Source: Pelomyxa schiedti
Lineage: Eukaryota > Protista > Evosea
Direction: 5' to 3'
Length of the DNA stretch: 64,000 nucleotides
Assembly (NCBI GenBank): GCA_020536535.1
Contig: JAHLWZ010000794.1
Coordinates: forward strand, 62,001 to 126,000
In this document: in pieces, positions 1 through 64,000 of the stretch
How positions within the stretch are numbered: the stretch's first letter is position 1
How the letters are laid out: every line of letters begins with the position of its first letter
Notes under the pieces: generated by a model
What the model saw: only the letters and a program-made list of their open reading frames with translations
What the model was told of the DNA's origin: nothing
Database searches by the model: none
Position numbers and translations under genes: made by a program

Positions 1-3000
1 AGTAGGCTTCCACCACCAGTTGTGACAAAACTTCCAATTCAAGGTATTGTCTTTTTTTTTTCCCCCTCTTTCTTCTTAAAAATTTACAGGGGGAGACCCA
101 CTTGGCATTCTAGTTGTTTCAGGTTTGTTTTTTTTTGTTTTTTTTCCCATTCTCACCTTGGTTTCATTGTTAGTTGTACAAGCCAAAGGTCTTCCCGAAA
201 AAAGAGGTTTTGCTAGTTACATCCTTTCACGTTGTCTTATATTTCTAGCCAATCTCCCTGTACAATGTACTTTGGAGCTGCAACATCACACACGCCATTT
301 TACAAGTATTTTGCGAGCGAGTGATCACGCGTTTTGGGAAGAATCTTTTTCTTTGTATGCAACTTCTTTTGTTCCAACACTCACACTGAGGATCAGCTTC
401 ATGTACCCTATTCAAGACAGTAAGACATCAGGACTGACAATATCAATAAAAGATAAAGAGAAAGACTATGGGAGCCTATTCTTCCTTGTACCTTTTTCCT
501 ACTTTTGACCCTCAATAAAATTCTCCCACAGCCAGCTGACTTGATAGAATTGTCTAAACCTCGTACCGGATGGTTTCCTCTTTTACAAAAGAAAAAATTA
601 AAGAAAGAGTGTCCTTTCCAACTGCAAGTGGTACTCCAGTTTCATCCCTTCCCATGGAATTCACCGCTTCCTCGACACTTCCATTATTACACGTACGTAA
701 TTTCTCTATCCTGTCGTTGTAAACAGAAACCAAAAACAAAAACAGCTTGTGTGTCAGTGAAATACTGGAGTGTGATAAACAATCCACTAAAGGAAATTCT
801 GTTGGCATCAGTGCCCATGCTCGCTGGGTACCACTTTAGATTATTTAGAATGTATAAAGCACAACCGCAAACAGCTTACCGTCGAGAATGAAAAAGATTC
901 TCGATGAATATGCACTCCGATATGGGATACATCTAAACCTTAAAAGTCTCATGTACCTGCCCATGTTAAAAAAATTAATCTTATTCTTTAAAGTGAAGTG
1001 AATTATTATATCAAAGAGATGGAACAGTGCATTGCAATACACTTTTTGTCGCCAGCAGTTGCCCTATTGGAGAGTATATGTAACCCCCGTAATTCACTGA
1101 CATTATCAGAGGTAAGAGTTTTTCCCCTCACAATTGTTTAAATACACAATCAGCACAAATTATTGGAAGACGTTCTTGCTTCTGGAGAAAGGCTAGGCAA
1201 GTCCTGGATTATGAATTACTTTGTTGCCTTTGAGGAAAATAAGCCCCCCGGTCAACTGGATGCCTTGCTCAAGGTTTCAACATTACCCTTTACTATAATA
1301 ATTCCCTCTTATTCCAATTCCTTCTTCGTGCAGCTTACTGAAATGATACTGGCAAAATCCCATCCAGGCACTGAACCATCCGATGCTGTGGTTTCTTATC
1401 TCAAAGTACACCAGATGCTGTGCTTTCTTGACTAGAAACCAATAAATTTCAGGAAACCTGGATGTTGCAACTCGAAAACTTGGTTGCAGATGAAAAATCC
1501 ACTTCTGAGGAAGCCGTGAAGGAACTATTACAGTATCAATCAGCTATTTTTCCTCATAGCTCACATCACAAGGATAATTGAAATTATTACCAAATCTCTG
1601 GAAAGAGACAGCCAATTTTTTTACAGTACATTCAAGAAGTATCGGTATCACTTTCTCTCCCCCGATTTGGCTTCTCAAAGTCTAAAGTGTCGATTTGGCC
1701 AAAATCCAAACGGATTTGAGTGGCAGTTTCATTGAATCGAGATATCATTTAATCTCACAAGGAAAAGAGCCGTCTGTGATGTCGGAAAAACAACTTAACC
1801 TCTTTATTGAGCTGTACTTTAAGCTCACTGAGTTCGCGACATTTTTGCTGAAGCTTAACCCAGCGTATGCTTTCCCTATTATTTAACATCTCTTACTCAG
1901 GAAAGGTGGGTTCCCATTCAATTTATCAACAAATTTGAACCTTATGTTGTGAGCTGGTTATGGATGAGTGCTCACAAACTCCACGCTTGGATTGACTCCG
2001 CAATTCAAGTGGATCAGGTTTTCCCGTTTCACTGCTTATTTCTACTTCGTTAGAACTTTTTCCCTTACGTTTGTTTTCACCAGTGGACACCCGTGACTAC
2101 AGAAGAGTTCTTCTCCTCTTCAGTTGTAGACCTCTTTTCCGCCTGGTTTCTTCTAGTATCACTCAAATATTATATTAAAGTTACTTCAGCAACCCCTCTG
2201 TCACTTTCGTGAAAAATCTCAAGTGGGGGTGCTGTGAAGCACACGGAGATGCAAACTCGCAATTTATCTCCATAATGCAAACCCTCACCATTGTAAACTT
2301 CAAGATATAAAAGTACCTTTCAAACTTAGAAGTAGGTTGTCTGTGGTGCTGTTGGACATTACACAAACAGTCTTAATGAGGCAGGGAAGTCAGTGATCAT
2401 GTCCCCATTATTTGCTGGGTTCATTGCCAATAACATAACGACAGCATCACATCAACAATCACCCGAAATTGCTGCCAATTCCACCAGTGCAACTTTAGAG
2501 GCCGCAAAGAAGGTACACCTTTTCTCTGTGCAATGGCTTATCAACCCTCTAGGTCTGTGTTTGCCTCAGCGATTTTGAGGCGGTATCTTGGTATCTTTCC
2601 GAATTTGCACCAAGCTTAGAATCTCTTTTGGAGGAGCGCGGTCTCTCCACCGAGCCTGTCAGTCAACTTATTACAGATCAACTTGCTGTGGTCTGTGCAA
2701 TCTATGCATACTTCTAACTCCCTAACATCATTCTAAGACTAGAGAATGCACAGACATACAGACGAATATGATTGCACAACTGGTATCTTTCTGTTGACCG
2801 TTCAGTTTTAACCCCATATTAAAGCTGGAACCGGCTATATCTTGGTGGACAATAAGAATGCTACCCGTAAATTGCAGTAAGAGAGCACGAGCCGTGAGGA
2901 AAGTTTTTGACAAAGTCCATGCCAAGACGCACTACGTCGTATCCAAGGTAAAAATTCCCACCCCACCCCACCCAATCACACAACCGTTTCCCCAAACGAA

Positions 3001-3807
3001 ACGCGTGTGAATTCCGGTGTGAGAAACAAACGTCCACCCCCCACCAACCTCCAAAAAAAAAAAAAGGTGCCGGTTGCCCACAGGAAAGCCGCCGCGGCCG
3101 CCGCGCCCCCGGCGATCCCGCTGCCGACGCCCACGAACCTGGCCAACGCGAGCACGCCGTCGTCGGACGGGACGCTGGTGGCTGACGGGTCGACTGTGCA
3201 GGTGGAGGAGGGACTGGTGGAGCAATCTGGGCAGTCCCTGTTCGAGTTCTACAACATTGTCCTTGGATTCTTGAACGAGAATTCCCACACAAAGTCATTC
3301 CAGAAGTGCCTGAGGTGCCTGTGGCTCCTCCAGCTCAAGGTACTTTTCCCCCTTTGATATATCTGGTGCTTAAACTGAAATGTAAATAAACTGGGGATCT
3401 AAGTGGGCACATTCTAAAAACACCAACAAAAACCAACAAATAGACTGTACTGCAAGTTATTCGGGATGGATTTGGCAAATGCCCAGAAGCACAAAAGGAG
3501 GAATTTCTCGAACAGGCAACAGATGCAATTGAGGTAACTCCCCTGACACTTGCTTTTTTACTTTGTTACCATGACGATATGGTGGATGGCTGTAAGACTG
3601 ACTCGTATGTAGGCCTTTGGACAATTCTTTGAGGCTGGGGGACAAGGCATCAGCCACAAAATGGTGGAAGCCGGGAGTGCACAGGCACGAGATCTTATAG
3701 CGTCTCTGTGGTGCTCAATGGCCACATCTGTTGGCGAACAACTGGGCGTAACACTAGGGGCTAGCAAGCTCACAAAACTCAAACAACACCTCAAAAAAGG
3801 CCACTGA
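1..3807 (+). CDS. Munc13/BAIAP3-like C2 + MHD1/MHD2 (MUN) protein, multi-exon, 5' end outside the window
   Basis: Spliced exons give a C2-like segment (QAKGLP..CTLEL..FWEESFSL..LTISIKDKE..GWFPL), MHD1-like WIDSAIQVDQ/WTPVTTEEFFSSSVVDLFSA and MHD2-like FYNIVLGFLNEN..CLRCLW..FFEAGGQGI. Stop TGA at 3805-3807. Many short GT-AG introns. Confidence 0.75.
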
Positions 3808-4082
3808 AGACGAGACGGTTTATTGTTTAGTTTGATCCGCGTAAGTCGCCGATCACAACCCACGCAGGGAAATGCTGCTACACCGACGTCGTTTGGCGGA
3901 AGAACAAACGCCAATTGTGCAGTTGCTCTAAAGATAATTAGAAGAAGCACCTGAACTATGGTGCGTGTTTGATGGCTAGATCTCGCGTTAGTCAAAAAAA
4001 CAAAGAAAAAAAAAAAAACCAAAACAGCGAAGTACCATCACCGGCACCAACAAAGTGTGACTAGGCCAGATTGTGTACAGAA

Positions 4083-6318
4083 ATGTCGACAGAAACACCC
4101 ACAACTGATGGGGCCGCATCTCAACCTAGTACTACTAGTGCACCACCAGTAAACACCGAATCAGCAAGTGCAACGTCGACCGCATCATCAGCCGCAGCCG
4201 TAACATCGACCGCAACGTCTACTGTAACTTCGGCTGCTGCCTCATCTGTACGTAATGTTCCTAGATCTACCTTTCAATAAGCGTGTAAAGACCCCTGGTG
4301 CGGTGTTCAAGCAGTCACATTATGAACGCCAGCCCCCGAAACCAGAGAGTAACTTCCCATGCAACTCGCGTTACTATATAAAATTGTTGGGGAGTCGTGC
4401 TCCTCCCGATGCCGCTGTGCCATCAGTAATCTCTCACAAATAGTGAAATTTGATGCCTTTGAGCAAGGCAAGAGCATCCTATTCGGATTGATGAAGCAAC
4501 TTAGACCTGGCATGGATCTCTCCAAGGTACGCCGCTGTTATCTCCCAGTTTGGATTCAAATGGCACTAGGTGGTACTTCCAACACACATCCTTGAACCCA
4601 GGTCATTTTTGGATAAAACAACAGGTTTTTAATATGTCTTTGTTTTTCCCAAAAAAGAGTTCATCTCACTCGCACTAGATTATTTTGTGCATATAGAGCT
4701 TATCAACCTGTAATTCCCTGCATTGTTGGATAAACTTACTTATTTTACTTCACAGTGCCGCAAAGCAAACTGATCCAAGAAGTCGTCTGATATATATATT
4801 AAGGTGGTATTTGAGTGGATTTTATGTTACTCCACAGGTACCTATTATTTCCCCACCATTTTATACACAAATCGTATAAAGATGTTGAAAAAACCGTACA
4901 ATCCCGTCCTTGGAGAAACTTACAGGTGCTCTTGGGACTTCCCCGAGGATAATTCCAATGCATTCCTCGTTTGTGAGCAGGTAGAGAAATCATGTGTTAT
5001 AGTTAAGCTAAACGTGGCAGGTATCGCATCACCCACCTATTTCTGCGTTCTATGTTTCCAATCGCGCTCATGGGTGGGTAGTGAATGGTGCCGTAGCATT
5101 CAAGTCGAAGTTTTGGGGTAAGAAACTCTATTGCAGGGAAGAACAAATTTATCTCCTTCAGGTACCTCCGCCGGCACTGTCCAAGAGGGCTATGGTTCCT
5201 TGCACTTGTTAGAGTGGGACGAAGAATATCGCTTCACCTTCCCCAGTGCTTGCGCCAAAGGATTCATCATAGGCCCTCTGACTGTTGAATTTTATGGTAT
5301 GCAAATTGTAAAAACACAAAATTCTAAGTTGTTTTCTTTAGGGAAGATGTCAATTGAATGTGAAAAGACGGGCTACAAAGCTGAATTCGAATTTTTATTG
5401 AAGGTTTCTCTTTTCTTTCTTTTCTCAGGCATGACAAAAATAATAATGGTAATAAAAAAAGCCTCTGTGGTACGGGGAGTACAATCATGTCTCAGGAAGC
5501 ATTAAGTACTATGACGAAGTGTTATACACTCTCTCTGGCCGCTGGGACAAGGAAATGTCCCTTAAAGATGCATCTACAGGGGTACAACAACAAAAAAAAA
5601 AGATCCAGAATCTTGTACTCAAGGTGTTTTATTTGTAGGAAATCCAAACATTGTGGAAAGTAACACCAGACCTTGCAGAACAGCGGAAAACACGTCTTTT
5701 GATACCAATGGAAGAGCAGATTCCCACTGAATCTGAAAAGTATTTTTACTTTTTATTTGAGTCTTTTTTTTTTTTTTGTAAACACATGTAATTCTTATAA
5801 TAATGCAACTGCCGATTTTAATTCTATGAAGACTGTGGATTGGTGTCACAAATGCACTGATTGCTGGTGATCAAGAAACGGCTACCGCTGAAAAGACAAA
5901 AATTGAGGAGGCACAACGCGCTCTCGTCAGAGGTAACACCCTCATTCTTTGTGTTTTTTCTCCAAATTCACATGGGAACAGAAAGAGACAAGAATGGTGT
6001 CACCTGGGTCCCAAGGTATTTTACATGGGATGCCACACGCGAGCAGTGGTTCTACAACTGGCTAAAGTGCGAACTTCACTTGCTTGCATCCCTTTCACTT
6101 ACTCGTTAAATAGCACATCCCCGATGTCTGACGAAGACAAGTTCGAGTACGAGTACGAGTTCAAAATCGGCCGGCGTGGGTCACCCACCACCCCGGCCGC
6201 ATCCACTACAACCCCAACAAGTACCTCCGAAAGTACTCCTGCCTCAACACCAACGTCAACACCCGCACCCACTACAACCACCACCACAACAACATCTTCT
6301 GGACAAAATTCTTCTTGA
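4083..6318 (+). CDS. Oxysterol-binding protein-related protein (ORD domain), multi-exon
   Basis: ORD motifs across exons: LRPGMDLSK|VVLPTHILEPRSFL, KKPYNPVLGETY, EQ|VSHHPPISAF, KSKFWG, ATAEKTKIEEAQR, WVPRYF. Ser/Thr-rich termini. Confidence 0.92.
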
Positions 6319-6834
6319 GGCAGCAACACCAATGAGAAATCATAAACCGAAATTTGCTTTTAATAATGGAACAAAGTCTAGTTTTGGGGCTATCGTTCAG
6401 GGCCAATATCCTTTTAGGCGGAGGGAGCAGTCACAGCCCAGTACCTTAAGGTATTAGTGAGTTGCCCTTAAAAAGCGTTCAAAATGAACGCTCTAATCGG
6501 TTTCTAATTGTTTCTGATGATATCTAATCCATGCCAACCCCCCAGACTCGCCTTGGTCTTACCGCAACAACCAGGCAGTGTTGTCCTCACCTCTATGGTT
6601 CTGGAGGGTAGGTCGGGGAAGTCCACCTTGGTTGGGAGCCTGCTCTGTTAGCTGAACAACTGGTATTTTTTTCCCCTCTGTGAGGAGGGTATCCGGATGA
6701 GCACCGAACTGCGCAACCTGACGTGGCCTGTTATGACCGCGGACACATGTAGAGTCGTTTACCCTCAAAACCGGCGGTACGGGTTGGAGGGGTGCCACAG
6801 AGGCAGTGAGAGAGGAGGGGGTGGGGGGGAGCAA

Positions 6835-6936
6835 TACACCCTGTGGAGGGGTGTAGGCACACCTTGCATGGGCACCCTTTGGAAGGATGCACATGTGGGG
6901 ATGGGGGTGGGGATACACTCTGTGGAAGGGTGTATC
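6835..6936 (+). other. Cluster of three related stem-loops with NTGGA loops, interleaved with G-tracts
   Basis: TACACCCT-GTGGA-GGGGTGTA (6835-6855), GCACCCT-TTGGA-AGGATGC (6872-6890) and GATACACTCT-GTGGA-AGGGTGTATC (6912-6936), intergenic. Confidence 0.6.
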
Positions 6937-7688
6937 ATTCACACGCACCTGGCACCCTGTTTATAGAACCGCACACAGCACTTGCCCCCCCACACACGCC
7001 TGCATCCCACACACCTGCACCCCTCCTCCCTCGTTCTCCCTCCATCTCCGGCGTTCTCCCTCGTTCTCCCACTCCTTTCCTCTCACCCACTACACAATGT
7101 AATGATCGTTGTGCTTCGTGTGTAGTATCTCGGTGGTGTTCGCACTCCGTTTTTGTATCAAAAAGGAAAAAAAATCGGTTCTTTAGAAGTGTGGGGGGAG
7201 GCCGTCGAATTTTTTCTAAGCTAAAACCTCGCGGTCTGGGATTGAAAAAATTTAGCCAAATGGCCTGTGCAGCAACATGCTTTTTAGCAGCATGGACCAT
7301 GACTTGCTAGCTATTACTAAGATGTTTCAGGCATCAACATCAGGTGAACCGCATCTTGAGTGCTGTCCCACTTGCCCATACAACAGTTGTTGAGCCAGAA
7401 AAAGGACTACTGTGGAACTATAGGGTGTTGCACCAATGGTCTGACAGGGATCTGCTGTTGAAGCACTTGCAACTGATGTTGCAGTGTTGGTGTGACCCAA
7501 CAGATCTGATCCGCCAGTGGTGATCAAAACCAACAATTTCTCGGTTTGTCCGTTGACAGTGAATTTACGACCAAAGTCTTAAGTTCTAATTTCCAGCCTC
7601 CCAGTTGCAGTTACGCCCACCCAAGTTAGGAAAGTTGGTTTTAGACAAACAGCTGGAGTATTTTGTGGCTTAGAAACAACTTTACGAG

Positions 7689-10600
7689 ATGACTGTCAAA
7701 GCCTGCGTGGAGAGTTTCTTGAGATTCTTGGCACATCAGGAGACCGACACCACACTTTTAGAGCGTTGGTTGCCCCATCATCACTCAAAAGAACTTTCGT
7801 CCTGGGCTTCAAACACCTATTTTCTGGTGGTGCCCAATCTGTCCCAGTTCTGCAGCGATGATGAAGGTACGATGGTTAAAATTTCGTGCATACTTTCCAA
7901 GATGCTCGATCTGTACTCCAAAAACCTCGCCAAAGTTGCCCCTCACTTCTACAGCCGAAACACGTTTACGACCGATTCAGCACAAACTCTTCTGAGGCTG
8001 GTGCACGCCTGCGACACAGAGGACTACAAAAACCTCCTCCAGATCCTGATTCAAGGAAACCCCAAAACCCGAAATGCCGAACTCCAACCGTTCGCCAGCG
8101 TAATCACCCGTGCGCACGTCGCCTCCCAAGTGTTGTCGATCCGCACACGGCCCAATTTTCCTTCAGCTATCGAGGCGCTTCTTTCCACTCCAGCGGGAAT
8201 CGGTGCATATGCGCAAGCTACGGACGGCGGTCAATTCCTCATAACGTTGCTTTCCGCCAACGACATTGGTGGGCCACGTGCGCTGGCCACGTGTTGGGCG
8301 TCGGTCTTTTTGACCTTCGTTTTTGGTCTCAGTTCAAACTCGTGCAATTTCGGCGTCGCCCTGCTGCAGGTCTGTAGGAATGTTTCGCTCAAGGAAATTG
8401 ACGAGCAGATGGCTACTGATGATATCTCAATGAGATTCCACACCGAACTGAAATCAGAAAACGTCCAGCAGGTTTAACTAAACATCTCCCGCAGCAATTA
8501 AGCTCCACATCAAACTAAAATTTTACGAATTCATTTTAACCTTTACTGCAGTTGACCCTCTATTTGAGCAATCTGGTTAGTATTTGCATTCAACTGCCTT
8601 CTCTGGTTACATTTCACCTTCGGCTCCTTGCTCTTTTTATCAGTAAATTGGGTGCAAATACGCATCACGTTGATCTCACCAGCCCCATTTCGGCTGCTTT
8701 CGAGATTGCATTGAACCCTACTCTGAATACATTCGGTGTTAATGATGCCACCACAAAGGGTATAGATTGGGACTTATTGGATACTCTTACAGCATCTGCA
8801 AGTGGGATTGGAGCGTCAGTCAATACATCAGCTTTCCAACAACTCCTCTCCCATCTCGCAGCTGAGGTACCAGAGAAATTCTTCATCTCTTTCACTCCTC
8901 TTTTCCTGCGTGCAAATGCCATCTCTTTATTCAATGCCGATACAGTCAATGTACTTCTTAAGCTAGATTTTTGGGGACCTGTGTCACACTGGCTTCAGGC
9001 TCTTCTTACTTCACCAAGTACCCCTCCATCACAAATATTACTCATTTTCGATACCACTTCGGAAAGCAAGTTTCTTCCTCACAACCTGTTATGTTGCACC
9101 TTACATGCAATTATGGAAAGGAATATTCTCTCTCAATGCCAGGAGGCAAAAATATCTTTGATTTGGGCTATTCTGGATGACACTTTTGTTCGGTCCCTTT
9201 CCCCTCAACAGTTGCATGCAGTAATTAAATTTGCTTGCTTAAGTCTTCAGCAATTTTCTTGGAACCTGAGTGAAGATAAGCAGAATCGCCTTATGACTGC
9301 TGCAGGTAGCCTCATTCGAAGATGCACCGATATAGATATTGAACTCTTGATTTCTGTTGTTCAGCTGCTAACTACCTTCTCATCTGTGCCTAATGCCGAA
9401 GTGGTATTGCAGGGATTTTTTTATGCCCTTGGAAGTGACTTACCTGCACTTCTGAAAGATAACCCTAATACAGCAATGTGTATTTTGCAAGTAGTGCTTA
9501 GGTCAAGTAATTGCCCTGGGTGGAAAACGGTAGTGCAGAAATGCATTGTTCCTTTTCTGTTTCCTCATGCCAATATGCCTATCATCCAAAAGCTTATAGA
9601 AAGAGCCATAGATTTCACTGAGGAAGAAAAAAGTCTCACGAATCTTGAGGATAATTCCACCCATCAGGAAGTTGACCAACAGGATTCACTATTCTACTCT
9701 CTTGCCCAAGGAGGCAGCACAAAAAAGCAGCACTTATTGCTGCATCAGTCCATGTCAGCCTATGAATGTGTGCAGTTCACAGCTACTTGCCAGGGAATAT
9801 TGGATGATGAATCTGTTTCTTGGGAGCCCAAACTTACTGATAAAGTTTTTTCTCTGGAGTCACACAAGGCATTATCAATACATGGGGAAGGAACTTTCTG
9901 TATTAAAGTTCACTTGAAAGCAACTCCAACGTCAAGTCAAAACCAAAGTGCTTCATCTCTTGAAGTAAGCTTGTATGTTAATAGACTGCTGCACTGTACA
10001 GTTATGGGCTCTATTGGCGAGGTTATTAAGCTGTCCAAAGCCATAGATGTTCCACCAACTGGTGCTTCCTGTTATATTAAGTGTCATACAAGGCAAGGAT
10101 GTGCCTTTAGTCTAGACACATCAAATGACAATTCGTGCTCTCTTTCAGTTTCCAGATTACCTTTGAAGATAAGAGAACTATGTAGTCCACTTTGTAGGGG
10201 ATCAGGCCCTCCCATCACAGACTTATCACTTCTTGTGAAGGGTGCCATTTGTACACCCACAACCCTTATCAACATTAGTGCTATAAAACGAGCTCAGTAC
10301 GATACAACTCCCGTTCTGTTATGTGGCGATACCGGCACTGCAAAAACATTTACAATCACTGCCGCAGCAGTGCTAGCTAAAGTGGAATTTATCCGGGTCA
10401 ACATGCATGCTCAAATGACAGATGAAGATTTATTTGGCAAACTTGTCAAGACCCCTAAGGGCTTTGAGTTTGAACTACAAATTTTTTCTCGGGCATATAA
10501 AAATGGAATGTGGTTGCTACTTGATGAGCTGAACCTTGCCAGATCTGAAGTACTTGTTAGAATTGAAAGTGCCCTTGCTTCCTCCACTCTTCATGTGGGA

Positions 10601-13600
10601 CAGTATACAATCAAGAGGGACCCTAACTTCCGATTATTTGCAACACAAAATCCAGACACTGGAGTGTGGCGAGGAAAAAGGACAGTCTTACCAAAATCCC
10701 TATTGAGCCTATTTCGGATCCAAAATTTTATTCACCTTCCATTTCCTGAGTGGGTGGAAGTTTTGTCTGGCCTTATTCCACAAGGAGACCAGACAATCGT
10801 GGGGCAAGTAGTTGCTTTTGCACAGGATTACCTCACAAAACCTTATGCTATGCATAATTATGGCCAAATAACCATAAGAGAGTTGAGGCGGTGGGCTGAT
10901 TCCTACCATAGCACAGGAGACATACAGGCATCTTCCTGGTGTGTATTTGCAGCAAGGCACAGGGGTGATGACTTATATTCTGTAAACCACCTGTTACAGA
11001 GTCATAAGTTACTTGAAAGCAGTACCATGAAGAAGATAAATTTTTCTTTGGTCAAAGTTGGTCAGCCTAAGTTTGCCCTCGTTGTCAAGACGTGCATCCA
11101 ATCTAGAATAAGATCTTTTTGCCAAAGACAGGGAATTGCAAGTAACGTATCAACCAAGATCATAGAGGGTGTAACTGATTTGAGTTTATCTGATGTGGCT
11201 TCTAAGTCCTTTGAATCATTGTTTGAAACTTCAGGCTTGGATTCCAAGTTTTGCACCACCTTGGCTCTGGAGTGCATTAAACTGACAGATGCTTCTTCTT
11301 TCCTTGGTTGTGGGACCACATTTTTTCCTGTGCGCTGCAAGACGAGTGGGAGTCATGCCACACTTTTGAGGCATCTGTATACAATGATCCTTGAAGTCCT
11401 ATATTCAGAGGCATTTTTTTCCCTTTACGGTTTGTACTTGGTACCTCACAAACTCTATCAAAAGTGGCTTGAAGGTACAGCATTAAGTTTTGGTATGTCA
11501 CTCAAACAGATTGTTGTCAACATTATTTCTGAAGTCGCTGGTTGTCTCAGAAGTACTAGGGGTAGGAACGAGTTCCTGCACCTCATTGTACACAAGGTGA
11601 AGGCTGAGTTTGGGGTAACTGACCTCACTGAATCGGAGATACCTCTGCTTTCTCACAATGTCACCCCAATTGTTGTTACTGATCGATTACAGCAAACATG
11701 GAATTCATTGTCTCTTGCCATGCAGCTGGCTATGCCAATTCTATTGACTGGGTCCAAGGGTTGTGGAAAGAGTGCTTGTGTGTCAACCTTAGCTGGACTA
11801 ATGGGACAAAATGTTATACCTTACAACATGACCAAAGAGACAGAGGCTGCGGAGCTTATTGGGAAATTTGCACCCAGTGAAGACAAGAGCTCTCACTCAA
11901 TTGAATGGAAAAATGGATTCCTCACACAGGCTGCTCTGAATGGAAGACTTATTCTGCTTGAAAATCTCTCAAATGCAGATGATGTACTTCTCGAGCGACT
12001 CAATCCTATCCTGGAACCTGCTCATGAACGGAAATTAGTACTCACCGAAAAATCGGCGGAAGATCTAACAAAAGATATCAAAGAAACTTTTCGTGTCTTC
12101 TGCACTGTCACTGTGGGTGAGTCGGAGCTTTCACCTGCCCTATACAATCGATTTAGTATCATTCATGTCCCAGATCCTGATCAAGGTGCATATGTCACTG
12201 AAATTGAGGCAATGTGCACAATTCTGTGTGGCGATCACCAAGAATTGGCCAGAGACTGTGCATTACAGCTCAAAGAAACCACCATAGCCTTGAAAAGGAA
12301 ATTAGATATGAGAGAGATATCCCGTATTGCAAATGTTTCCTTCAGGCTTAGAGAAATGTTTCCCCACATTGACGGCAGTAAGCCAATCCTTGAACAAGCC
12401 CTCGGCCTTATTTTGGGGAAGGAGCTAGGCTTTCCCCCAATGGACCTAGATGTGAAATCTCAAATGGGGATTAAGTGGCCAGACGATTATGTTTTATCAC
12501 CTTTACGCACCAGAATTCTTAATAGTATTCTAATGTGCTTGAATTCTGCAATTCCCATACTTTTGGAAGGACCTCCAGCAGTTGGGAAGAGTCAAATTGT
12601 CCACAGTCTCTCAAAATGCTATAAAATAAATGGGAAGATCTTACATTTAGAGCAAATTACCAACTCCGAGTCTATGACTGTAAATGACTTCTATGGATCT
12701 TATATCGTTACTGATCAAGTTGAGTTCAGTTCTGGGCCCTTGGCTCGTGCTGTGCAAGAAGGGTTTTTACTTCTCGTTGATGAGTTAAATTTGGCGGATT
12801 CTGAGGTTTTAAATGTTCTTCTTCCAATTCTTGAAGGTGCACCTCTTGTTTTCAATCCTGTTTCAGGTGATCTGATGACTGTCCACAAGGATTTCAGGCT
12901 TATTGCAACACAAAACTCCAGATCAGATGTTGGGAGAAATAAACTGCCACCCAGTATAGCTTCCCGTTTGATAACTATTGGTTTTCCTGCATTCACCAAC
13001 AGTGAATTTCTCTCTCTTATTATGAGCATTGGGTGCCCAGAGAGTGAAGCACCCAACCTTAGTAATCTCTACAGAGCAGGGAGCATGCCTCCTATGCAGT
13101 TAACTTTGAGGGAAGTGAAAAAACTCATTAGGCGTTATAAATCTGACTCCATTTCTTCACTAGTGGGTGGGGTTTCCAAGATGAGTACTTATGCAGCAAC
13201 CATGCTAACTCACCGAGCAAGCAACACAATTGATGTTTGTGACCTTTTGAAAAGGGAGATGGGGTACGCCATTGACATAAAAGGTCCTGCCACTATTGTA
13301 TGGAATCCTGCAAAAAAGCAGGTATCATTTGACTATGGTGGAGTTATGAGCACAATGGAAGGAGATTTAACAAGAACTACAATTTATTCGTTATGCAGTA
13401 ATGTAAACAGTTGGCCACAGCAACTCAAAAGGGTAATGTCCTTGGTGAGTTTTGCTTTGTGTTGCAGAGAACCAGTACTTCTTTTTGGCCCAACTGGTTA
13501 CAAATCCCTTGTCTTGAAGACATTTGCTGAGTTACTCCAACGTCCAAAAAGAATAACTTTCCTAACTTCTGACACGGAGACATCTGACCTTCTTGGGCAA

Positions 13601-16600
13601 CTCCAACCAATGTCAGCAGTTACTCTTGTTCAAGAAATTGTACGACTTATTTTCTTTATTGAAGACTGCCTTCCTGCCTCATTCAAGCTGCTGAGTTCAG
13701 CAAGTGGAGCAGTCCAGAAAGTTGCCCAAAAATTGCAAAACCAAACAACTAAGGTTTCAAGAATCACAGAAGATATGCAGGCAACTGAAGAAGAGGAGTC
13801 CCACTATAGCAATGAATGGGTGGCTGAGTCTTATCAGGAGAACACCTTTGAGCAAGAACCACTTATTGAGGTGAAAGATGCTGAGGCATTTAACCCTCTC
13901 AACTTGGAACAACAGGATGCAGAATCTCCAGATAACGGACAAGAAGCTCAAAACAGTATGAATGAACAAAATTTTAATCCTCTCGGTGCCTTGGAGTATA
14001 ATGACTTCAACGATGACATGACAAACTCCCACACAGAGAATGAAATTGAAGTCGAAAAGAGTCCAGATGATGCCCCCTTTAACCCCTTGAGCAGCGTTGA
14101 ATCACATGAAGGTGATGTGGTCCAGGGAACACCCCAAGAGGAACCAGACAACAATTTTCTTAGCTTCCCAAAGGAGCAGCTTGATGAATTCCTTACTGTT
14201 GTTGGTGACTTTTTGGTGTCCATTCCAAAAGGGAACCTAACAGATGCCAATATTCTAGTATCAACAAGGAAGCTCAACTCTCTTCTGGAAGTGTTAAAGG
14301 CGCTCTCATCCAAGCCCTATTTCCATTTTGTTGATGGGCCAATTCCTGATGCAGCAGCCACTGGCAAATTTCTCATTCTTGAGGATTATGACCTGCCCTC
14401 TGCATCTACAATGGAGAGGCTAAATCCTTTATTTGATATTCAGCCTTCACTAATTCTCCCAGAAGATTCATCATTCAACTTGGGGGGAGGCAAAACCTGT
14501 CAGTCTTGTGAAGTTGGAATTCACCCTTCATTTTATGTGGGTGCAACTGTACGTGAAGCAGGGCTTCCCAAAATTAGCCCTGCCACACAGTCTAGATTTA
14601 CACCTATCTTTTGTGCGCCATATTCACTTTGTGAATTATGTGATGTTGCTAGGATGCAACTTTCAGCTGCCAGCGTGCCATCACTGAATCTCTCTCTCTT
14701 TCACCAACTTGTCACAAAATGCCTGGAAGATTGCAAGCCCTTAAATAATATTAGATATGTTCTAAGGTGGGCTAGTTATATTTGTAGAACTCCATTAGAC
14801 ATTGACAGCATTCATCTAGCTGGGTACTGGATCTTTTTGGAATTTGCACCCCAAGAAGCACGAGAGCGCTTACGAGCCTCATGGCTTGATGGCATTGATT
14901 TCGGCAATTACCCAGAAACAAAAGCCCTTACAAAAGGTTGTGAATTCAAACCCAGTGAAAGCTTCAACTCGCGACAATTCTCCTCAATGTTTGTCAATAA
15001 AGATGGAGTACTTAAAATGGTTCACACTGGGGCAACAGTTCCATTTTGTGTGAAAGAACCTGCTCCAGAGGAATCAAAGAACATGTGTGTAACTCCAAAT
15101 GTGCTTGATTTTGTGGGCTCTGTTTTTGTTGCCATGGGCTGTAAAAGCCACTGCCAAAGGGTGTACCCTATTGCGTTTGAAGGCCCTCCTGGTTGCGGGA
15201 AGACAAAACTTGCCACAGTTATTGCAGCTATGGCAGGGAAAAGGCTTGTGCGGATTAATTTCTGTGGTGAGACAACAAAAGAAGATTTATTTGGTGTCCT
15301 GGAAAATTATTACGAGCGATATGTGCTGAAGAGGGATTAACATTCCTTCTGCTGGATGAACTGAACTTAGCACCTTGTGAGGTACTTGATGCCTTGGGGC
15401 CAATTCTTGATGCTGAGATAGAGGTTCTTTCCTTTCCTGATGGTCAAGTGATTAACTTGAAGGATGTTGTCATTTTTGCTGCTATGAATAGTACCAATAT
15501 CGGAGGTGGTCGTAGAGCCCTTCCGCCATCTATCTCAGCACTCTTTACCCATATTTCAGTCCAAGATTACTCAAACGAAGAGCTATGCAATATTGCCTGC
15601 AAAATGTTTGAAGACCTTGGTCCATACCTTGGTGATGCCTCTGCACTGTCCCCCTCCACCATGATGAAAAATATTCTATTGGTTTTTACAGCCATCAATG
15701 ATGGACTGAAAGATAGGCACTTTGGTGGTGGTAGCCTCACTGCCTTCAATTTACGTGACTTGAATAAGTTACATGAATTACTACAAGGCAGTGTCAAAGA
15801 CTTCTTGCTGGAGTCTCGCCTAAAAGCCAAAAAAAAGAGAGAGCATACTGGGGAATCCACTGAAGGTGAGGAGACTGACAATACACTTGCAAATGAGCAT
15901 ATCTCAGGAGGGAGTATTATTAAAAAACTACTGTATAAACTTCTTCAGATTGTATTTGTGTTCCCTTTCCCCTCTGTAAGTGATAGAGAAAAAGTTCAGA
16001 CAATTATTTCAGATGTATTCAAGTGTGAATCATACGCAATTGTTGGTGTACCCCAAGTTACTGCCACAATTGCTCATGTTGGGGATGTCTTCATTGGGCG
16101 AAAAAATCAAGGCTGTGAAACATTTGGGGCAAGTCACAAGTTTGTGTACACCCCCAAAGCTTGCCGCTACTTAGAGGCTCTATGTGCAGCAGTTTTAGCA
16201 AAATGCCCTGTTTTACTTCTGGGGGATACCTGCACTGGAAAAACAGCTACACTCTTAGAGCTTGCTAGACTTGCAGGTCGAGAACTGCTTGTTATTGGTA
16301 TGCATGAAGACTTTGATATTGCCTCCCTTATTGGAACGCTCTCTCCACAAAAAAATATCACCCTGGAACACACCCACAAAGAGCTGACAAGAGCACTGAG
16401 ACTGTGTATAAAAGGACAACAACTACTTTTTGGGCAGAAGAAAATCAAAATTGCACATTCAATGGGACTTAAACTATCTGAAGTATGGACCACTTTGGAT
16501 ATGTATGGGAATGACAAGGCTAAACTCTCTGCAATTTGTGAAGATTTCATTCAAATGTCCGACACCCTCAAAAAATGTGAAATGGCATATGTTTCTCAAG

Positions 16601-19600
16601 AAATTTTTCAAATAGCAACCTCCTCCCGTAAAGCCCTGCAAATGCGAGTTGATGTTGCCTTTGAATTTGAAGAGAGCAAGTTTATAAATGCAGTTAGAAC
16701 TGGTGCTTGGGTGGTTTTTGATAATGTAAACTGTGCTCCACCTGAAATTGTGGAGCGCTTGAACTCTTTGCTGGAAAACCCTCCTGTCTTAGATATGCAT
16801 GAGAGTGGGAAAGATCTTCGGTTGTGTGATGCTTCGATTTGTTGTGGGACAGATGAGGCAATTCATAGTGATTTTAGAATATTTTTTACTGCTAATCTCT
16901 CACGTGGGGGGGTCTCCAGGTTGTCTTCTGCTTTCATGAATAGAGTTCTAGTCATACAATTTGATTCTCTGGAATGTAATATCAACAATGTGGACACGTT
17001 TCAAATTGTAAACGAAGTCTACACTGAGAAAATGGGTACGTCTGATCCTGGAGTTGTAAGTGCACTACTTCGTTTCCATAAACTTGCAGCCGATATGGAT
17101 ATTCCTGCTCTAAGAACTGTCAGTGGTGCCGAGCTGACTTTGCGCACTGTTCTCCATGCCATTGAGTGTATGGTCACCCTTGTTATGCACTTCCATATGA
17201 AAGTAGAGGAAGGCCTGGTTGCAACACTCCAATTACTTTATATTGACCGAGCCACTGAGTATAGACAAGGAGATCTTCTGAATTACCTTAAAGAAGATAG
17301 CACTATCTGGCACACCGCACTGCAGCAGCTTGAAATATCGAATAGCCTGGCAGCTTTGCCTCCAGAACAAGTTTTAGAAACAACCATGCGACAATTGGAA
17401 AAAACGTTTCTAGAATATGTTGCCTTCCTCCTCACAAATTTGGATCCTTCACATCAGAAACCTCTCTTTGAGAGCATTGGAGAGACTTTGCACCATTTGG
17501 TTCCGGAATCTCTTATGGAATTTTTAGGAACTTTTGTGGGTACAAAGGGAAAAGAAAGCATTGAAAGTGTGCTCAATGGAACCTGTGAACTTTTATGTTC
17601 CTCTCTTTTAAAACTCTATTCTTCTACAACATGGAACAATGCCCCACCCAGACAGTCCCTCCTGAGAAGGATAAGAACCATAATCAAATGTTTTGTTGCC
17701 GTTGCAGCCTCATTACCAGGTGGAAACAAGATTATTGTTTTCTTAGATAATATCGATGCTACAAGCAATCGTGTTTTGCATTCCTTTGATGAGGTGTTTA
17801 GTGATACTATGAAGAAGAATTTTATCTCTTTCACTGAGTTGTTGAACAAGAATGACTACCGATTTATTATCAGAGAGTGTGAAGTGGTGCTCTCTCAGAT
17901 TCCCATGCACCTATGTTGGCCACGCCTTATTGATATTTGGAAAGAAACCAGACCTGATTTGCTTGAACTTGAGAAATCCCAACCAGCAGTGTTAACAGCA
18001 TTTGATCAGACTTGTATGTCTTTGTGCTCTTCTAGTCTCCTATGGTCAACACATCTTCAGACCTACCCATTTTTATCCACCACATTTCAGGCTAATCTAA
18101 GGCAAATAAGACTTAAAAAAATGGCTGTCAGGATTCGAACCAAGCTGATTGCTTTAATACAAGAAGGCAATATTGAGGCTGTAAATGAATTTGTGGGCAC
18201 TACCACAACACAAATTCAGAAAGAAGCACTAAGCTATGAAACACTCACTCAAATTGCGGGTACGTCCACTATTCTTCAACCTGCACTGCTCCACAATAAA
18301 GAGAGAAGTTACTTCAAAAGCTTTGAGGTTCTATACTCGCTGCACAGAAAGGATCTAACTTGTATTGGTGGAGGACCCTTTACTACTTTTGCTGGAAAGA
18401 CGTTACTTTATCTTTGGGCACAGAAGCATTTTGGTGATCTCGAAGGCCAGATTCGAATGGTATGTGAAGCATCTGACCTAATGACAACTCTCCATAACTG
18501 CAAGTGTCCTTTTGTTGTGTTCCTTAGAGAGGAAGATGCCCATTCTGCATGTTTTTTGCATAACTCTCAGTCTACAGTTGTATACATTGCTTGTGGGAAC
18601 TGTTCCACACTTGTAAAAATGATTAAAAATGTTATTGCTACTTCCAAAACACTCAAACTTGATACACTAAAATCAAGTTGGCACAAAGAAGTTGCAAGTG
18701 CTCTTCCCGCCGTTGCCACTGAACTTGGTCAGCCTGCTCAAACTGATCTGTCAAACTTCTTATTAGCCACTGTGAGAGATGTCATTCCTCCTGGATGTCT
18801 TGATGACCTTCTCTCAGATTTGAACAATTGCAGCTTAGCACCTAATCTTTCTGTGCTTGTGCCACAGCTTGATGCAAAACTCTTTGTTGAAACACAAGAG
18901 GTTGAAAAAGATACCTCAGATCTCATTTCAGGCTGGAATATGACCGAATTATCTCTCATTCTCAGTCAACAATGTGAGCATCGCCTTGTACCTGATATAC
19001 CAGGCCTAAATCTATCAGCTGTTAAGCACTGTGAATTTGCTGTTCATAAATTGGGTCAAAAATTACTTGTTTTTAACACCTTAGCTTTAGCCTCCCTGGT
19101 ATCTGACCCTGAAAACCTTCTGAAACTACATTACACAGTTTACAACTGTATCATTAAAGGAGTAATGAATGGGCTCAGTGATATTTCTTACTTTGACAAA
19201 CTAGAAGGGTGGGGGAAAACACTAATGCAGAGCTGGAAGATCACGTGGCGAGAATACAAAAGCTTGCAGAAACTACTAGATCATTCAGGCCTAGACTTGG
19301 AGTTGTACCGTATTGCTGCATTCAAAGTAGCTTGTATCAGGGAGTGGGAAAAGGTTGTAATAAAGGAGAATGTCAACATAAATAATGAGCTGGATATTAG
19401 GAAGAAAGAGCTTATGGATGAACTTGAACAGATTTTATCTGTAGCAAAGAAGTTCCGGGTTCTGGATATCATTGGGGGTGTTGAACAAGAGCTTGAAAGT
19501 CTAAGAATGAGTCAAGTGGTGGATTTGCAGGGAACCAGGGCCAATATTAAAAAATTTCAACTTGCCCTACAACATAAAGCTTCCTTTATCGAGGCTCAAC

Positions 19601-22600
19601 AGCTAAAGTATTCCAATGTATTGACTACACAGACCATCACTCTTCCCCCTATCTGCTCGTTTCCACCAATTACAAGAGGCGGAGTATATCTGGACCCACC
19701 TGTAAAATGTGAGAAGCAACTAAAAATCCTTACTGACTCAGATGTTATATGTGATTGCTTGAGGTACTCTATTGAAACTATGTCATTACTTTGCTCTGTT
19801 GAGAAAGAAGAGGTCTTATATGCTTTGCTATGTAAACTGTGTCAGAGCAATGTGAAGTCCTGTGAACTGGGGCTCACACAATTTCGGGCACAAGTTTTCC
19901 AAAGGAACAAATGCGTTTCTACTTCTTTCAAAGATATACAGCAGTTTATGAACGAGCTTCACGGAGAACAACCTGTTTGGCTTATCTGCACTTTGCTCCC
20001 TCAAATCACCTCGTTGAAGAGGGAGATTGCTGAATGTCTGGAAGATTTCAAAACAGAAATTGGCACAACTCCCTTTCTGGTGTCACCCTTGATATTTTTA
20101 ATGTCTGATCTGTTTTGGGTCTCAGGATCCCCAGATTTAGCCTGTAAGATGTTGAAAGAGGAAAAAATAATTTTACGTTCTTGTAAAAGAAATGAGCAAC
20201 TTACATGTCATGTAAGAAGCAAGCTCAATATTCCATCTTCTGCCCCACTGTTGCATCAAGCAATAGCAATGCACCTTACGTACTTTGTTGAACTCCTGAA
20301 TACCCAAGGAAAAAATAAGGAGTTCATTCACCTTGACCCTTTTTTCAGGTTGTTTTTAATTCTGTCACTTGTAGTTGCTGGCTACTGTCGCCTTATGGAA
20401 TTAACTGAATTTGGGCAAGCATATCCCAATGAATTACGGGAGAAATTTTCTACCATATTATCCACCATCCAAACAATCCTATCCCTCAGTGAGGAAGAAA
20501 AGGACCCACATTACCACTTTAAGCATATTCAAATTTTACTTAGAAACAACTTACTCTTGGACACTACCCTTTTGAACCGAATGACTCTTTCCCTAAAAGA
20601 TGTAGCCTCTTTTTTGAGCCAACACCTCATCGACTTTCAAACGGAGGTTGAAACTGTACTTCATGTTCTGTGCAACTCTGGAGAGGCACTTGCTGGAGCA
20701 AGTGAAGATTGGAACGAAAGTAAGCGTCACATAGCTGTGCAACTAGACCCCCAGCTTGTCGAAGCTCTAAAATTAGCAAAAGCTATTACTGAGCAAGGCA
20801 ATGATGGAGAAATTACCTTTCCCAATAAAGTCAACTTGTTGCCACAAATTGAGAGGCTAAAAAAGCAGAGGGCGGTACTACTGCCTACAGGCGCCAGGCT
20901 TTATAATACTTGCCTTCAAATAATACTCGAGACAATCATAACCACAGTAAAAACACTGCTTGATCTCCGTTATGATGAAGAAGTATCTTCATTACTTGAA
21001 GATATTACTATCGATTTTCCCGTTGTCGATTTTCAAATCCTGTTGTATTCCCTCAATACTTTGTTGATTCTAGTGCAGATGCCAATTCAGCAATACTTCA
21101 CAGATTTAAGTGCCTTCAGTCTTGATATGGCTCTTTCAAAGTGGGAGTCTCTGCTTACAAGGAGAAGCAACCAGATTCTTAAAATTTCTGTTGTCTTTAA
21201 CTGCCAAATTCAACTATTTAATTGGCTTGTTGATGTGACACAGTCAGAACCAACCTCTTTAGAATGTGGTGCTCTCGAGAAAGCCTTCCAATCATCTGCA
21301 CCCTTTAAGTCTGTTTCATCACCATTTGAAATTGAAAGGATTCAACTTGGAGAAATACAACCCTGCTTCACCCTCATTCAAAGCATTGATAATGTCGGAA
21401 GAATTTTAAAAGAAACCCGCCCATTACTAGAAAGTAGGCACAGTGTCAGCTCTGTAATGCATGCAATTGCATCCAATGGGTTATTAGGTCTTTGGGAACT
21501 CACCATTCTGGGATACACACATATGTTAAGAAACATTCCTTCGAAATGGGAGAGGATTATGCTAAAAGATAACGGGCCTGACTGGACACAACTCTCTGTT
21601 GCAGGCTTTTCTAACAGAGCATATGCCCTATCCATGCTCTCTCAAATCCCTCAAAGTGAAGTAACCACCAGAAGTTATAAAAATCAAGTGGACAAGGGGC
21701 ATGTGCTTGCCCATCTATGTCTTTGTGCCAGTGAAATTTCTGCCAATGCTGCTAGAGCAGGACTACAAGGAACAATTTCTGATTCGAAAATTATCTTGGA
21801 AACGTTTATTGCCTCCCATTCGGTTATTCAGTGCATCCTGAGTAACCCCTATGATTCAGCTGCCTTCACTCAAGTTGCCAACACACTTTGCTTGGAGACA
21901 CAATACCTTACACAATACCGATGTACCAGCAAGGCACAAGTGATCAAATGTAACCAAGTTATTGAAGAAGGGTTATGTTCAATACTAAACATGACACCAA
22001 AACTATGTTCACTAGCAACAAATTTTAGCAGTATCACTGAGGATTGCATTAGTAAATGTCGACAACTGTGGATAACAGCCTTTCAAGAGGAACAACTTCA
22101 ATATAAAAAACGGGTGCAAGATTTGGAAACTGTCTGGCACTACACCTTAGTACACTTCGCTCATAAAGAAGTTGATCCATACAATCTAACAAGAGTAGAA
22201 ACATTGCAGAAGGCTATACATGCATGTGATATTCATATCTGTGATATCCACAATGCCTTTTGGTATGAACCTCGGCTTGAATTGCAATCAACATGCACTA
22301 ATAAAGAAAAAGTTAATGTGCGTGCCGAGTGGAAGCAAGTTAAATTCCAAACAAGCTATAATAATGAATTCCAGGTTGCACTTCATGTTAATGACCAGTT
22401 CATTTGCCGTCGACAGTGTCAGTCTTTCCGAGGGTGCTGGACAGATATCAAATATGAGAAACAGACTGGAGAATTTCTTATAGCACAATTTTCTTCTGCC
22501 CATCAGCTCATTCTGGGTCTCAAAAGAAGTGATGGTACACAGATTCAAGATTTAAAAGGCACTGTGTATTACAGCTGGGGCCACCGCAGATACACATCTG

Positions 22601-25600
22601 GAGAACCAATGGTGTTCCAAGGCAAAAATGAAATTTCTTTTTCAATCACTCTTGAGAATGGTACTGAAACTGCCACCTCTCAACTGGCACTGGAACAGTG
22701 CATTGAAATCCCCATCAAAGAAGTATTTAATCTGACAATTTGGTATCAAGTTCGCTACACCTTTACAGGTGATTCCAGTTATGCACGTGAGTCCCTGCAT
22801 TTCTCAGATTTCTGGGATGTGACAAAGGCTTTAACAGCTTCAGTGGAAAGTGTGAAGAAGGGGACTCTCTTAAAACAAAATCCTGAAAGTCGTGTAAGTT
22901 TACTGGTGGAAAGGTTTAACAAGTGCCCAACAAAACAAATGCTTACCAAAATATGTCAATGGATGGAAAATTTGCAGACAACTGTTAAAACCAATGATAA
23001 AAAGAAAATTGTAGAAGTACTGAGTGCTCTAAAAGACCTGCCTCATGAGCTGCACCTGGAAACCCATGACATATGTGCTGAAACTCTCCAGCAAGAAGCT
23101 AATGCCTTTAAGACCTTCCGAACTAAACTATCAAAGAATGTAAAGAAACTCCTTTGGTGGATATCAGTAAGGCAACACTGGGTAAAGATAGAAGTGTGGA
23201 TCAACCAACTTTTGGAGGAACATGTTGCCCCTTCTGCTTTACTTAAAAAACGTGTGCAATGGAAAGCTTCAACAAGTATCATTCAAGAACAATATGAAGA
23301 AGCTTTGAAGACCATGGATATTCTGTGCAAATATGCTGACAAACAGCACCTTGTTCAACAACAGGTTGCAGCTATTCATGGGTTAGATTTGGTTAATGAA
23401 CAGAGGGTTACATATGGTGATATCTTATCTCTAAAAATGGTCCTTGTCTCCAATTTCCTTATAACAGGAAAAGGGAGTTCTTTGCAGTGTACAAGTGATG
23501 ATGTTGATTTTGGAGTTATTTATGTGGGAACTCCTCAGCAGCAAGTTCTAAGAATATTTAATGATACAAGCTTAAGCATATCTCTTGGTATCTTGCAACC
23601 CAGCAATAATTGTTTCAGAGTCCGCTGCAGGTCAAATTTTTCTTTGGATGCTCATGAAACAGTGGATGTTACTATTGAAGTCTTCTCCCCAACAGAAGGG
23701 GATGTTATGAGTACATTTACTGTAGTTCATAATAATGAGGCAAAACTTGTTTCGTTGAAGGCCCAATCACGTATCTTGTCTTGCATTCTTTCCAGTAATT
23801 CTGTAAATATCCCTGTATACTCTTCTTCAGCATTACTCTGTATAGCCACAGAATGCCTCACACCAATGATCTTGAAACTCGAGAGTGGGGATGAAAGTTA
23901 TAATGTGACTTGCCACAATGGCGATTCAAAAGAAGAAATAAACGCCTTACATAGTGCCCTGTTTTCTGTGCATACAACAAAAGCCATAACTTCAAAGGAA
24001 TCATTAATATCCATTCATTCGGATTGTGGCTATAAAGCAACCCTCAAAGTTCTACATAAAACCTGTGAAAATTTAGAAATCAGGGATACAAGAGGAGGTC
24101 ACATCAGAGATTTCTCTAAATGGATTCCCATCACTGCAGTACGAACTAAACATCATAAATTTGAAATTAACAAGCAACTCGCTCTTTTTAATGGCTCCAC
24201 TGAGTACTTGACAGTAAGACTAAACCATGACTCAGACACAATAAAGGTTGAGCCAGCAATCATGTTTCTACCCCCGCAAACTAAGATGTTTGTGCAAGTT
24301 ACTGGGATTACTGCAAATTCACCTCTGTCTCTAACACCTAACTTCATTCCCAAGATTGATGGTGTAACAACTGTGCTGCAAATAAATGCAGATACTCCAC
24401 CACTACGCCTAGTAGCTAAAAATCAATATCAAGTTCCATACAAGTATAAAAATCAATGCAAAGAGAATTGTGTGCACTTTTTGCTGCAAAACAATGACCT
24501 GTTCCCTTACGCTGATGTAGTTTGTGAGTCATTGTCCCATACAAATGGACCTTCAAAACTTTCTGTTTCTACCCCTTTCCAATTTAAATACACTGGAACT
24601 ACTGAGTTTCCCATCCCAGAATCCACAAGAAATTATCTGATCACCATTCAGTTCACCTTTGGTGCACCAATGTGTGGTGTTTTCCAGCTGTCTATACATC
24701 ATAATAACAGAACATATATTCAAAACGTACCTTATGTGGTATGTCCAACTGTTCCTTGTTTGGAAGTACTCGATATTCCTGCATGTGGTATCATGAATTT
24801 TGGCTATGTAGATTTCAAGTTCAGGTGTATGTTCAGTGTGTCAAATTTGAAAAGCAACAGCAAACTGGAAGTACTGTTGGTTTCTTCATATCTCTTCCAA
24901 GGATCACGGCAAATGAAAGACACTGAAAAGAAACGGTACCCTTGCTTAGCTGGGGAAAACTTTTTCCAGCGCCTCATTAATATTTTTACTGAAGAAAAAG
25001 TTTCCCTTTGTTTTGAACAAGTTGGCAGTTCAATCCCACCAATGTCGTTTTTCTCTGTTCCTGTGTTTGTTATTCCTACCAATGCATGCCACCAAAAAGT
25101 GCAATTTTTGATACACGGTATGATGGGAAGTGGTCCCTCAAGCAGTAACTGTGATGTGTACGAGGAATTTATTCCAGATTTTTCATTTCCCTCCAAGATA
25201 ACAACTCCAAGAGAGTTCTGTGACTACCTGCGAGTAGAAGATAAATTAACCAATGATTCTGAAGCAGAGATATTACGTATTTGTAAGAAAAGTAATTCAA
25301 GGGTAAAATGTTTCACAATTCAGACCTTATTGCTTTTCCTGAAAAAAACAATTGGGGTGCAAGATGTCATTAGACTATCAGTCGCTTCTGATGCCATAAC
25401 ACTTTCCAATGTTCTAGGGCTTGCCCTGTTCACTGAAGAGCCTCCCACTTTACAGAGAGTGTCCACGACGTTAATATCACTTTTCAAGAATGATTCCTAT
25501 GCCAGCAGGATTTTCAGTTTCATTGCTGAAGCAAACCCAATAGAAAAGATATGGAAATACTTTGCTGAAATGGAGTTTTTGGGAAGTGACAGGAAGCACT

Positions 25601-28600
25601 TGCTGTCAACAGTAAACGAACTGTCCCCATTGAATCTCTTCTTAATTTTAGTACCACCAGTGCTTTCTTCATCTTTCCTCAGATTGTGGAATTGGGATGA
25701 TACCCTCAGTGCAACACTGGACCACTTACTGGGGTATTTGATCCTTGCAAACAATTCTGAGTTACTGGAGTGGACAAGAATTATTCAGAGCAATGTAACA
25801 CCTTCATGTGATCCCACACAACGGTCAAAGAATCTTGTCTCACAGATCTGCAAAGATCTGCCTTATTTTACTGATTTGTTCAAATACAGTTTCATGAGAG
25901 CTCCAGCCAAAGATCTTTTCTTGAAACTTCTTCCAGACAGTACAGTATTCTCAAACACTTCTCTGGTAGCCTGCGCACAGGCACTGAAAACAACTCTTGT
26001 GACAAATCATTTCCAATCATTGATGGATAAGTGCATTTTAATTGATAGACTGAAAGAGATATTTGAATATGGCTTTCACCCTGATTTTTTTATTGTTGTT
26101 CTCCAACTTCTGGCACTAGAGAAAAAACAACAAAAATTTCAAGTGTTGTCCATGACTTTACACCAGATACTTGAGGGATCGACAACCAAAGCACTTTTTT
26201 TCCAGTTGATGAAAAGGCTCACACACGCTTTTGGAGTGCAGGATGAAGTTCAATTTCCACCTAAGGACTCGCCTTTGAGTGCCATAAAAGAATATTTCCA
26301 AAGATCCCTCCCTGCACAATTTTTATGCCAATTAGATGAAGACATCTCCACTGTTCTTTCCGTCACTACACTACCAGAGAAACTCAAAAAGTTACTAGAA
26401 ACTTCCACCTTGAAGCAGACAATGTCACCAGCTCTTCACAATATTTTGAAGTTATACTTAACAATTCCTCCCATCAATGCACCACAGGATCTCCTACCAC
26501 ACATTGACTTAATCATAGATGCTACAGGACTATTTGAAAAGAACACAGGATTACTCGTGAAAAATGTTGTTGAGTGGGGATGTAAGTGTCAACCCAACAT
26601 GGACATCAATTTTTCTAGCCTGTGTGCATTTATGAATTACATATCTGCTGGCCTTGCACTGTCAAATGTAGTATTACAAGAGCACAAATGGCTACCTAAC
26701 TGCATTAAACCCGCTATGCCGAGTGTCGTAATCTCTCAGTCAATTTCTGAGTTGGAAAATACGAGTTTACTCCACACACTGGTAACTGCCTCAATGAAAA
26801 ATGAGGTGGAAATACACAAACTACTTGAGCAACTTCTTCAACAAAAGCCAACCAGGGACAACTGTTAAACAGTTTTTTATTTGTACTTCACTCAGTATCC
26901 CAAATTGTGTAGGCACTGGGTTGCATCTTTTACCAATCGTTGGCGGGCAGCTAAGGCGTTCCCACACACCAGGCTTTTGGGGGAAGATACATTTTCAGCC
27001 CTTAAAGAATTTGTTGAAAGTGGGATCAAGATAGTTTCCATTGAAAGCATGCATTCTTTGCAACTCTTTCCTTCAACAAAAATTTCTGACTTACTTCCAA
27101 TTGTGAGGGAGTCAAGGTTAAGAGTTGTTGATATTCTTCGTCAGTTACCTCTTTCAGATGCTTCTCGTGCATATCTGTCATTGGAAGGAATTGTTACTCG
27201 GACAGTGGACCATCAACAAACACGAGATGCCACTCCTAAGCTTGATACACAACAACCAGCAGTAGTAATCTCGAAGGAAACATTAGAACATCTAGTCAAG
27301 AGCTTTGCTGAGAACCACAGAGCAGAATCTTCAAAAGCAAGAGAAGTTTTCCTGTGTGGCCCTTCACAAGCTCACAATCATACGAGCGGGAGCAAACAAG
27401 TCTTAAATTATGGAAAAACATCCCTGAAGGGTATAACCAAACAGTTAGGCAATTCCACAAAAATGCCTGTGAAAATTTCCAATTTGGATTGTGCTTCAAG
27501 TACACAACTTTCAATTCCCAGCACAACAGTTCAGTTTGACGTTCAACAGATTATTGATGAAGCACATGTCTTGCAAGCTTACAGTAATGCTCCCTCAAGA
27601 TCAAAGGGAACAACAGAAGCTGAGTGCCACCGTGACACTGACACAGCAGCACTCAAAGACGACTTCTTTTTCTCCCTCGTTAATGATCAATTTGTAAGTG
27701 GCTTCATATTAAAGCTTGTACAAAGAATCAGAGCCCATCATGCCATACAAAGTGGACGAGACCGCCGGCCATGGGAATGGTTGATTTTAATAGATGACTC
27801 ACTTTCTATGGTGATTCATCGTCAACAGATTTTAGTTTGTGTGGGGATTTTAATGCAAGTTCTATGTGAAATAGAGTGTAGATTTGCAGTGGTTGCTTTT
27901 TCCAAGTCTATTTCCATTCTTCATGACTTGAAAGACCCTTTTACTGCCGCCATCGGGCAACATGTTTTGGCGCACCTCCGATTCAATGGAGGAACCGAAC
28001 CCGCAAGTTGCTGGCAAAAAGCAATTTCCGAAGTTTGGAAATCAGCTTCTAGTGCCAGACACATGATGATGTTAATTACAGACGGTCTTACAGAACAAAG
28101 AGAGATAACGGATTTTATTCCCTCCCTTCTGTTCCATGCTATCAACTTAAGCTGCTTTGTTATTGGCAGGCCACATAAAAATCTTTCAACCTTTATACAG
28201 TCGCTGTCAGGCAAACACCCAAAGAAACAAGGATCGCCTTCCTGTTGCCACTTTATTGATCCAGTTGTGTCACAAGCAAATGTGGCTTATATCACTGATT
28301 CTGTAATTGACCTGTTGGAGGAGCAAGTAAAGGCAGAATTGGATGAAACTCTCAATCATTGGAGTGTTCCTCTCCAATTTGGAATGGATGAATCCTTGAT
28401 TTGCAATGTGAACGAACAGAAACTTCATGAAACGCTGGAAGCTAACTGCGCGCAAATGGCTCTAGAAAATTGGAAGGATGATGCACAAGGCACCTACTTA
28501 AAGGCGACAATTGCACGCTGTGGAATACCAGTGACATGTTCTCTAAATGTAGATCAAGCTCTTGCAGACATAATACAGTCACTTTCCAACCAACAACCCT

Positions 28601-31600
28601 CTGATTATTTGCAACAGCAAAGGGAGAAAAATAAGAAGGTTACTGGGTTTCTCACTGCTGCAGAGAGACTAGTAGCTCCAATAACAACGGAACTGAGACC
28701 AATTTTTGAAGATTCAGCATTCCCATTTAACCAATTCACACAACGTAGACCTGCTCGTCAAGGTAATTCTTTATCCGTCAGAGGTTTGATAAGATTCTTT
28801 ATGTCAAACGGGACTGATCAGCGATTTTACGCCAAGCGCACTACTGGTGGAAAGAGAAGGCACAGAATTGCTTTAGTTTTAGATATTTCCCTATCAATGC
28901 GCGGGAGGATGAATGAATACTTGCAAGTGTTACTAATTGCCTTTTTAGCAGCTTTAAGGGATTCTGGAATGGACCAAGTCTCTATCCTGGCTTTTGGAGA
29001 GAAAGTTTTCGTCTGCAAGAAGGAAGATGAGCCCTGGGATGATGCGTGCTGTGTTTGTATTTTGAAGATGTTAAGCCAGAGCAACCAGTGTGGGTCATTT
29101 GACGCCGACGCGATTTTAGTTGCAAAGCAAATGCTTCTCACATCGTCTGTAAAAGGCAAAACTAACACTGTATTTGTATTCACTGATGGGTGGAGCACCA
29201 GCGGTGCTAGGGTGTTGGAGGCACTTCAAAATGCTCGCTCTGATGGAGTTGATGTAATTGCCATTAGCTGTGGTTGCAAGAAAACTAATCTTGAAAAAAC
29301 TTATGGGAGGCACATTACTTTTGGTCACCCACGGGATGTTTCAGCAGCTTTGGCGCTCTTCTACAGTCAAGTGGACAGCACAGCTGAACTTGTATTGCCT
29401 CCTGAAAACACCATGCCGCAAAAAAAACCTCTCGCTGAGATACTGAGTGAGTGTCAGTCATGTCAGTCAAGCCAGACAAAAACGGGGGAGGTTTTTCAGG
29501 TTACAAGTGGTGGAAGTAACGGTAACTTGCAGGCAGAAGTTGAAGTGGACCTTGCCTTTGTAGTTGACATCACAGGAAGCATGTCACCTTTTCTTCCTCT
29601 GATAAGGTCCTACATAATGAAGAGTTCCATACAAATTGCAGAAAAAATCAAGGAGAAGCTGCCTGGAATAAATATTAAATTTACTGTTGCAATTTCTCCA
29701 GTACAAGATTATGATGACGTGGGAGTTGCCCCTCTCCACCTCACAGATGATTCAAATATTCTGGAACAATACCTTAGAAATCTGCCAGCTCGAGGAGGAG
29801 GCGACATTGCTGAAAACGTTGTTGAGGGACTGCAAAATGCGTTGAACATACTTCAGGTGCCATCCAAATGTTCGAGACGAGCACAGTTCATTGTAATGAT
29901 GTGTGATGCCCCACAACATGGTGCAGAATGCAACCACAACACTGTATCAGACAGTCACCCACAGTATGGTTCCGCCACCGATCCACGGCCGCAGGTGTCA
30001 GAAATAATAGCAAAGATTGCACAATCTGATATTGGTCTCATATTTTGCCGAATCAGGGAAAAACAGACCAAGAGAATGGAAGATGTCATTTTGAGTGCTT
30101 ATAATAACGTAGTTTCATTGAAACCCAGTGGAAAACAAAAAAATGCCAAAGCAGTGGCCTTCTACGATGGTGAGTCTATAAAAGTCAAGAATCACTTCAT
30201 TTTTGCCTTTGATGATTCTGGTTCAATGATGATTCCAACAACGGATGAGGCCAAACTGTACTACAACACGGAAATTTTAGGGCAAGTTAACTTTATGGTT
30301 GATGCACAGGGTAGTGACAACCCGCAAGGAGCAATGTACAATCTGGGTAAACAGGGGGGATTCTTGGGGAAAAAGCTTCTGGTATTCGACTGGTCCGGTC
30401 CGTGGAACACAGAAGCAATAGAAAGAGAAGTTGGTGCCCCTGGACTTGGCTTCAAAATCGAGTACTCACAATCCGAACAAGATTTTATCAATAGACTTCC
30501 ACAATTTGATATGGCATGGGTGATATCGTTCACCAATTTCCTCAATGCATCCGTGGCACCAGGAATATTTGCTGAGGCTTGTCGTAACTTCCACAAACAA
30601 GGCAAAGGGCTACTAATATTTGGGGATAACGATCCCTACTATGTACATGCCAACGTTGTACTTCCCTGCATTTTGGGGGAACCTATGCAATTAGTTGGTA
30701 ATCAGATGTGCGATCAAGTACTCAAGGCAGGAAAAAATACCAACCGTGGTGAATTTGGAATGCACTTAATTGTCTCTGGACTTCAAAGAATTTACGAAGG
30801 TTACACCATATGTCATGCAGATCGGATTCCTTCGCGTTTCCGAGTTATTGGGACAAACAGTGATCCAACTCCGTATCCAGTGTTTATGGCACGAGATGGT
30901 ACCTGGAAAGACGGTAGAGTGATGGACGGCCGTATTGTGGTTGACATGGGTTTTACCAAGCTCTACAGAGGTTACATGGAAAAGGGTGCCGGAACTGCCC
31001 GATACCTCTCAAACTGTTGTGCATGGTTGGCATACAAAGAAGCTGGCAAGACACGTTGGGATGCCTTGATGAGATCATTTGAGAGCTTTGTAGCAATGCG
31101 AAGGGGTTCCCAAACGGGTTTCGATGACACTGTCTCCGTGATTTACCACGATGACACTCCCAAGACCGTGTTGCCGTGCTGTCCTCTTACAGGCTTAAGT
31201 GTACATCCCCAAAATGATCTCATGGAAAGGTCACACCCTCGTTTCGGTACTAACAACTTCCGGCTGGCTTTGGACCACATCGAAAATGTGATAAGAGAAA
31301 CACCACCTGATACAACACCTGTGCTTCTTTTCATGTCTGATGGAGGCGATTGTGGCAACAGGGAAAGTGCCTACAATAAGATGGCCGAGCTTAAAAGAAA
31401 CTACCCAAGCCTTAAGGTGCACACCATTCTGGCCTATGACAGGAATGGCGAAGTGAATATGAGGGAGCTGTCAAGATATGCCGACTGCACCCTTTCTGTT
31501 GTTGAAGATGACCTACATCTGGAGTCTGAGTTCATGAACATAGCGCAACAAGGAAGCTCTATTTCCACTGCGCTGTCAGAGCAGATATGCGCAAGCTTGG

Positions 31601-31641
31601 CTGAAGATGTTTCTGAGTTTTTAGCCAAAGAAATTCTGTAA
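7689..31641 (+). CDS. Giant (~7,900 aa) midasin/Rea1-like protein: six AAA+ modules, helical linker, Ig-like (ASH/PapD-like) repeats and four VWA domains. Interrupted by a frameshift near 15295 and an in-frame TAA at 26866
   Basis: ORFs 7689-8477 and 8552-15340 join through a phase-0 intron at 8472-8551; ORFs 15394-26868 and 26881-31641 continue the protein. Walker A motifs: GDTGTAKT, GSKGCGKS, GPPAVGKS, GPTGYKS, GPPGCGKT, GDTCTGKT. Midasin-type LLLDELNLA and FRLFATQNP. MIDAS-type motifs DDSLS, DISLS, DITGS, DDSGS. The true start may lie further upstream (~7260-7510). Confidence 0.85.
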
Positions 31642-32011
31642 CTCAACAAAAACTTTTCGCTCTTTTTGTTTTTTCCTCTTTTGCCACGCCGACAATCCGA
31701 CAAGACCCCCTCGGATCTTAAGTTTGTTAAAGACCGCAGTACTCCTTTGGAAGTTGGTACCGGCCAAGAGTTGTGATGGGTGCCTTGTTATCAAATCGAC
31801 AGATGATCAACTAAATTCCATCACCACAAGCTTCCATTTCCGTCCTTGGGCAGCACTTCCCCTTTGAAGAAAACAAATCAGCTAAATTGACTTCTTCACT
31901 TTACGAGTTGATTTTTCACTGGCTCTCGTTGAACGAGGGTGCAAAGGAGATAAAAAAAATACTACGAAAACAAAAAAAAAAAACCAGACAGACCAACAAC
32001 TGACGGGTCTA

Positions 32012-32034
32012 CCCCCCCCCCCCCCCCCCCCCCC
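32012..32034. repeat. Poly-C homopolymer (poly-G on minus strand)
   Basis: Uninterrupted C run ~110 nt upstream of the ATG at 32146. Confidence 0.9.
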
Positions 32035-32145
32035 ACGGTATTCTTCGTTTTTTTTTTTTTTTATTCGTACCACAACACTAACTCCTTTTTTTTTTATCCA
32101 GTGCAGGGCGAACGGTGCTTTAGTGGTTATTATTTGTGAGGCGTG

Positions 32146-35100
32146 ATGTTGCGAGTGTCACCTTCCAATTCGCCGACATCGACGCCTATTCCGTCACCTA
32201 TGTCCACGCCAGTTTCGCCAATTACACCGGCAATGGTGCCCAGCAATTCCTCGTCTTCACTGGAGACATTCAGGTCTCACTCTCGTGGCTCCAGCACTTT
32301 TTCTGGAGTCTCGAGATCGACCTCAGATTCCCACGGTTCGTGTGGTGGCTCTAGTTCATACTCTTTTTCATTTTCGTCATCTTCATCTTCTTCGTCTTCT
32401 TCAGCACAGAGAAGAGGCACGAACAGGCCTATACCACAATATAGGTCTTCTGTTAACTTAGTACCACATCCAATCACAGCCACTGCATCTTCTTCGATGT
32501 TGTTGCCAGCTTCACTGGTAGCACTGAGACAGGCTCCATTGAAACGGAGCAATTCCCAAAGCGCCAATATTTTCATTTCCAATGCAATGACCAATATTGC
32601 GAATGCATCTTTTCGGGCGGGTACTACTCCTACTCCAGGATCACTTGCGACACAGCCTTCACCTCACACGCCTACCGGGCGTGTTCCACTGGCTCCTCCA
32701 ATTCACCTTGCGCTGCCTTCCACAAAACTCCACTCACTAAACACATTCCACAGCCCACCTATTAGATTATCTACTCTTCCGGGTTCTCGTAATCCATCTG
32801 CTCATTCTCATCACCGTCATAGTCACACACACCATAACCACTCACACAAAGCCAGACGACAAGCTAAGTTAAAGAATTCGGATGTATTAGATGGAAAAGC
32901 TCACAAAACAATAGAGCTAGAAAATCTTTCAACAATACCATCAAAGCCTGTAACTACACCTGCGGCCACAACACCTATTGCTCCCACACCAACGCCGACA
33001 CCTCAACCCTCTACAACCACAACCACTACATCGACAACTGCATCTGTAACGATGGAGTCGGCACTAAAGAGCAGTGTCTCCACTCCCAATGCACATTGTA
33101 CAGCTTCACCAGCTCTTCAACATATTGTATCAGAACCAATACATCACATTCATTCAGACCACACCGAGCAACCCTCTGCCCCAAGCATTTGGGAATCTGC
33201 AAGGCGGGACACCTTCATAACTCCAACAGAACGTGCAAGGGGCCTGACACTTATTGCAAGTGCTTCAAGCCCAGCAGTAAATGGGGTAATTCCCAATGCA
33301 GAGAAAATTTTGCATGCTATCAGGAGAGTTGAAGAGGAAGTCTTCAAGCTTGGAAATCATAAAGGTGAAATCCTTATTTCTTTCAATGGTGTGTCTCATA
33401 TTCTCAGACAAACTTAGAGCAGAGTTGTTGGAGACAGAATTGCAAGAGAGCAAGGTTTTCCAACCAAACCCGACTATTTCAATCTTACAAGACTAAAAAG
33501 CGACTTGCACTTTTACTGTCAATGAAGGAAGACCTAAGAAGGACTAGTGAAATTGCCAATAAACAAATCCCTCCTTCCTTGGGCCTCTCTTTTCTGACCT
33601 CCATGACTGAATCCTTTTTCCATTTAATTGATGCACTGCCCCCAGTAAGCTCTGCTTCTCCCTGCTAAGTTATTTATTGGGCATCAGGATTTCGTCACCA
33701 AGCACACATCGTCAGAAATACACTCAATCCAGAACTCTGGATCTGAAGATATTTTACTTAAAATCTCCAATATTTTTTCTGCCCAGGCTGTCTCCACATA
33801 CCCTTATGATCAGGCAGCAAAAAAACGGGTATGCCTTCTCCGTCCAACACTTTCCAACACAAACACCTAAATGCCTTCAAAGCTTGGAAATCCAGTTTGT
33901 GACCACTTTCATGCAAAGCTCTGTTCTGGTGGCAGAGCTTTCCTTTGCATAACCGATGGCTGTATGCCTTTTTTTTGTAATACCTCATTTAACGATGTAA
34001 GGTAACTGGGGTGTAAAGCCGAAAGAAGCCGCTTGCCGAGCTTCCTCAACATTTATCAATTTCCTTTTTGAGAAATCTTTGTAAGTAACCCTTCAATATG
34101 TATTTTTTCTTAAACTTCAAGTGGCGTGTCCTCTGTCCAGGAGTATGGCGCACTCATGATTCAAGCACTTGCACATGCCCATAATTCTATTGTATGGGAT
34201 AAACGGGATATTGTTGAAGTGGGGACAACCACTTTACTTGGTGTAACATGTGTTCCAACAAGAGTATGTTTTCCTGTGCCCTTTAGGTAAAGTTTTCTTC
34301 TAAGGGTGCTGTAGGTCGAGTGGCAAAGTGATCCTCATGAAAGTGAGTTTTTTCTTCTAATAGTACTGCTAAGCCCACGATTGGTAACTTGTCATTTCAG
34401 GTGTAAAATATAGTAAATGGGCTTGTATAGTATTAAGCATTGGTGACTGTAAGGTTTGCTTGGTTTTCTGTGAGATTACTCTTACCAAACTCTATAGGCT
34501 TTTCGTTGGTCTGCAAAAGAAAAGAAAGTTTATGAAATTACGTATGGGAGGAGACATTAGAAAAGCAACCTAAATCTTTAAGTGCAGGAAACCGTGGTAC
34601 TCTTGACCCCTCTGATCCCGGAGGTCGAATTGGGCCCTTTCTTGGGGGAGGTGCTCCTGATTTACGCAACTTGTGTCTATACCACACCCCTTGTAACAAA
34701 AACGATATAATTGTACTGGTAAGGTAGGCAGAATTCCACCACAAACAAACACCAGCACGACCAAAAAAAAAGTAATCTACCGTCTAGTGATGGTGTTCAC
34801 GACAATCTGGAAGCACCTGCACTGGCTGTAGATCCCGGAACGCTTGTTCCCGAATTCGTTGACAAATCATGGGACGAAGCAACAGCTCTTAATCCCGAAA
34901 AAGCATCCCGGGCTCGAGAGGAATTTATGTATGTATCCCTTCAAACTAACTCTTAATATTTTCTTTATCTACGTTTTTAAACCCATACAGGACCAAAAAA
35001 CTGGCGGAACTTGTTTCCCCCGATTTAGAGCAACCCCTTGTCCACGAAGTTGTAGAAAGGATTATCTCCTACTGTATGAATATAACAAGCCCCAGCAGGT

Positions 35101-35320
35101 TTCCTACAACACTTCCCCACTTACTGGAGAACAAACCACTTAAAACGTTAATAGGACTTTCCTTGAAAAAAACCCACGTGGACGGCTTCCTCACGATTTC
35201 AAAACATATCCAGGAAAGTTGGATCACACAACTTGCCTGGCACTTAGCCTGCAGCCTTCTTGGTATTATCTTTATGCTCCCGACCCATTTTCTTTTGTAC
35301 TTACCAACAATAGGGTGTGA
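32146..35320 (+). CDS. PP2C/PPM-like phosphatase-domain protein with long Ser/Thr/His-rich N-terminus, multi-exon
   Basis: Exons give NPVCDHF, LCITDG|NWG, GTTTLLG, SIGDCK, DPSDPGGRIGP..PDLRNL, SDGVHDNL and GKLDHTTC, the metal-binding Asp pattern of PPM-fold phosphatases. 3' end approximate. Confidence 0.75.
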
Positions 35321-35676
35321 CAGGCGTTTTTGTTGTAAAATCACATTGGATTTATGTATAAAGCAAACCAACTATAAAGTGTCTAAAAAGAGGTGTTTTT
35401 AAACCAACCAATTTGTTCAAATTTTTGCCCGTGGTACCGCCGGTACCCCCTGGCCTCAGTTGAAAAAACCACCCAGATCTGGTTGGACAACAGGCGAAAC
35501 ACCAAAAGGAAGGAAAAATGGAACATCCCGAACTCGATTAATTGGTTGATTTGGCTTTTTTTTTTTTATTTTTGTTGGAAACGCGAGTACGTCTGGGCAT
35601 ACGAGAGGCGTTTGTGGGTTGGAACGCGGATCTGGGCCCCATAGACAACAAAATAAAGCAAAGGAGGCAGGGCGAG

Positions 35677-37687
35677 ATGAGTTCCGGGAGGACCGTGGCG
35701 CCGGGGATACGACCCGACTCGGTTATGAACGAAGATCCAGATCAGTTGTTCGAAGTAATGGGCATTCTGGGCAGAGGGTACACTCTTTGTACCGTATTTT
35801 TTTTTTTTTTTAACTCCAGAGTTTTTTGTGGTAATTGGGCTGCAGATCATACGGATTGGTTTGTGCTTGTAAGGATGTCAAAGGGAACATGTACGCGATC
35901 AAATTCATCGAGGTGGCCCTCGAAAAAGAGCAGAATGCCCTCTTACAAAAGGAGATAGACGTATTGCAAGAGCTTACAGGAAGTCCACATTGTGTGAGTT
36001 TCATAGAGGTTATCACGTCAAATCTCACTCTACCATAGGTCCAGTATTACGGGTGCTACATGAAGGACACCACATTACTTGTTTTCCCCCTACCCACCTC
36101 TTTGGGGTTTTTCCAACTAACTATGTCAAGATTGTGATGGAATACTGTGAAGGGGGAGCTGTCCTCGATATAATGAACGTGTGCCATGTTACAATGCCTG
36201 AAGAAGCCATTGCAGCTATTATTGCTCATGTAGTTGAAGGTCTAGTCTTTCTACACTCCCATAAGTTGATGCACAGAGATGTGTGTTGTAATATTCTTCT
36301 CCAACTGAACTGAATCGCGTTTTAGGTCAAGGTAAACACAAAACAATCAAACAAAAAACAGCAAGAAGCACCAAGTCCCAGTGATAACCAAACTTACAGG
36401 CTGCCAATGTTTTACTAACTGCTGCAGGCGAACCCAAACTTGGTATCTTTTTTTTCTTCTTTGAAGAATCTGACGCCATTCACATTAGCGGATTGTACGA
36501 CTCTTTCCTCAACTTATAACTTATACCAGCAACGTCACCCAGGGCGTTTTTTCCTCATTTAACACTGACGAATTTCTAAATAGTTGGTGTATCGGCCAAG
36601 CTCAAGTCCACAGTGTGCAGGGCCACTACCTGCGTGGGGTCTCCCTATTGGATGAGCCCCGAAGTAATGTAATATTTCCTCTGCGCATTTTGGTAGTGAC
36701 GGTAAATAGAAAAGGTGTTCCATACTCGTTTAAGGCCGATGTATGGAGTCTTGGCATAACCTGCATTGAAATGGCAGAGGGCAAGCCACCTTTCTTCAAT
36801 GTTAATCCCTACAAGGTTTATTCTCGCGTACTTCAGTTATTGGTAATAAGGAGCCCTAGGTAATTTTTACCATAGTAGCAAAGCCCCCCTCTACGCTCTC
36901 TCAACCCAACAACTGGTCACCAGAATTTAATCGGTTCATCGCCCGTTGTTTGGTGACAAATCCTGAACAGAGACCAAACGCTGCTGATTTACTTAGTGTA
37001 CGAATTTTGTATTAGAAATCTTGGTTAATGCCACTGCCAACAGGACCCCTTTATTGAAAAAGGAAAAAGTGTACCTTCAGAATGCATGAAATACCTTGTA
37101 GCACAGTGTCTGCCAGACTTACAAGCTCATCGCGCACAGCAAGCCGCCCTTCTGAACGAGGTATTTTGTTATCTTATTGGACATTACTAACTGTCCCCAA
37201 GACGCCACAAGGAAACACAAATCCTTCTTCGACTGTACATCTCACCCGCCCTGGTTCTCAGATTGGCTTATTAAAAAGTGGGTCTTTTTGCTACACACAG
37301 AGTGACACGGCCACATCGACTTTTGGGACAAGCAGCTCACAAATTGCAACAACACCGGCAAGTACCCCTTCATCAAGAAGAAAATCTTCTTCACACAGAA
37401 AATCCACCCGGGGCACTGCAGAAGGCCCAGGAGCAACCACTTTGGATCCTGCAGCGCAATCTGCCACAGCCACCAACTTATCAACAGATACCAACGCAAA
37501 TTCTTCCGGTAGCTCATCACCGACTAGCAACAATTCAACGGCAGCTAACAGCACCACAACGACTACTGCAACTGACACTAATACAAACCAAGGCTCAAGC
37601 AGCAGGCACACACATACCCACGTACACCACCATCACCGCAACAGCCGTAACGCCACCAACCTCGTGTCTGCTTCATCAGCCCACTGA
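35677..37687 (+). CDS. STE20-family (MST/Krs-like) Ser/Thr kinase with Ser/Thr-rich tail, multi-exon
   Basis: LGRG|SYG, YAIK, MEYCEGG, HRD|VK|AANVLL, A|DF|GVSA, GSPYWMSPE, DVWSLGITCIEMAEGKPP, WSPEFNRFIARCL. Confidence 0.93.
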
Positions 37688-38090
37688 TGTTTACACTATG
37701 ATTACAAATATTTAATATGTACATACCACTTTTTTGTTACCATCTGTTACAAACCTTCGTTTCTGCTGTGGCTACGAAAGTTTTTTGAACGGGAATGGCT
37801 TTTGCTATTGCTACTTATTCCATTTAAGTCCAGCACCAAGCTCTTACCTCTTGGGTTGTAGTTCTTGATTTTTAAAGGAATTTTTTTCCCAGCGTGAGGT
37901 TGAAGACGTTTCAGGGACGAACCGACACAAAACACCTTCCATTCAAGCTAAAACCATGTCACGCAGAGGAAAATAAGCACTCCAAAATGCACTCGATCTG
38001 TTCTGTTACTGTCAAGTAAGCAGTGAAAAGCGCATCACGACTTCATGAGGCCGACAAGCAAGTGAATGAAAAAAAATGTGTCAACCTTTT

Positions 38091-39518
38091 TTAATCCATT
38101 TTTGCATCTCGAGAGGGGAATAGTGTGATGGCGATTGGAAGCAATCCCTGGTGGAGTCTGGCAAGGCTCATTTCGAACAATTCAGTGCCTGTAAGTGCAT
38201 CAGTTACTGTGTGGGAAGCTGCATGCACGCTGGTGACATTCCTGTATGGCATTTGGAACCTGTTGAATCCCGTGTTGATTCGCTTTTCCACTGCAGCAAG
38301 TCTTGTTGAAGTGGTAACCAGCAAGCCACAACCAGCAACCACTGAGAGGAGAGGTAGTCTTGGGTGCTGGTGGGTGAGGCAAGGTACATTCTGGTGGCCT
38401 TGTTTTGGCTTGCACAATTCTGAAACATCAAACACCGAGGTTGAGCTGTGGTCTGCTGTTGTGGTCCCGAGGTGTGTGTCGTCAACTGCCTTCACCTCCA
38501 CTCCTGTTCTATCTTCAAGCCAGGTGGTGATGGTCCCTGTGCTCAAATCCAACAACTTATGCTGACTAATGAGATTTGCGGTTACTGTTCTGAAAGGGAG
38601 ATAGTATTTCGGGCCAAGTGTTCTGACACAAAGTGGATGGCACAACTCTTCCACAGAGACACCAATCAATGACAAGTTTCCCTTAGCAACGCAGTCGGAC
38701 TCTTTGATTGCACCATTCTTCATCGCAGTGTTCAAGTCAACATGAAAGCCAAACAGGTAGGAACCCTGAGCCAGTGCGGCCGTGGAGAACACCTCCAAAA
38801 GGTCAGACTCAGAGCTATACTCACTAGCAGGGTTCCAGAACCTCAGTGATCGGATGGTGCCTGGTATAGCACTGGCATCAATGTACGTCGCTTCTGACAG
38901 AATTCCATTAACGACCCTCCTCACAATCATGTCGTGATGCTCCATTGGGAAATGCCGCTGAATCGCCACGTACCATTTGGTATTGCATGCAGCAGCCTCT
39001 GTCCTTTGCCAATACTCAAACAATTTGAAGGGGGACACAGAGATAAACTTGGTGTTCTGGACGACGAGTCCCCCTGCTGTTGTTATCTTCACTGCTAGGT
39101 GAGGCCCAATCCACCCAACAGCAGTCCCACTATCGTCTGTCATCCGGATCGTCTCTGGACGAGAAATGAGGCCAAGAGTGTACGATACACTGAACAAGAC
39201 TGAGAATCCTGTTTCCTCAACGCCAGCGGCAGGTATCGACGCCATGCGCTCGGACGGATCAGGCGGAAATCTGACCAGCACCGCCCGCTCCACTCTCATC
39301 ACCCACCTGCGGCAGATTGACTCCACGACCCACAATGGCAAGTCGCCGACGTGGCCGGCTCCGCCTAGGTCGGGCGCGCGCCTGCGATTAGAGCTGCGGG
39401 CGGATGCAAACGCCAGGGCCTGATTTCGGGCAAGGAGAGGCCACATTTTTATGATACCGACGGTGGTGTCGTCGCACCTCATGTCGTTTTTGTCGATCTG
39501 TAAATAGACAAGAAACAT
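38091..39518 (-). CDS. Intronless lineage-specific hypothetical protein (probable beta-rich C-terminus)
   Basis: 475-aa uninterrupted ORF. The N-terminal ARNQALAFASA..R and FSVSYTLGLI pattern resembles, from memory, expanded orphan families of Pelomyxa. No recognisable catalytic motif. Confidence 0.7.
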   Translation of the reverse strand: MFLVYLQIDKNDMRCDDTTVGIIKMWPLLARNQALAFASARSSNRRRAPDLGGAGHVGDLPLWVVESICRRWVMRVERAVLVRFPPDPSERMASIPAAGVEETGFSVLFSVSYTLGLISRPETIRMTDDSGTAVGWIGPHLAVKITTAGGLVVQNTKFISVSPFKLFEYWQRTEAAACNTKWYVAIQRHFPMEHHDMIVRRVVNGILSEATYIDASAIPGTIRSLRFWNPASEYSSESDLLEVFSTAALAQGSYLFGFHVDLNTAMKNGAIKESDCVAKGNLSLIGVSVEELCHPLCVRTLGPKYYLPFRTVTANLISQHKLLDLSTGTITTWLEDRTGVEVKAVDDTHLGTTTADHSSTSVFDVSELCKPKQGHQNVPCLTHQHPRLPLLSVVAGCGLLVTTSTRLAAVEKRINTGFNRFQMPYRNVTSVHAASHTVTDALTGTELFEMSLARLHQGLLPIAITLFPSRDAKMD

Positions 39519-39599
39519 TAGAACACGAAGTTGGAGTGCCGCAAAAAAACCTTTGTTCTTTCCGGTTGGTCGTCTTCCAAGTCGTCGTATCGTTGATTA

Positions 39600-42500
39600 T
39601 GCCTACTCCATACAGTAAAGTACTGAGTCATAGGTCCAGTCACCTCATGATAGATCTGCATTCAAAAAAGCTTCACCTTCAAAGACCTCATTGAACACCG
39701 AAGGTACAACAATTTGTTGCACAATGTACACCACTGGAACAATATTAATGTATAAGGGGTGTGAAGGAAACATACGGATTCTGCGTATGGGAAAATTGAA
39801 TAGTTTTTGCAATTCAAGGTTTTACAGCATCAGCTTCGAAACTCCATCCGCAGGAGGCAATTTGAGTGACTGGAACTTGAAGATGTTGAGGCACCCCAAT
39901 GCACAAACATCATATCAATCCCAAAGTCATGCTTCCGTGCACCAAGCAGTCACCCTGGGCCTTGTACAACCTAGAAGCACACATATAGGCAGGAGGAGTG
40001 TTAAACATTGTGGCCGACTTGGTTTGGCATCCACTCACTCCTCTGGGCGTCTCTCAGTGTGAGCATCAAGAAAGTTTCGCAATAATCGTGGTGATTAGAA
40101 GAACAGATACCGACTGTAAATAAAGAAGTTTGGCCTCACATTACCATCCATCACCTGACTTGAAACAAATTTGTGGGACGATACCCGCAGACGTTGAACG
40201 CATGATCGTACACCCGAAAGGAAAATTTCACGGAATTGGCCCCAACTTAGTGCTTCGATACAGAAGAGGCACACAAGAAATAAAACAAGGCTATTTCTTA
40301 CAATCACGTTAGACTACCTCAACGGAAAGCTAGCACCTCAACAAACACAGCATAGAAATCAACACCACCTTGATTGAGTGGCTCGTTGCAAAAGGATGTG
40401 CATGATGAAGACGTGCACAAGTGCAGGTCTCCGTCAATTCCAAGCCCAAATTTGCCTCCCCTATAAAATGTGAGGGAAATGGTGTGAAGCCGGTTTCGTA
40501 CTCACCCTCCACCCACTGCAAGAAGTTTGTGCTCAACGAGTAGCATCATATTTGGGCCATTCCTGGTTGCCTCATACTTGGCCGTAACTGGAAGTAGAGA
40601 AAATAAAAACCTGATTGTTTTGCTTAATGTTAGTGGTGGAGGAAATACAACAAAGCACAAACGTTTCTCCACATCCATAAAACTGATTCACAAGAATCCG
40701 CAGCTCATCGGCGATGTACGCACCAAGCAACTGAGGAAGGTGTCCATAAGTTAAAACGAGGATGGATAAAAAATACAAACATTTCCAGTTGAGGTATGAA
40801 TCAGCATTACAAGAGGAAAGAAACCTTGGCACATTGTGTAAAGTGTGGATAGTGAGTAACCGTGCTTGGCGGCAATGAGGCCAATAATGAACGAGTTGGG
40901 GGAGGTGAGTGGCATACTCGTTTGGTAGAAAATAGCACAAATGGTTCCATGATTTGATAGCGTGATGGCAACAATTTCCACAATCGGAAAAGCTGCATTT
41001 GTTGACTAAAGTATTAAAAATAGGGGAGGTTTATAACCTGCAAATCAGAAAGAAGATCTGATGGGTTCTTGGTTATTTCATAATTTGCTTCAAGAGAAGC
41101 TGTTTCGCTACTTTTAACAGTGAACGAAAAGGCAACCTTAAGAATAAAGATTAAAATAGGAGACGGAGTGATTGTAAATGTTTACTTGAATCATTTCTGT
41201 TGGTTGTATGCCTCTTGCATATTGCTGCAGTTTAGAGATGAAGTCTGATGCATTGGTCGCAGTCTGTAAAGCCGAGGATGACAAAAGGAGAACAGCCAAA
41301 CCAGCTCTTAAAATTATGGATTTTCCTTCACTTAGGAAGCTAGCGGAAAGGGAGTTGGTAAATGTTTGTGAGGAGTTGAGTGCTACCAGTCCACGACCCG
41401 CAGTAGTGTAGATGAAGAGAGCGTCGATACAAAAAGCCGGGAAAACCACAGTTCAGAAAAATCAGAGCACTTAACTCCTAATTCTACCATTTCTGTGAAA
41501 AGGTAAGTTTCCTGAAACGAGGAACTGGATTTGTTCACTTTGTGCTGTATTTGGCAAATGGTCATTCACCAGCAATTGGAAATGTGACAATAGCTGATCG
41601 AACTGAGCCTTATTCACAGGAAAGTAGAAATCATGAACAAAGGATTTGTATAATGACAGAAATGCGACGCAGTATGACTGTTCAACAGTCAGGTTCTGCA
41701 ATAACAAGCTCACTGCATTTGGGGAACGAGATAAGGATTGATTTATGTGATAGTTTGGTGAGGACGCTCATTACCAAAGTCCGGCAAAAATGGAAGATAT
41801 AAATCAGCTGGTAGTTGTTGTTTAATCATCTCCAGGATTGTGTGCAATTCTTGTGGGCCAATTGGTGTTTCAACATGGTCTTCCACTCTAGATGCGATTA
41901 ATTATCGGGGATGGCTATTCATATATGGAACGAATGAGTTTGGTTCTGTGTTGTGAGGTCAGGGAATAATTACCTGAAAAGGGGATTAAAGTGCTTCAAT
42001 GTGGCTGAGCGGTTATTATTTGCATTTGTGAGAGTTGTGTTGCGAAGCATATCCTCGAACAATGTGGGATCTTGAAGGAGGTACATCGAGCATCCAGTGA
42101 CAAATAGCCAGCCTTGAACTCGAGCCACTATCCCTAAAGAACAAACTATGTAAAACAGATATCTTCTAGCCAAATGTAACAACCTTGTCTTATTTGATCT
42201 TTCAGGTCATCAGATGCAATTTCTTTAACACAAAGCAGAGCTTCCACAGCTCTTCTCCTGGCATCAAGCCGTCTCTTCCTTGATGGAACGAGTTTTACTG
42301 TGCTATCCTCTTGGTGGTGCCAAGTTACGAAAATAAAATGATATTCAAAAATCTGGGCGGGGTACCTTCTTGAGTGGGTGCATCCTTCTGAGAGAAGTGA
42401 ATTTGTAGGAGATGAAAATATGTTTCCCAAAATTCCGATTCAGATCTAGATGAGGAATAAACTGGAAGTTTTGGTTCTTAAAGGAAGGGTAAGAGTATTA

Positions 42501-44012
42501 CACACAAATCACTTTGGCAGAGACTTCTCATCATTTTTTCAAAAGCTGGAACTTTCTATAATACTGTTAGGTGACCTGGCGATCGAAGTGGGCAAACAGA
42601 CCTTCAAGATAGTCCTTTTGTGGTGTTCCCTCTCTTCAGGTGTTACAAACTGTTCTTGAAATTCGTTCTTCCTGATTTTTGTTTTTTGTTGAGGGTTTGA
42701 ACCTGCTGTAGAACAAGGGGGAGCATAAGAGGATTTTTCAACATGGTGAGAACTATGATGGTGATGCCGAGCGTGATGACGGACTTTTGTATTCTTGGAT
42801 GAGGGAGACTGATGTGGCCTGGAATGTCTGTGGTGTGATTGATTTGTAGTTCCTTGGTGTTCGGGGTGACCCACTCTCTGATGCTCTGGTTGTTGTCCCG
42901 TGGGAGGTCTATGCTTGTGTCGCCGGTGTGTGGAAGGCTTTCCCTCAATTCTAATTACAAGGCCTTTGGGTAGATCTGGCAACAAAGTGGAAAGCTCAGC
43001 AGTGTGCGGCTCCAAAGTGGATTGGGACACATCTTCCGCATGTTCAACGCCCACAGCGTCCGGTACAGAATCAATTTTAGGAGTACCACACACTGTGGAT
43101 ATTGCTGCCTCAGAGTGTATTGATCTGGGGCAATCTTCAGTATGACATGTCGAAGAAGAGACATCTGGAAGTGACAGCGGTGTGTGAGGAGATGCCAGTG
43201 AATGACTTGTCCCACACGATGATTCGATGTTCTTATTACCACATTGTTCTGGATTAGTTGCTGTCTGACATTGCTCCAATGAGACTGATGAGTACAAAAT
43301 TACAGTATTAATGTCACTCGGAAGTTGTGAAGATGCAGTTTGTACAGGGATGATTTCTGGTTGTGCTAACTCTTCGGCAGAATGCAAAAGCACTTGAATG
43401 TCCTGGATTGCCTTTGTGGGTAACAATTGCATAGGTGATGTGTTGCAGTGCTCTGCACAATCTGTGAGAGCCTTTTCTACTGGCGATTTTTCGGCAAGAG
43501 AGGTGGGGTTATTGATACTTGGTACTTGTGTGGAAGTGTTGCCAGAAGTTACCACAGTTGTTATGGACTTGAACATCTGGTCTTGCTGTTTGCGCTGTGA
43601 CAGAGTATTGGCAGCGGCCAAGAATTGCTCTGGCTTGCAAGCCATATCTGAAGCAAACTTGCACCACAAAGTGAACATAAAATCCTCTGTAGGCCCATAT
43701 TATTGAGTACTCTTATTCCCTCCTCCCCCCCAGATACTGCAACACCAACAAGCCAATGCCCAACAACAGATTAAAATTGTATGGGAAAGTTACAATACCA
43801 TCGAAATGAGTTGATGCCGACAAAGGGTCCCCTGATCCAGGTCCATTTCCACTCGCTACGGCGACGCTCGAAGATGACGACGCGGACGATACGTCTCGTT
43901 TCTCAGGCCGTGTGGTACGCGCACCAACGTGGTCAGCCGCCACGCCAACAGCAGTAGCAGGACATCCCCCCTGTGCCCTCCGCAGCCCACACACTAGTCC
44001 CAGATTGATCAT
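39600..44012 (-). CDS. Large multi-exon hypothetical protein with low-complexity His/Ser/Pro-rich N-terminal region
   Basis: 379-aa exon 42539-43678 followed by a chain of minus-strand coding-like exons bounded by GT-AG. No family recognised and both ends are approximate. Confidence 0.55.
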
Positions 44013-44774
44013 GGACCACCGTCAATGCCCCAACCCTCAAGATCTAGATCCGGTGCACCTCTCGCGTACCCAACGGGTATTTTTTTTTTTTTCTCCAACT
44101 CGCATGAGCGGCCAAAATGAAACGAGGCGTTTTTTGAAGATGCCACTACCATCAAAAGGTTGGTGACATGACACCGTTGGCTATGGTACTTCACCACCAG
44201 AAGGCATTTCAGACGCTCCCAGGGCACAGAGAGCAAGGACCATTTCTGCTCCATTTTTCCAGGGAAGGTGGAGTCCCAAAGCTCAAACGTCAATAAAGAG
44301 ATGTGTTTACAAGAGAAAACAGTTGCTTTATTTAAAAACACGGGTAAACAACAGACTGGGTGCGAGGATGGGTTGACAAAGAGCGGAAGAGACCCCAAGA
44401 GGCCACGAAGAGCCGCAAGAACCGCGAAGAGCCGGAAATGAGCAGTTGTCATCAGCTTATCTGGGGAAAAGTAAGTGTTGTTTATTGGTGGAGTTGAATT
44501 CACCTGAGTATTTGTTCCGTCGGGGGGTACTCTTCACCAGAGAGTGTGTCCGTATATGTGAAGGGAAGTCAGTGGAGTCGAAATTAATAGAATGGGCACT
44601 TACTTGGGGGTTTGAGACCCCCCGGAGGGTTCCTCCTGGCCTGCCTGCCTGCCTGCCTACCTGTGTCTGTGTTGGAGAGGAGTGGGAGTGTTCTTACGAA
44701 ATGAAGTCAGCCAAAGCAGGACACAGCCAAGTCAGCGGGAGTCAGAGTCAGAGTGAGGGGGGGAATGAATGATT

Positions 44775-45081
44775 TCCAGTCCAGCGTGACAAAATGTCGT
44801 CAAACTTATATTGACTGGACTGGAGGTGAATCCAGAGCATCACAAAATGTCGTGACACGTTCTGGGATTCGAGGCAGTGATCCGGTCCTGACAAAATGTC
44901 GTCACAGAAACACGGAAGACTGAACTGGTTTGACAAAATGTCGTCACCACCAGCCAAATGGGAATAACCCAACCCAGCCCAACCTTGACTGAATGTCGTC
45001 ACCGGTGGGCTGGGCAATCCGGGTCGAGACTGAATGTCGTCAACAAACCCGCTTTGGACTGACTGAATGTCGTCACGTCCA
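44775..45081 (+). ncRNA. Putative structured RNA: seven tandem hairpins with conserved apical TGAC-(AAAA/TGAA)TGTC-GTCA motif
   Basis: 16-nt repeats start at 44787, 44840, 44889, 44931, 44986, 45027 and 45060. Each is flanked by its own complementary arms. Copy 2 has a compensatory TCAC/GTGA change. Strand is inferred weakly from G-U pairs. The repeat structure is certain, RNA status is not. Confidence 0.55.
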
Positions 45082-46146
45082 GTATTGATATGCTGATTCC
45101 CTCCCCCCCTCCTTCCAGCTGCTGCAGCAGAATACGGCGCTCAGCATCTCGATTGAAATGCACCTATATCTGCACGAAAAAAAAAACAAAAAAACAAAAA
45201 AAGAATGGATGGATACTGAAGAAAAACCCAAAACCTATAACCCAAGTTATTATTATTATTATTATAAGAGTATAATAACCCAAAACAAACGTGGGAGAGT
45301 CAGAGCCCGCTCATGTCACGAGAGAGTCACCAAAACCAAACTCAGCAAACCCCCAGCCCCCAACAAAACACCACCACCAGCCTCATCCACTCCCAGACTC
45401 ACAGCACCAGGGCGCGCAAAAAAGGAGACCTGCACGGGGAAAAAAACAAAAAAACACGACACGACAAAGGATAAAAAAACCACGAGACAAAGGATAAAAA
45501 AAACAAGAGGGAATACGTGATATCACAGCAACCGAGGAGCGCATCTAGCCGGTCACGCACCCACGCACACCCCAACGACATGCTCTTGACTGTTTTTATT
45601 TTAATTTTGAAAAAAAGATCTCTTTCTCGGACTTAGGCGTGGAAGTTCAAGTTCAATGTGCAACTATTCTTGGGGCCTGACGCCAATAACGAGTTCAGAA
45701 TTCTAAAACAACCGAAAGAGAGAAGTCTTGGTGACAACCTCTACAACCTTGGAACTGTTCCATCAATGCCACACAGCGGATTGCGTACTCACACCTGTTA
45801 CAAGGAGAACGCGAAAGCAAACGAAAAAAAAAAAAAAAAGCAGATCTGGCGAATGTGTCGAAGGTGACTGCAAGTGTCGAAAAGCCAAAAACTTGACAGT
45901 GGTGCCCTGCCGATGATGGAGCAAGAACTGCCAGTTGTTGGTTGATGAGCGCTGAATCTCAGACTGGATCATCTGCTGCTTCCAAGTTTGAATCTTGTGC
46001 TTTTTAGTTATTGCGAGATCGGTGACTCACGGTCGTCAACGAGAAATCCTAAGAAAAAACGAGTAACAACACAAAAAGTAAAATACAGCCACAAACACTC
46101 GGGGGTCGGTAGTCAGTGCAGTGTAGGAAGCCATCGTTCGTCCCAC

Positions 46147-48198
46147 ATGCAGCAACAAAACTTCCCTCTTGTCAAGATCTCGATTGATGTGTCACCCAGT
46201 GGCGCGGGGTCTGACCCTTTCGCTCGTGTCACACAACATGGATCTACCAGTGTCGCCGCATTTGCCTCCGAAGTCGTTTCTCTGTTGGCAAAGTGGGGCG
46301 TCGCCCCGCCTTCATTGTCTTTCTCATTTGAACCATCGGCGTGGTCTCCCAGCGCCGCCGCAGTTGCTGCTGAGGTGGACAAGCAATTGCGGGAATACGG
46401 AAGAACCAACCCTGGTGTCGCCAGGGTGCCCATTATGCAGGTTTGTGTGCACTCTCTGGTCTAATAAACCTATTCCCTGAACTACACATATTTGTGGATG
46501 TTATTTACACACAAGGCTATCTCTTATGCTTTTCTCCCTTTTTTTCTGCTTATAGATGGCAGAGGCTACAGTAGGTTGCCCTGAAGCTTATTTCCTTGGC
46601 GATCAGGCCGACTTCTTAACTGGTGTGCGCAACTTCCTTGTTAATATCATGGAGGACAGACTCTGCCCAAATGGTGTCCAAGTGACAAACACCTGGTTGG
46701 TTCAGCTACTTACTGCCAGGATGAAGGTTTTTACATCTAGACAACCCTTCTTTGTAAGGATTTTCTAGATCATTAAGTTCATTGGGGCTCATCCCGAGAT
46801 TACTTCCATCAAACCCAAGCACCCAGTTTTTATTACAGGTCTACCAAGGAGCGGGATGACCCTTCTGCATTAGTATTTCTTAGTGCGTTCCAAACTTTCA
46901 ATTAACCCGATGCTAAGCCTCATGGGATCTAACCCTGACGCCCGAGCTCTTCGATTTTTTGAAATGACATGTAACATTTCAGTTTAGCTATAACTGGGTA
47001 TAACTAAACCATATTGTTTTCCAATAGATATGAGTGACCCAACAAAAGTTGTATCCACTTCACAGCAGTTAGCTTCCGATCCTCGAATTAACGAAGTACT
47101 TGTTAGGTATTGCTAAGTCATGACACTCACGACCATAGGTCAGCACAAACTGCGCTGAACTGGAGAAATTTTTCCCTGGCTATTTCTCGCGAATTGCGCA
47201 ATCACACTTTGCACACCCTTCGGCAATTGGTACATAGGACAGAGTAACTTGTTGGGCTGACTACCGTGAAGAGGAGGAAATTGGTATCATGTTCTACAAC
47301 TTCTGCTTCATGTTGCATATGGGCATGGCGAAACCTGCATTCACGGAATGGTTGCAGACTACTCAAACAAAAGGACATATTTACCGATTCCTGAGAGCAT
47401 TTATGCAAATGATTCAGAGGGTACTACAGAGAAGTTAGGCTAATTTAGTGACTCCACCTTTGCAGGGTGGTACATGGGAGTACAGCCACTGGGTTCTAAA
47501 GGCCCCTCTCCATATGCTTTACATCAATCAGCTTGTTGAGGAATTTGGTGATGACTGCCAAATTGTGGTAATGCACCGTAATCCAATCCATGCAATTCCT
47601 TCGCAATGCCGCTTAGTTGAAAGCTGGGTTTCTGATTTCTTCCAACCTGGATCATGTGATAGGCAATACATTGGCAGGTTTGTGCACTTGAAGTCTGTCC
47701 AGTTTTGATGGGTTTGTTCAGGCAGCAGATGGTTTTGTACAGAAAAGCGGTTGACACCATGATGGAGTGGGAGGCCAGAACAAATCCGGCCAAGTATATT
47801 AATGTCACCTATGAAGAGGTCTCTATTCCGATATTACCCCTACTCTTTTGAACTGAAAAATATGTACAGCTCATGCTTGACCCAATTGCTTGTGTGCAAA
47901 AAATATATCGTCACTTTGGCCTGCAAGCACCGTAAGTTCCCGTAACTTTGTCATCCTATCCTGACATTTTCGGAAATCCAGGAACGTTGACCTGCGACTT
48001 CTCACTTACACAATGCAACACAATCCCCAGACCAAATTCACCCGTGCCACGTGCGTAGTTCTCCAGCCCAATTGCGGAGTCAAATTAACCACAGCCACCA
48101 GGTACACCCCAGAAATGTATGGTCTCACCGCCGACGCCATTCAACAAGAATTTGCACCCTACGTTGGGTGGGCCACACAGAGAGGAATGTTACTCTAA
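46147..48198 (+). CDS. Sulfotransferase (Sulfotransfer_3-type), multi-exon
   Basis: PVFITGLPRSGMTLLH (5'-PSB loop), HWVLKAPLH, IVVMHRNP..AIPS (3'-PB), YEE|LMLDPIACVQKIYRHFGL, RYTPEMYGL. Confidence 0.88.
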
Positions 48199-48380
48199 AA
48201 AAAAAAAAAATCCAGCCGTTTTATCCGCTCACTATGAGAGATTTTTCGTGTTTCTCCTAAGCGAAACACATCCACATCACGGGGCGTAATGGCGTTGATG
48301 TGGCGAGGCAGTTCGTTTCCGGAAAAGCCAAAATCAACGACCGCAAAAAAAAGAGCCGGAAAGGAAGAAGTAGCCGAGAG

Positions 48381-50997
48381 ATGACGGGGATCCCACCGCC
48401 GCGAGCGGCCTCGCCCGGGGTGGGCATTGCTTCGGGGGCCCCGCGGCCGCACGTGGCCGCGCCTCAGCCCCCGACGACGTCGTCGCCGCTGTCGTCGTCG
48501 GTGCTGCGAGGCATAGGCGTGGCACCACCTCCACCAAGTATTTTTTTTTTTTTCCCCCCTTCTCTTTCTTCTTCTTTCTTTGTTACTTACTCGTAGTTGC
48601 TTCTGGGGTTTTTTTTTTGTTTGTTTGTTTGTTTGTTTTTGTTTATTGATGCCAATCACCAATACACAATATACAAACCTTGGATAAAAGACACATACAA
48701 AGGAGGTACTTTGTATCATTTGTGGTGTAATTAGTTTTAACTTTTGGGAAGATCATATTGTTGATCCGTATGCTGCACCTGTACAGTCAGTATCTTCTGC
48801 AAATCCCTATGGTAGGGACCTCTTTTTTGTGGGCGTTTGGTTCATCAAACCATAGAATCATCTGCATTTGATCAGCCTATATTTGAGGCCAGACCTCCTG
48901 TTTCACGGAGTCCTCTCATCACATCCATTACCACAATAATAACACAACCACCACCACCCCAATTCTCTACTGCCTCCCCTCCTTCCAAGGGTTCGGGATT
49001 CGATGAGACTGGTACATCCTATTGCCCAGTATCTATCAATACTGAGCCCTTTTTTTCCAGAGCTATCCACTGCTCTTATTGCCCAGCGGTTATTATCACA
49101 CCCTGATCCCCTTGATGACGACATTGACACACTCATTCAATCACAAATTGTGTGTTGTCCTTAATCTTTTTCTTCTCTCACTCCAACTAGTGTGTTGTAG
49201 GCTCCAGCACAAGTAATTTGGCTAACTTTTTTTCGAGCTACATTGGAATGGGTTGTATAAATGAAGTACAAACAAGTACCTTGCCCACAAAAACCTTTCA
49301 TTGGATAATACCTCTTCAAGATTGTTTCAGAAAAAAAATTGTATCTGAGAGTTTCACTCAATCATACGCCTTAGACTTCTGTTGTTGCACAGAAGACCTT
49401 TTTGGAGTAAATGACTATGTAAATACTTTGTCCCTGCTGTTTTGGGGCCAATGCATCCTTTTCATAGCTATTTCGAGTATCAAAGGGATTTATTCTCGTG
49501 TGGAATGTTGACAGTCGTGACAGTTTTGATGCCACACATGAATACTACCAGTCTATATTGAAAATCAAAGGAACCGATACCGTGCCAATGCTGCTGCTAA
49601 TGAACCATAACTTTCAATCAGAGGATTCTTGGAAAGTATCAAAAAGCGAGGGTGAAGCCCTTGCTGAGATGTTCAAATGTCCTCTTATGTGCGAAAATGA
49701 TATCCTCTAATTCTTAGTTGTTTACGAACAACTAGTGACATCGCTGCAACAGCAAAGCTAGATGCAGCGCTGTTGAGTATGTGTCAGGAGGCCTACTATA
49801 TCGACCAAAAGCTATCAGAACCAAGGTTTATTGGTATCACTGTACAAAAGATAACATAAGAAACACTTACCATCCTGTAGCTGAAACTGCCCGAAAAAAT
49901 GAAACTGGACAATCTGTTCTAGAAATTGTAGGCGCATCTTCTTGAGTCTTACTGAAAGTATACAGGTCCTTCTTGGAGATGCTTTTGTAGGAAAAACAAC
50001 TTTCCTCAACAAGTTTCACTCCAGGACGTTCAGTGAACAGTACATATCCACTGACAGTATTCAGCCTACAATTTACCAACCAATATTTATTACTCATTCA
50101 GGCAAGGTTGTACAAGAAAGAGTTCTGGAGGTTGAGCGCCCTAGATCTGCCAAGGAGAACTTTTTAGTCCGTTTGATTGACACACCCGGGTTTTTCACAG
50201 AGCAAGCAATTTCATTGGACCCAGCTTGCTCTGGCCTGTCTGTGTGTTTCATTTCTCAGCACGTTGAATGCACAAATTACCTGAATTGCAGGCATCGAAG
50301 TCTGTTGCCCAAGCCGCCGCGGAAAAAGCTATGGAATGGCTAAAACAGCAATCATTAATGAACTGCCACGGCTTTGTATTACTTTTTAATAGCACCGATA
50401 AAGCAAGCTTCAAATTTGCGGAAGAAGTACGCAAGGCCATACAAGCAGTTCGGGCTGATTTCAAGTTTGATGTATAGTTTGCTCATAAGTTCACTTATTG
50501 CCAATAGAGGGATACAGCCCGTTGCTCTTGTTGGAACGAAGATCGATATGATTTCAAAACGGGTTATCTATGACAAAGATGTATGTATTTGAAGCCCCTG
50601 CATGACACCAACTTGCTTTTTTAGGGGCAAGACCTCGCTGCCAAATATGAGTCCAGTTATACACCTGTGAACCTAGCACAACCGCAATCACTAAAAGCAA
50701 TTGAGGGAATTCTGACAGAAATGGTCATACGGATGTCCGGCGGCGGAGCCCCTACAACACCCTCCACTCCTCATGTACAGGCTTCTCCTGCTTCCGATAG
50801 AAGGTCTCACAACACTCTATGTGAAACATAAAATTTGATAGTAATTCGTTAAACCTCACAGCGTTATATTAACATCTTCTTCCAGGGTACCCCCTCCACC
50901 TTCACCTCTTACTACTTCAACAAGTGGAGATAAAAAGAAAGGCATTTTTGGGAAAGGTGACAAGAAAAAATCAGATAAGAAAAAGAAGAACCCTTAG
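48381..50997 (+). CDS. Protein with two tandem Ras-like domains (first degenerate), Pro-rich N-terminus and polybasic tail
   Basis: Domain 1: DCFRKKIV..KGFILVWNVDSRDSFD..VPMLLLMN..VSKSEGEALAEMFKCP. Domain 2: LLGDAFVGKTT, LIDTPG, HGFVLLFN, LVGTKID. Ends KKKSDKKKKNP* at 50995-50997. Confidence 0.75.
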
Positions 50998-51050
50998 AAT
51001 GTGTTTCTTTCTTTCCTTTTTTTTTTTCCTCCAGGGACACTTAGATATTA

Positions 51051-52560
51051 TCAGTACAACACGCGCACACAGACAGAATTCCAAATTCTCGCAAGCTATT
51101 GACCAGGTGGCTGAGAGTCTGGAATTCAAATGCTTCACTATAGCCCTGGAGCCTATAGGATTGGCATGAGAGAGGGTAATAGGGAGGTAAATTACCTTAT
51201 GCTCAATCGATTGGGTACGGAAGGTTCATAGGATACACGTTTAATTTTCGCGGCCACAATCGTTCCTTCCTGTTTCAAACGGGGTTGGGTTGGCAACCAT
51301 TAAGTGGGTGGAAACCTGAATCCAAATGAGCTTGAAGGGAAAGGGGGATGGGAGAAAGGAAATGATGATCATAAATGAGCCTTCTACACTTGTACTGAAA
51401 AGAAGAAAGTAAGATGACAGGAAACAAGAGTGGAGTTAAATACCTTAAAACCATGGCCTTGGCCATATCAGCATCAAATGTAACCCAGTTATTCGAAACT
51501 GCTTCCAGTATGTCCCTTTGTATTTGTCAAACATTCTGCCGATATCTTATTTAACATGCAACGGATTCACGCGAGTTGACGTTTGAAGGAAAGTGCGGGT
51601 GCGTGTAAAACGCACACATAAGAATTGGAATGCCAGATCTGTCAAAAAAGTTCCCGAATCGCTGGGAACACTCTTTTATGAGTCTCCTTGACACAGTATC
51701 ACCTTAGCACAATAAGCGGAATGTTGTTGTATAAAAGATGGTCACTCGCCTATAACGCGCTGAAGTGGGTCTAGTGTGGCCCTGGGTACCCCTGTTCTTG
51801 CACTCAGGCAATCAGCAAAGTGCCCCCATGAAGTACGAACATCGGGGTTCATTCGGGCTTGGAGGACACTGGCCAGCAGGGAGATGAAGCGCTCAGCAGG
51901 GTCCTCGGACTCTGCTCCGCCAAAATTGCCCTCATCCGCATCATCAACTGCACCGGTGGAACTGGTGCTAGCAGAAGAGCCTGGAGAAGATGCCGAAGTA
52001 GTGGGTGGTGCATTGGAGGCAGAGGCCGAGGCTGAACTAGAAGTTGAAGTGGAAGGAGCCACTGAATTAGAAGACGACGTGGTAGTTGTAGGTGTTGCAG
52101 CAGAGGAAGTGCATGAAGCAGTAGACGGATCAGCCACAGGCGTTGCACTTGTGGTTGTGGCCGTGTCGTGGGGCGCAGAGGGCGCCGAACAACTGGTACT
52201 TGTGCTAGTGCTGGTGCTGGTGCTAGTGCTAGTGCTAGTGCTTGCGCTTGTGCTGCTGCTCGTAGTGGTGGCTGTGGTGCTACTGCTAGAACTCGTTGTT
52301 GTGGCTGTACTATTAGCGGCACTAGAGGAATCCCCGCCGGAAGCGGGATTGGGCCGGGGGGCGCCCCCAGGGGATGCGGCGTCAGTGTTCTCGGCAAAGG
52401 CGAAGTCACAAAACTCGCGACATACGGCGTCGATGAGCTCCAACTGCCTAGGTATAAGCGCGCTAGCGGGGATGTCCGTCACTTCGTTCACAAAACTGCT
52501 CGTAGTACTACTGCTGGTGGTACTGCCGCTGACCGGTCCCGGTGGTGGTACGCCCGACAT
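51051..52560 (-). CDS. Hypothetical protein with Ser/Thr-rich insert and possible degenerate C-terminal SH2-like domain
   Basis: First exon 52560 to ~51745, then GT-AG exons ending in NWVTFDADMAKAMVL|STSVEGSFMII..AAKIKRV..FEFQTLSHLVNSL. The SH2 call is tentative. Confidence 0.6.
52196..52270 (-). repeat. Coding hexamer repeat (AGCACT/AGCACC)n encoding Ser-Thr
   Basis: Plus strand GTGCTA/GTGCTG tandem units, giving STSTSTST in the minus-strand exon. Confidence 0.85.
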
Positions 52561-52729
52561 GTCGTGCACCTCGTTACTCTTGATGGGTTTTTTTTCTTTT
52601 ATGATGTTTTTTAAGTTTTTGTCTGCTGAGAAGATGGAAGCAGGGGATTGATGTCAAAACAGAAAAAATTCGAAGTTCAAGAATGAGCTTGACACGCCAA
52701 CAATTTGCTGGTTGAAGGTGTCTTTTATT

Positions 52730-55700
52730 TTATTTTTGAACAGTCTTTGCCGAGTGGGGGTCTATGTATACAGTTGTCACGTTAGTGATGTTTGGTATGT
52801 GTGTAGTGCAAGTAAGGCTGCTATCTCTTCCCTGTTGTGTAGTTGTTAGCAAATAGCTGTTGGTGATTTTGTGTGATTGCTTGTGGATGACATACTGGAG
52901 GTGCCGGTATTCTTTTTCTTGTTCTTGGGTAAGGGATTCTATTACATGAGCAGTTTCTTCCAAATCCTTCTGCACCGCATTGATGTGTCCCTGTTAATGA
53001 GAGTGAGGAAGGGGTGTTTCGGACAAGGGAGCCACATGCCTGAAGAAGTGTGTCAGTATCCACTCTGTGCTGTTCAACCACTTTTCTCATCACTTCCGCC
53101 ATTTCTTGCCGTAATTGTTCACATTGCGCCTCCTGTTCAGCTTTGGTGGGGAGTGTTGGCCCACCTTTGGCTGCCTTGGCTCGTATTTGGTCTTGAACCT
53201 TACGCCGAGGGTAGGAATGATGAGGAAGGTGGAAAGGAAAATACTGTGTGTGTTTCTTGCAATAAATGCATCCGTTGTGTTTGATTCACAGTAAGCTGCT
53301 GAATGAAACTTGCCTGGCGCTCTAGAAGTAAAACTTTTTCTTGTGATTGTTGCTCTAGAATTAGGGCGTGTCTGGAGTCCCGGAGTTGTTTCATCAACTG
53401 TTTTTCGGTTATTCATGATACACACAACTCAAAACTTACAGCTTTCATCTCATTATGATGACTTTGAAGTATTTCAAGCTTCTTGGCAAGATTTTGAACA
53501 ACAACAGCTTCTCTCTCCTTAACATGATCCTGAAGAGTTTAAGTGGGAAGAATCGAGCTTAATTTTTACTTGTTTAGTTTTATCTAAGGCTTCCTTGTTT
53601 CGTTGTACCAGCAATTGCATCTCCATCTGCTGTGAATCTGCCAATTTTTGTACTTGCATCTTATGATGCTCTCGAAGCATGGAATCCTCCTCTTCCATGC
53701 GCGTACGTTGGGATGTGTGGAAGCTCTGGTCAGCAGATGTGAGACCTTGCATGAATTCAGCTTTTTTCTCAGTGTGCTCTTCCTTGACTTTTCTCTTTTG
53801 GGTAGCATCAGCATGCTTGAGTTCATCCCTCAATTTCTCATCGAACTCCTGTTTTGTGTTACATGAATAATGGAGATGAACAACGAACCAGTTTTTTTTT
53901 CTTGGCATTCTGGCGGTACTCTTTGATTAGAGCGTTAAATTCCGCACTTTGCTGCTTTTTGTGTTGTTCTGTTTCTAGAGTAATCCGCTGCTGCAATTGT
54001 TCACGTAACAGTGTATGCATGACAGTTAAAGCGTCCTGTATTGTTGTCTGTTCGAGAGAAATTGAAGGAAGCGTATATACCACATCCGTTTCCCCAGTCC
54101 TTGTGAGACATTCTATTTGAATAACTTGTTCTTCCCTCATTTTTTCATAGTGTCGCTGCTGAGCACTAATAAGTGCCTGTGTTGCAGTAGCCTGATGTGC
54201 GCTTAATTGGTCACAGGCTTGCTTGTGAATCTACAATGAAATACGTAAAATGTTCAAATAATTTATGCAGTACCTCATCTTTTTGCTGCAGAGTCAGAGC
54301 GTGTTCCTCTACCATTTTTTGCAGCTCAAGTTTGATGAGGAATTGTGAAGTTGTTTCAGAAATGTCCAGTGTTGATACAGCCCTCTGTTGCTGTTGTACT
54401 TGTTTGTGAAGTTTTTTGGTTGCAGGAGTCTTTGGTGCCCTTTGCTGTTGTGAAACGAGTGAATAAAGAAAATTGCGTTTACTTGGAATCTGGCTTGGGT
54501 TCACTTTGTACTTGCTTTTCTTTTTCTTTTTGTGCTAATTCCTTTTGTGACTGCTTCTGGGCAGTGGTGGTCATCTGACAAGTGTTTCTATTCATAAAAA
54601 TTGAACTCTGAAGAACATGCCTTTTCCCACTGTTTATAGGAAGTTTGGTGTTGTTTCAACAGATTCTCCAGTTCAGTCTTAAATCTTCTCACCTCATTTT
54701 CAGTTTCAACATCCAACTTTTTTTTTGCTTGTTCGTCCTATCCACACAGAGGGTGAGTAACACATGATATCATTGAATGAGAACCTCTTGCTGGAACTTC
54801 CGTTGGTGCTTGGCATTTTTATCAGAAAATCCATTCTCCACACGAAGTCTTTCAGCTTTTTGCCTGGACTCAAGTGCCTCTCTGTCCTTTATGTTGTGAG
54901 TTCTGGTGACATAAATTTTTCAAAGTGAATACTCGCTGTTGCATCTTTTGTTGTCCTTGGATTTCTTGAAGCTGTTGCTTAACTAACTTTCTGTTTATGT
55001 TTTGCTTTATGGCCAGAGTTCGCTTTGCTGCCGTCTTGTGAACTGTCATTGGCCTTTGTCTAGGTGCCGCAGTAGGCCTCTGGGCTGCCGAAAAAGAATT
55101 AATAGACATAGGTAAGGCATGGAGTTTGAAACCTGCATCGACTCCCGAGGAACCTGAGGAGGTAATAACCGGACCAGTTTGAGTTCCCAAAGAAGATAAA
55201 GGGGGAGCAGGAGAGGGTGATAGTGGAGGAGGATTGGATGTGCGATGTGTAGGTGATGAAGGAATACCAATAAGGGAAGGTGGGGATAATAGTGGTGGGG
55301 TAATTAATGGCGGTGGGGTAATTAAGGGGGGAGGAGTAAATAGAGGAGGGGGTAGGAGTGGCGGAGGGGACGTGATTGGTGGAGATGGGAGTGGGAGTGG
55401 GGGAGAGGCAATGACAGGTACAGGGGGAGGGGTTGCTGGTGGAATAGTGCATGGGGGTGGAGTAGTTGCTACTGGTGGGAGAGAGGGTGGAGGTGTTGAT
55501 GGAACAGTTGCAATCGGAACAGTTAGTGCCATTGGAGGAGGGGAAGATGGAGGGGCAGCAAGAGGAATTGTTGTATGGTGGGGCTGAGTTGGTGGCGATG
55601 GAGGAGGGACAAGGGATGCAGTAGTTGGTTGTGGTGAACTGGAAAGAGGTGCTGAACCCTCTAGAATGGGAGGAGGAGGAGGAGGAATGAAGTCAAGATG

Positions 55701-57415
55701 TGCTGGTGGTGGTGGGGTAGACGGGGGGCACGCCTTGGTGGTTTAAGTAATTCACAATCCCAAACTTCTTTTAAAACCTGAAACACTTGCTTTTTTTGTG
55801 CTTCTACTTGTTTGAGCATACTGAGTGCCTTCCTTTCTTCTTCGTTTACTTCTTCCAACGTCGCATCATTTTCAGCAGCTTCCTCATCCGCCATTGCAGA
55901 TTGGTACCTTTGAGGAATCTTGAGAATTGGAAATATCACAGAAATACTGTATTTCCACACCTCAGTACAAGAGTAATAAGGGACTCAGTTGTACCACAGC
56001 TCTGAAGCCATTGGTGCTTTCATTAAGTTAGTTGTATTTCATTACTACCCTTACAAGTAATAAAAGAAAAACTTACAGTCATAAGCTGGGATACAGATGC
56101 CCTATCCTTTGGTTCCCTCATCAAACTTTTTGTGATAAAGTCGTTAAAGAGAGGGGACCAGTTTTGAGGTTTTTCCAGTTTTGGCGGATCTCTAAAGGGA
56201 ATTTGCATCAGAGCCTTCATTGGGTGCATCTCAGCAAGGGGTGGCTCTCCATGGGCTAGTTCAAGAAGTGTTATTCCCAAACTCCATACATCGGCCTGAA
56301 GAAGTTGATATTGTCTTTTTGATTTTTTGAGGGATGTACCTTAGCGTCATATGGTACTGTGGAGACTTTGTTGGAAATAACCTCTGGGGCCATCCTTCAG
56401 AAAATTAATGTGAAGAACAAAGAGATATTGATACCAATAAGGAGTTCCAATAAATGTCTTCCTTGTTGGCTCTGATGTAGATATTTGTCCACAGACACCA
56501 AAGTCAACTAAGCAACATATCACTCAATAACAAAGAAAAAAGAAGGATCACCAAGTTTAATGGCACCATGCTTTGTAATTAAGATGTTTGCCCCTAGGAA
56601 ACAGTTAGATGGAAAGATAAGCTCCGTATACCTTTAATATCTCTATGAAGAAACCCAGCATTGTGCAAGTAAGCTAGACCTGCTAATGTATCTCTACAAA
56701 CCAAGGCAATGAGTGGTTCAGGGAACGGTGCGTCAAGTTCTTGTGTGTGAATGAGGTTAACATCGAGAAGATAACTCACCTTGGTAGATGTCTGTTGCAG
56801 AACCGCCATCACAAAATTCCATTCCTATCTAAAAAAAACAACAGAAATGATACAAAAATAAATACATATGGAAGAATCAAGAAAGTACACACAAACAATT
56901 CATCATTCCGTTTCCAACAACCAAAGTAACTAATGGAGAAACCAAAGTGAGTTCATTTTGTCTATGAACTTGAGTTTTGATTTGAACGTACCCAACAATG
57001 TTGGGATGTCTGCACAAGGATAAAACTTGAATTTCAATTAGTAAATCATCAAATGTTTCATCCTCCTCAAGCTGGATGATTTTAATTGCCAACTCTTCAG
57101 TGGAAGAAACATGGCCTCCCTAGAGTTTTGTTGTGATTTATGTAAGTGGAATTAATGGGCTTTTGGCAATATTCCTTGTACGGAAAGCAACCTTGTAAAC
57201 GATACCTTCACAAAATGAAAGGTTACGTTACCCAGAGAGAAAAAGGAGGGGAAAAAAACACGGTGGGTGAGCACATACCAAAGGAGCCCTCTGCAATAAC
57301 GGAATCTAAGCGAAGAACGTCATTTGGATCTTCCTGCGTGACAGATCGCGTGAATTACAACGAACCCGCAATGTGCGTACGTTACCTTGCGACAAAAGGG
57401 CTCCAAGCACGACAT
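52730..57415 (-). CDS. STE20-family (SLK/TAO/MAP4K-like) kinase with Pro-rich linker and long coiled-coil C-terminus, multi-exon
   Basis: IAEGSFG|IVYK, LAIKII, HPNIVG, HRDIK|GANIL, DFGVCG, FIGTPYW|MAPE, DVWSLGITLLELAHGEPP, WSPLFNDFI. Poly-Pro region ~55100-55700, Gln/Glu-rich helices ~52900-54900. Ends approximate. Confidence 0.9.
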
Positions 57416-57662
57416 CAAATAATAGAAAAAAAAAGAAATGTTGTTGTGACAGTGACTGAAAGTTACACGAAAGGCCCGAACGAACGAAATCTGATCTGCA
57501 GGCAAACGAATCATCATAAAAGAGAATTTACAAATACAAAAAAAAAAAAGGCACATCTTGTGTTCACAATAGACTAGTGATGGACACACCCTGATACACC
57601 AAATAAAAGTTGTATTTTTCCCCCAAAACAGGTCCACCAAAAAATCAAAACCAGGCCAACAT

Positions 57663-60481
57663 TTAGAGAGATACAGGAGCCTTCTCTTCCTTTTTGTCTT
57701 CTTCCTGTGAAAGCAGTGAGAAATCTTAATAACATGAGGAGAATTTAAGTATTTAGGTACCTTTTCTTTCCACCGGTACCATAGAATAATGCCACCAAGG
57801 CCACCCAGAGCTAAAACCAAAGCAATAATTACCCAAAACAATACTCCAGTTGCTGTTATGTACAACTCCATCTTCCATCTGTGAAAAACCGGGTGAGAGA
57901 AACATAGAAAAGAATCGCAGAAAACCTATCAACATTACTTGGCGGGAATGTTACAAAAACAACTTGGGAGTTTGGTACAATAGACTCGAAGTACTGTGTC
58001 CATGTTTCAACCATGGGTATGCCACAAAATGCAGTAGAAATGTAGTTGGAAACTCGTCCCAACCCAAAGAATAAATAGGGAGGAAGTAGGGACAAATAAC
58101 TAGATTGAGAAAGTTGTGTTCCTACGTGCAAGAAATGTGAGGAAAAACACAAAGTGATGTGAAGATACCAGCAACTCCAAGGTTATGTCCGCCGGTGTCA
58201 GTAAACGTGAGTTTCACAACACCGCCAGGTTGGTTAACCCCGTAGGGTTTTGGATCTGGAACAGTTTCCCCCTCCTTACACCAGACATCACAGACTCCAT
58301 TGAGAACTAAAAGCAATCACTTTTGCTACGAAATTGAAAGAGACAAACCAACGGTTTTAAAGAATAGTGCATCTGGCTCAAATCCATTAAATACAGCTTC
58401 AACTCTAGATTTCCCAGACATTGATACAACAGATGGATCAACTAGAACAAGTATGTCAAGGCTTCCCTGTGCGCCTCTAAGTTGCTTCAACGGTACTAGT
58501 AATTCATACCCCATCTCCTATATCAAAGAAAGCAGCTGCATAGGCTCCATTTATATCGGTTAATGCCTGCAAGGTGGTTAATTAGCAACGGAATTCAACC
58601 ATATCACCTTAATGTTTGCAGCATCATTTCTGACAAGAGTCCGGGTGCCAGCTGATATTTGTGCATCACTGCAGTTGGCAGAAGAAGAGCATTTGGTGTT
58701 TTTCCACAGTTGTATGGAGACGGAAACATTCTGTACCGAAATCAACAAGTCAGGGAATCCATCAATATCATAGTCGCCTGTATCGTGGTTACCGAGTAAT
58801 CTCCCATATTTTAATGCAATACCTGCATGAACAGTCAAAGGAAAATCAGGGTGAATAAAGAATGGCGTTGGAAGGGGCACTACAACGAGTGATTCGTTCT
58901 AAGAAAGAAATGAGTTAAATCCAGGGTCAGATATTATACAGTAGGATCGGATAAGCTAAAAAGGAAATCTGGGAAAGCTGTGCACATCGAAGAGCTTGAC
59001 AGGCAGTTATCACCACCAGAAAGTCCAGAACACACTTTCATCTGAAGAACTCGCGTTAAAATTATTCAGTTCTTCTGTGAAAGACCGTACTTGAGAGTTG
59101 TATGCAATCCAAATTTCTGCTTGACCATTATTATTGACAGGAAAAACCATATCTATTGCAGCATCACGATCTATGGTTCAACATAAGAACTGGATGTACA
59201 TGTAAAAAAAAAGGGTGTACCAAAATCTATAAATAAGACTTGTCCAGCACCCTCGGGTGCAGTAAATTTCCTTTGGCGAGAGTATCTGGAGTCATCACGA
59301 TTCCAGATCCACATTTCAAAAAATGTATCCGTGCCATCCTTTTGACTGTTTGTTGGGGGAAAAAATGGGAATAAAACCAACAGTTGTTGTAAGGAATAAA
59401 TCAGGATGACAATCTCCATCCAAATCCACAAAGGATGCACTATGAGGAGAAGATAGCAGCGGCAGTTCACCACTTACACTTTTGTTTTGTTAATACACTT
59501 TCCTGTTGTTATGAAGCTTCATACATGGAGAAGGTGTCATTTCCATTATTCAACCACACAACTGTTGTGCCATCTGAAATCCCAAGGAGGTCAACAAGCA
59601 TGTCTGAATTCCAATCAAACAATAGTACTTGGTCGTCAGCATGATAGAGATCAATGTAATCTCCTATTAGAGCAATACCAAGTTATTGAGGAGTGCAGGG
59701 TTTTGGGACATACTGAAAGACCAATGATTAGAAGAGTTTCTATTTCGTAAATAAAGGTGCAAAGAGAGAAATCCATTTCCCTCTTCGTTACATGTGACTA
59801 GAAAATCCAGCCAGCCGTCATGATTGAAATCCGACTGGAATTGTTAGGAAGGAGAGGAAAAAGAAAGTAATTCAACATACAGGAGCAACGTTCACAATAG
59901 GATATGTTTCATTAATTATTGCGAAAATAGAGAATTTCCAGTCATCTTTTTTACAAAAAAATTGTGAATAATGGCCATTGCAGTTATGAAATAGGTACAT
60001 GGACTCCATTGATACACTATTACACTAAGTTGGTCGTCTGAGATTACGAATATATCAGTGCTGCAAATAAATTATTATTCGCAAGAAAATTACAATTCAT
60101 AGTACTATTGATCGTTGTCAACGTCACCAAAGCTTGCCACACGCCCATACATATCAGACATTCCAACTTGAGCTGTAGCATTGCTGAAGCAATCAGACGA
60201 AAAATGAGGCCTTGATTGTTTTCATACACTGTGTAAGGAAAAAGGGGAAAAACAAAAAAAAAAAAAAAAAAAACGAGAGAATGCACACTGATGGACAGTT
60301 GCGGGGTTCAACCATTGTGCACTCATTGATCCCAAAGTACCACCCAAACAACCTACCAACGTATTGAGGGGAAAAAAAATCAGGAAGTAACGTGGCTCTA
60401 GAGCCAACGAGCATCCCACAATCCCTTACCTAGGCATAACACCAACAACGCCCAAAACGCGACGCCACCGCGTCGTTCCAT
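57663..60481 (-). CDS. ITFG1: T-cell immunomodulatory protein / ITFG1 (LINKIN) homolog, FG-GAP repeats plus C-terminal TM helix
   Basis: FG-GAP-type loops FGDVDND, DFNHDGWLDFL, FVDLDGDCHPDLF, GDYDIDGFPDLLI. C-terminal hallmarks DALFFK, PYGVNQPG, QLSQSSYLSLLPPYLFFGLGRVSNYI, IVPNSQ, then a TM segment and WKEK|EEDKKEE. Confidence 0.9.
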
Positions 60482-61871
60482 AGTCCTTAAATCTTACGAA
60501 ACAACAAGAAAAAAAAACAAACGAAAAAGGAGAAAAAAAATAAACTAATCAAAAAGTTGGGGAACCCATGAGCGTCACCAACACCAAAAAAGAAGCTGGA
60601 ATACAGTCCCTCAACGGGGCGCACAGAGCCAATGACATTGGGATTTCAGGGGGAAAAAATCTCAACTGTGGGAAAGGGAAAGGTTCTCTTTGTTTGTTAT
60701 CTTTCAACAATCAGGATTGGGAGTCTGCAATTAATGCCGGGATTCTTCCTAAGAATAAAGCAGCAGGCACCAGATTTCTGTGTCAAACTCAGAACTGTAT
60801 CAACTTTGACCTCCTTTGCATCGTCAGTCATCAGGGACTGAGTCTCAGATATAACCACAAGGGTTGCTGAGCGGAGGGACTTTTCTACATCAATAACCAA
60901 TATGAAGAGGATATGCTGATTTGGCTTTGTAGGAACTACTACTGCCGAGAGCCAGCAGAACGATACGATCTTTACGTAGCAAGAGAAGGGAAGGTCTATG
61001 AACAAATACTCAAACACGAGGGAATCCAGGTCCGTTGGCTTCAGGATGCACATATTTGTTGGTTTTTTCATCGTTCTGGGCGAACGGGAACATTTATGAT
61101 CCAGCTCCTACTGCATTGATAAATTCCCCGTAGCTTGCCGAAGGTGTCCCATCTCCTTCACCATCACATCATGCCTCATGATTATATTCTCCTTCAGAAT
61201 CATCTGAAAAACGCAACACCGCCGAGGTGTCAGTTTGGTTGTGACTCAGATGGTCAGGGTGATTGATTGGTCATCATTCCCGTAAATACGGAGCACGTGT
61301 GCCCAATGCCTTGAACAACGAAGGCTTTCTGTTGGGCGAAACAAGTTGGAACCCCTCCCACAATATACTTTCTGGAATCCAAGGTCGGCCACATATGTCC
61401 CACCGAATCGGCCACATGCGCATTCGTAGCTGTTGTCTGTGAGGTCGCGGTGGGTTGTTTTGCTCTCGTCGCCTGCGGCGTTTGTTTTTTTTTTAACGGA
61501 GTTCCAGTAAAGAGTCCTCCTGATTCCCATCAAATTTGGAGGCAGGGCAACGACGCCAACGATAGAATCATTGGTGACACCAACAAACTTTTATGTTTTG
61601 GTTATAAACAACAGAGTGTGAAGTGGACAGCAGCGGGGAGATCTGTGTTTTACGCAAATAGACGTAGTGGATAGCAGCGTTGTAGGGGCGTCACAACTCA
61701 CAGGAGATCTGTGTAGAGTCTCGCAACATCTCCCTTTGATAGGTGACATCGTTAAAAGCTATTTGGTGGACCTATTGCTTCAACTTCCCAAGAGGGTTCT
61801 CTTGTCAATACTAATATTGATATGTGAGGATTTGTGATCCAGAAAATTCCCACTGTGTGAAGTTCACGGAA

Positions 61872-62632
61872 AGTGACCCTTTTTTTACGAGGCACTAATA
61901 CTTACAGCATTGAAAACCCCAGGAGGCACAGCTGCTCACCTGGACCACACCCACTAATCCAGGTAATTGATGCTTAGTAAGGCAAAAACAGTTCTCGGAA
62001 GGCTACTTATGTTCTTGGCACTTAAGGGAGTTGGTGGTGAACCTGGTTTTTACCGTTGATTGCCTTTCTGCTTCTAACATCCCTCTGCACAGAATTACCT
62101 GACTGCAGCCGAGCATTACTTGATGTATGACTTCTGCCCCCTTTTTTTCTTTATTTGCCACTAAGTGCAAATAACTACTTCTTGACAGTGACCAGTTGCT
62201 GGTGGTATTGGAAGTACTCTATAAAACAAGATGAAATGTGGAAATAACAAACCAGAGATCCTCTCTTGCTCTTCAGAAGCTCAACAGTCTTGCCAGAGTT
62301 CCCTCTGTGGATGCGACTTAAATTCTGGAATCCAAATGCATTTGGTGGTGTTGTTCTCCTGATAAACGGCCACTGAGAGCTCTCCCCTGCTGTGCATAGC
62401 TTTTGCTTCAGGACTTGAAATCCAGTATTTTTTCCTTACTTTAAGCAATGTTTTGTTTAACTATGCTAATGACTCAGTTGGCCTAAACCAAACGTTGGTT
62501 GTTCCAGCTCTCCAATGTGTGCAGTTCACTTAAGGTGGCCCTTTTTTTATCAGGCACTAAGTAAGTCTTCTAGCTTTGAAAAACTCAGGACCACTTTTCT
62601 CCAGAAATCTGGGTAATTGATGCTTATTAAGA
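61872..62632 (+). repeat. Two diverged direct-repeat copies (~100-110 nt) at ~61872-61982 and ~62533-62632
   Basis: Shared blocks CCCTTTTTTTA..AGGCACTAA, TTGAAAA.C.CAGGA and GGTAATTGATGCTTA.TAAG in the same order. Confidence 0.7.
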
Positions 62633-62889
62633 CACCTTGTGTATGCTTAACCAATATGGCAGTGACTTAGGCACTATGGCTCTGAATTGTTGGAATTCTG
62701 ATAACAATGTAGGGGGTTACCTTTAGGGTCAAGCAATGTCTGAATAGGCATGTCCAATAATTCTCCAAATAATAACTAAACTTGAAAGAAGGTTTATGGA
62801 AGAATCTCAGGAAGAAGTCCTTCAATGTGCAGTTTAGCAAGATTATTAAGGTTCTGACCTTTTTCTTTGAAGTAATTAACGTACCACCC

Positions 62890-63082
62890 TGCAGGAATAT
62901 TGAGTACTTCCAAACAAGGAACAGTTGGACATACCACATAAGGTACGTTTTGAATATATGTTCTGTTATTATGATGTATAGACAGCTGGAAAACACCACA
63001 CATTGGTGCACCAAAGGTGAACTGAATGGTGATCAGATAATTTCTTGTGGATTCTGGGATGGGAAACTCAGTAGTTCCAGTG
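62890..63082 (-). pseudogene. Inverted 193-nt fragment copied from the giant AAA/VWA gene (24591-24783)
   Basis: The reverse complement matches 24591-24783 with one mismatch by manual alignment. Similarity ends within ~10 nt on each side and the flanking frame hits stops. Confidence 0.92.
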
Positions 63083-63547
63083 GATTTAGATGACACCCTT
63101 TTAGGGTGACTCACGTGTATCCCTTGACAACACAGCCCATTGAAGACTGAGATATGTTGTTCCCAATCAAAGGGAAACAGCCGGAAAAAAAAAATTTCGT
63201 ATTTCACCGTCAAGCGATTTCATGCTTGTGTTTTGTAAAACTCAACATTTTACGTTATAAGATCATGAGAGTGTTACACAGAGGCTGATATTACATTTCT
63301 TGTACAGTCTGCCGTACAGTATACTGACTCTTCCTTTCAATGTGAGTCTCCAATTTAAAACATAATTTATCACTGTAAGTCTTTACCTAATTTACATTCG
63401 TTATTGGGATGAATTCTATTGAGTTGCAATACTGTTATGCCTTGGCTTCTTGGCTCACTCTCTGGAATATTGGACCCGATTCACTGGGATTACTGTGGAT
63501 TGCTCTCTCCAATTGTTCTGGTGAAAACTGGAAGTTGTGGGGTGGGG

Positions 63548-63843
63548 TTGTTCTTTGCCATGGCCGCAGCTCTTTTCCAAAAGAGCTGTTGCTGATTGGG
63601 CTGGGAACAGCACCATCTCGGTAATAATTCTTCTGGTGGAAACTGGGACAGTTGGAGAGAGTTCAGTGCTTTGGGGGGGGATATGTTGTGGGGTGTGTGG
63701 GTGTTCCTTGGCCACGGCCACAGCTTTTTCCATCGATAGCTGTTGCTGATTGGGCTGGGGAAACACTCCCCCACTCCCGACATATTGTGGAGCCTGTCTG
63801 GGAGTGCTTTGTTGTTCTTGGCCGCGGCCACAGCTCTTTCATT
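63548..63843 (-). repeat. Three diverged copies of a coding-like repeat in a frameshifted ORF remnant
   Basis: TGTTC.TTG.C...GGCC.CAGCT.TT at ~63549, ~63702 and ~63814. The first two copies continue AGCTGTTGCTGATTGGGCTGGG. Minus strand reads KRAAAMAKNN, EKAVAVAKEH, ERAVAAAKNN in different frames. Confidence 0.7.
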
Positions 63844-64000
63844 GTTACGTTTCATCAGTTACGGGCCGTACTTGTGGTTGATTTTTTGAACTGTTGTTTC
63901 CTCAGTGACAAATGTGATAGGGATAAGTTCCAACTTGGTCTGCAGTGGTACCATGACTGAATACAGACGGAATTAAGATAGAATACCCTTCACCAAAACA

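What the first reader, a model, noticed from the sequence alone, without database searches (positions are those of the whole stretch)
7689..31641. Non-canonical giant midasin-like machine: six-AAA ring, Ig-like repeats and four VWA domains
Seen: ~7,900 codons with six AAA modules, a long helical region, beta-rich repeats and four MIDAS-type motifs (27793, 28882, 29566, 30211). Established: canonical midasin/Rea1 is ~5,000 aa with an Asp/Glu-rich tether and a single C-terminal MIDAS domain. Here there is no acidic tether. VWA2 keeps the midasin-type lead-in (RRPARQGNSLSVRGLIRF..KRTTGGKRRHRIALVLDISLSM). VWA3 resembles the alpha-kinase-associated vWA type (DLAFVVDITGSM, GGGDIAENV, DAPQHG). Inference: a repurposed paralogue rather than the ribosome-biogenesis factor, perhaps a single-chain MoxR/VWA-type remodeller or a cell-autonomous defence protein analogous in role to RNF213.
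Basis: partly seen in the sequence, partly recalled or inferred. Interest (0 to 1): 0.8.

Follow-up and report, generated by a model that had tools for sequence, protein, structure and literature searches.

The report
Giant midasin-like gene, frame broken twice
This amoeba (Pelomyxa schiedti) carries, besides its normal ribosome-assembly motor midasin, a second, much larger relative with six ATPase modules, Ig-like domains and four metal-site VWA domains; it belongs to a scattered, apparently undescribed eukaryotic family, and here its reading frame is broken at two places.

Summary
Window 7902-31641 (+) encodes six AAA_5 modules, a roughly 3,200-residue linker without sequence relatives that holds tandem ASH-type Ig domains, and four VWA domains with MIDAS motifs. 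There is no acidic tether.

It is not the ribosome-biogenesis midasin. A complete, intron-rich canonical MDN1, with a D/E-rich region and one C-terminal MIDAS domain, lies on another contig (C805). In a tree of 40 rings the window protein falls with 16 giant proteins from rotifers, green algae, a haptophyte, a labyrinthulid and metagenomes, apart from 23 canonical midasins (support 100).

At least 11 relatives carry part or all of the ring and the collinear VWA tail in one chain. I found no paper describing this family.

In Pelomyxa the chain is not continuous. A frameshifting deletion sits in AAA5 (15267-15331). An in-frame TAA (26866) separates ring and linker from the 1,590-codon tail. The TAA stands in DNA contigs and in two contigs from single-cell RNA runs of another sample, which cross it unspliced.

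The gene is therefore split, read through, or very recently inactivated. NCBI calls the first 6,258 residues "dynein heavy chain", which is a misnomer. The function is inferred only: an ATP-driven remodeller that grips substrates through MIDAS sites.

The parts
7902..8471 (+). Exon 1 of the NCBI model P0001. An earlier in-frame ATG lies at 7689.
   Evidence: My exon walk reproduces P0001 exactly. ORF list.
8472..8551 (+). Intron 1, 80 nt, GTTTAA...CTGCAG.
   Evidence: Its style matches Pelomyxa introns seen in the canonical MDN1 gene.
7902..10234 (+). N-terminal region of about 750 residues, with no recognisable domain.
   Evidence: No Pfam hit. No BLAST similarity to family members.
10235..11671 (+). 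AAA1. Walker A GDTGTAKT at 10325, Walker B LLLDE at 10511.
11672..12481 (+). AAA2. Walker A GSKGCGKS at 11750. Walker B is degenerate (LLEN) at 11948.
12482..13381 (+). AAA3. Walker A GPPAVGKS at 12569, Walker B LVDE at 12767.
13382..15046 (+). AAA4. Both motifs are degenerate (GPTGYKS at 13487, ILED at 14369). It carries a mildly acidic insert. The annotated 45-nt in-frame intron at 13871-13915 lies inside it.
15047..16131 (+). AAA5. Walker A GPPGCGKT at 15182, Walker B LLLDE at 15343. The module is interrupted by the frameshift. The midasin-type lid (AAA_lid_7) follows it.
15267..15331 (+). Frameshift zone. Window frame 2 (start position mod 3 = 2) reads RINFCGETTKEDLFG... Window frame 1 (mod 3 = 1) reads ...PGKLLRAICAEEGLTFLLLDELNLAP. 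About 17 residues that every relative has between these two blocks are missing. The NCBI model removes the 65 nt as a GTGAGA...CTGAAG intron.
   Evidence: No read data were obtained for this place.
16132..17241 (+). AAA6. Walker A GDTCTGKT at 16222. Walker B is degenerate (VFDN) at 16708.
17242..26865 (+). Linker of about 3,200 residues, mostly helix-type in composition. No sequence relative was found.
23446..24309 (+). Three tandem ASH/PapD-like Ig domains (P0001 residues about 5119-5406) inside a beta-rich stretch (residues about 5100-5700).
   Evidence: Pfam, family profile, AlphaFold model, Foldseek, composition.
26866..26868 (+). In-frame TAA between the linker and the VWA tail.
   Evidence: Present in 2 DNA-run contigs, and crossed without change or splice by RNA-run contigs at 26335-26967 and 26753-27159.
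26869..27783 (+). Head of the tail frame, 305 codons before VWA1. The frame is open directly from the TAA. The first ATG is at 27049. The 60 codons before that ATG have coding-like codon usage in this frame.
27784..28170 (+). VWA1. MIDAS residues: DDSLS at 27793, GGT, TDG. The core is midasin-like.
28756..29274 (+). VWA2 with a midasin-type lead-in. DISLS at 28882, TDG.
29548..30090 (+). VWA3, of the Pfam VWA_4 type. DITGS at 29566, GGGD, DAPQHG.
30190..30288 (+). VWA4, first strand, with DDSGS at 30211.
30289..31056 (+). Insert of about 256 residues inside VWA4. A GIFT/ThuA (class I glutamine-amidotransferase-like) fold is suggested by language-model features only.
   Evidence: Absent from P0006, P0007 and P0014. 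Present in P0155 (E 1e-142) and P0174 and in locus L022. Atlas features score 0.91-0.97. No Pfam hit. The AlphaFold model failed.
31057..31641 (+). Rest of VWA4 (GT at 31243, SDG at 31333), the C-terminus and the stop codon.

Best explanation
The locus is the Pelomyxa schiedti member of a distinct family of giant midasin paralogues that I could not find described. The family is scattered across eukaryotes.

Shown:
- The family's plan is a variable N-terminal region, a ring of six dynein/midasin-type AAA+ modules, a fast-evolving linker of 3,000-4,500 residues with tandem ASH-type Ig domains about 1,500 residues before the tail, and a conserved C-terminal tail of four VWA domains (VWA1 and VWA2 midasin-like, VWA3 of the VWA_4 type, then VWA4).
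- The genome has a separate canonical MDN1, so this gene is not the ribosome-biogenesis factor.
- In the sequenced strain the frame is broken twice: a frameshifting loss of about 17 residues in AAA5, and a TAA between linker and tail.

Inferred, by analogy with Rea1/Mdn1 and with bacterial MoxR-VWA pairs:
- AAA1, AAA3 and AAA5 keep both Walker motifs and would hydrolyse ATP.
- The MIDAS metal sites of the tail would clamp acidic side chains of one or more ligand proteins.
- Nucleotide-driven movement of the linker relative to the ring would pull on those ligands, remodelling or extracting them from a larger assembly. The ASH domains would serve as docking modules.

Consequence of the two breaks: what is made now is either a ring-linker protein plus a separately translated tail, a read-through product, or nothing useful (a very young pseudogene).
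For: Ring identity. Pfam finds AAA_5 five times in the second reading frame and twice in the third, plus AAA_lid_7. The best PDB sequence hits are midasins.

Separate canonical MDN1 on contig C805.

Distinct family.
- Sixteen proteins score 420-673 bits against the ring, against 300-340 bits for canonical midasins.
- The ring tree splits 17 giant from 23 canonical proteins with SH-aLRT 100. The C805 copy sits inside the canonical group.
- Each Pelomyxa AAA module matches best the module at the same position in P0006.

Tail.
- It is collinear with the C-termini of P0006, P0007 and P0014, at E 9e-61 to 8e-46.
- An exhaustive HMMER search gives 95 representatives at E <= 1e-30. The tail lies at or near the C-terminus in those listed.
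- Ring and tail lie in one chain in 11 representatives. These include a 7,408-residue model from a Chlorarachnion transcriptome data set, and Bryopsis, Mesostigma, Hariotina and Apatococcus.
- MIDAS residues are invariant in the 15-sequence tail alignment.

Ig domains.

Breaks in the frame.

Continuity across the TAA. The frame is open from the TAA onward, and the 60 codons before the first ATG score as coding. Their score is +0.13 per codon, above all off-frame windows and about 2 sd above the non-coding controls.

Mechanistic precedent: Mdn1 MIDAS catch bonds (PMC8837202), the NorQ/NorD complex (PMC13036017), and the general coupling of MoxR-type ATPases with vWA proteins (PMC7159879, PMC3495828).
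Against: - No functional data exist for any member of the family.
- The linker has no detectable similarity to the Rea1 linker or even to the linkers of family members. A Rea1-like lever action is therefore pure analogy.
- The Pelomyxa ring sits on a long branch (1.42) at the base of the giant group, and the tree tool warned that long branches meet there.
- Three of the six AAA modules have degenerate Walker B motifs.
- Two frame-breaking lesions argue that this particular copy may no longer work.
- The RNA evidence consists of contigs from single-cell libraries. They cannot prove a single transcript or exclude contaminating DNA. One contig does begin with a template-switch oligo, as expected of cDNA.
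Confidence: 0.65

Rival explanations
1. Very young pseudogene. The gene was a working single-chain member of the family until recently. The AAA5 frameshift deletion and the TAA are inactivating lesions, and the transcripts are residual.
For: - Two independent frame-breaking lesions lie in one gene.
- The deletion removes a segment that is present in all 14 relatives shown in the ring alignment.
- TAA is not a codon known for leakiness (general knowledge).
- The tail frame is not annotated as a protein. A word search did not even return a self hit.
- The assembly holds no second copy that could compensate.
Against: - There are only two lesions in about 23.5 kb. Frames of 2,262, 3,824 and 1,590 codons remain open in a genome with 42% G+C. 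Any decay would therefore have to be extremely recent.
- The tail is conserved at about 50-60% amino-acid identity with a metagenomic relative, including the insert.
- RNA-run contigs cover both sides of the TAA.
- The frameshift could be an artefact of whole-genome amplification or assembly. The genome came from amplified single cells (PMC8887013).
Confidence: 0.35
2. A working two-part system. The ring-linker protein ends at the TAA, and the four-VWA tail is made as a separate protein (for example from the ATG at 27049). The tail binds the ring in trans, as VWA partners do with MoxR-type ATPases.
For: - Bacterial MoxR ATPases work with separate VWA proteins (PMC7159879, PMC13036017).
- The tail frame is intact.
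- On a JGI metagenome contig, a tail homologue (1,702 residues, E 9e-54) is a reading frame separate from the neighbouring ring gene P0008 and converges on it.
Against: - The 60 codons between the TAA and the first ATG look coding in the upstream frame, and no intergenic spacer or promoter room exists.
- Eleven relatives have ring and tail in one chain.
- The gene calls on the JGI contig appear to follow open frames only, so an intron could split a gene there (my inference). Its tail frame follows a 3,424-residue kinase-containing frame, not a ring.
- The only mark of an RNA 5' end, at 27643, lies downstream of the ATG at 27049.
Confidence: 0.2
3. A single chain of about 7,900 residues after all. 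The AAA5 frameshift is an amplification or assembly artefact (or a genuine 65-nt intron), and the TAA is read through or recoded.
For: - This is the family's architecture.
- The sequence downstream of the TAA is coding-like.
- The genome was assembled with SPAdes from amplified single-cell DNA, including Nanopore reads.
- The annotated 65-nt intron has GT-AG ends and a length typical of this genome.
Against: - The TAA is present in every DNA-run and RNA-run contig laid on it, and no variant was reported.
- No GT-AG intron whose length is a multiple of three spans it (read by eye).
- The proposed 'intron' encodes the conserved TTxEDLFG block of the AAA fold in frame.
- Whether spliced out or shifted, AAA5 lacks about 17 conserved residues.
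Confidence: 0.12
4. It is the organism's midasin (MDN1/Rea1) or, as NCBI names it, a cytoplasmic dynein heavy chain.
For: Sequence similarity of the AAA modules to midasin. Weak AAA_6/AAA_7 dynein-motor hits, AAA_6 below and AAA_7 above Pfam's cut-off.
Against: - A complete canonical MDN1 lies on contig C805, and the ring tree separates the two.
- There is no D/E-rich region.
- There are four VWA domains instead of one.
- Pfam reports no dynein stalk, tail or C-terminal families.
Confidence: 0.01
5. The family is a cell-autonomous conflict or defence machine, analogous in role to RNF213 or to the MoxR-vWA ternary conflict systems of prokaryotes.
For: - The taxonomic distribution is patchy.
- Bdelloid rotifers have several copies.
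- The linker evolves very fast.
- This gene has at most 3 introns in 23.5 kb, in a genome averaging 7.4 introns per gene.
- There is a weak bpMoxR Pfam hit.
Against: - No effector, E3 ligase, nuclease or sensor domain was found.
- No giant-family relative appeared in the viral contigs, only stand-alone VWA3-like domains.
- Codon usage is native.
- ASH domains point at least as much towards ciliary or centrosomal assemblies.
Confidence: 0.12

Closest known systems
Midasin / Rea1 / MDN1 (ribosome-biogenesis AAA+ mechanoenzyme)
   Same: - Six tandem AAA+ modules of the dynein/midasin (AAA_5) type in one chain, with a midasin-type lid between AAA5 and AAA6.
- A long linker.
- C-terminal MIDAS-type VWA domains. 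VWA1 and VWA2 match a canonical MIDAS profile, VWA2 including the lead-in.
   Different: - It lies on a separate branch of the ring tree, and the genome has its own MDN1.
- There is no D/E-rich region.
- It has four VWA domains instead of one, and ASH Ig domains in the linker.
- The linker is not alignable to the Rea1 linker.
- The ring spans about 2,350-2,500 residues, against about 2,000-2,100 in canonical midasins.
- AAA2, AAA4 and AAA6 have degenerate Walker B motifs.
Bacterial and archaeal MoxR-VWA pairs (NorQ/NorD, CbbQ/CbbO, RavA/ViaA, CoxD/CoxE)
   Same: The same AAA+ clade. NorQ, CbbQ and CobS are the next-best PDB hits. The functional logic is also the same: an ATPase ring works with a MIDAS-bearing VWA adaptor. 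If the TAA is respected, the Pelomyxa arrangement mimics the two-protein layout.
   Different: MoxR proteins are single-module subunits that form homohexamers, and their VWA partners are small. Here six modules are fused, and a linker of thousands of residues plus four VWA domains follow.
VWA8 (animal mitochondrial/peroxisomal AAA+-VWA protein)
   Same: A chain that combines ATPase-associated (AAA) domains with a VWA domain (PMC8517341).
   Different: VWA8 is about 1,900 residues long with one VWA domain and no giant linker or ASH domains (from my own knowledge).
RNF213 (giant dynein-like AAA+ E3 ligase)
   Same: A giant single chain with a six-module dynein-like AAA core in which only some modules are catalytic (from my own knowledge).
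   Different: No RING or E3 module was found, and VWA domains are absent from RNF213 (from my own knowledge). There was no sequence hit.
ASH-domain proteins (HYDIN, CFAP47/65/74, CEP192/SPD-2)
   Same: The Ig-like domains of the linker match this fold class best.
   Different: Those proteins have no AAA ring or VWA tail. The similarity is at the level of the domain only.

Membership tests
Canonical midasin (MDN1/Rea1) orthologue | Six tandem AAA_5-type modules | tested here: met
Canonical midasin (MDN1/Rea1) orthologue | Groups with MDN1 orthologues in a ring phylogeny, and is the genome's only copy | tested here: not met
   The tree splits 17 giant from 23 canonical proteins with support 100. 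A canonical MDN1 lies at C805:42958-62779.
Canonical midasin (MDN1/Rea1) orthologue | Asp/Glu-rich region between the linker and the MIDAS domain | tested here: not met
   The highest D+E content per 200 residues is 0.20, inside AAA4, with nothing comparable in the linker. The C805 gene does have such a region.
Canonical midasin (MDN1/Rea1) orthologue | A single C-terminal MIDAS domain with the conserved lead-in | tested here: not met
   There are four VWA domains. VWA1 and VWA2 match the MIDAS profile at 34 and 30.5 bits, and two further VWA domains follow.
Canonical midasin (MDN1/Rea1) orthologue | Midasin-specific lid and linker families (AAA_lid_7, AAA_lid_5, PF21108) | tested here: inconclusive
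   AAA_lid_7 scores 24.1 bits against a cut-off of 22.7. The C805 gene scores 60.5 bits. AAA_lid_5 and PF21108 are listed for canonical hits but were not reported here.
Giant midasin-paralogue family (unnamed; ring, ASH domains, four VWA domains) | Ring modules correspond one-to-one with members, and the ring falls in the family's clade | tested here: met
   Caveat: the branch is long.
Giant midasin-paralogue family (unnamed; ring, ASH domains, four VWA domains) | Collinear C-terminal tail VWA1-VWA2-VWA3(VWA_4)-VWA4 with invariant MIDAS residues | tested here: met
Giant midasin-paralogue family (unnamed; ring, ASH domains, four VWA domains) | ASH-type Ig domains about 1,500 residues upstream of VWA1 | tested here: met
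   (P0122). The sequence support is weak (14.7 bits) and the fold support is good.
Giant midasin-paralogue family (unnamed; ring, ASH domains, four VWA domains) | Ring, linker and tail in one uninterrupted reading frame | tested here: not met
   A TAA at 26866 is present in DNA-run and RNA-run contigs. A frameshift lies at 15267-15331.
Dynein heavy chain (the NCBI name for P0001) | Dynein tail, linker, AAA_6 to AAA_9, microtubule-binding stalk and C-terminal domain | tested here: not met
   Of the dynein-motor families only AAA_6 and AAA_7 match, over short stretches; AAA_6 is below Pfam's cut-off, AAA_7 above it (55.4 bits against 25.8). No other dynein families are reported.
RNF213-like | E3 module or RING after the AAA core | tested here: not met
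   Pfam scans of all segments report no such domain.
VWA8-like | Ring closer to VWA8 than to midasin | not tested
The length window of the word search excluded it.

The most novel reading that the evidence does not exclude
The ring-ASH-four-VWA proteins are a third, ancient branch of the hexa-AAA lineage, beside dynein and midasin. They have their own, still unknown cellular job: multivalent, MIDAS-mediated extraction or remodelling of a large assembly, possibly ciliary/centrosomal or immune. The branch would have been retained in green algae, rhizarians, alveolates, stramenopiles, haptophytes, bdelloid rotifers and one archamoeba, and lost from all standard model organisms. The Pelomyxa locus would capture it either in the act of splitting into a MoxR-like two-protein system or of dying.
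Probability: 0.3. Interest if true: 0.8.

Novelty: new variant of a known kind. Interest (0 to 1): 0.6.

Why it matters
Midasin and dynein are the only well-studied eukaryotic machines built from six fused AAA+ modules of this clade. A further family with the same ring but a different output end would be a natural experiment. That output end has four MIDAS sites and ASH domains, and lacks the acidic tether. It could show how ring movements are coupled to substrate pulling.

The family is absent from yeast, animals other than rotifers, and land plants. That may be why it has escaped description. It is present in culturable algae such as Bryopsis, Mesostigma and Chlorarachnion.

For annotation, NCBI's name 'dynein heavy chain, cytoplasmic' is wrong, and the 1,590-codon tail appears not to be annotated.

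For Pelomyxa biology, the near-absence of introns in this gene, in a genome with 7.4 introns per gene, is unexplained. So is the state of the gene after the two frame breaks.

Tried and rejected
- Linker homology. None of these gave a usable hit: a word search of the linker (self hit only); BLAST against 16 family members; PDB phmmer; Pfam in 400-residue pieces; Atlas features.
- Continuity across the TAA by homology. A profile of the 900 residues upstream of VWA1 from 28 relatives did not match either side of the stop (scores near 0).
- An intron spanning the TAA. By eye, no GT-AG pair with a length divisible by three encloses it, and the RNA-run contigs are unspliced there.
- Word search with the tail frame: no hit at all. 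The length window of that search means this says little.
- AlphaFold of VWA4 plus its insert without an alignment: pLDDT 34, unusable.
- Pfam on the insert and on the head of the tail at E up to 10: nothing.
- Internal repeat search for the Ig domains by jackhmmer: only the self match.
- Viral origin. The IMG/VR scan found only stand-alone VWA3-like domains. Codon usage equals that of the canonical MDN1.
- Alternative haplotigs without the lesions: none in the assembly.
- Further tail-bearing paralogues in the genome: none. Only about a dozen loci carry a VWA3-type domain.
- Neighbouring ORFs in the window have no Pfam domains.

Joined sequences. The pieces were searched apart, or through NCBI's own model P0001. 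I concatenated tblastn segments of the C805 MDN1 gene only inside a local script, for the tree.

Full report
**What is there**

The + strand between 7689 and 31641 holds four long open frames: 7689-8477, 8552-15340, 15394-26868 and 26881-31641. The rest of the 64-kb window has only short ORFs, as expected of an intron-rich eukaryote.

A word search identified the organism and the public model. P0001 is a 6,258-residue protein that NCBI names "Dynein heavy chain, cytoplasmic [Pelomyxa schiedti]". An exon walk reproduces P0001 exactly from these exons: 7902-8471, 8552-13870, 13916-15266 and 15332-26865. The model ends at a TAA at 26866-26868. The 1,590 codons that follow in the same frame, 26869-31638, returned no self hit when searched, so they appear not to be annotated.

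**Checking the observation**

- Pfam finds AAA_5 five times in the second frame and twice in the third. It also finds the midasin lid AAA_lid_7, and VWA-family domains in the last frame.
- Scanning in pieces adds AAA4.
- Motif mapping gives six Walker A and Walker B pairs. AAA1, AAA3 and AAA5 are canonical. AAA2 (EN) and AAA6 (DN) have degenerate Walker B motifs. AAA4 is degenerate in both motifs.
- The best solved-structure relatives by sequence are midasins, at E 5e-86 and 2e-46, followed by CbbQ, NorQ and CobS.
The downstream Thr/Asp positions are compatible with MIDAS sites.
- No D/E-rich region exists. The highest D+E content is 0.20 per 200 residues, inside AAA4.
- The "beta-rich repeats" are real.
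  - Pfam gives ASH, Cep192 and HYDIN Ig hits at P0001 residues about 5130-5225 and 5360-5410.
  - The helix-favouring composition drops between residues about 5100 and 5700.
  - An AlphaFold model of residues 5105-5560, made with 18 positionally equivalent family segments, shows three beta-sandwiches at pLDDT 70-92.
  - Its best Foldseek matches are ASH-domain proteins of the ciliary central apparatus and the CEP192 SPD-2 domain, at E 4e-14 to 1e-7.
- A profile of 22 canonical MIDAS domains aligns with VWA2 including its lead-in (30.5 bits), and also with VWA1 (34 bits). It does not align with VWA3 or VWA4.
- VWA3 is of the Pfam VWA_4 type.
- VWA4 is split by an insert of about 256 residues.

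**It is a paralogue, not the midasin**

Midasin-lid and AAA_5 hits in short exons on contig C805 led to a locus at C805:42958-62779 (-). That locus is collinear with a canonical 5,520-residue midasin (P0092) over residues 218-5518. It has an acidic region and the C-terminal MIDAS domain, reading ...KDKIWLRRTRPHARRYHVVLAIDNSE.

A search with the ring (P0001 residues 760-3000) returned two classes of hit. Sixteen proteins scored 420-673 bits. Hundreds of canonical midasins scored 300-340 bits. The sixteen come from Rotaria, Adineta, Apatococcus, Hondaea, Prymnesium and metagenomes.

I built a maximum-likelihood tree of 40 rings (1,722 columns, LG+G4, quick search). It separates 17 "giant" from 23 canonical proteins with SH-aLRT 100. 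The C805 protein sits among the canonical midasins, next to P0019. The window protein sits at the base of the giant group on a long branch of 1.42, and the tool warns that long branches meet there.

Each Pelomyxa AAA module matches best the module at the same position in the giant protein P0006.

**The family**

The tail frame is collinear with the C-termini of three giant proteins:

| Protein | Source | Length (aa) | E-value |
|---|---|---|---|
| P0006 | Apatococcus | 7,295 | 9e-61 |
| P0007 | ENA metagenome | 7,759 | 1e-56 |
| P0014 | Hariotina | 5,975 | 8e-46 |

An exhaustive HMMER search with tail residues 280-1140 found 1,126 representatives at E <= 1e-3 and 95 at E <= 1e-30. In those listed the tail lies at or near the C-terminus.

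Named members add four taxa:
- Chlorarachnion reptans, a 7,408-residue model from a transcriptome data set (MMETSP);
- Bryopsis;
- Mesostigma viride;
- Amoebophrya.

Eleven representatives carry both ring sequence and the tail in one chain.

A 15-sequence tail alignment has 44% mean column identity and invariant MIDAS residues in VWA2, VWA3 and VWA4. The linkers are not alignable by BLAST or by profile. The exception is the Ig region, which sits about 1,500 residues before VWA1 in several members.

Several long members show no recognisable domain in their last 1,400 residues. These are P0002, P0005, P0010, P0011, P0013, P0015 and P0017. C-termini therefore vary, or those gene models are incomplete.

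The VWA4 insert is missing from P0006, P0007 and P0014. It is shared with a metagenomic relative, P0155 (E 1e-142, about 50-60% amino-acid identity, locus L022), and with P0174. Language-model features suggest a GIFT/ThuA (glutamine-amidotransferase-like) fold. This is a lead only, because Pfam and single-sequence AlphaFold gave nothing.

I found no paper that describes such a family. The library searched is incomplete.

**The two breaks**

*(a) AAA5.* In all relatives shown in the alignment slice, the module reads RINxSxxTTxExLxG, then about 17 residues, then FxWxDGxLxxA...WxLLDExNLA.

In the window, frame 2 gives RINFCGETTKEDLFGVLENYYERYVLKRD followed by a stop. Frame 1 gives (RRFIWC)PGKLLRAICAEEGLTFLLLDELNLAP. 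The segment between the two conserved blocks is therefore missing, and the loss shifts the frame.

NCBI's model removes 65 nt (GTGAGA...CTGAAG) as an intron. That restores the frame, but it deletes the conserved TTxEDLFG block.

The assembly came from amplified single cells, using Illumina plus Nanopore reads and SPAdes (PMC8887013). An artefact is therefore possible.

*(b) The TAA at 26866.*
- It stands in the contigs of two DNA runs (same sample as each other, possibly the source of the assembly).
- It also stands in contigs of two single-cell RNA-seq runs from another sample. These contigs cross it without a difference or a joint, at 26335-26967 and 26753-27159.
- One RNA-run contig, starting at 27643, begins with the Smart-seq template-switch oligo. 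At least that contig therefore derives from cDNA (the identification of the oligo is from my own knowledge).
- The frame is open from the codon right after the TAA. The first ATG comes 61 codons later, at 27049.
- Those 60 codons score +0.13 per codon on a codon-usage test. Coding windows score 0.23 ± 0.08, off-frame windows -0.52 ± 0.25, and nearby non-coding DNA -0.35 to -0.44. The 60 codons score above every off-frame window.

The stop thus interrupts what was one coding frame, in agreement with the single-chain relatives.

No other copy or haplotig exists in the assembly.

**What it means**

*Shown:* the identity of the gene as a member of a distinct ring-ASH-four-VWA family; the separate canonical MDN1; and the broken frame.

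*Inferred:* the mechanism.
- In Rea1/Mdn1 the MIDAS domain binds the ubiquitin-like domains of assembly factors, and ATP-driven remodelling pulls them off the pre-ribosome (PMC8837202).
- In MoxR-VWA pairs the VWA protein is the substrate adaptor of the ring (PMC7159879, PMC3495828, PMC13036017).
- By analogy, the giant proteins should grip acidic residues of one or several ligands through up to four MIDAS sites and pull on them.
- What the ligands are is unknown. The ASH domains hint at ciliary or centrosomal assemblies. The patchy distribution, the multiple copies in rotifers and the fast-evolving linker would also fit a conflict role. Neither idea was testable here.

*State of the Pelomyxa copy.* My estimates are about 0.35 for a very young pseudogene, about 0.2 for a functional split into ring-linker plus tail, and about 0.12 for a single chain through artefact and/or read-through. 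The remainder is undecided.
- Against old decay: frames of 2,262, 3,824 and 1,590 codons are intact, and the tail is conserved with L022.
- Against full function: there are two lesions, one of them in a catalytic module.

**Unexplained**

The gene has at most three introns in 23.5 kb of coding sequence. The genome averages 7.43 introns per gene. The canonical MDN1 is cut into dozens of exons by introns of 38-65 nt.

Codon usage is nevertheless native. GC3 is 0.37-0.39 in the giant gene and its tail, against 0.39 in the MDN1 exons, with an RSCU correlation of 0.88. No relative beyond a stand-alone VWA3-like domain was found in viral contigs.

The pieces were used apart, or through NCBI's own model P0001. 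The C805 midasin ring was concatenated from tblastn segments only inside a local script, for the tree.

Noticed in passing
G000:C805:42958-62779 (-) (loci L001-L003, and L002 for the ring): This is the canonical MDN1 of Pelomyxa. It is collinear with a 5,520-residue midasin, has many introns of 38-65 nt, a D/E-rich region at about 44737-46309, and a C-terminal MIDAS domain at 42958-44001.
   Followed up: yes
window 7902-31641 compared with the rest of the genome: The gene has at most 3 annotated introns in 23.5 kb of coding sequence, in a genome reported to average 7.43 introns per gene. Codon usage is nevertheless the same as that of MDN1. This is unexplained.
   Followed up: partly
G000:C957:18192-29750 (-) and G000:C492:4384-18760 (-) (loci L016-L021): Two further giant uninterrupted frames: 3,853 residues on C957, and 3,035 plus 1,764 residues on C492. 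Each has a single weak dynein-type AAA_5/AAA_7 hit and no similarity to this gene. They may be the RNF213-like genes noted elsewhere in this scan (s1-396600).
   Followed up: partly
L008 (JGI contig Ga0620617_000037), 1-9909, and L007: In a metagenomic eukaryote, a 1,702-residue homologue of the four-VWA tail follows a 3,424-residue frame with a protein kinase and a Cep192-like Ig domain. The gap is 74 nt and the frames differ. The pair converges on a ring gene of the giant family (P0008). The tail module may therefore also be joined to other N-terminal engines.
   Followed up: partly
window 27643: An RNA-run contig (run X4) starts here with the Smart-seq template-switch oligo (CAGAGTACATGGG). 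This could be an internal RNA 5' end, a broken RNA, or a strand-invasion artefact. It lies inside the tail frame, upstream of VWA1.
   Followed up: no
G000: C22:95139-95648, C459, C831, C693, C859, C171, C262, C1069 and others: About a dozen further loci in the genome encode a VWA3-type (Pfam VWA_4) domain. The best is at E 1.5e-35. None of them carries the full tail.
   Followed up: no
L009-L015 (IMG/VR contigs): Seven viral contigs encode stand-alone domains 25-36% identical to the VWA3 (VWA_4-type) domain of the tail.
   Followed up: no
window 13871-13915: NCBI's model removes 45 nt as an in-frame intron (GTGAAA...CAACAG) inside the acidic insert of AAA4. The frame stays open through it, so the intron may be a prediction artefact.
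   Followed up: no
window 32143-33417, 37082-37687, 38091-39518 (-), 42539-43678 (-) and others: The larger neighbouring ORFs have no Pfam domain at E <= 0.001.
   Followed up: partly

Follow-up and report, generated by a model that had tools for sequence, protein, structure and literature searches.

CsrB and RsmZ are bacterial sponge RNAs in which many short hairpins present a conserved GGA loop on unrelated stems within one non-coding RNA. The iron-responsive element combines a CAGUGN loop with a 5-bp upper stem and a bulged C, while microRNA clusters are built as spliced, polyadenylated hosts that lack an open reading frame (ORF) and carry tandem hairpins. It is rare for a structured long non-coding RNA (lncRNA) to have a clearly repeated protein-binding unit, and the structures of such RNAs are usually disputed. 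For the A-repeat of Xist, more repeats are reported to give more binding and more silencing (PMC6917512). EhSINE1 of Entamoeba is present in 393 copies, has target-site duplications, and moves with a LINE (PMC2996970). Here, we describe an array from Pelomyxa schiedti that resembles CsrB and RsmZ in placing many conserved-loop hairpins on unrelated stems in one putative non-coding RNA, and we ask how far this and other comparisons hold.

Positions given below refer to the window, that is, the whole 64,000-nt stretch of DNA analyzed, except where they follow the name of another locus. A 16-nt motif recurs seven times in it, starting at 44787, 44840, 44889, 44931, 44986, 45027, and 45060, with start-to-start spacings of 53, 49, 42, 55, 41, and 33 nt. 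Checked against the sequence, the letters of the motif, its spacings, and the seven unit-specific flanking stems with their linkers are as a preliminary description of this DNA had reported them. One-mismatch versions of the motif elsewhere are isolated, lack the stems, and occur at background frequency. The array spans 44775 to 45081 on the minus strand, and its order along the putative RNA is as follows: H7 (45055 to 45081, loop GACAUUCA) comes first, followed by H6 (45020 to 45051), whose upper stem has only 3 bp; H5 (44973 to 45014, loop GACAUUCA); H4 (44925 to 44953, loop GACAUUUU); H3 (44875 to 44922), which has a U·G pair in the window versus C-G in other copies; H2 (44828 to 44870); and H1 (44775 to 44824), with a lower stem of 10 bp. 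The hairpins measure 27 to 50 nt, with stems of 9 to 15 bp, and the linkers between them are short and variable. Elsewhere in the window, at 6590 to 6940 upstream of a large gene, other short hairpins form a cluster; these are G-rich, have TGGA in their loops, and share no motif with the seven-hairpin array.

Folding against dinucleotide shuffles, which the preliminary description had asked for, gave the array z-scores of -5.1 on the plus strand and -6.6 on the minus strand. Because the motif is itself palindromic, stricter controls were run. When the motifs were held fixed and each spacer was shuffled in place, flank complementarity exceeded that of the shuffled sequences (z = -5.3 on the plus strand and -6.4 on the minus strand), and 0 of 400 such shuffles were as stable as the native array. 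The native spacer order was also the best of 720 permutations of the intact spacers on both strands; thus, the arms around a motif match each other and not the arms of other units. After GC correction, the array was the most stably folding 320-nt tile among the 398 in the window. Swapping fixed 20-nt flanks unit by unit ranked the own flank best in three of seven cases, but neighboring stems confound this test, and we therefore rely on the whole-array permutation. The hairpin array is real, with a structure beyond chance.

The preliminary description recognized no known family, and our searches bear this out. At the gathering threshold, Rfam returned no match in the window; a lower threshold yielded only weak chance matches, none of them on the hairpin array, with a CrcZ match far below threshold elsewhere in the surrounding element. 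A tRNA/tmRNA search returned none. Outside this genome, no relatives were found in viral, metagenome, and prokaryotic genome collections (two-motif pattern), in phage (BLAST), or in viral contigs (core pattern). One metagenome match (L069) is not a homolog: it is a bacterial REP-like palindrome pair, in which the meeting of two inverted units creates the 16-mer. The REP-like palindromes of this sequence (L069:1-110 and 420-480) surround a gene resembling a GIY-YIG nuclease gene, and the 16-mer is there by chance.

Comparison with named RNA classes was likewise negative. A resemblance to a stretch of 7SK is without Rfam support. SECIS elements have an RUGA opposite a GA quartet, a long helix II, and an AAR apex; here, GUGAC is present but pairs in Watson-Crick fashion with GUCA over an 8-nt loop. 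For a cluster of box C/D or H/ACA snoRNAs, the minus strand offers a C-like RUGACGA, but no CUGA closes the units and there are no ACA tails. As for a CRISPR array, the spacers of 17 to 39 nt pair across the repeat, and the host genome is eukaryotic and intron-rich. The array is undescribed in Rfam and in the literature searched, and it would be a variant of the multivalent hairpin RNA theme.

The array is also the most conserved part of the element that contains it. Among the paralogs of this one assembly, several of which lie at contig ends, substitutions between copies amount to 3 to 6% in the array versus 11 to 30% in the other parts of the element (P = 4e-13 and 4e-8 by Fisher's test). 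Variable columns within the array make up 6 of 166 paired positions versus 10 of 71 unpaired, gap-free positions (P = 0.008), and indels are confined to the linkers, except for one 1-nt loop deletion. Taken together, the native spacer order, the low divergence of the array, and the spared paired positions support the earlier claim of selection on single-stranded structure, and purifying selection on structure explains this pattern better than gene conversion does. According to a neutral account, the inverted repeats arose by template switching, and the copies stayed similar through gene conversion. The flanks of two copies (C498 and C253) do contain short inverted rearrangements and a patchwork of repeats, which speaks for such a by-product, yet conversion offers no reason for paired positions to be spared when the linkers change, and the account leaves the same tip on seven unrelated stems unexplained; it is already disfavored, and we consider it highly unlikely. 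The stems had further been called individually covarying. The stems themselves stand, but true covariation is slight. The outer pair of H6 varies among copies, once on both sides, and this is the one two-sided change between copies; a G-C to C-G swap between units, in the upper stem of H2, is the sole compensatory change in that stem and falls short of significance on its own (78 of 500 shuffles). With array relatives found in one genome only, phylogenetic support is absent.

The putative RNA is likely the minus strand, with loops GACAUUUU and GACAUUCA, given the conserved GT/AG splice sites, the acceptors with pyrimidine tracts, and the AATAAA described below. In each of the three full arrays, the minus strand also folds better than the plus strand. 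Two internal stem changes are of the G·U type only when read on the minus strand. We find it very doubtful that the plus strand is the functional RNA instead, as an antisense transcript with loops that present an AUG in A-rich surroundings, or that both strands pair together. The plus strand does fold, its loops are AAAAUGUC or UGAAUGUC, and three pairs (two terminal-pair changes and one H2 pair) are G·U only there; against this stand the splice and polyadenylation signals, the fold energy, and a paralogous array on contig C313, in which U·G or G·U pairs occur on one common sense in 10 of 10 units. The fact that both strands fold, and that the motif is a spaced palindrome with a TGACG half-site, would also suit an element acting as DNA, either through single-stranded or cruciform hairpins or as clustered TGAC-N8-GTCA sites to which a dimeric protein binds. 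Yet double-stranded binding leaves the unit-specific flank pairing unexplained, and the G·U-type changes and transcript signals fit RNA, which makes a DNA-level role most improbable.

On the putative minus-strand RNA, each unit reads as a lower stem, a 5' bulge, a UGAC/GUCA helix, and a GACAUU-containing loop. The bulged G is adjacent to the helix in five of seven units, and the loop is GACAUUCA in the first three units and GACAUUUU in the last four. The shared design of the preliminary description (lower stem, 4-bp upper stem, and 8-nt loop) is retained, except that its 3'-biased bulge becomes 5'-biased on the likely minus-strand RNA. The iron-responsive element is similar in having a lower stem, a single 5' bulge, a short upper stem, and a conserved loop; in contrast, the Pelomyxa units have a bulged G, a 4-bp upper stem, and an 8-nt GACAUU loop, and they stand seven in tandem in a putative non-coding gene.

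The signals surrounding the array on the minus strand can be arranged as a gene. A promoter-like block (45590 to 45680) is common to copies C805 and C142, and its AGATCT and T-run part also occurs in C313 and C612; it may serve as the promoter. Putative intron 1 (45430 to 45516, 87 nt) runs from GT through a pyrimidine tract to CAG, with the GT/AG kept in C805 and C142 and the donor context found also in C313 and C612. Downstream, putative intron 2 (45170 to 45216, 47 nt) and putative intron 3 (45119 to 45163, 45 nt, with a weak acceptor) would enclose a 6-nt microexon (45164 to 45169) that is kept in C805 and C1938 with one change. The putative internal exon that bears the array covers about 420 nt (44698 to 45118) and has no frame conserved between copies. 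It would be followed by putative intron 4 (44661 to 44697, 37 nt, GTAAG donor) and a putative last intron (44461 to 44603, 143 nt) with a GTAAG donor, a branch-like ACTTAC, a pyrimidine-CAG acceptor, and an internal CAG-GT junction near 44504; the core of this last intron is common to both subfamilies of the element. An AATAAA polyadenylation-like signal (44327 to 44332) is kept, and similarity among most copies stops about 30 nt downstream of it.

At all six putative donors, GT is kept in every copy that covers the site, compared with 21 of 75 background GT dinucleotides, a count biased by our having picked the sites by eye partly for their conservation. The acceptors keep their AG, except for one that is shifted to the next CAG, and T-rich tracts with CAG acceptors are found on the minus sense in nearly all copies. 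Weak donors of the GTTTGT and GTAACA types are also present in the neighboring gene, as read by eye. The conserved splice and polyadenylation signals sought in an RNA polymerase II (Pol II) lncRNA are present at eye-picked sites, and the kept GT, AG, and AATAAA are suggestive of a Pol II gene on the minus strand. EhslncRNA of Entamoeba is a polyadenylated lncRNA of an archamoeba, as is proposed for the Pelomyxa RNA; it is a 2.6-kb member of a kinase gene family, and the abstract on it describes no hairpin array (PMC4895391).

With exons compared singly, the putative array exon has 130 open codons in one register in the window, 123 in another register in C1938, and at most 67 in C805. Which frame is open varies from copy to copy, with indels causing shifts, in keeping with the earlier statement that the array is not a protein repeat. 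In some diverged paralogs (L045:4760-4900 and L046:5030-5230), the putative last exon reads as an acidic, EAEAEADSADEDDY-like open frame, which is closed or shifted in other copies. This frame may hint at descent from a coding gene.

A search of the genome (52.4 Mb in 5337 contigs, with short introns) places the array within a dispersed multicopy element of about 1.4 kb (44290 to 45680, minus strand), a putative Pol II non-coding gene; similarity to copy C498 extends to 44194. The preliminary description saw the array but missed this membership, as well as the minus-strand splice and polyadenylation signals and the differing arrays of the paralogs. The element occupies about 10 dispersed loci, about five of which belong to the subfamily of the window and about five to a diverged subfamily. 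When searched with surrounding DNA, the copies of the first subfamily (C805, C1938 joined to C142, and the cut starts of C498 and C253) are 77 to 84% identical. Two more sequences, C4115 and C3175, are 95 to 97% identical to C805, flank included, and probably represent an allele of it. Complete seven-hairpin arrays are found in the window (C794), C805, and C1938. The diverged subfamily (C313, C612, C940, a second place on C498, and C1515) has the 3' core in common, and the 5' part of the element is also present in C313 and C612. A covariance model of the unit matched only type-A copies, a fragment on C595, and loci chosen for carrying the motif. The C595 sequence (L049:5100-5190) is an isolated fragment in which the 5' arm of H3 is fused to the 3' arm of H1 via one motif, as recombination between motifs would produce.

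On one side of the array is a minus-strand reading frame starting near 44012, and on the other, beyond 46000, is a sulfotransferase-like gene on the plus strand; the latter (46228 to 48198, intron-rich) is arranged head-to-head with the element. Two copies have a patchwork of short inverted duplications downstream, at L042:830-960 and 1800-1910 on C498 and at L043:400-560 on C253. C498 further contains a 60-nt piece of the diverged subfamily between 20-nt inverted repeats, and behind each of its two copies lies a 614-bp block, the two blocks being 95% identical.

Dispersal of this kind raises the question of mobility. The flanks of the copies are unrelated, the 3' boundary is common, and the copies on C498 and C1515 are 5'-truncated, as in mobile elements, which counts against an lncRNA reading. 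A non-autonomous mobile element would account for these features, its transcript or displaced strand using the hairpins as a cis signal by which a partner retroelement or a rolling-circle protein could recognize, export, or package it; the central repeat cassette is variable and is accompanied by a short CCTG-type microsatellite (44638 to 44658, plus strand) that varies between copies, and the genome holds 86 reverse-transcriptase (RT) and four Helitron-domain matches. The Helitron-domain matches are on contigs C1445, C668, and C4466. However, the six copies tested showed neither target-site duplications nor subterminal inverted repeats nor poly(A) tails, the intron signals are retained, the 5' boundary is not sharp, and no RT- or Helitron-bearing contig was among those matched by the element's DNA at the level of a BLAST search. 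We regard a mobile element as unlikely.

Features of specific classes of mobile element were looked for as well. For a Penelope-like element or retrozyme, there was no hammerhead core (CUGANGA..GAAA) on either strand in 10 copies and no Rfam match. For an EhSINE-like SINE, six copies had no word of at least 7 nt common across their ends and no tail, and RT contigs gave no match. For a HINE/DINE-1 Helentron derivative, the longest inverted word between the ends was 8 nt or none in six copies. EhSINE1 (PMC2996970) is also a dispersed, non-coding archamoeba repeat with a variable internal repeat number, whereas the Pelomyxa element has about 10 loci, no duplication, and kept intron signals. Similarly, DINE-1/HINE Helentrons (PMC4067079) are dispersed and non-coding, with central repeats, a microsatellite, and no target-site change, but the Pelomyxa element is without their 12- to 15-bp subterminal inverted repeats, 3' palindrome, and TT target, and has splice and poly(A) signals.

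In the slot that holds the seven hairpins, some paralogs carry different arrays. C313 (L046:4040-4620) has 10 hairpins of two types, with a basal GUC/GAC helix and UGACG on the 3' side; C940 (L047:5145-5299) has three tandem 51-nt units with one hairpin each; and C612 has an array remnant. The letters of the C313 helix are those of the upper stem in the window with the connection reversed, at the base versus the apex of the hairpin, and the two arrays may present one recognition element. A tentative extension, possible though on balance improbable, is that these genes form a new, modular lncRNA class: a spliced, polyadenylated chassis with swapped hairpin cassettes (seven apex-motif units, 10 base-motif units in C313, and three units in C940), each a multivalent aptamer tuning an RNA-binding protein. 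If so, a eukaryote would be using CsrB-like sponge arrays as a gene family.

Our preferred reading, to which we give about an even chance, is a multicopy Pol II lncRNA bearing seven copies of one protein-binding stem-loop, through which it would serve a single RNA-binding protein as decoy or scaffold. In this reading, transcription and its strand, splicing, the binding of a protein, and the role as decoy or scaffold are inferred, while the motif, its structure beyond chance, the multicopy element, purifying selection on the array, and the lack of a conserved frame are shown. The full copies of a small family of Pol II non-coding genes would be transcribed from what is the minus strand in the window; the primary transcript would lose about five short introns and be polyadenylated after the AATAAA. 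The large internal exon would then fold into seven hairpins, each with its own lower-stem sequence, a small 5' bulge (usually G), a UGAC/GUCA helix, and a GACAUU-containing loop, the stem sequences differing so that each unit folds alone. A constant tip on freely changing stems is the pattern expected if a protein recognizes the apex, and with seven sites on a single RNA, binding would be multivalent. These seven copies of one site would bind several molecules of one RNA-binding protein at once, and the bound protein would be titrated by a decoy or clustered on a scaffold.

The preliminary description had also offered single-stranded DNA for a nuclease, a small-RNA precursor, and a leader array; all three are weaker than a multivalent protein-binding RNA. 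In the precursor model, RNase III or a similar enzyme would cut the transcript to single hairpins, yielding unit small RNAs. The putative gene layout is like that of microRNA cluster hosts, and the short, variable linkers would suit such processing. Still, stems of 9 to 15 bp in hairpins of 27 to 50 nt are too short for 21-nt duplexes, conservation lies at the tip and not in an arm, and there are no snoRNA boxes and no Rfam match; we thus judge a precursor to be quite unlikely. For the decoy or scaffold RNA, the unit is short, recurs on seven independent stems, and is kept across paralogs, so that a pull-down with one 30-nt hairpin and a loop mutant could name the partner. If confirmed, the finding would add an lncRNA family of defined structure to a group of amoebae for which we found almost none described, and cassette exchange among paralogs would show how such RNAs get re-targeted.

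The closest parallels are RNAs that repeat a binding unit. In contrast to CsrB and RsmZ, the Pelomyxa array is eukaryotic, apparently spliced and polyadenylated, and without an Rfam match, and the GGA loop motif is absent, the array loops being GACAUU (GACAUUUU/GACAUUCA) or its complement. The Xist A-repeat (PMC6917512) and the roX tandem stem-loops resemble the proposed RNA in that a Pol II lncRNA repeats one conserved unit about seven times. However, the repeats of Xist are 26-mers that are nearly identical, are separated by unpaired U/A-rich linkers, and have a disputed structure (PMC6917512), whereas the Pelomyxa units share only 16 nt, have spacers that form the stems, are multicopy and dispersed, and have no sequence relation to these RNAs. 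By analogy, the array would work like CsrB or the Xist A-repeat in principle, while being a member of neither.
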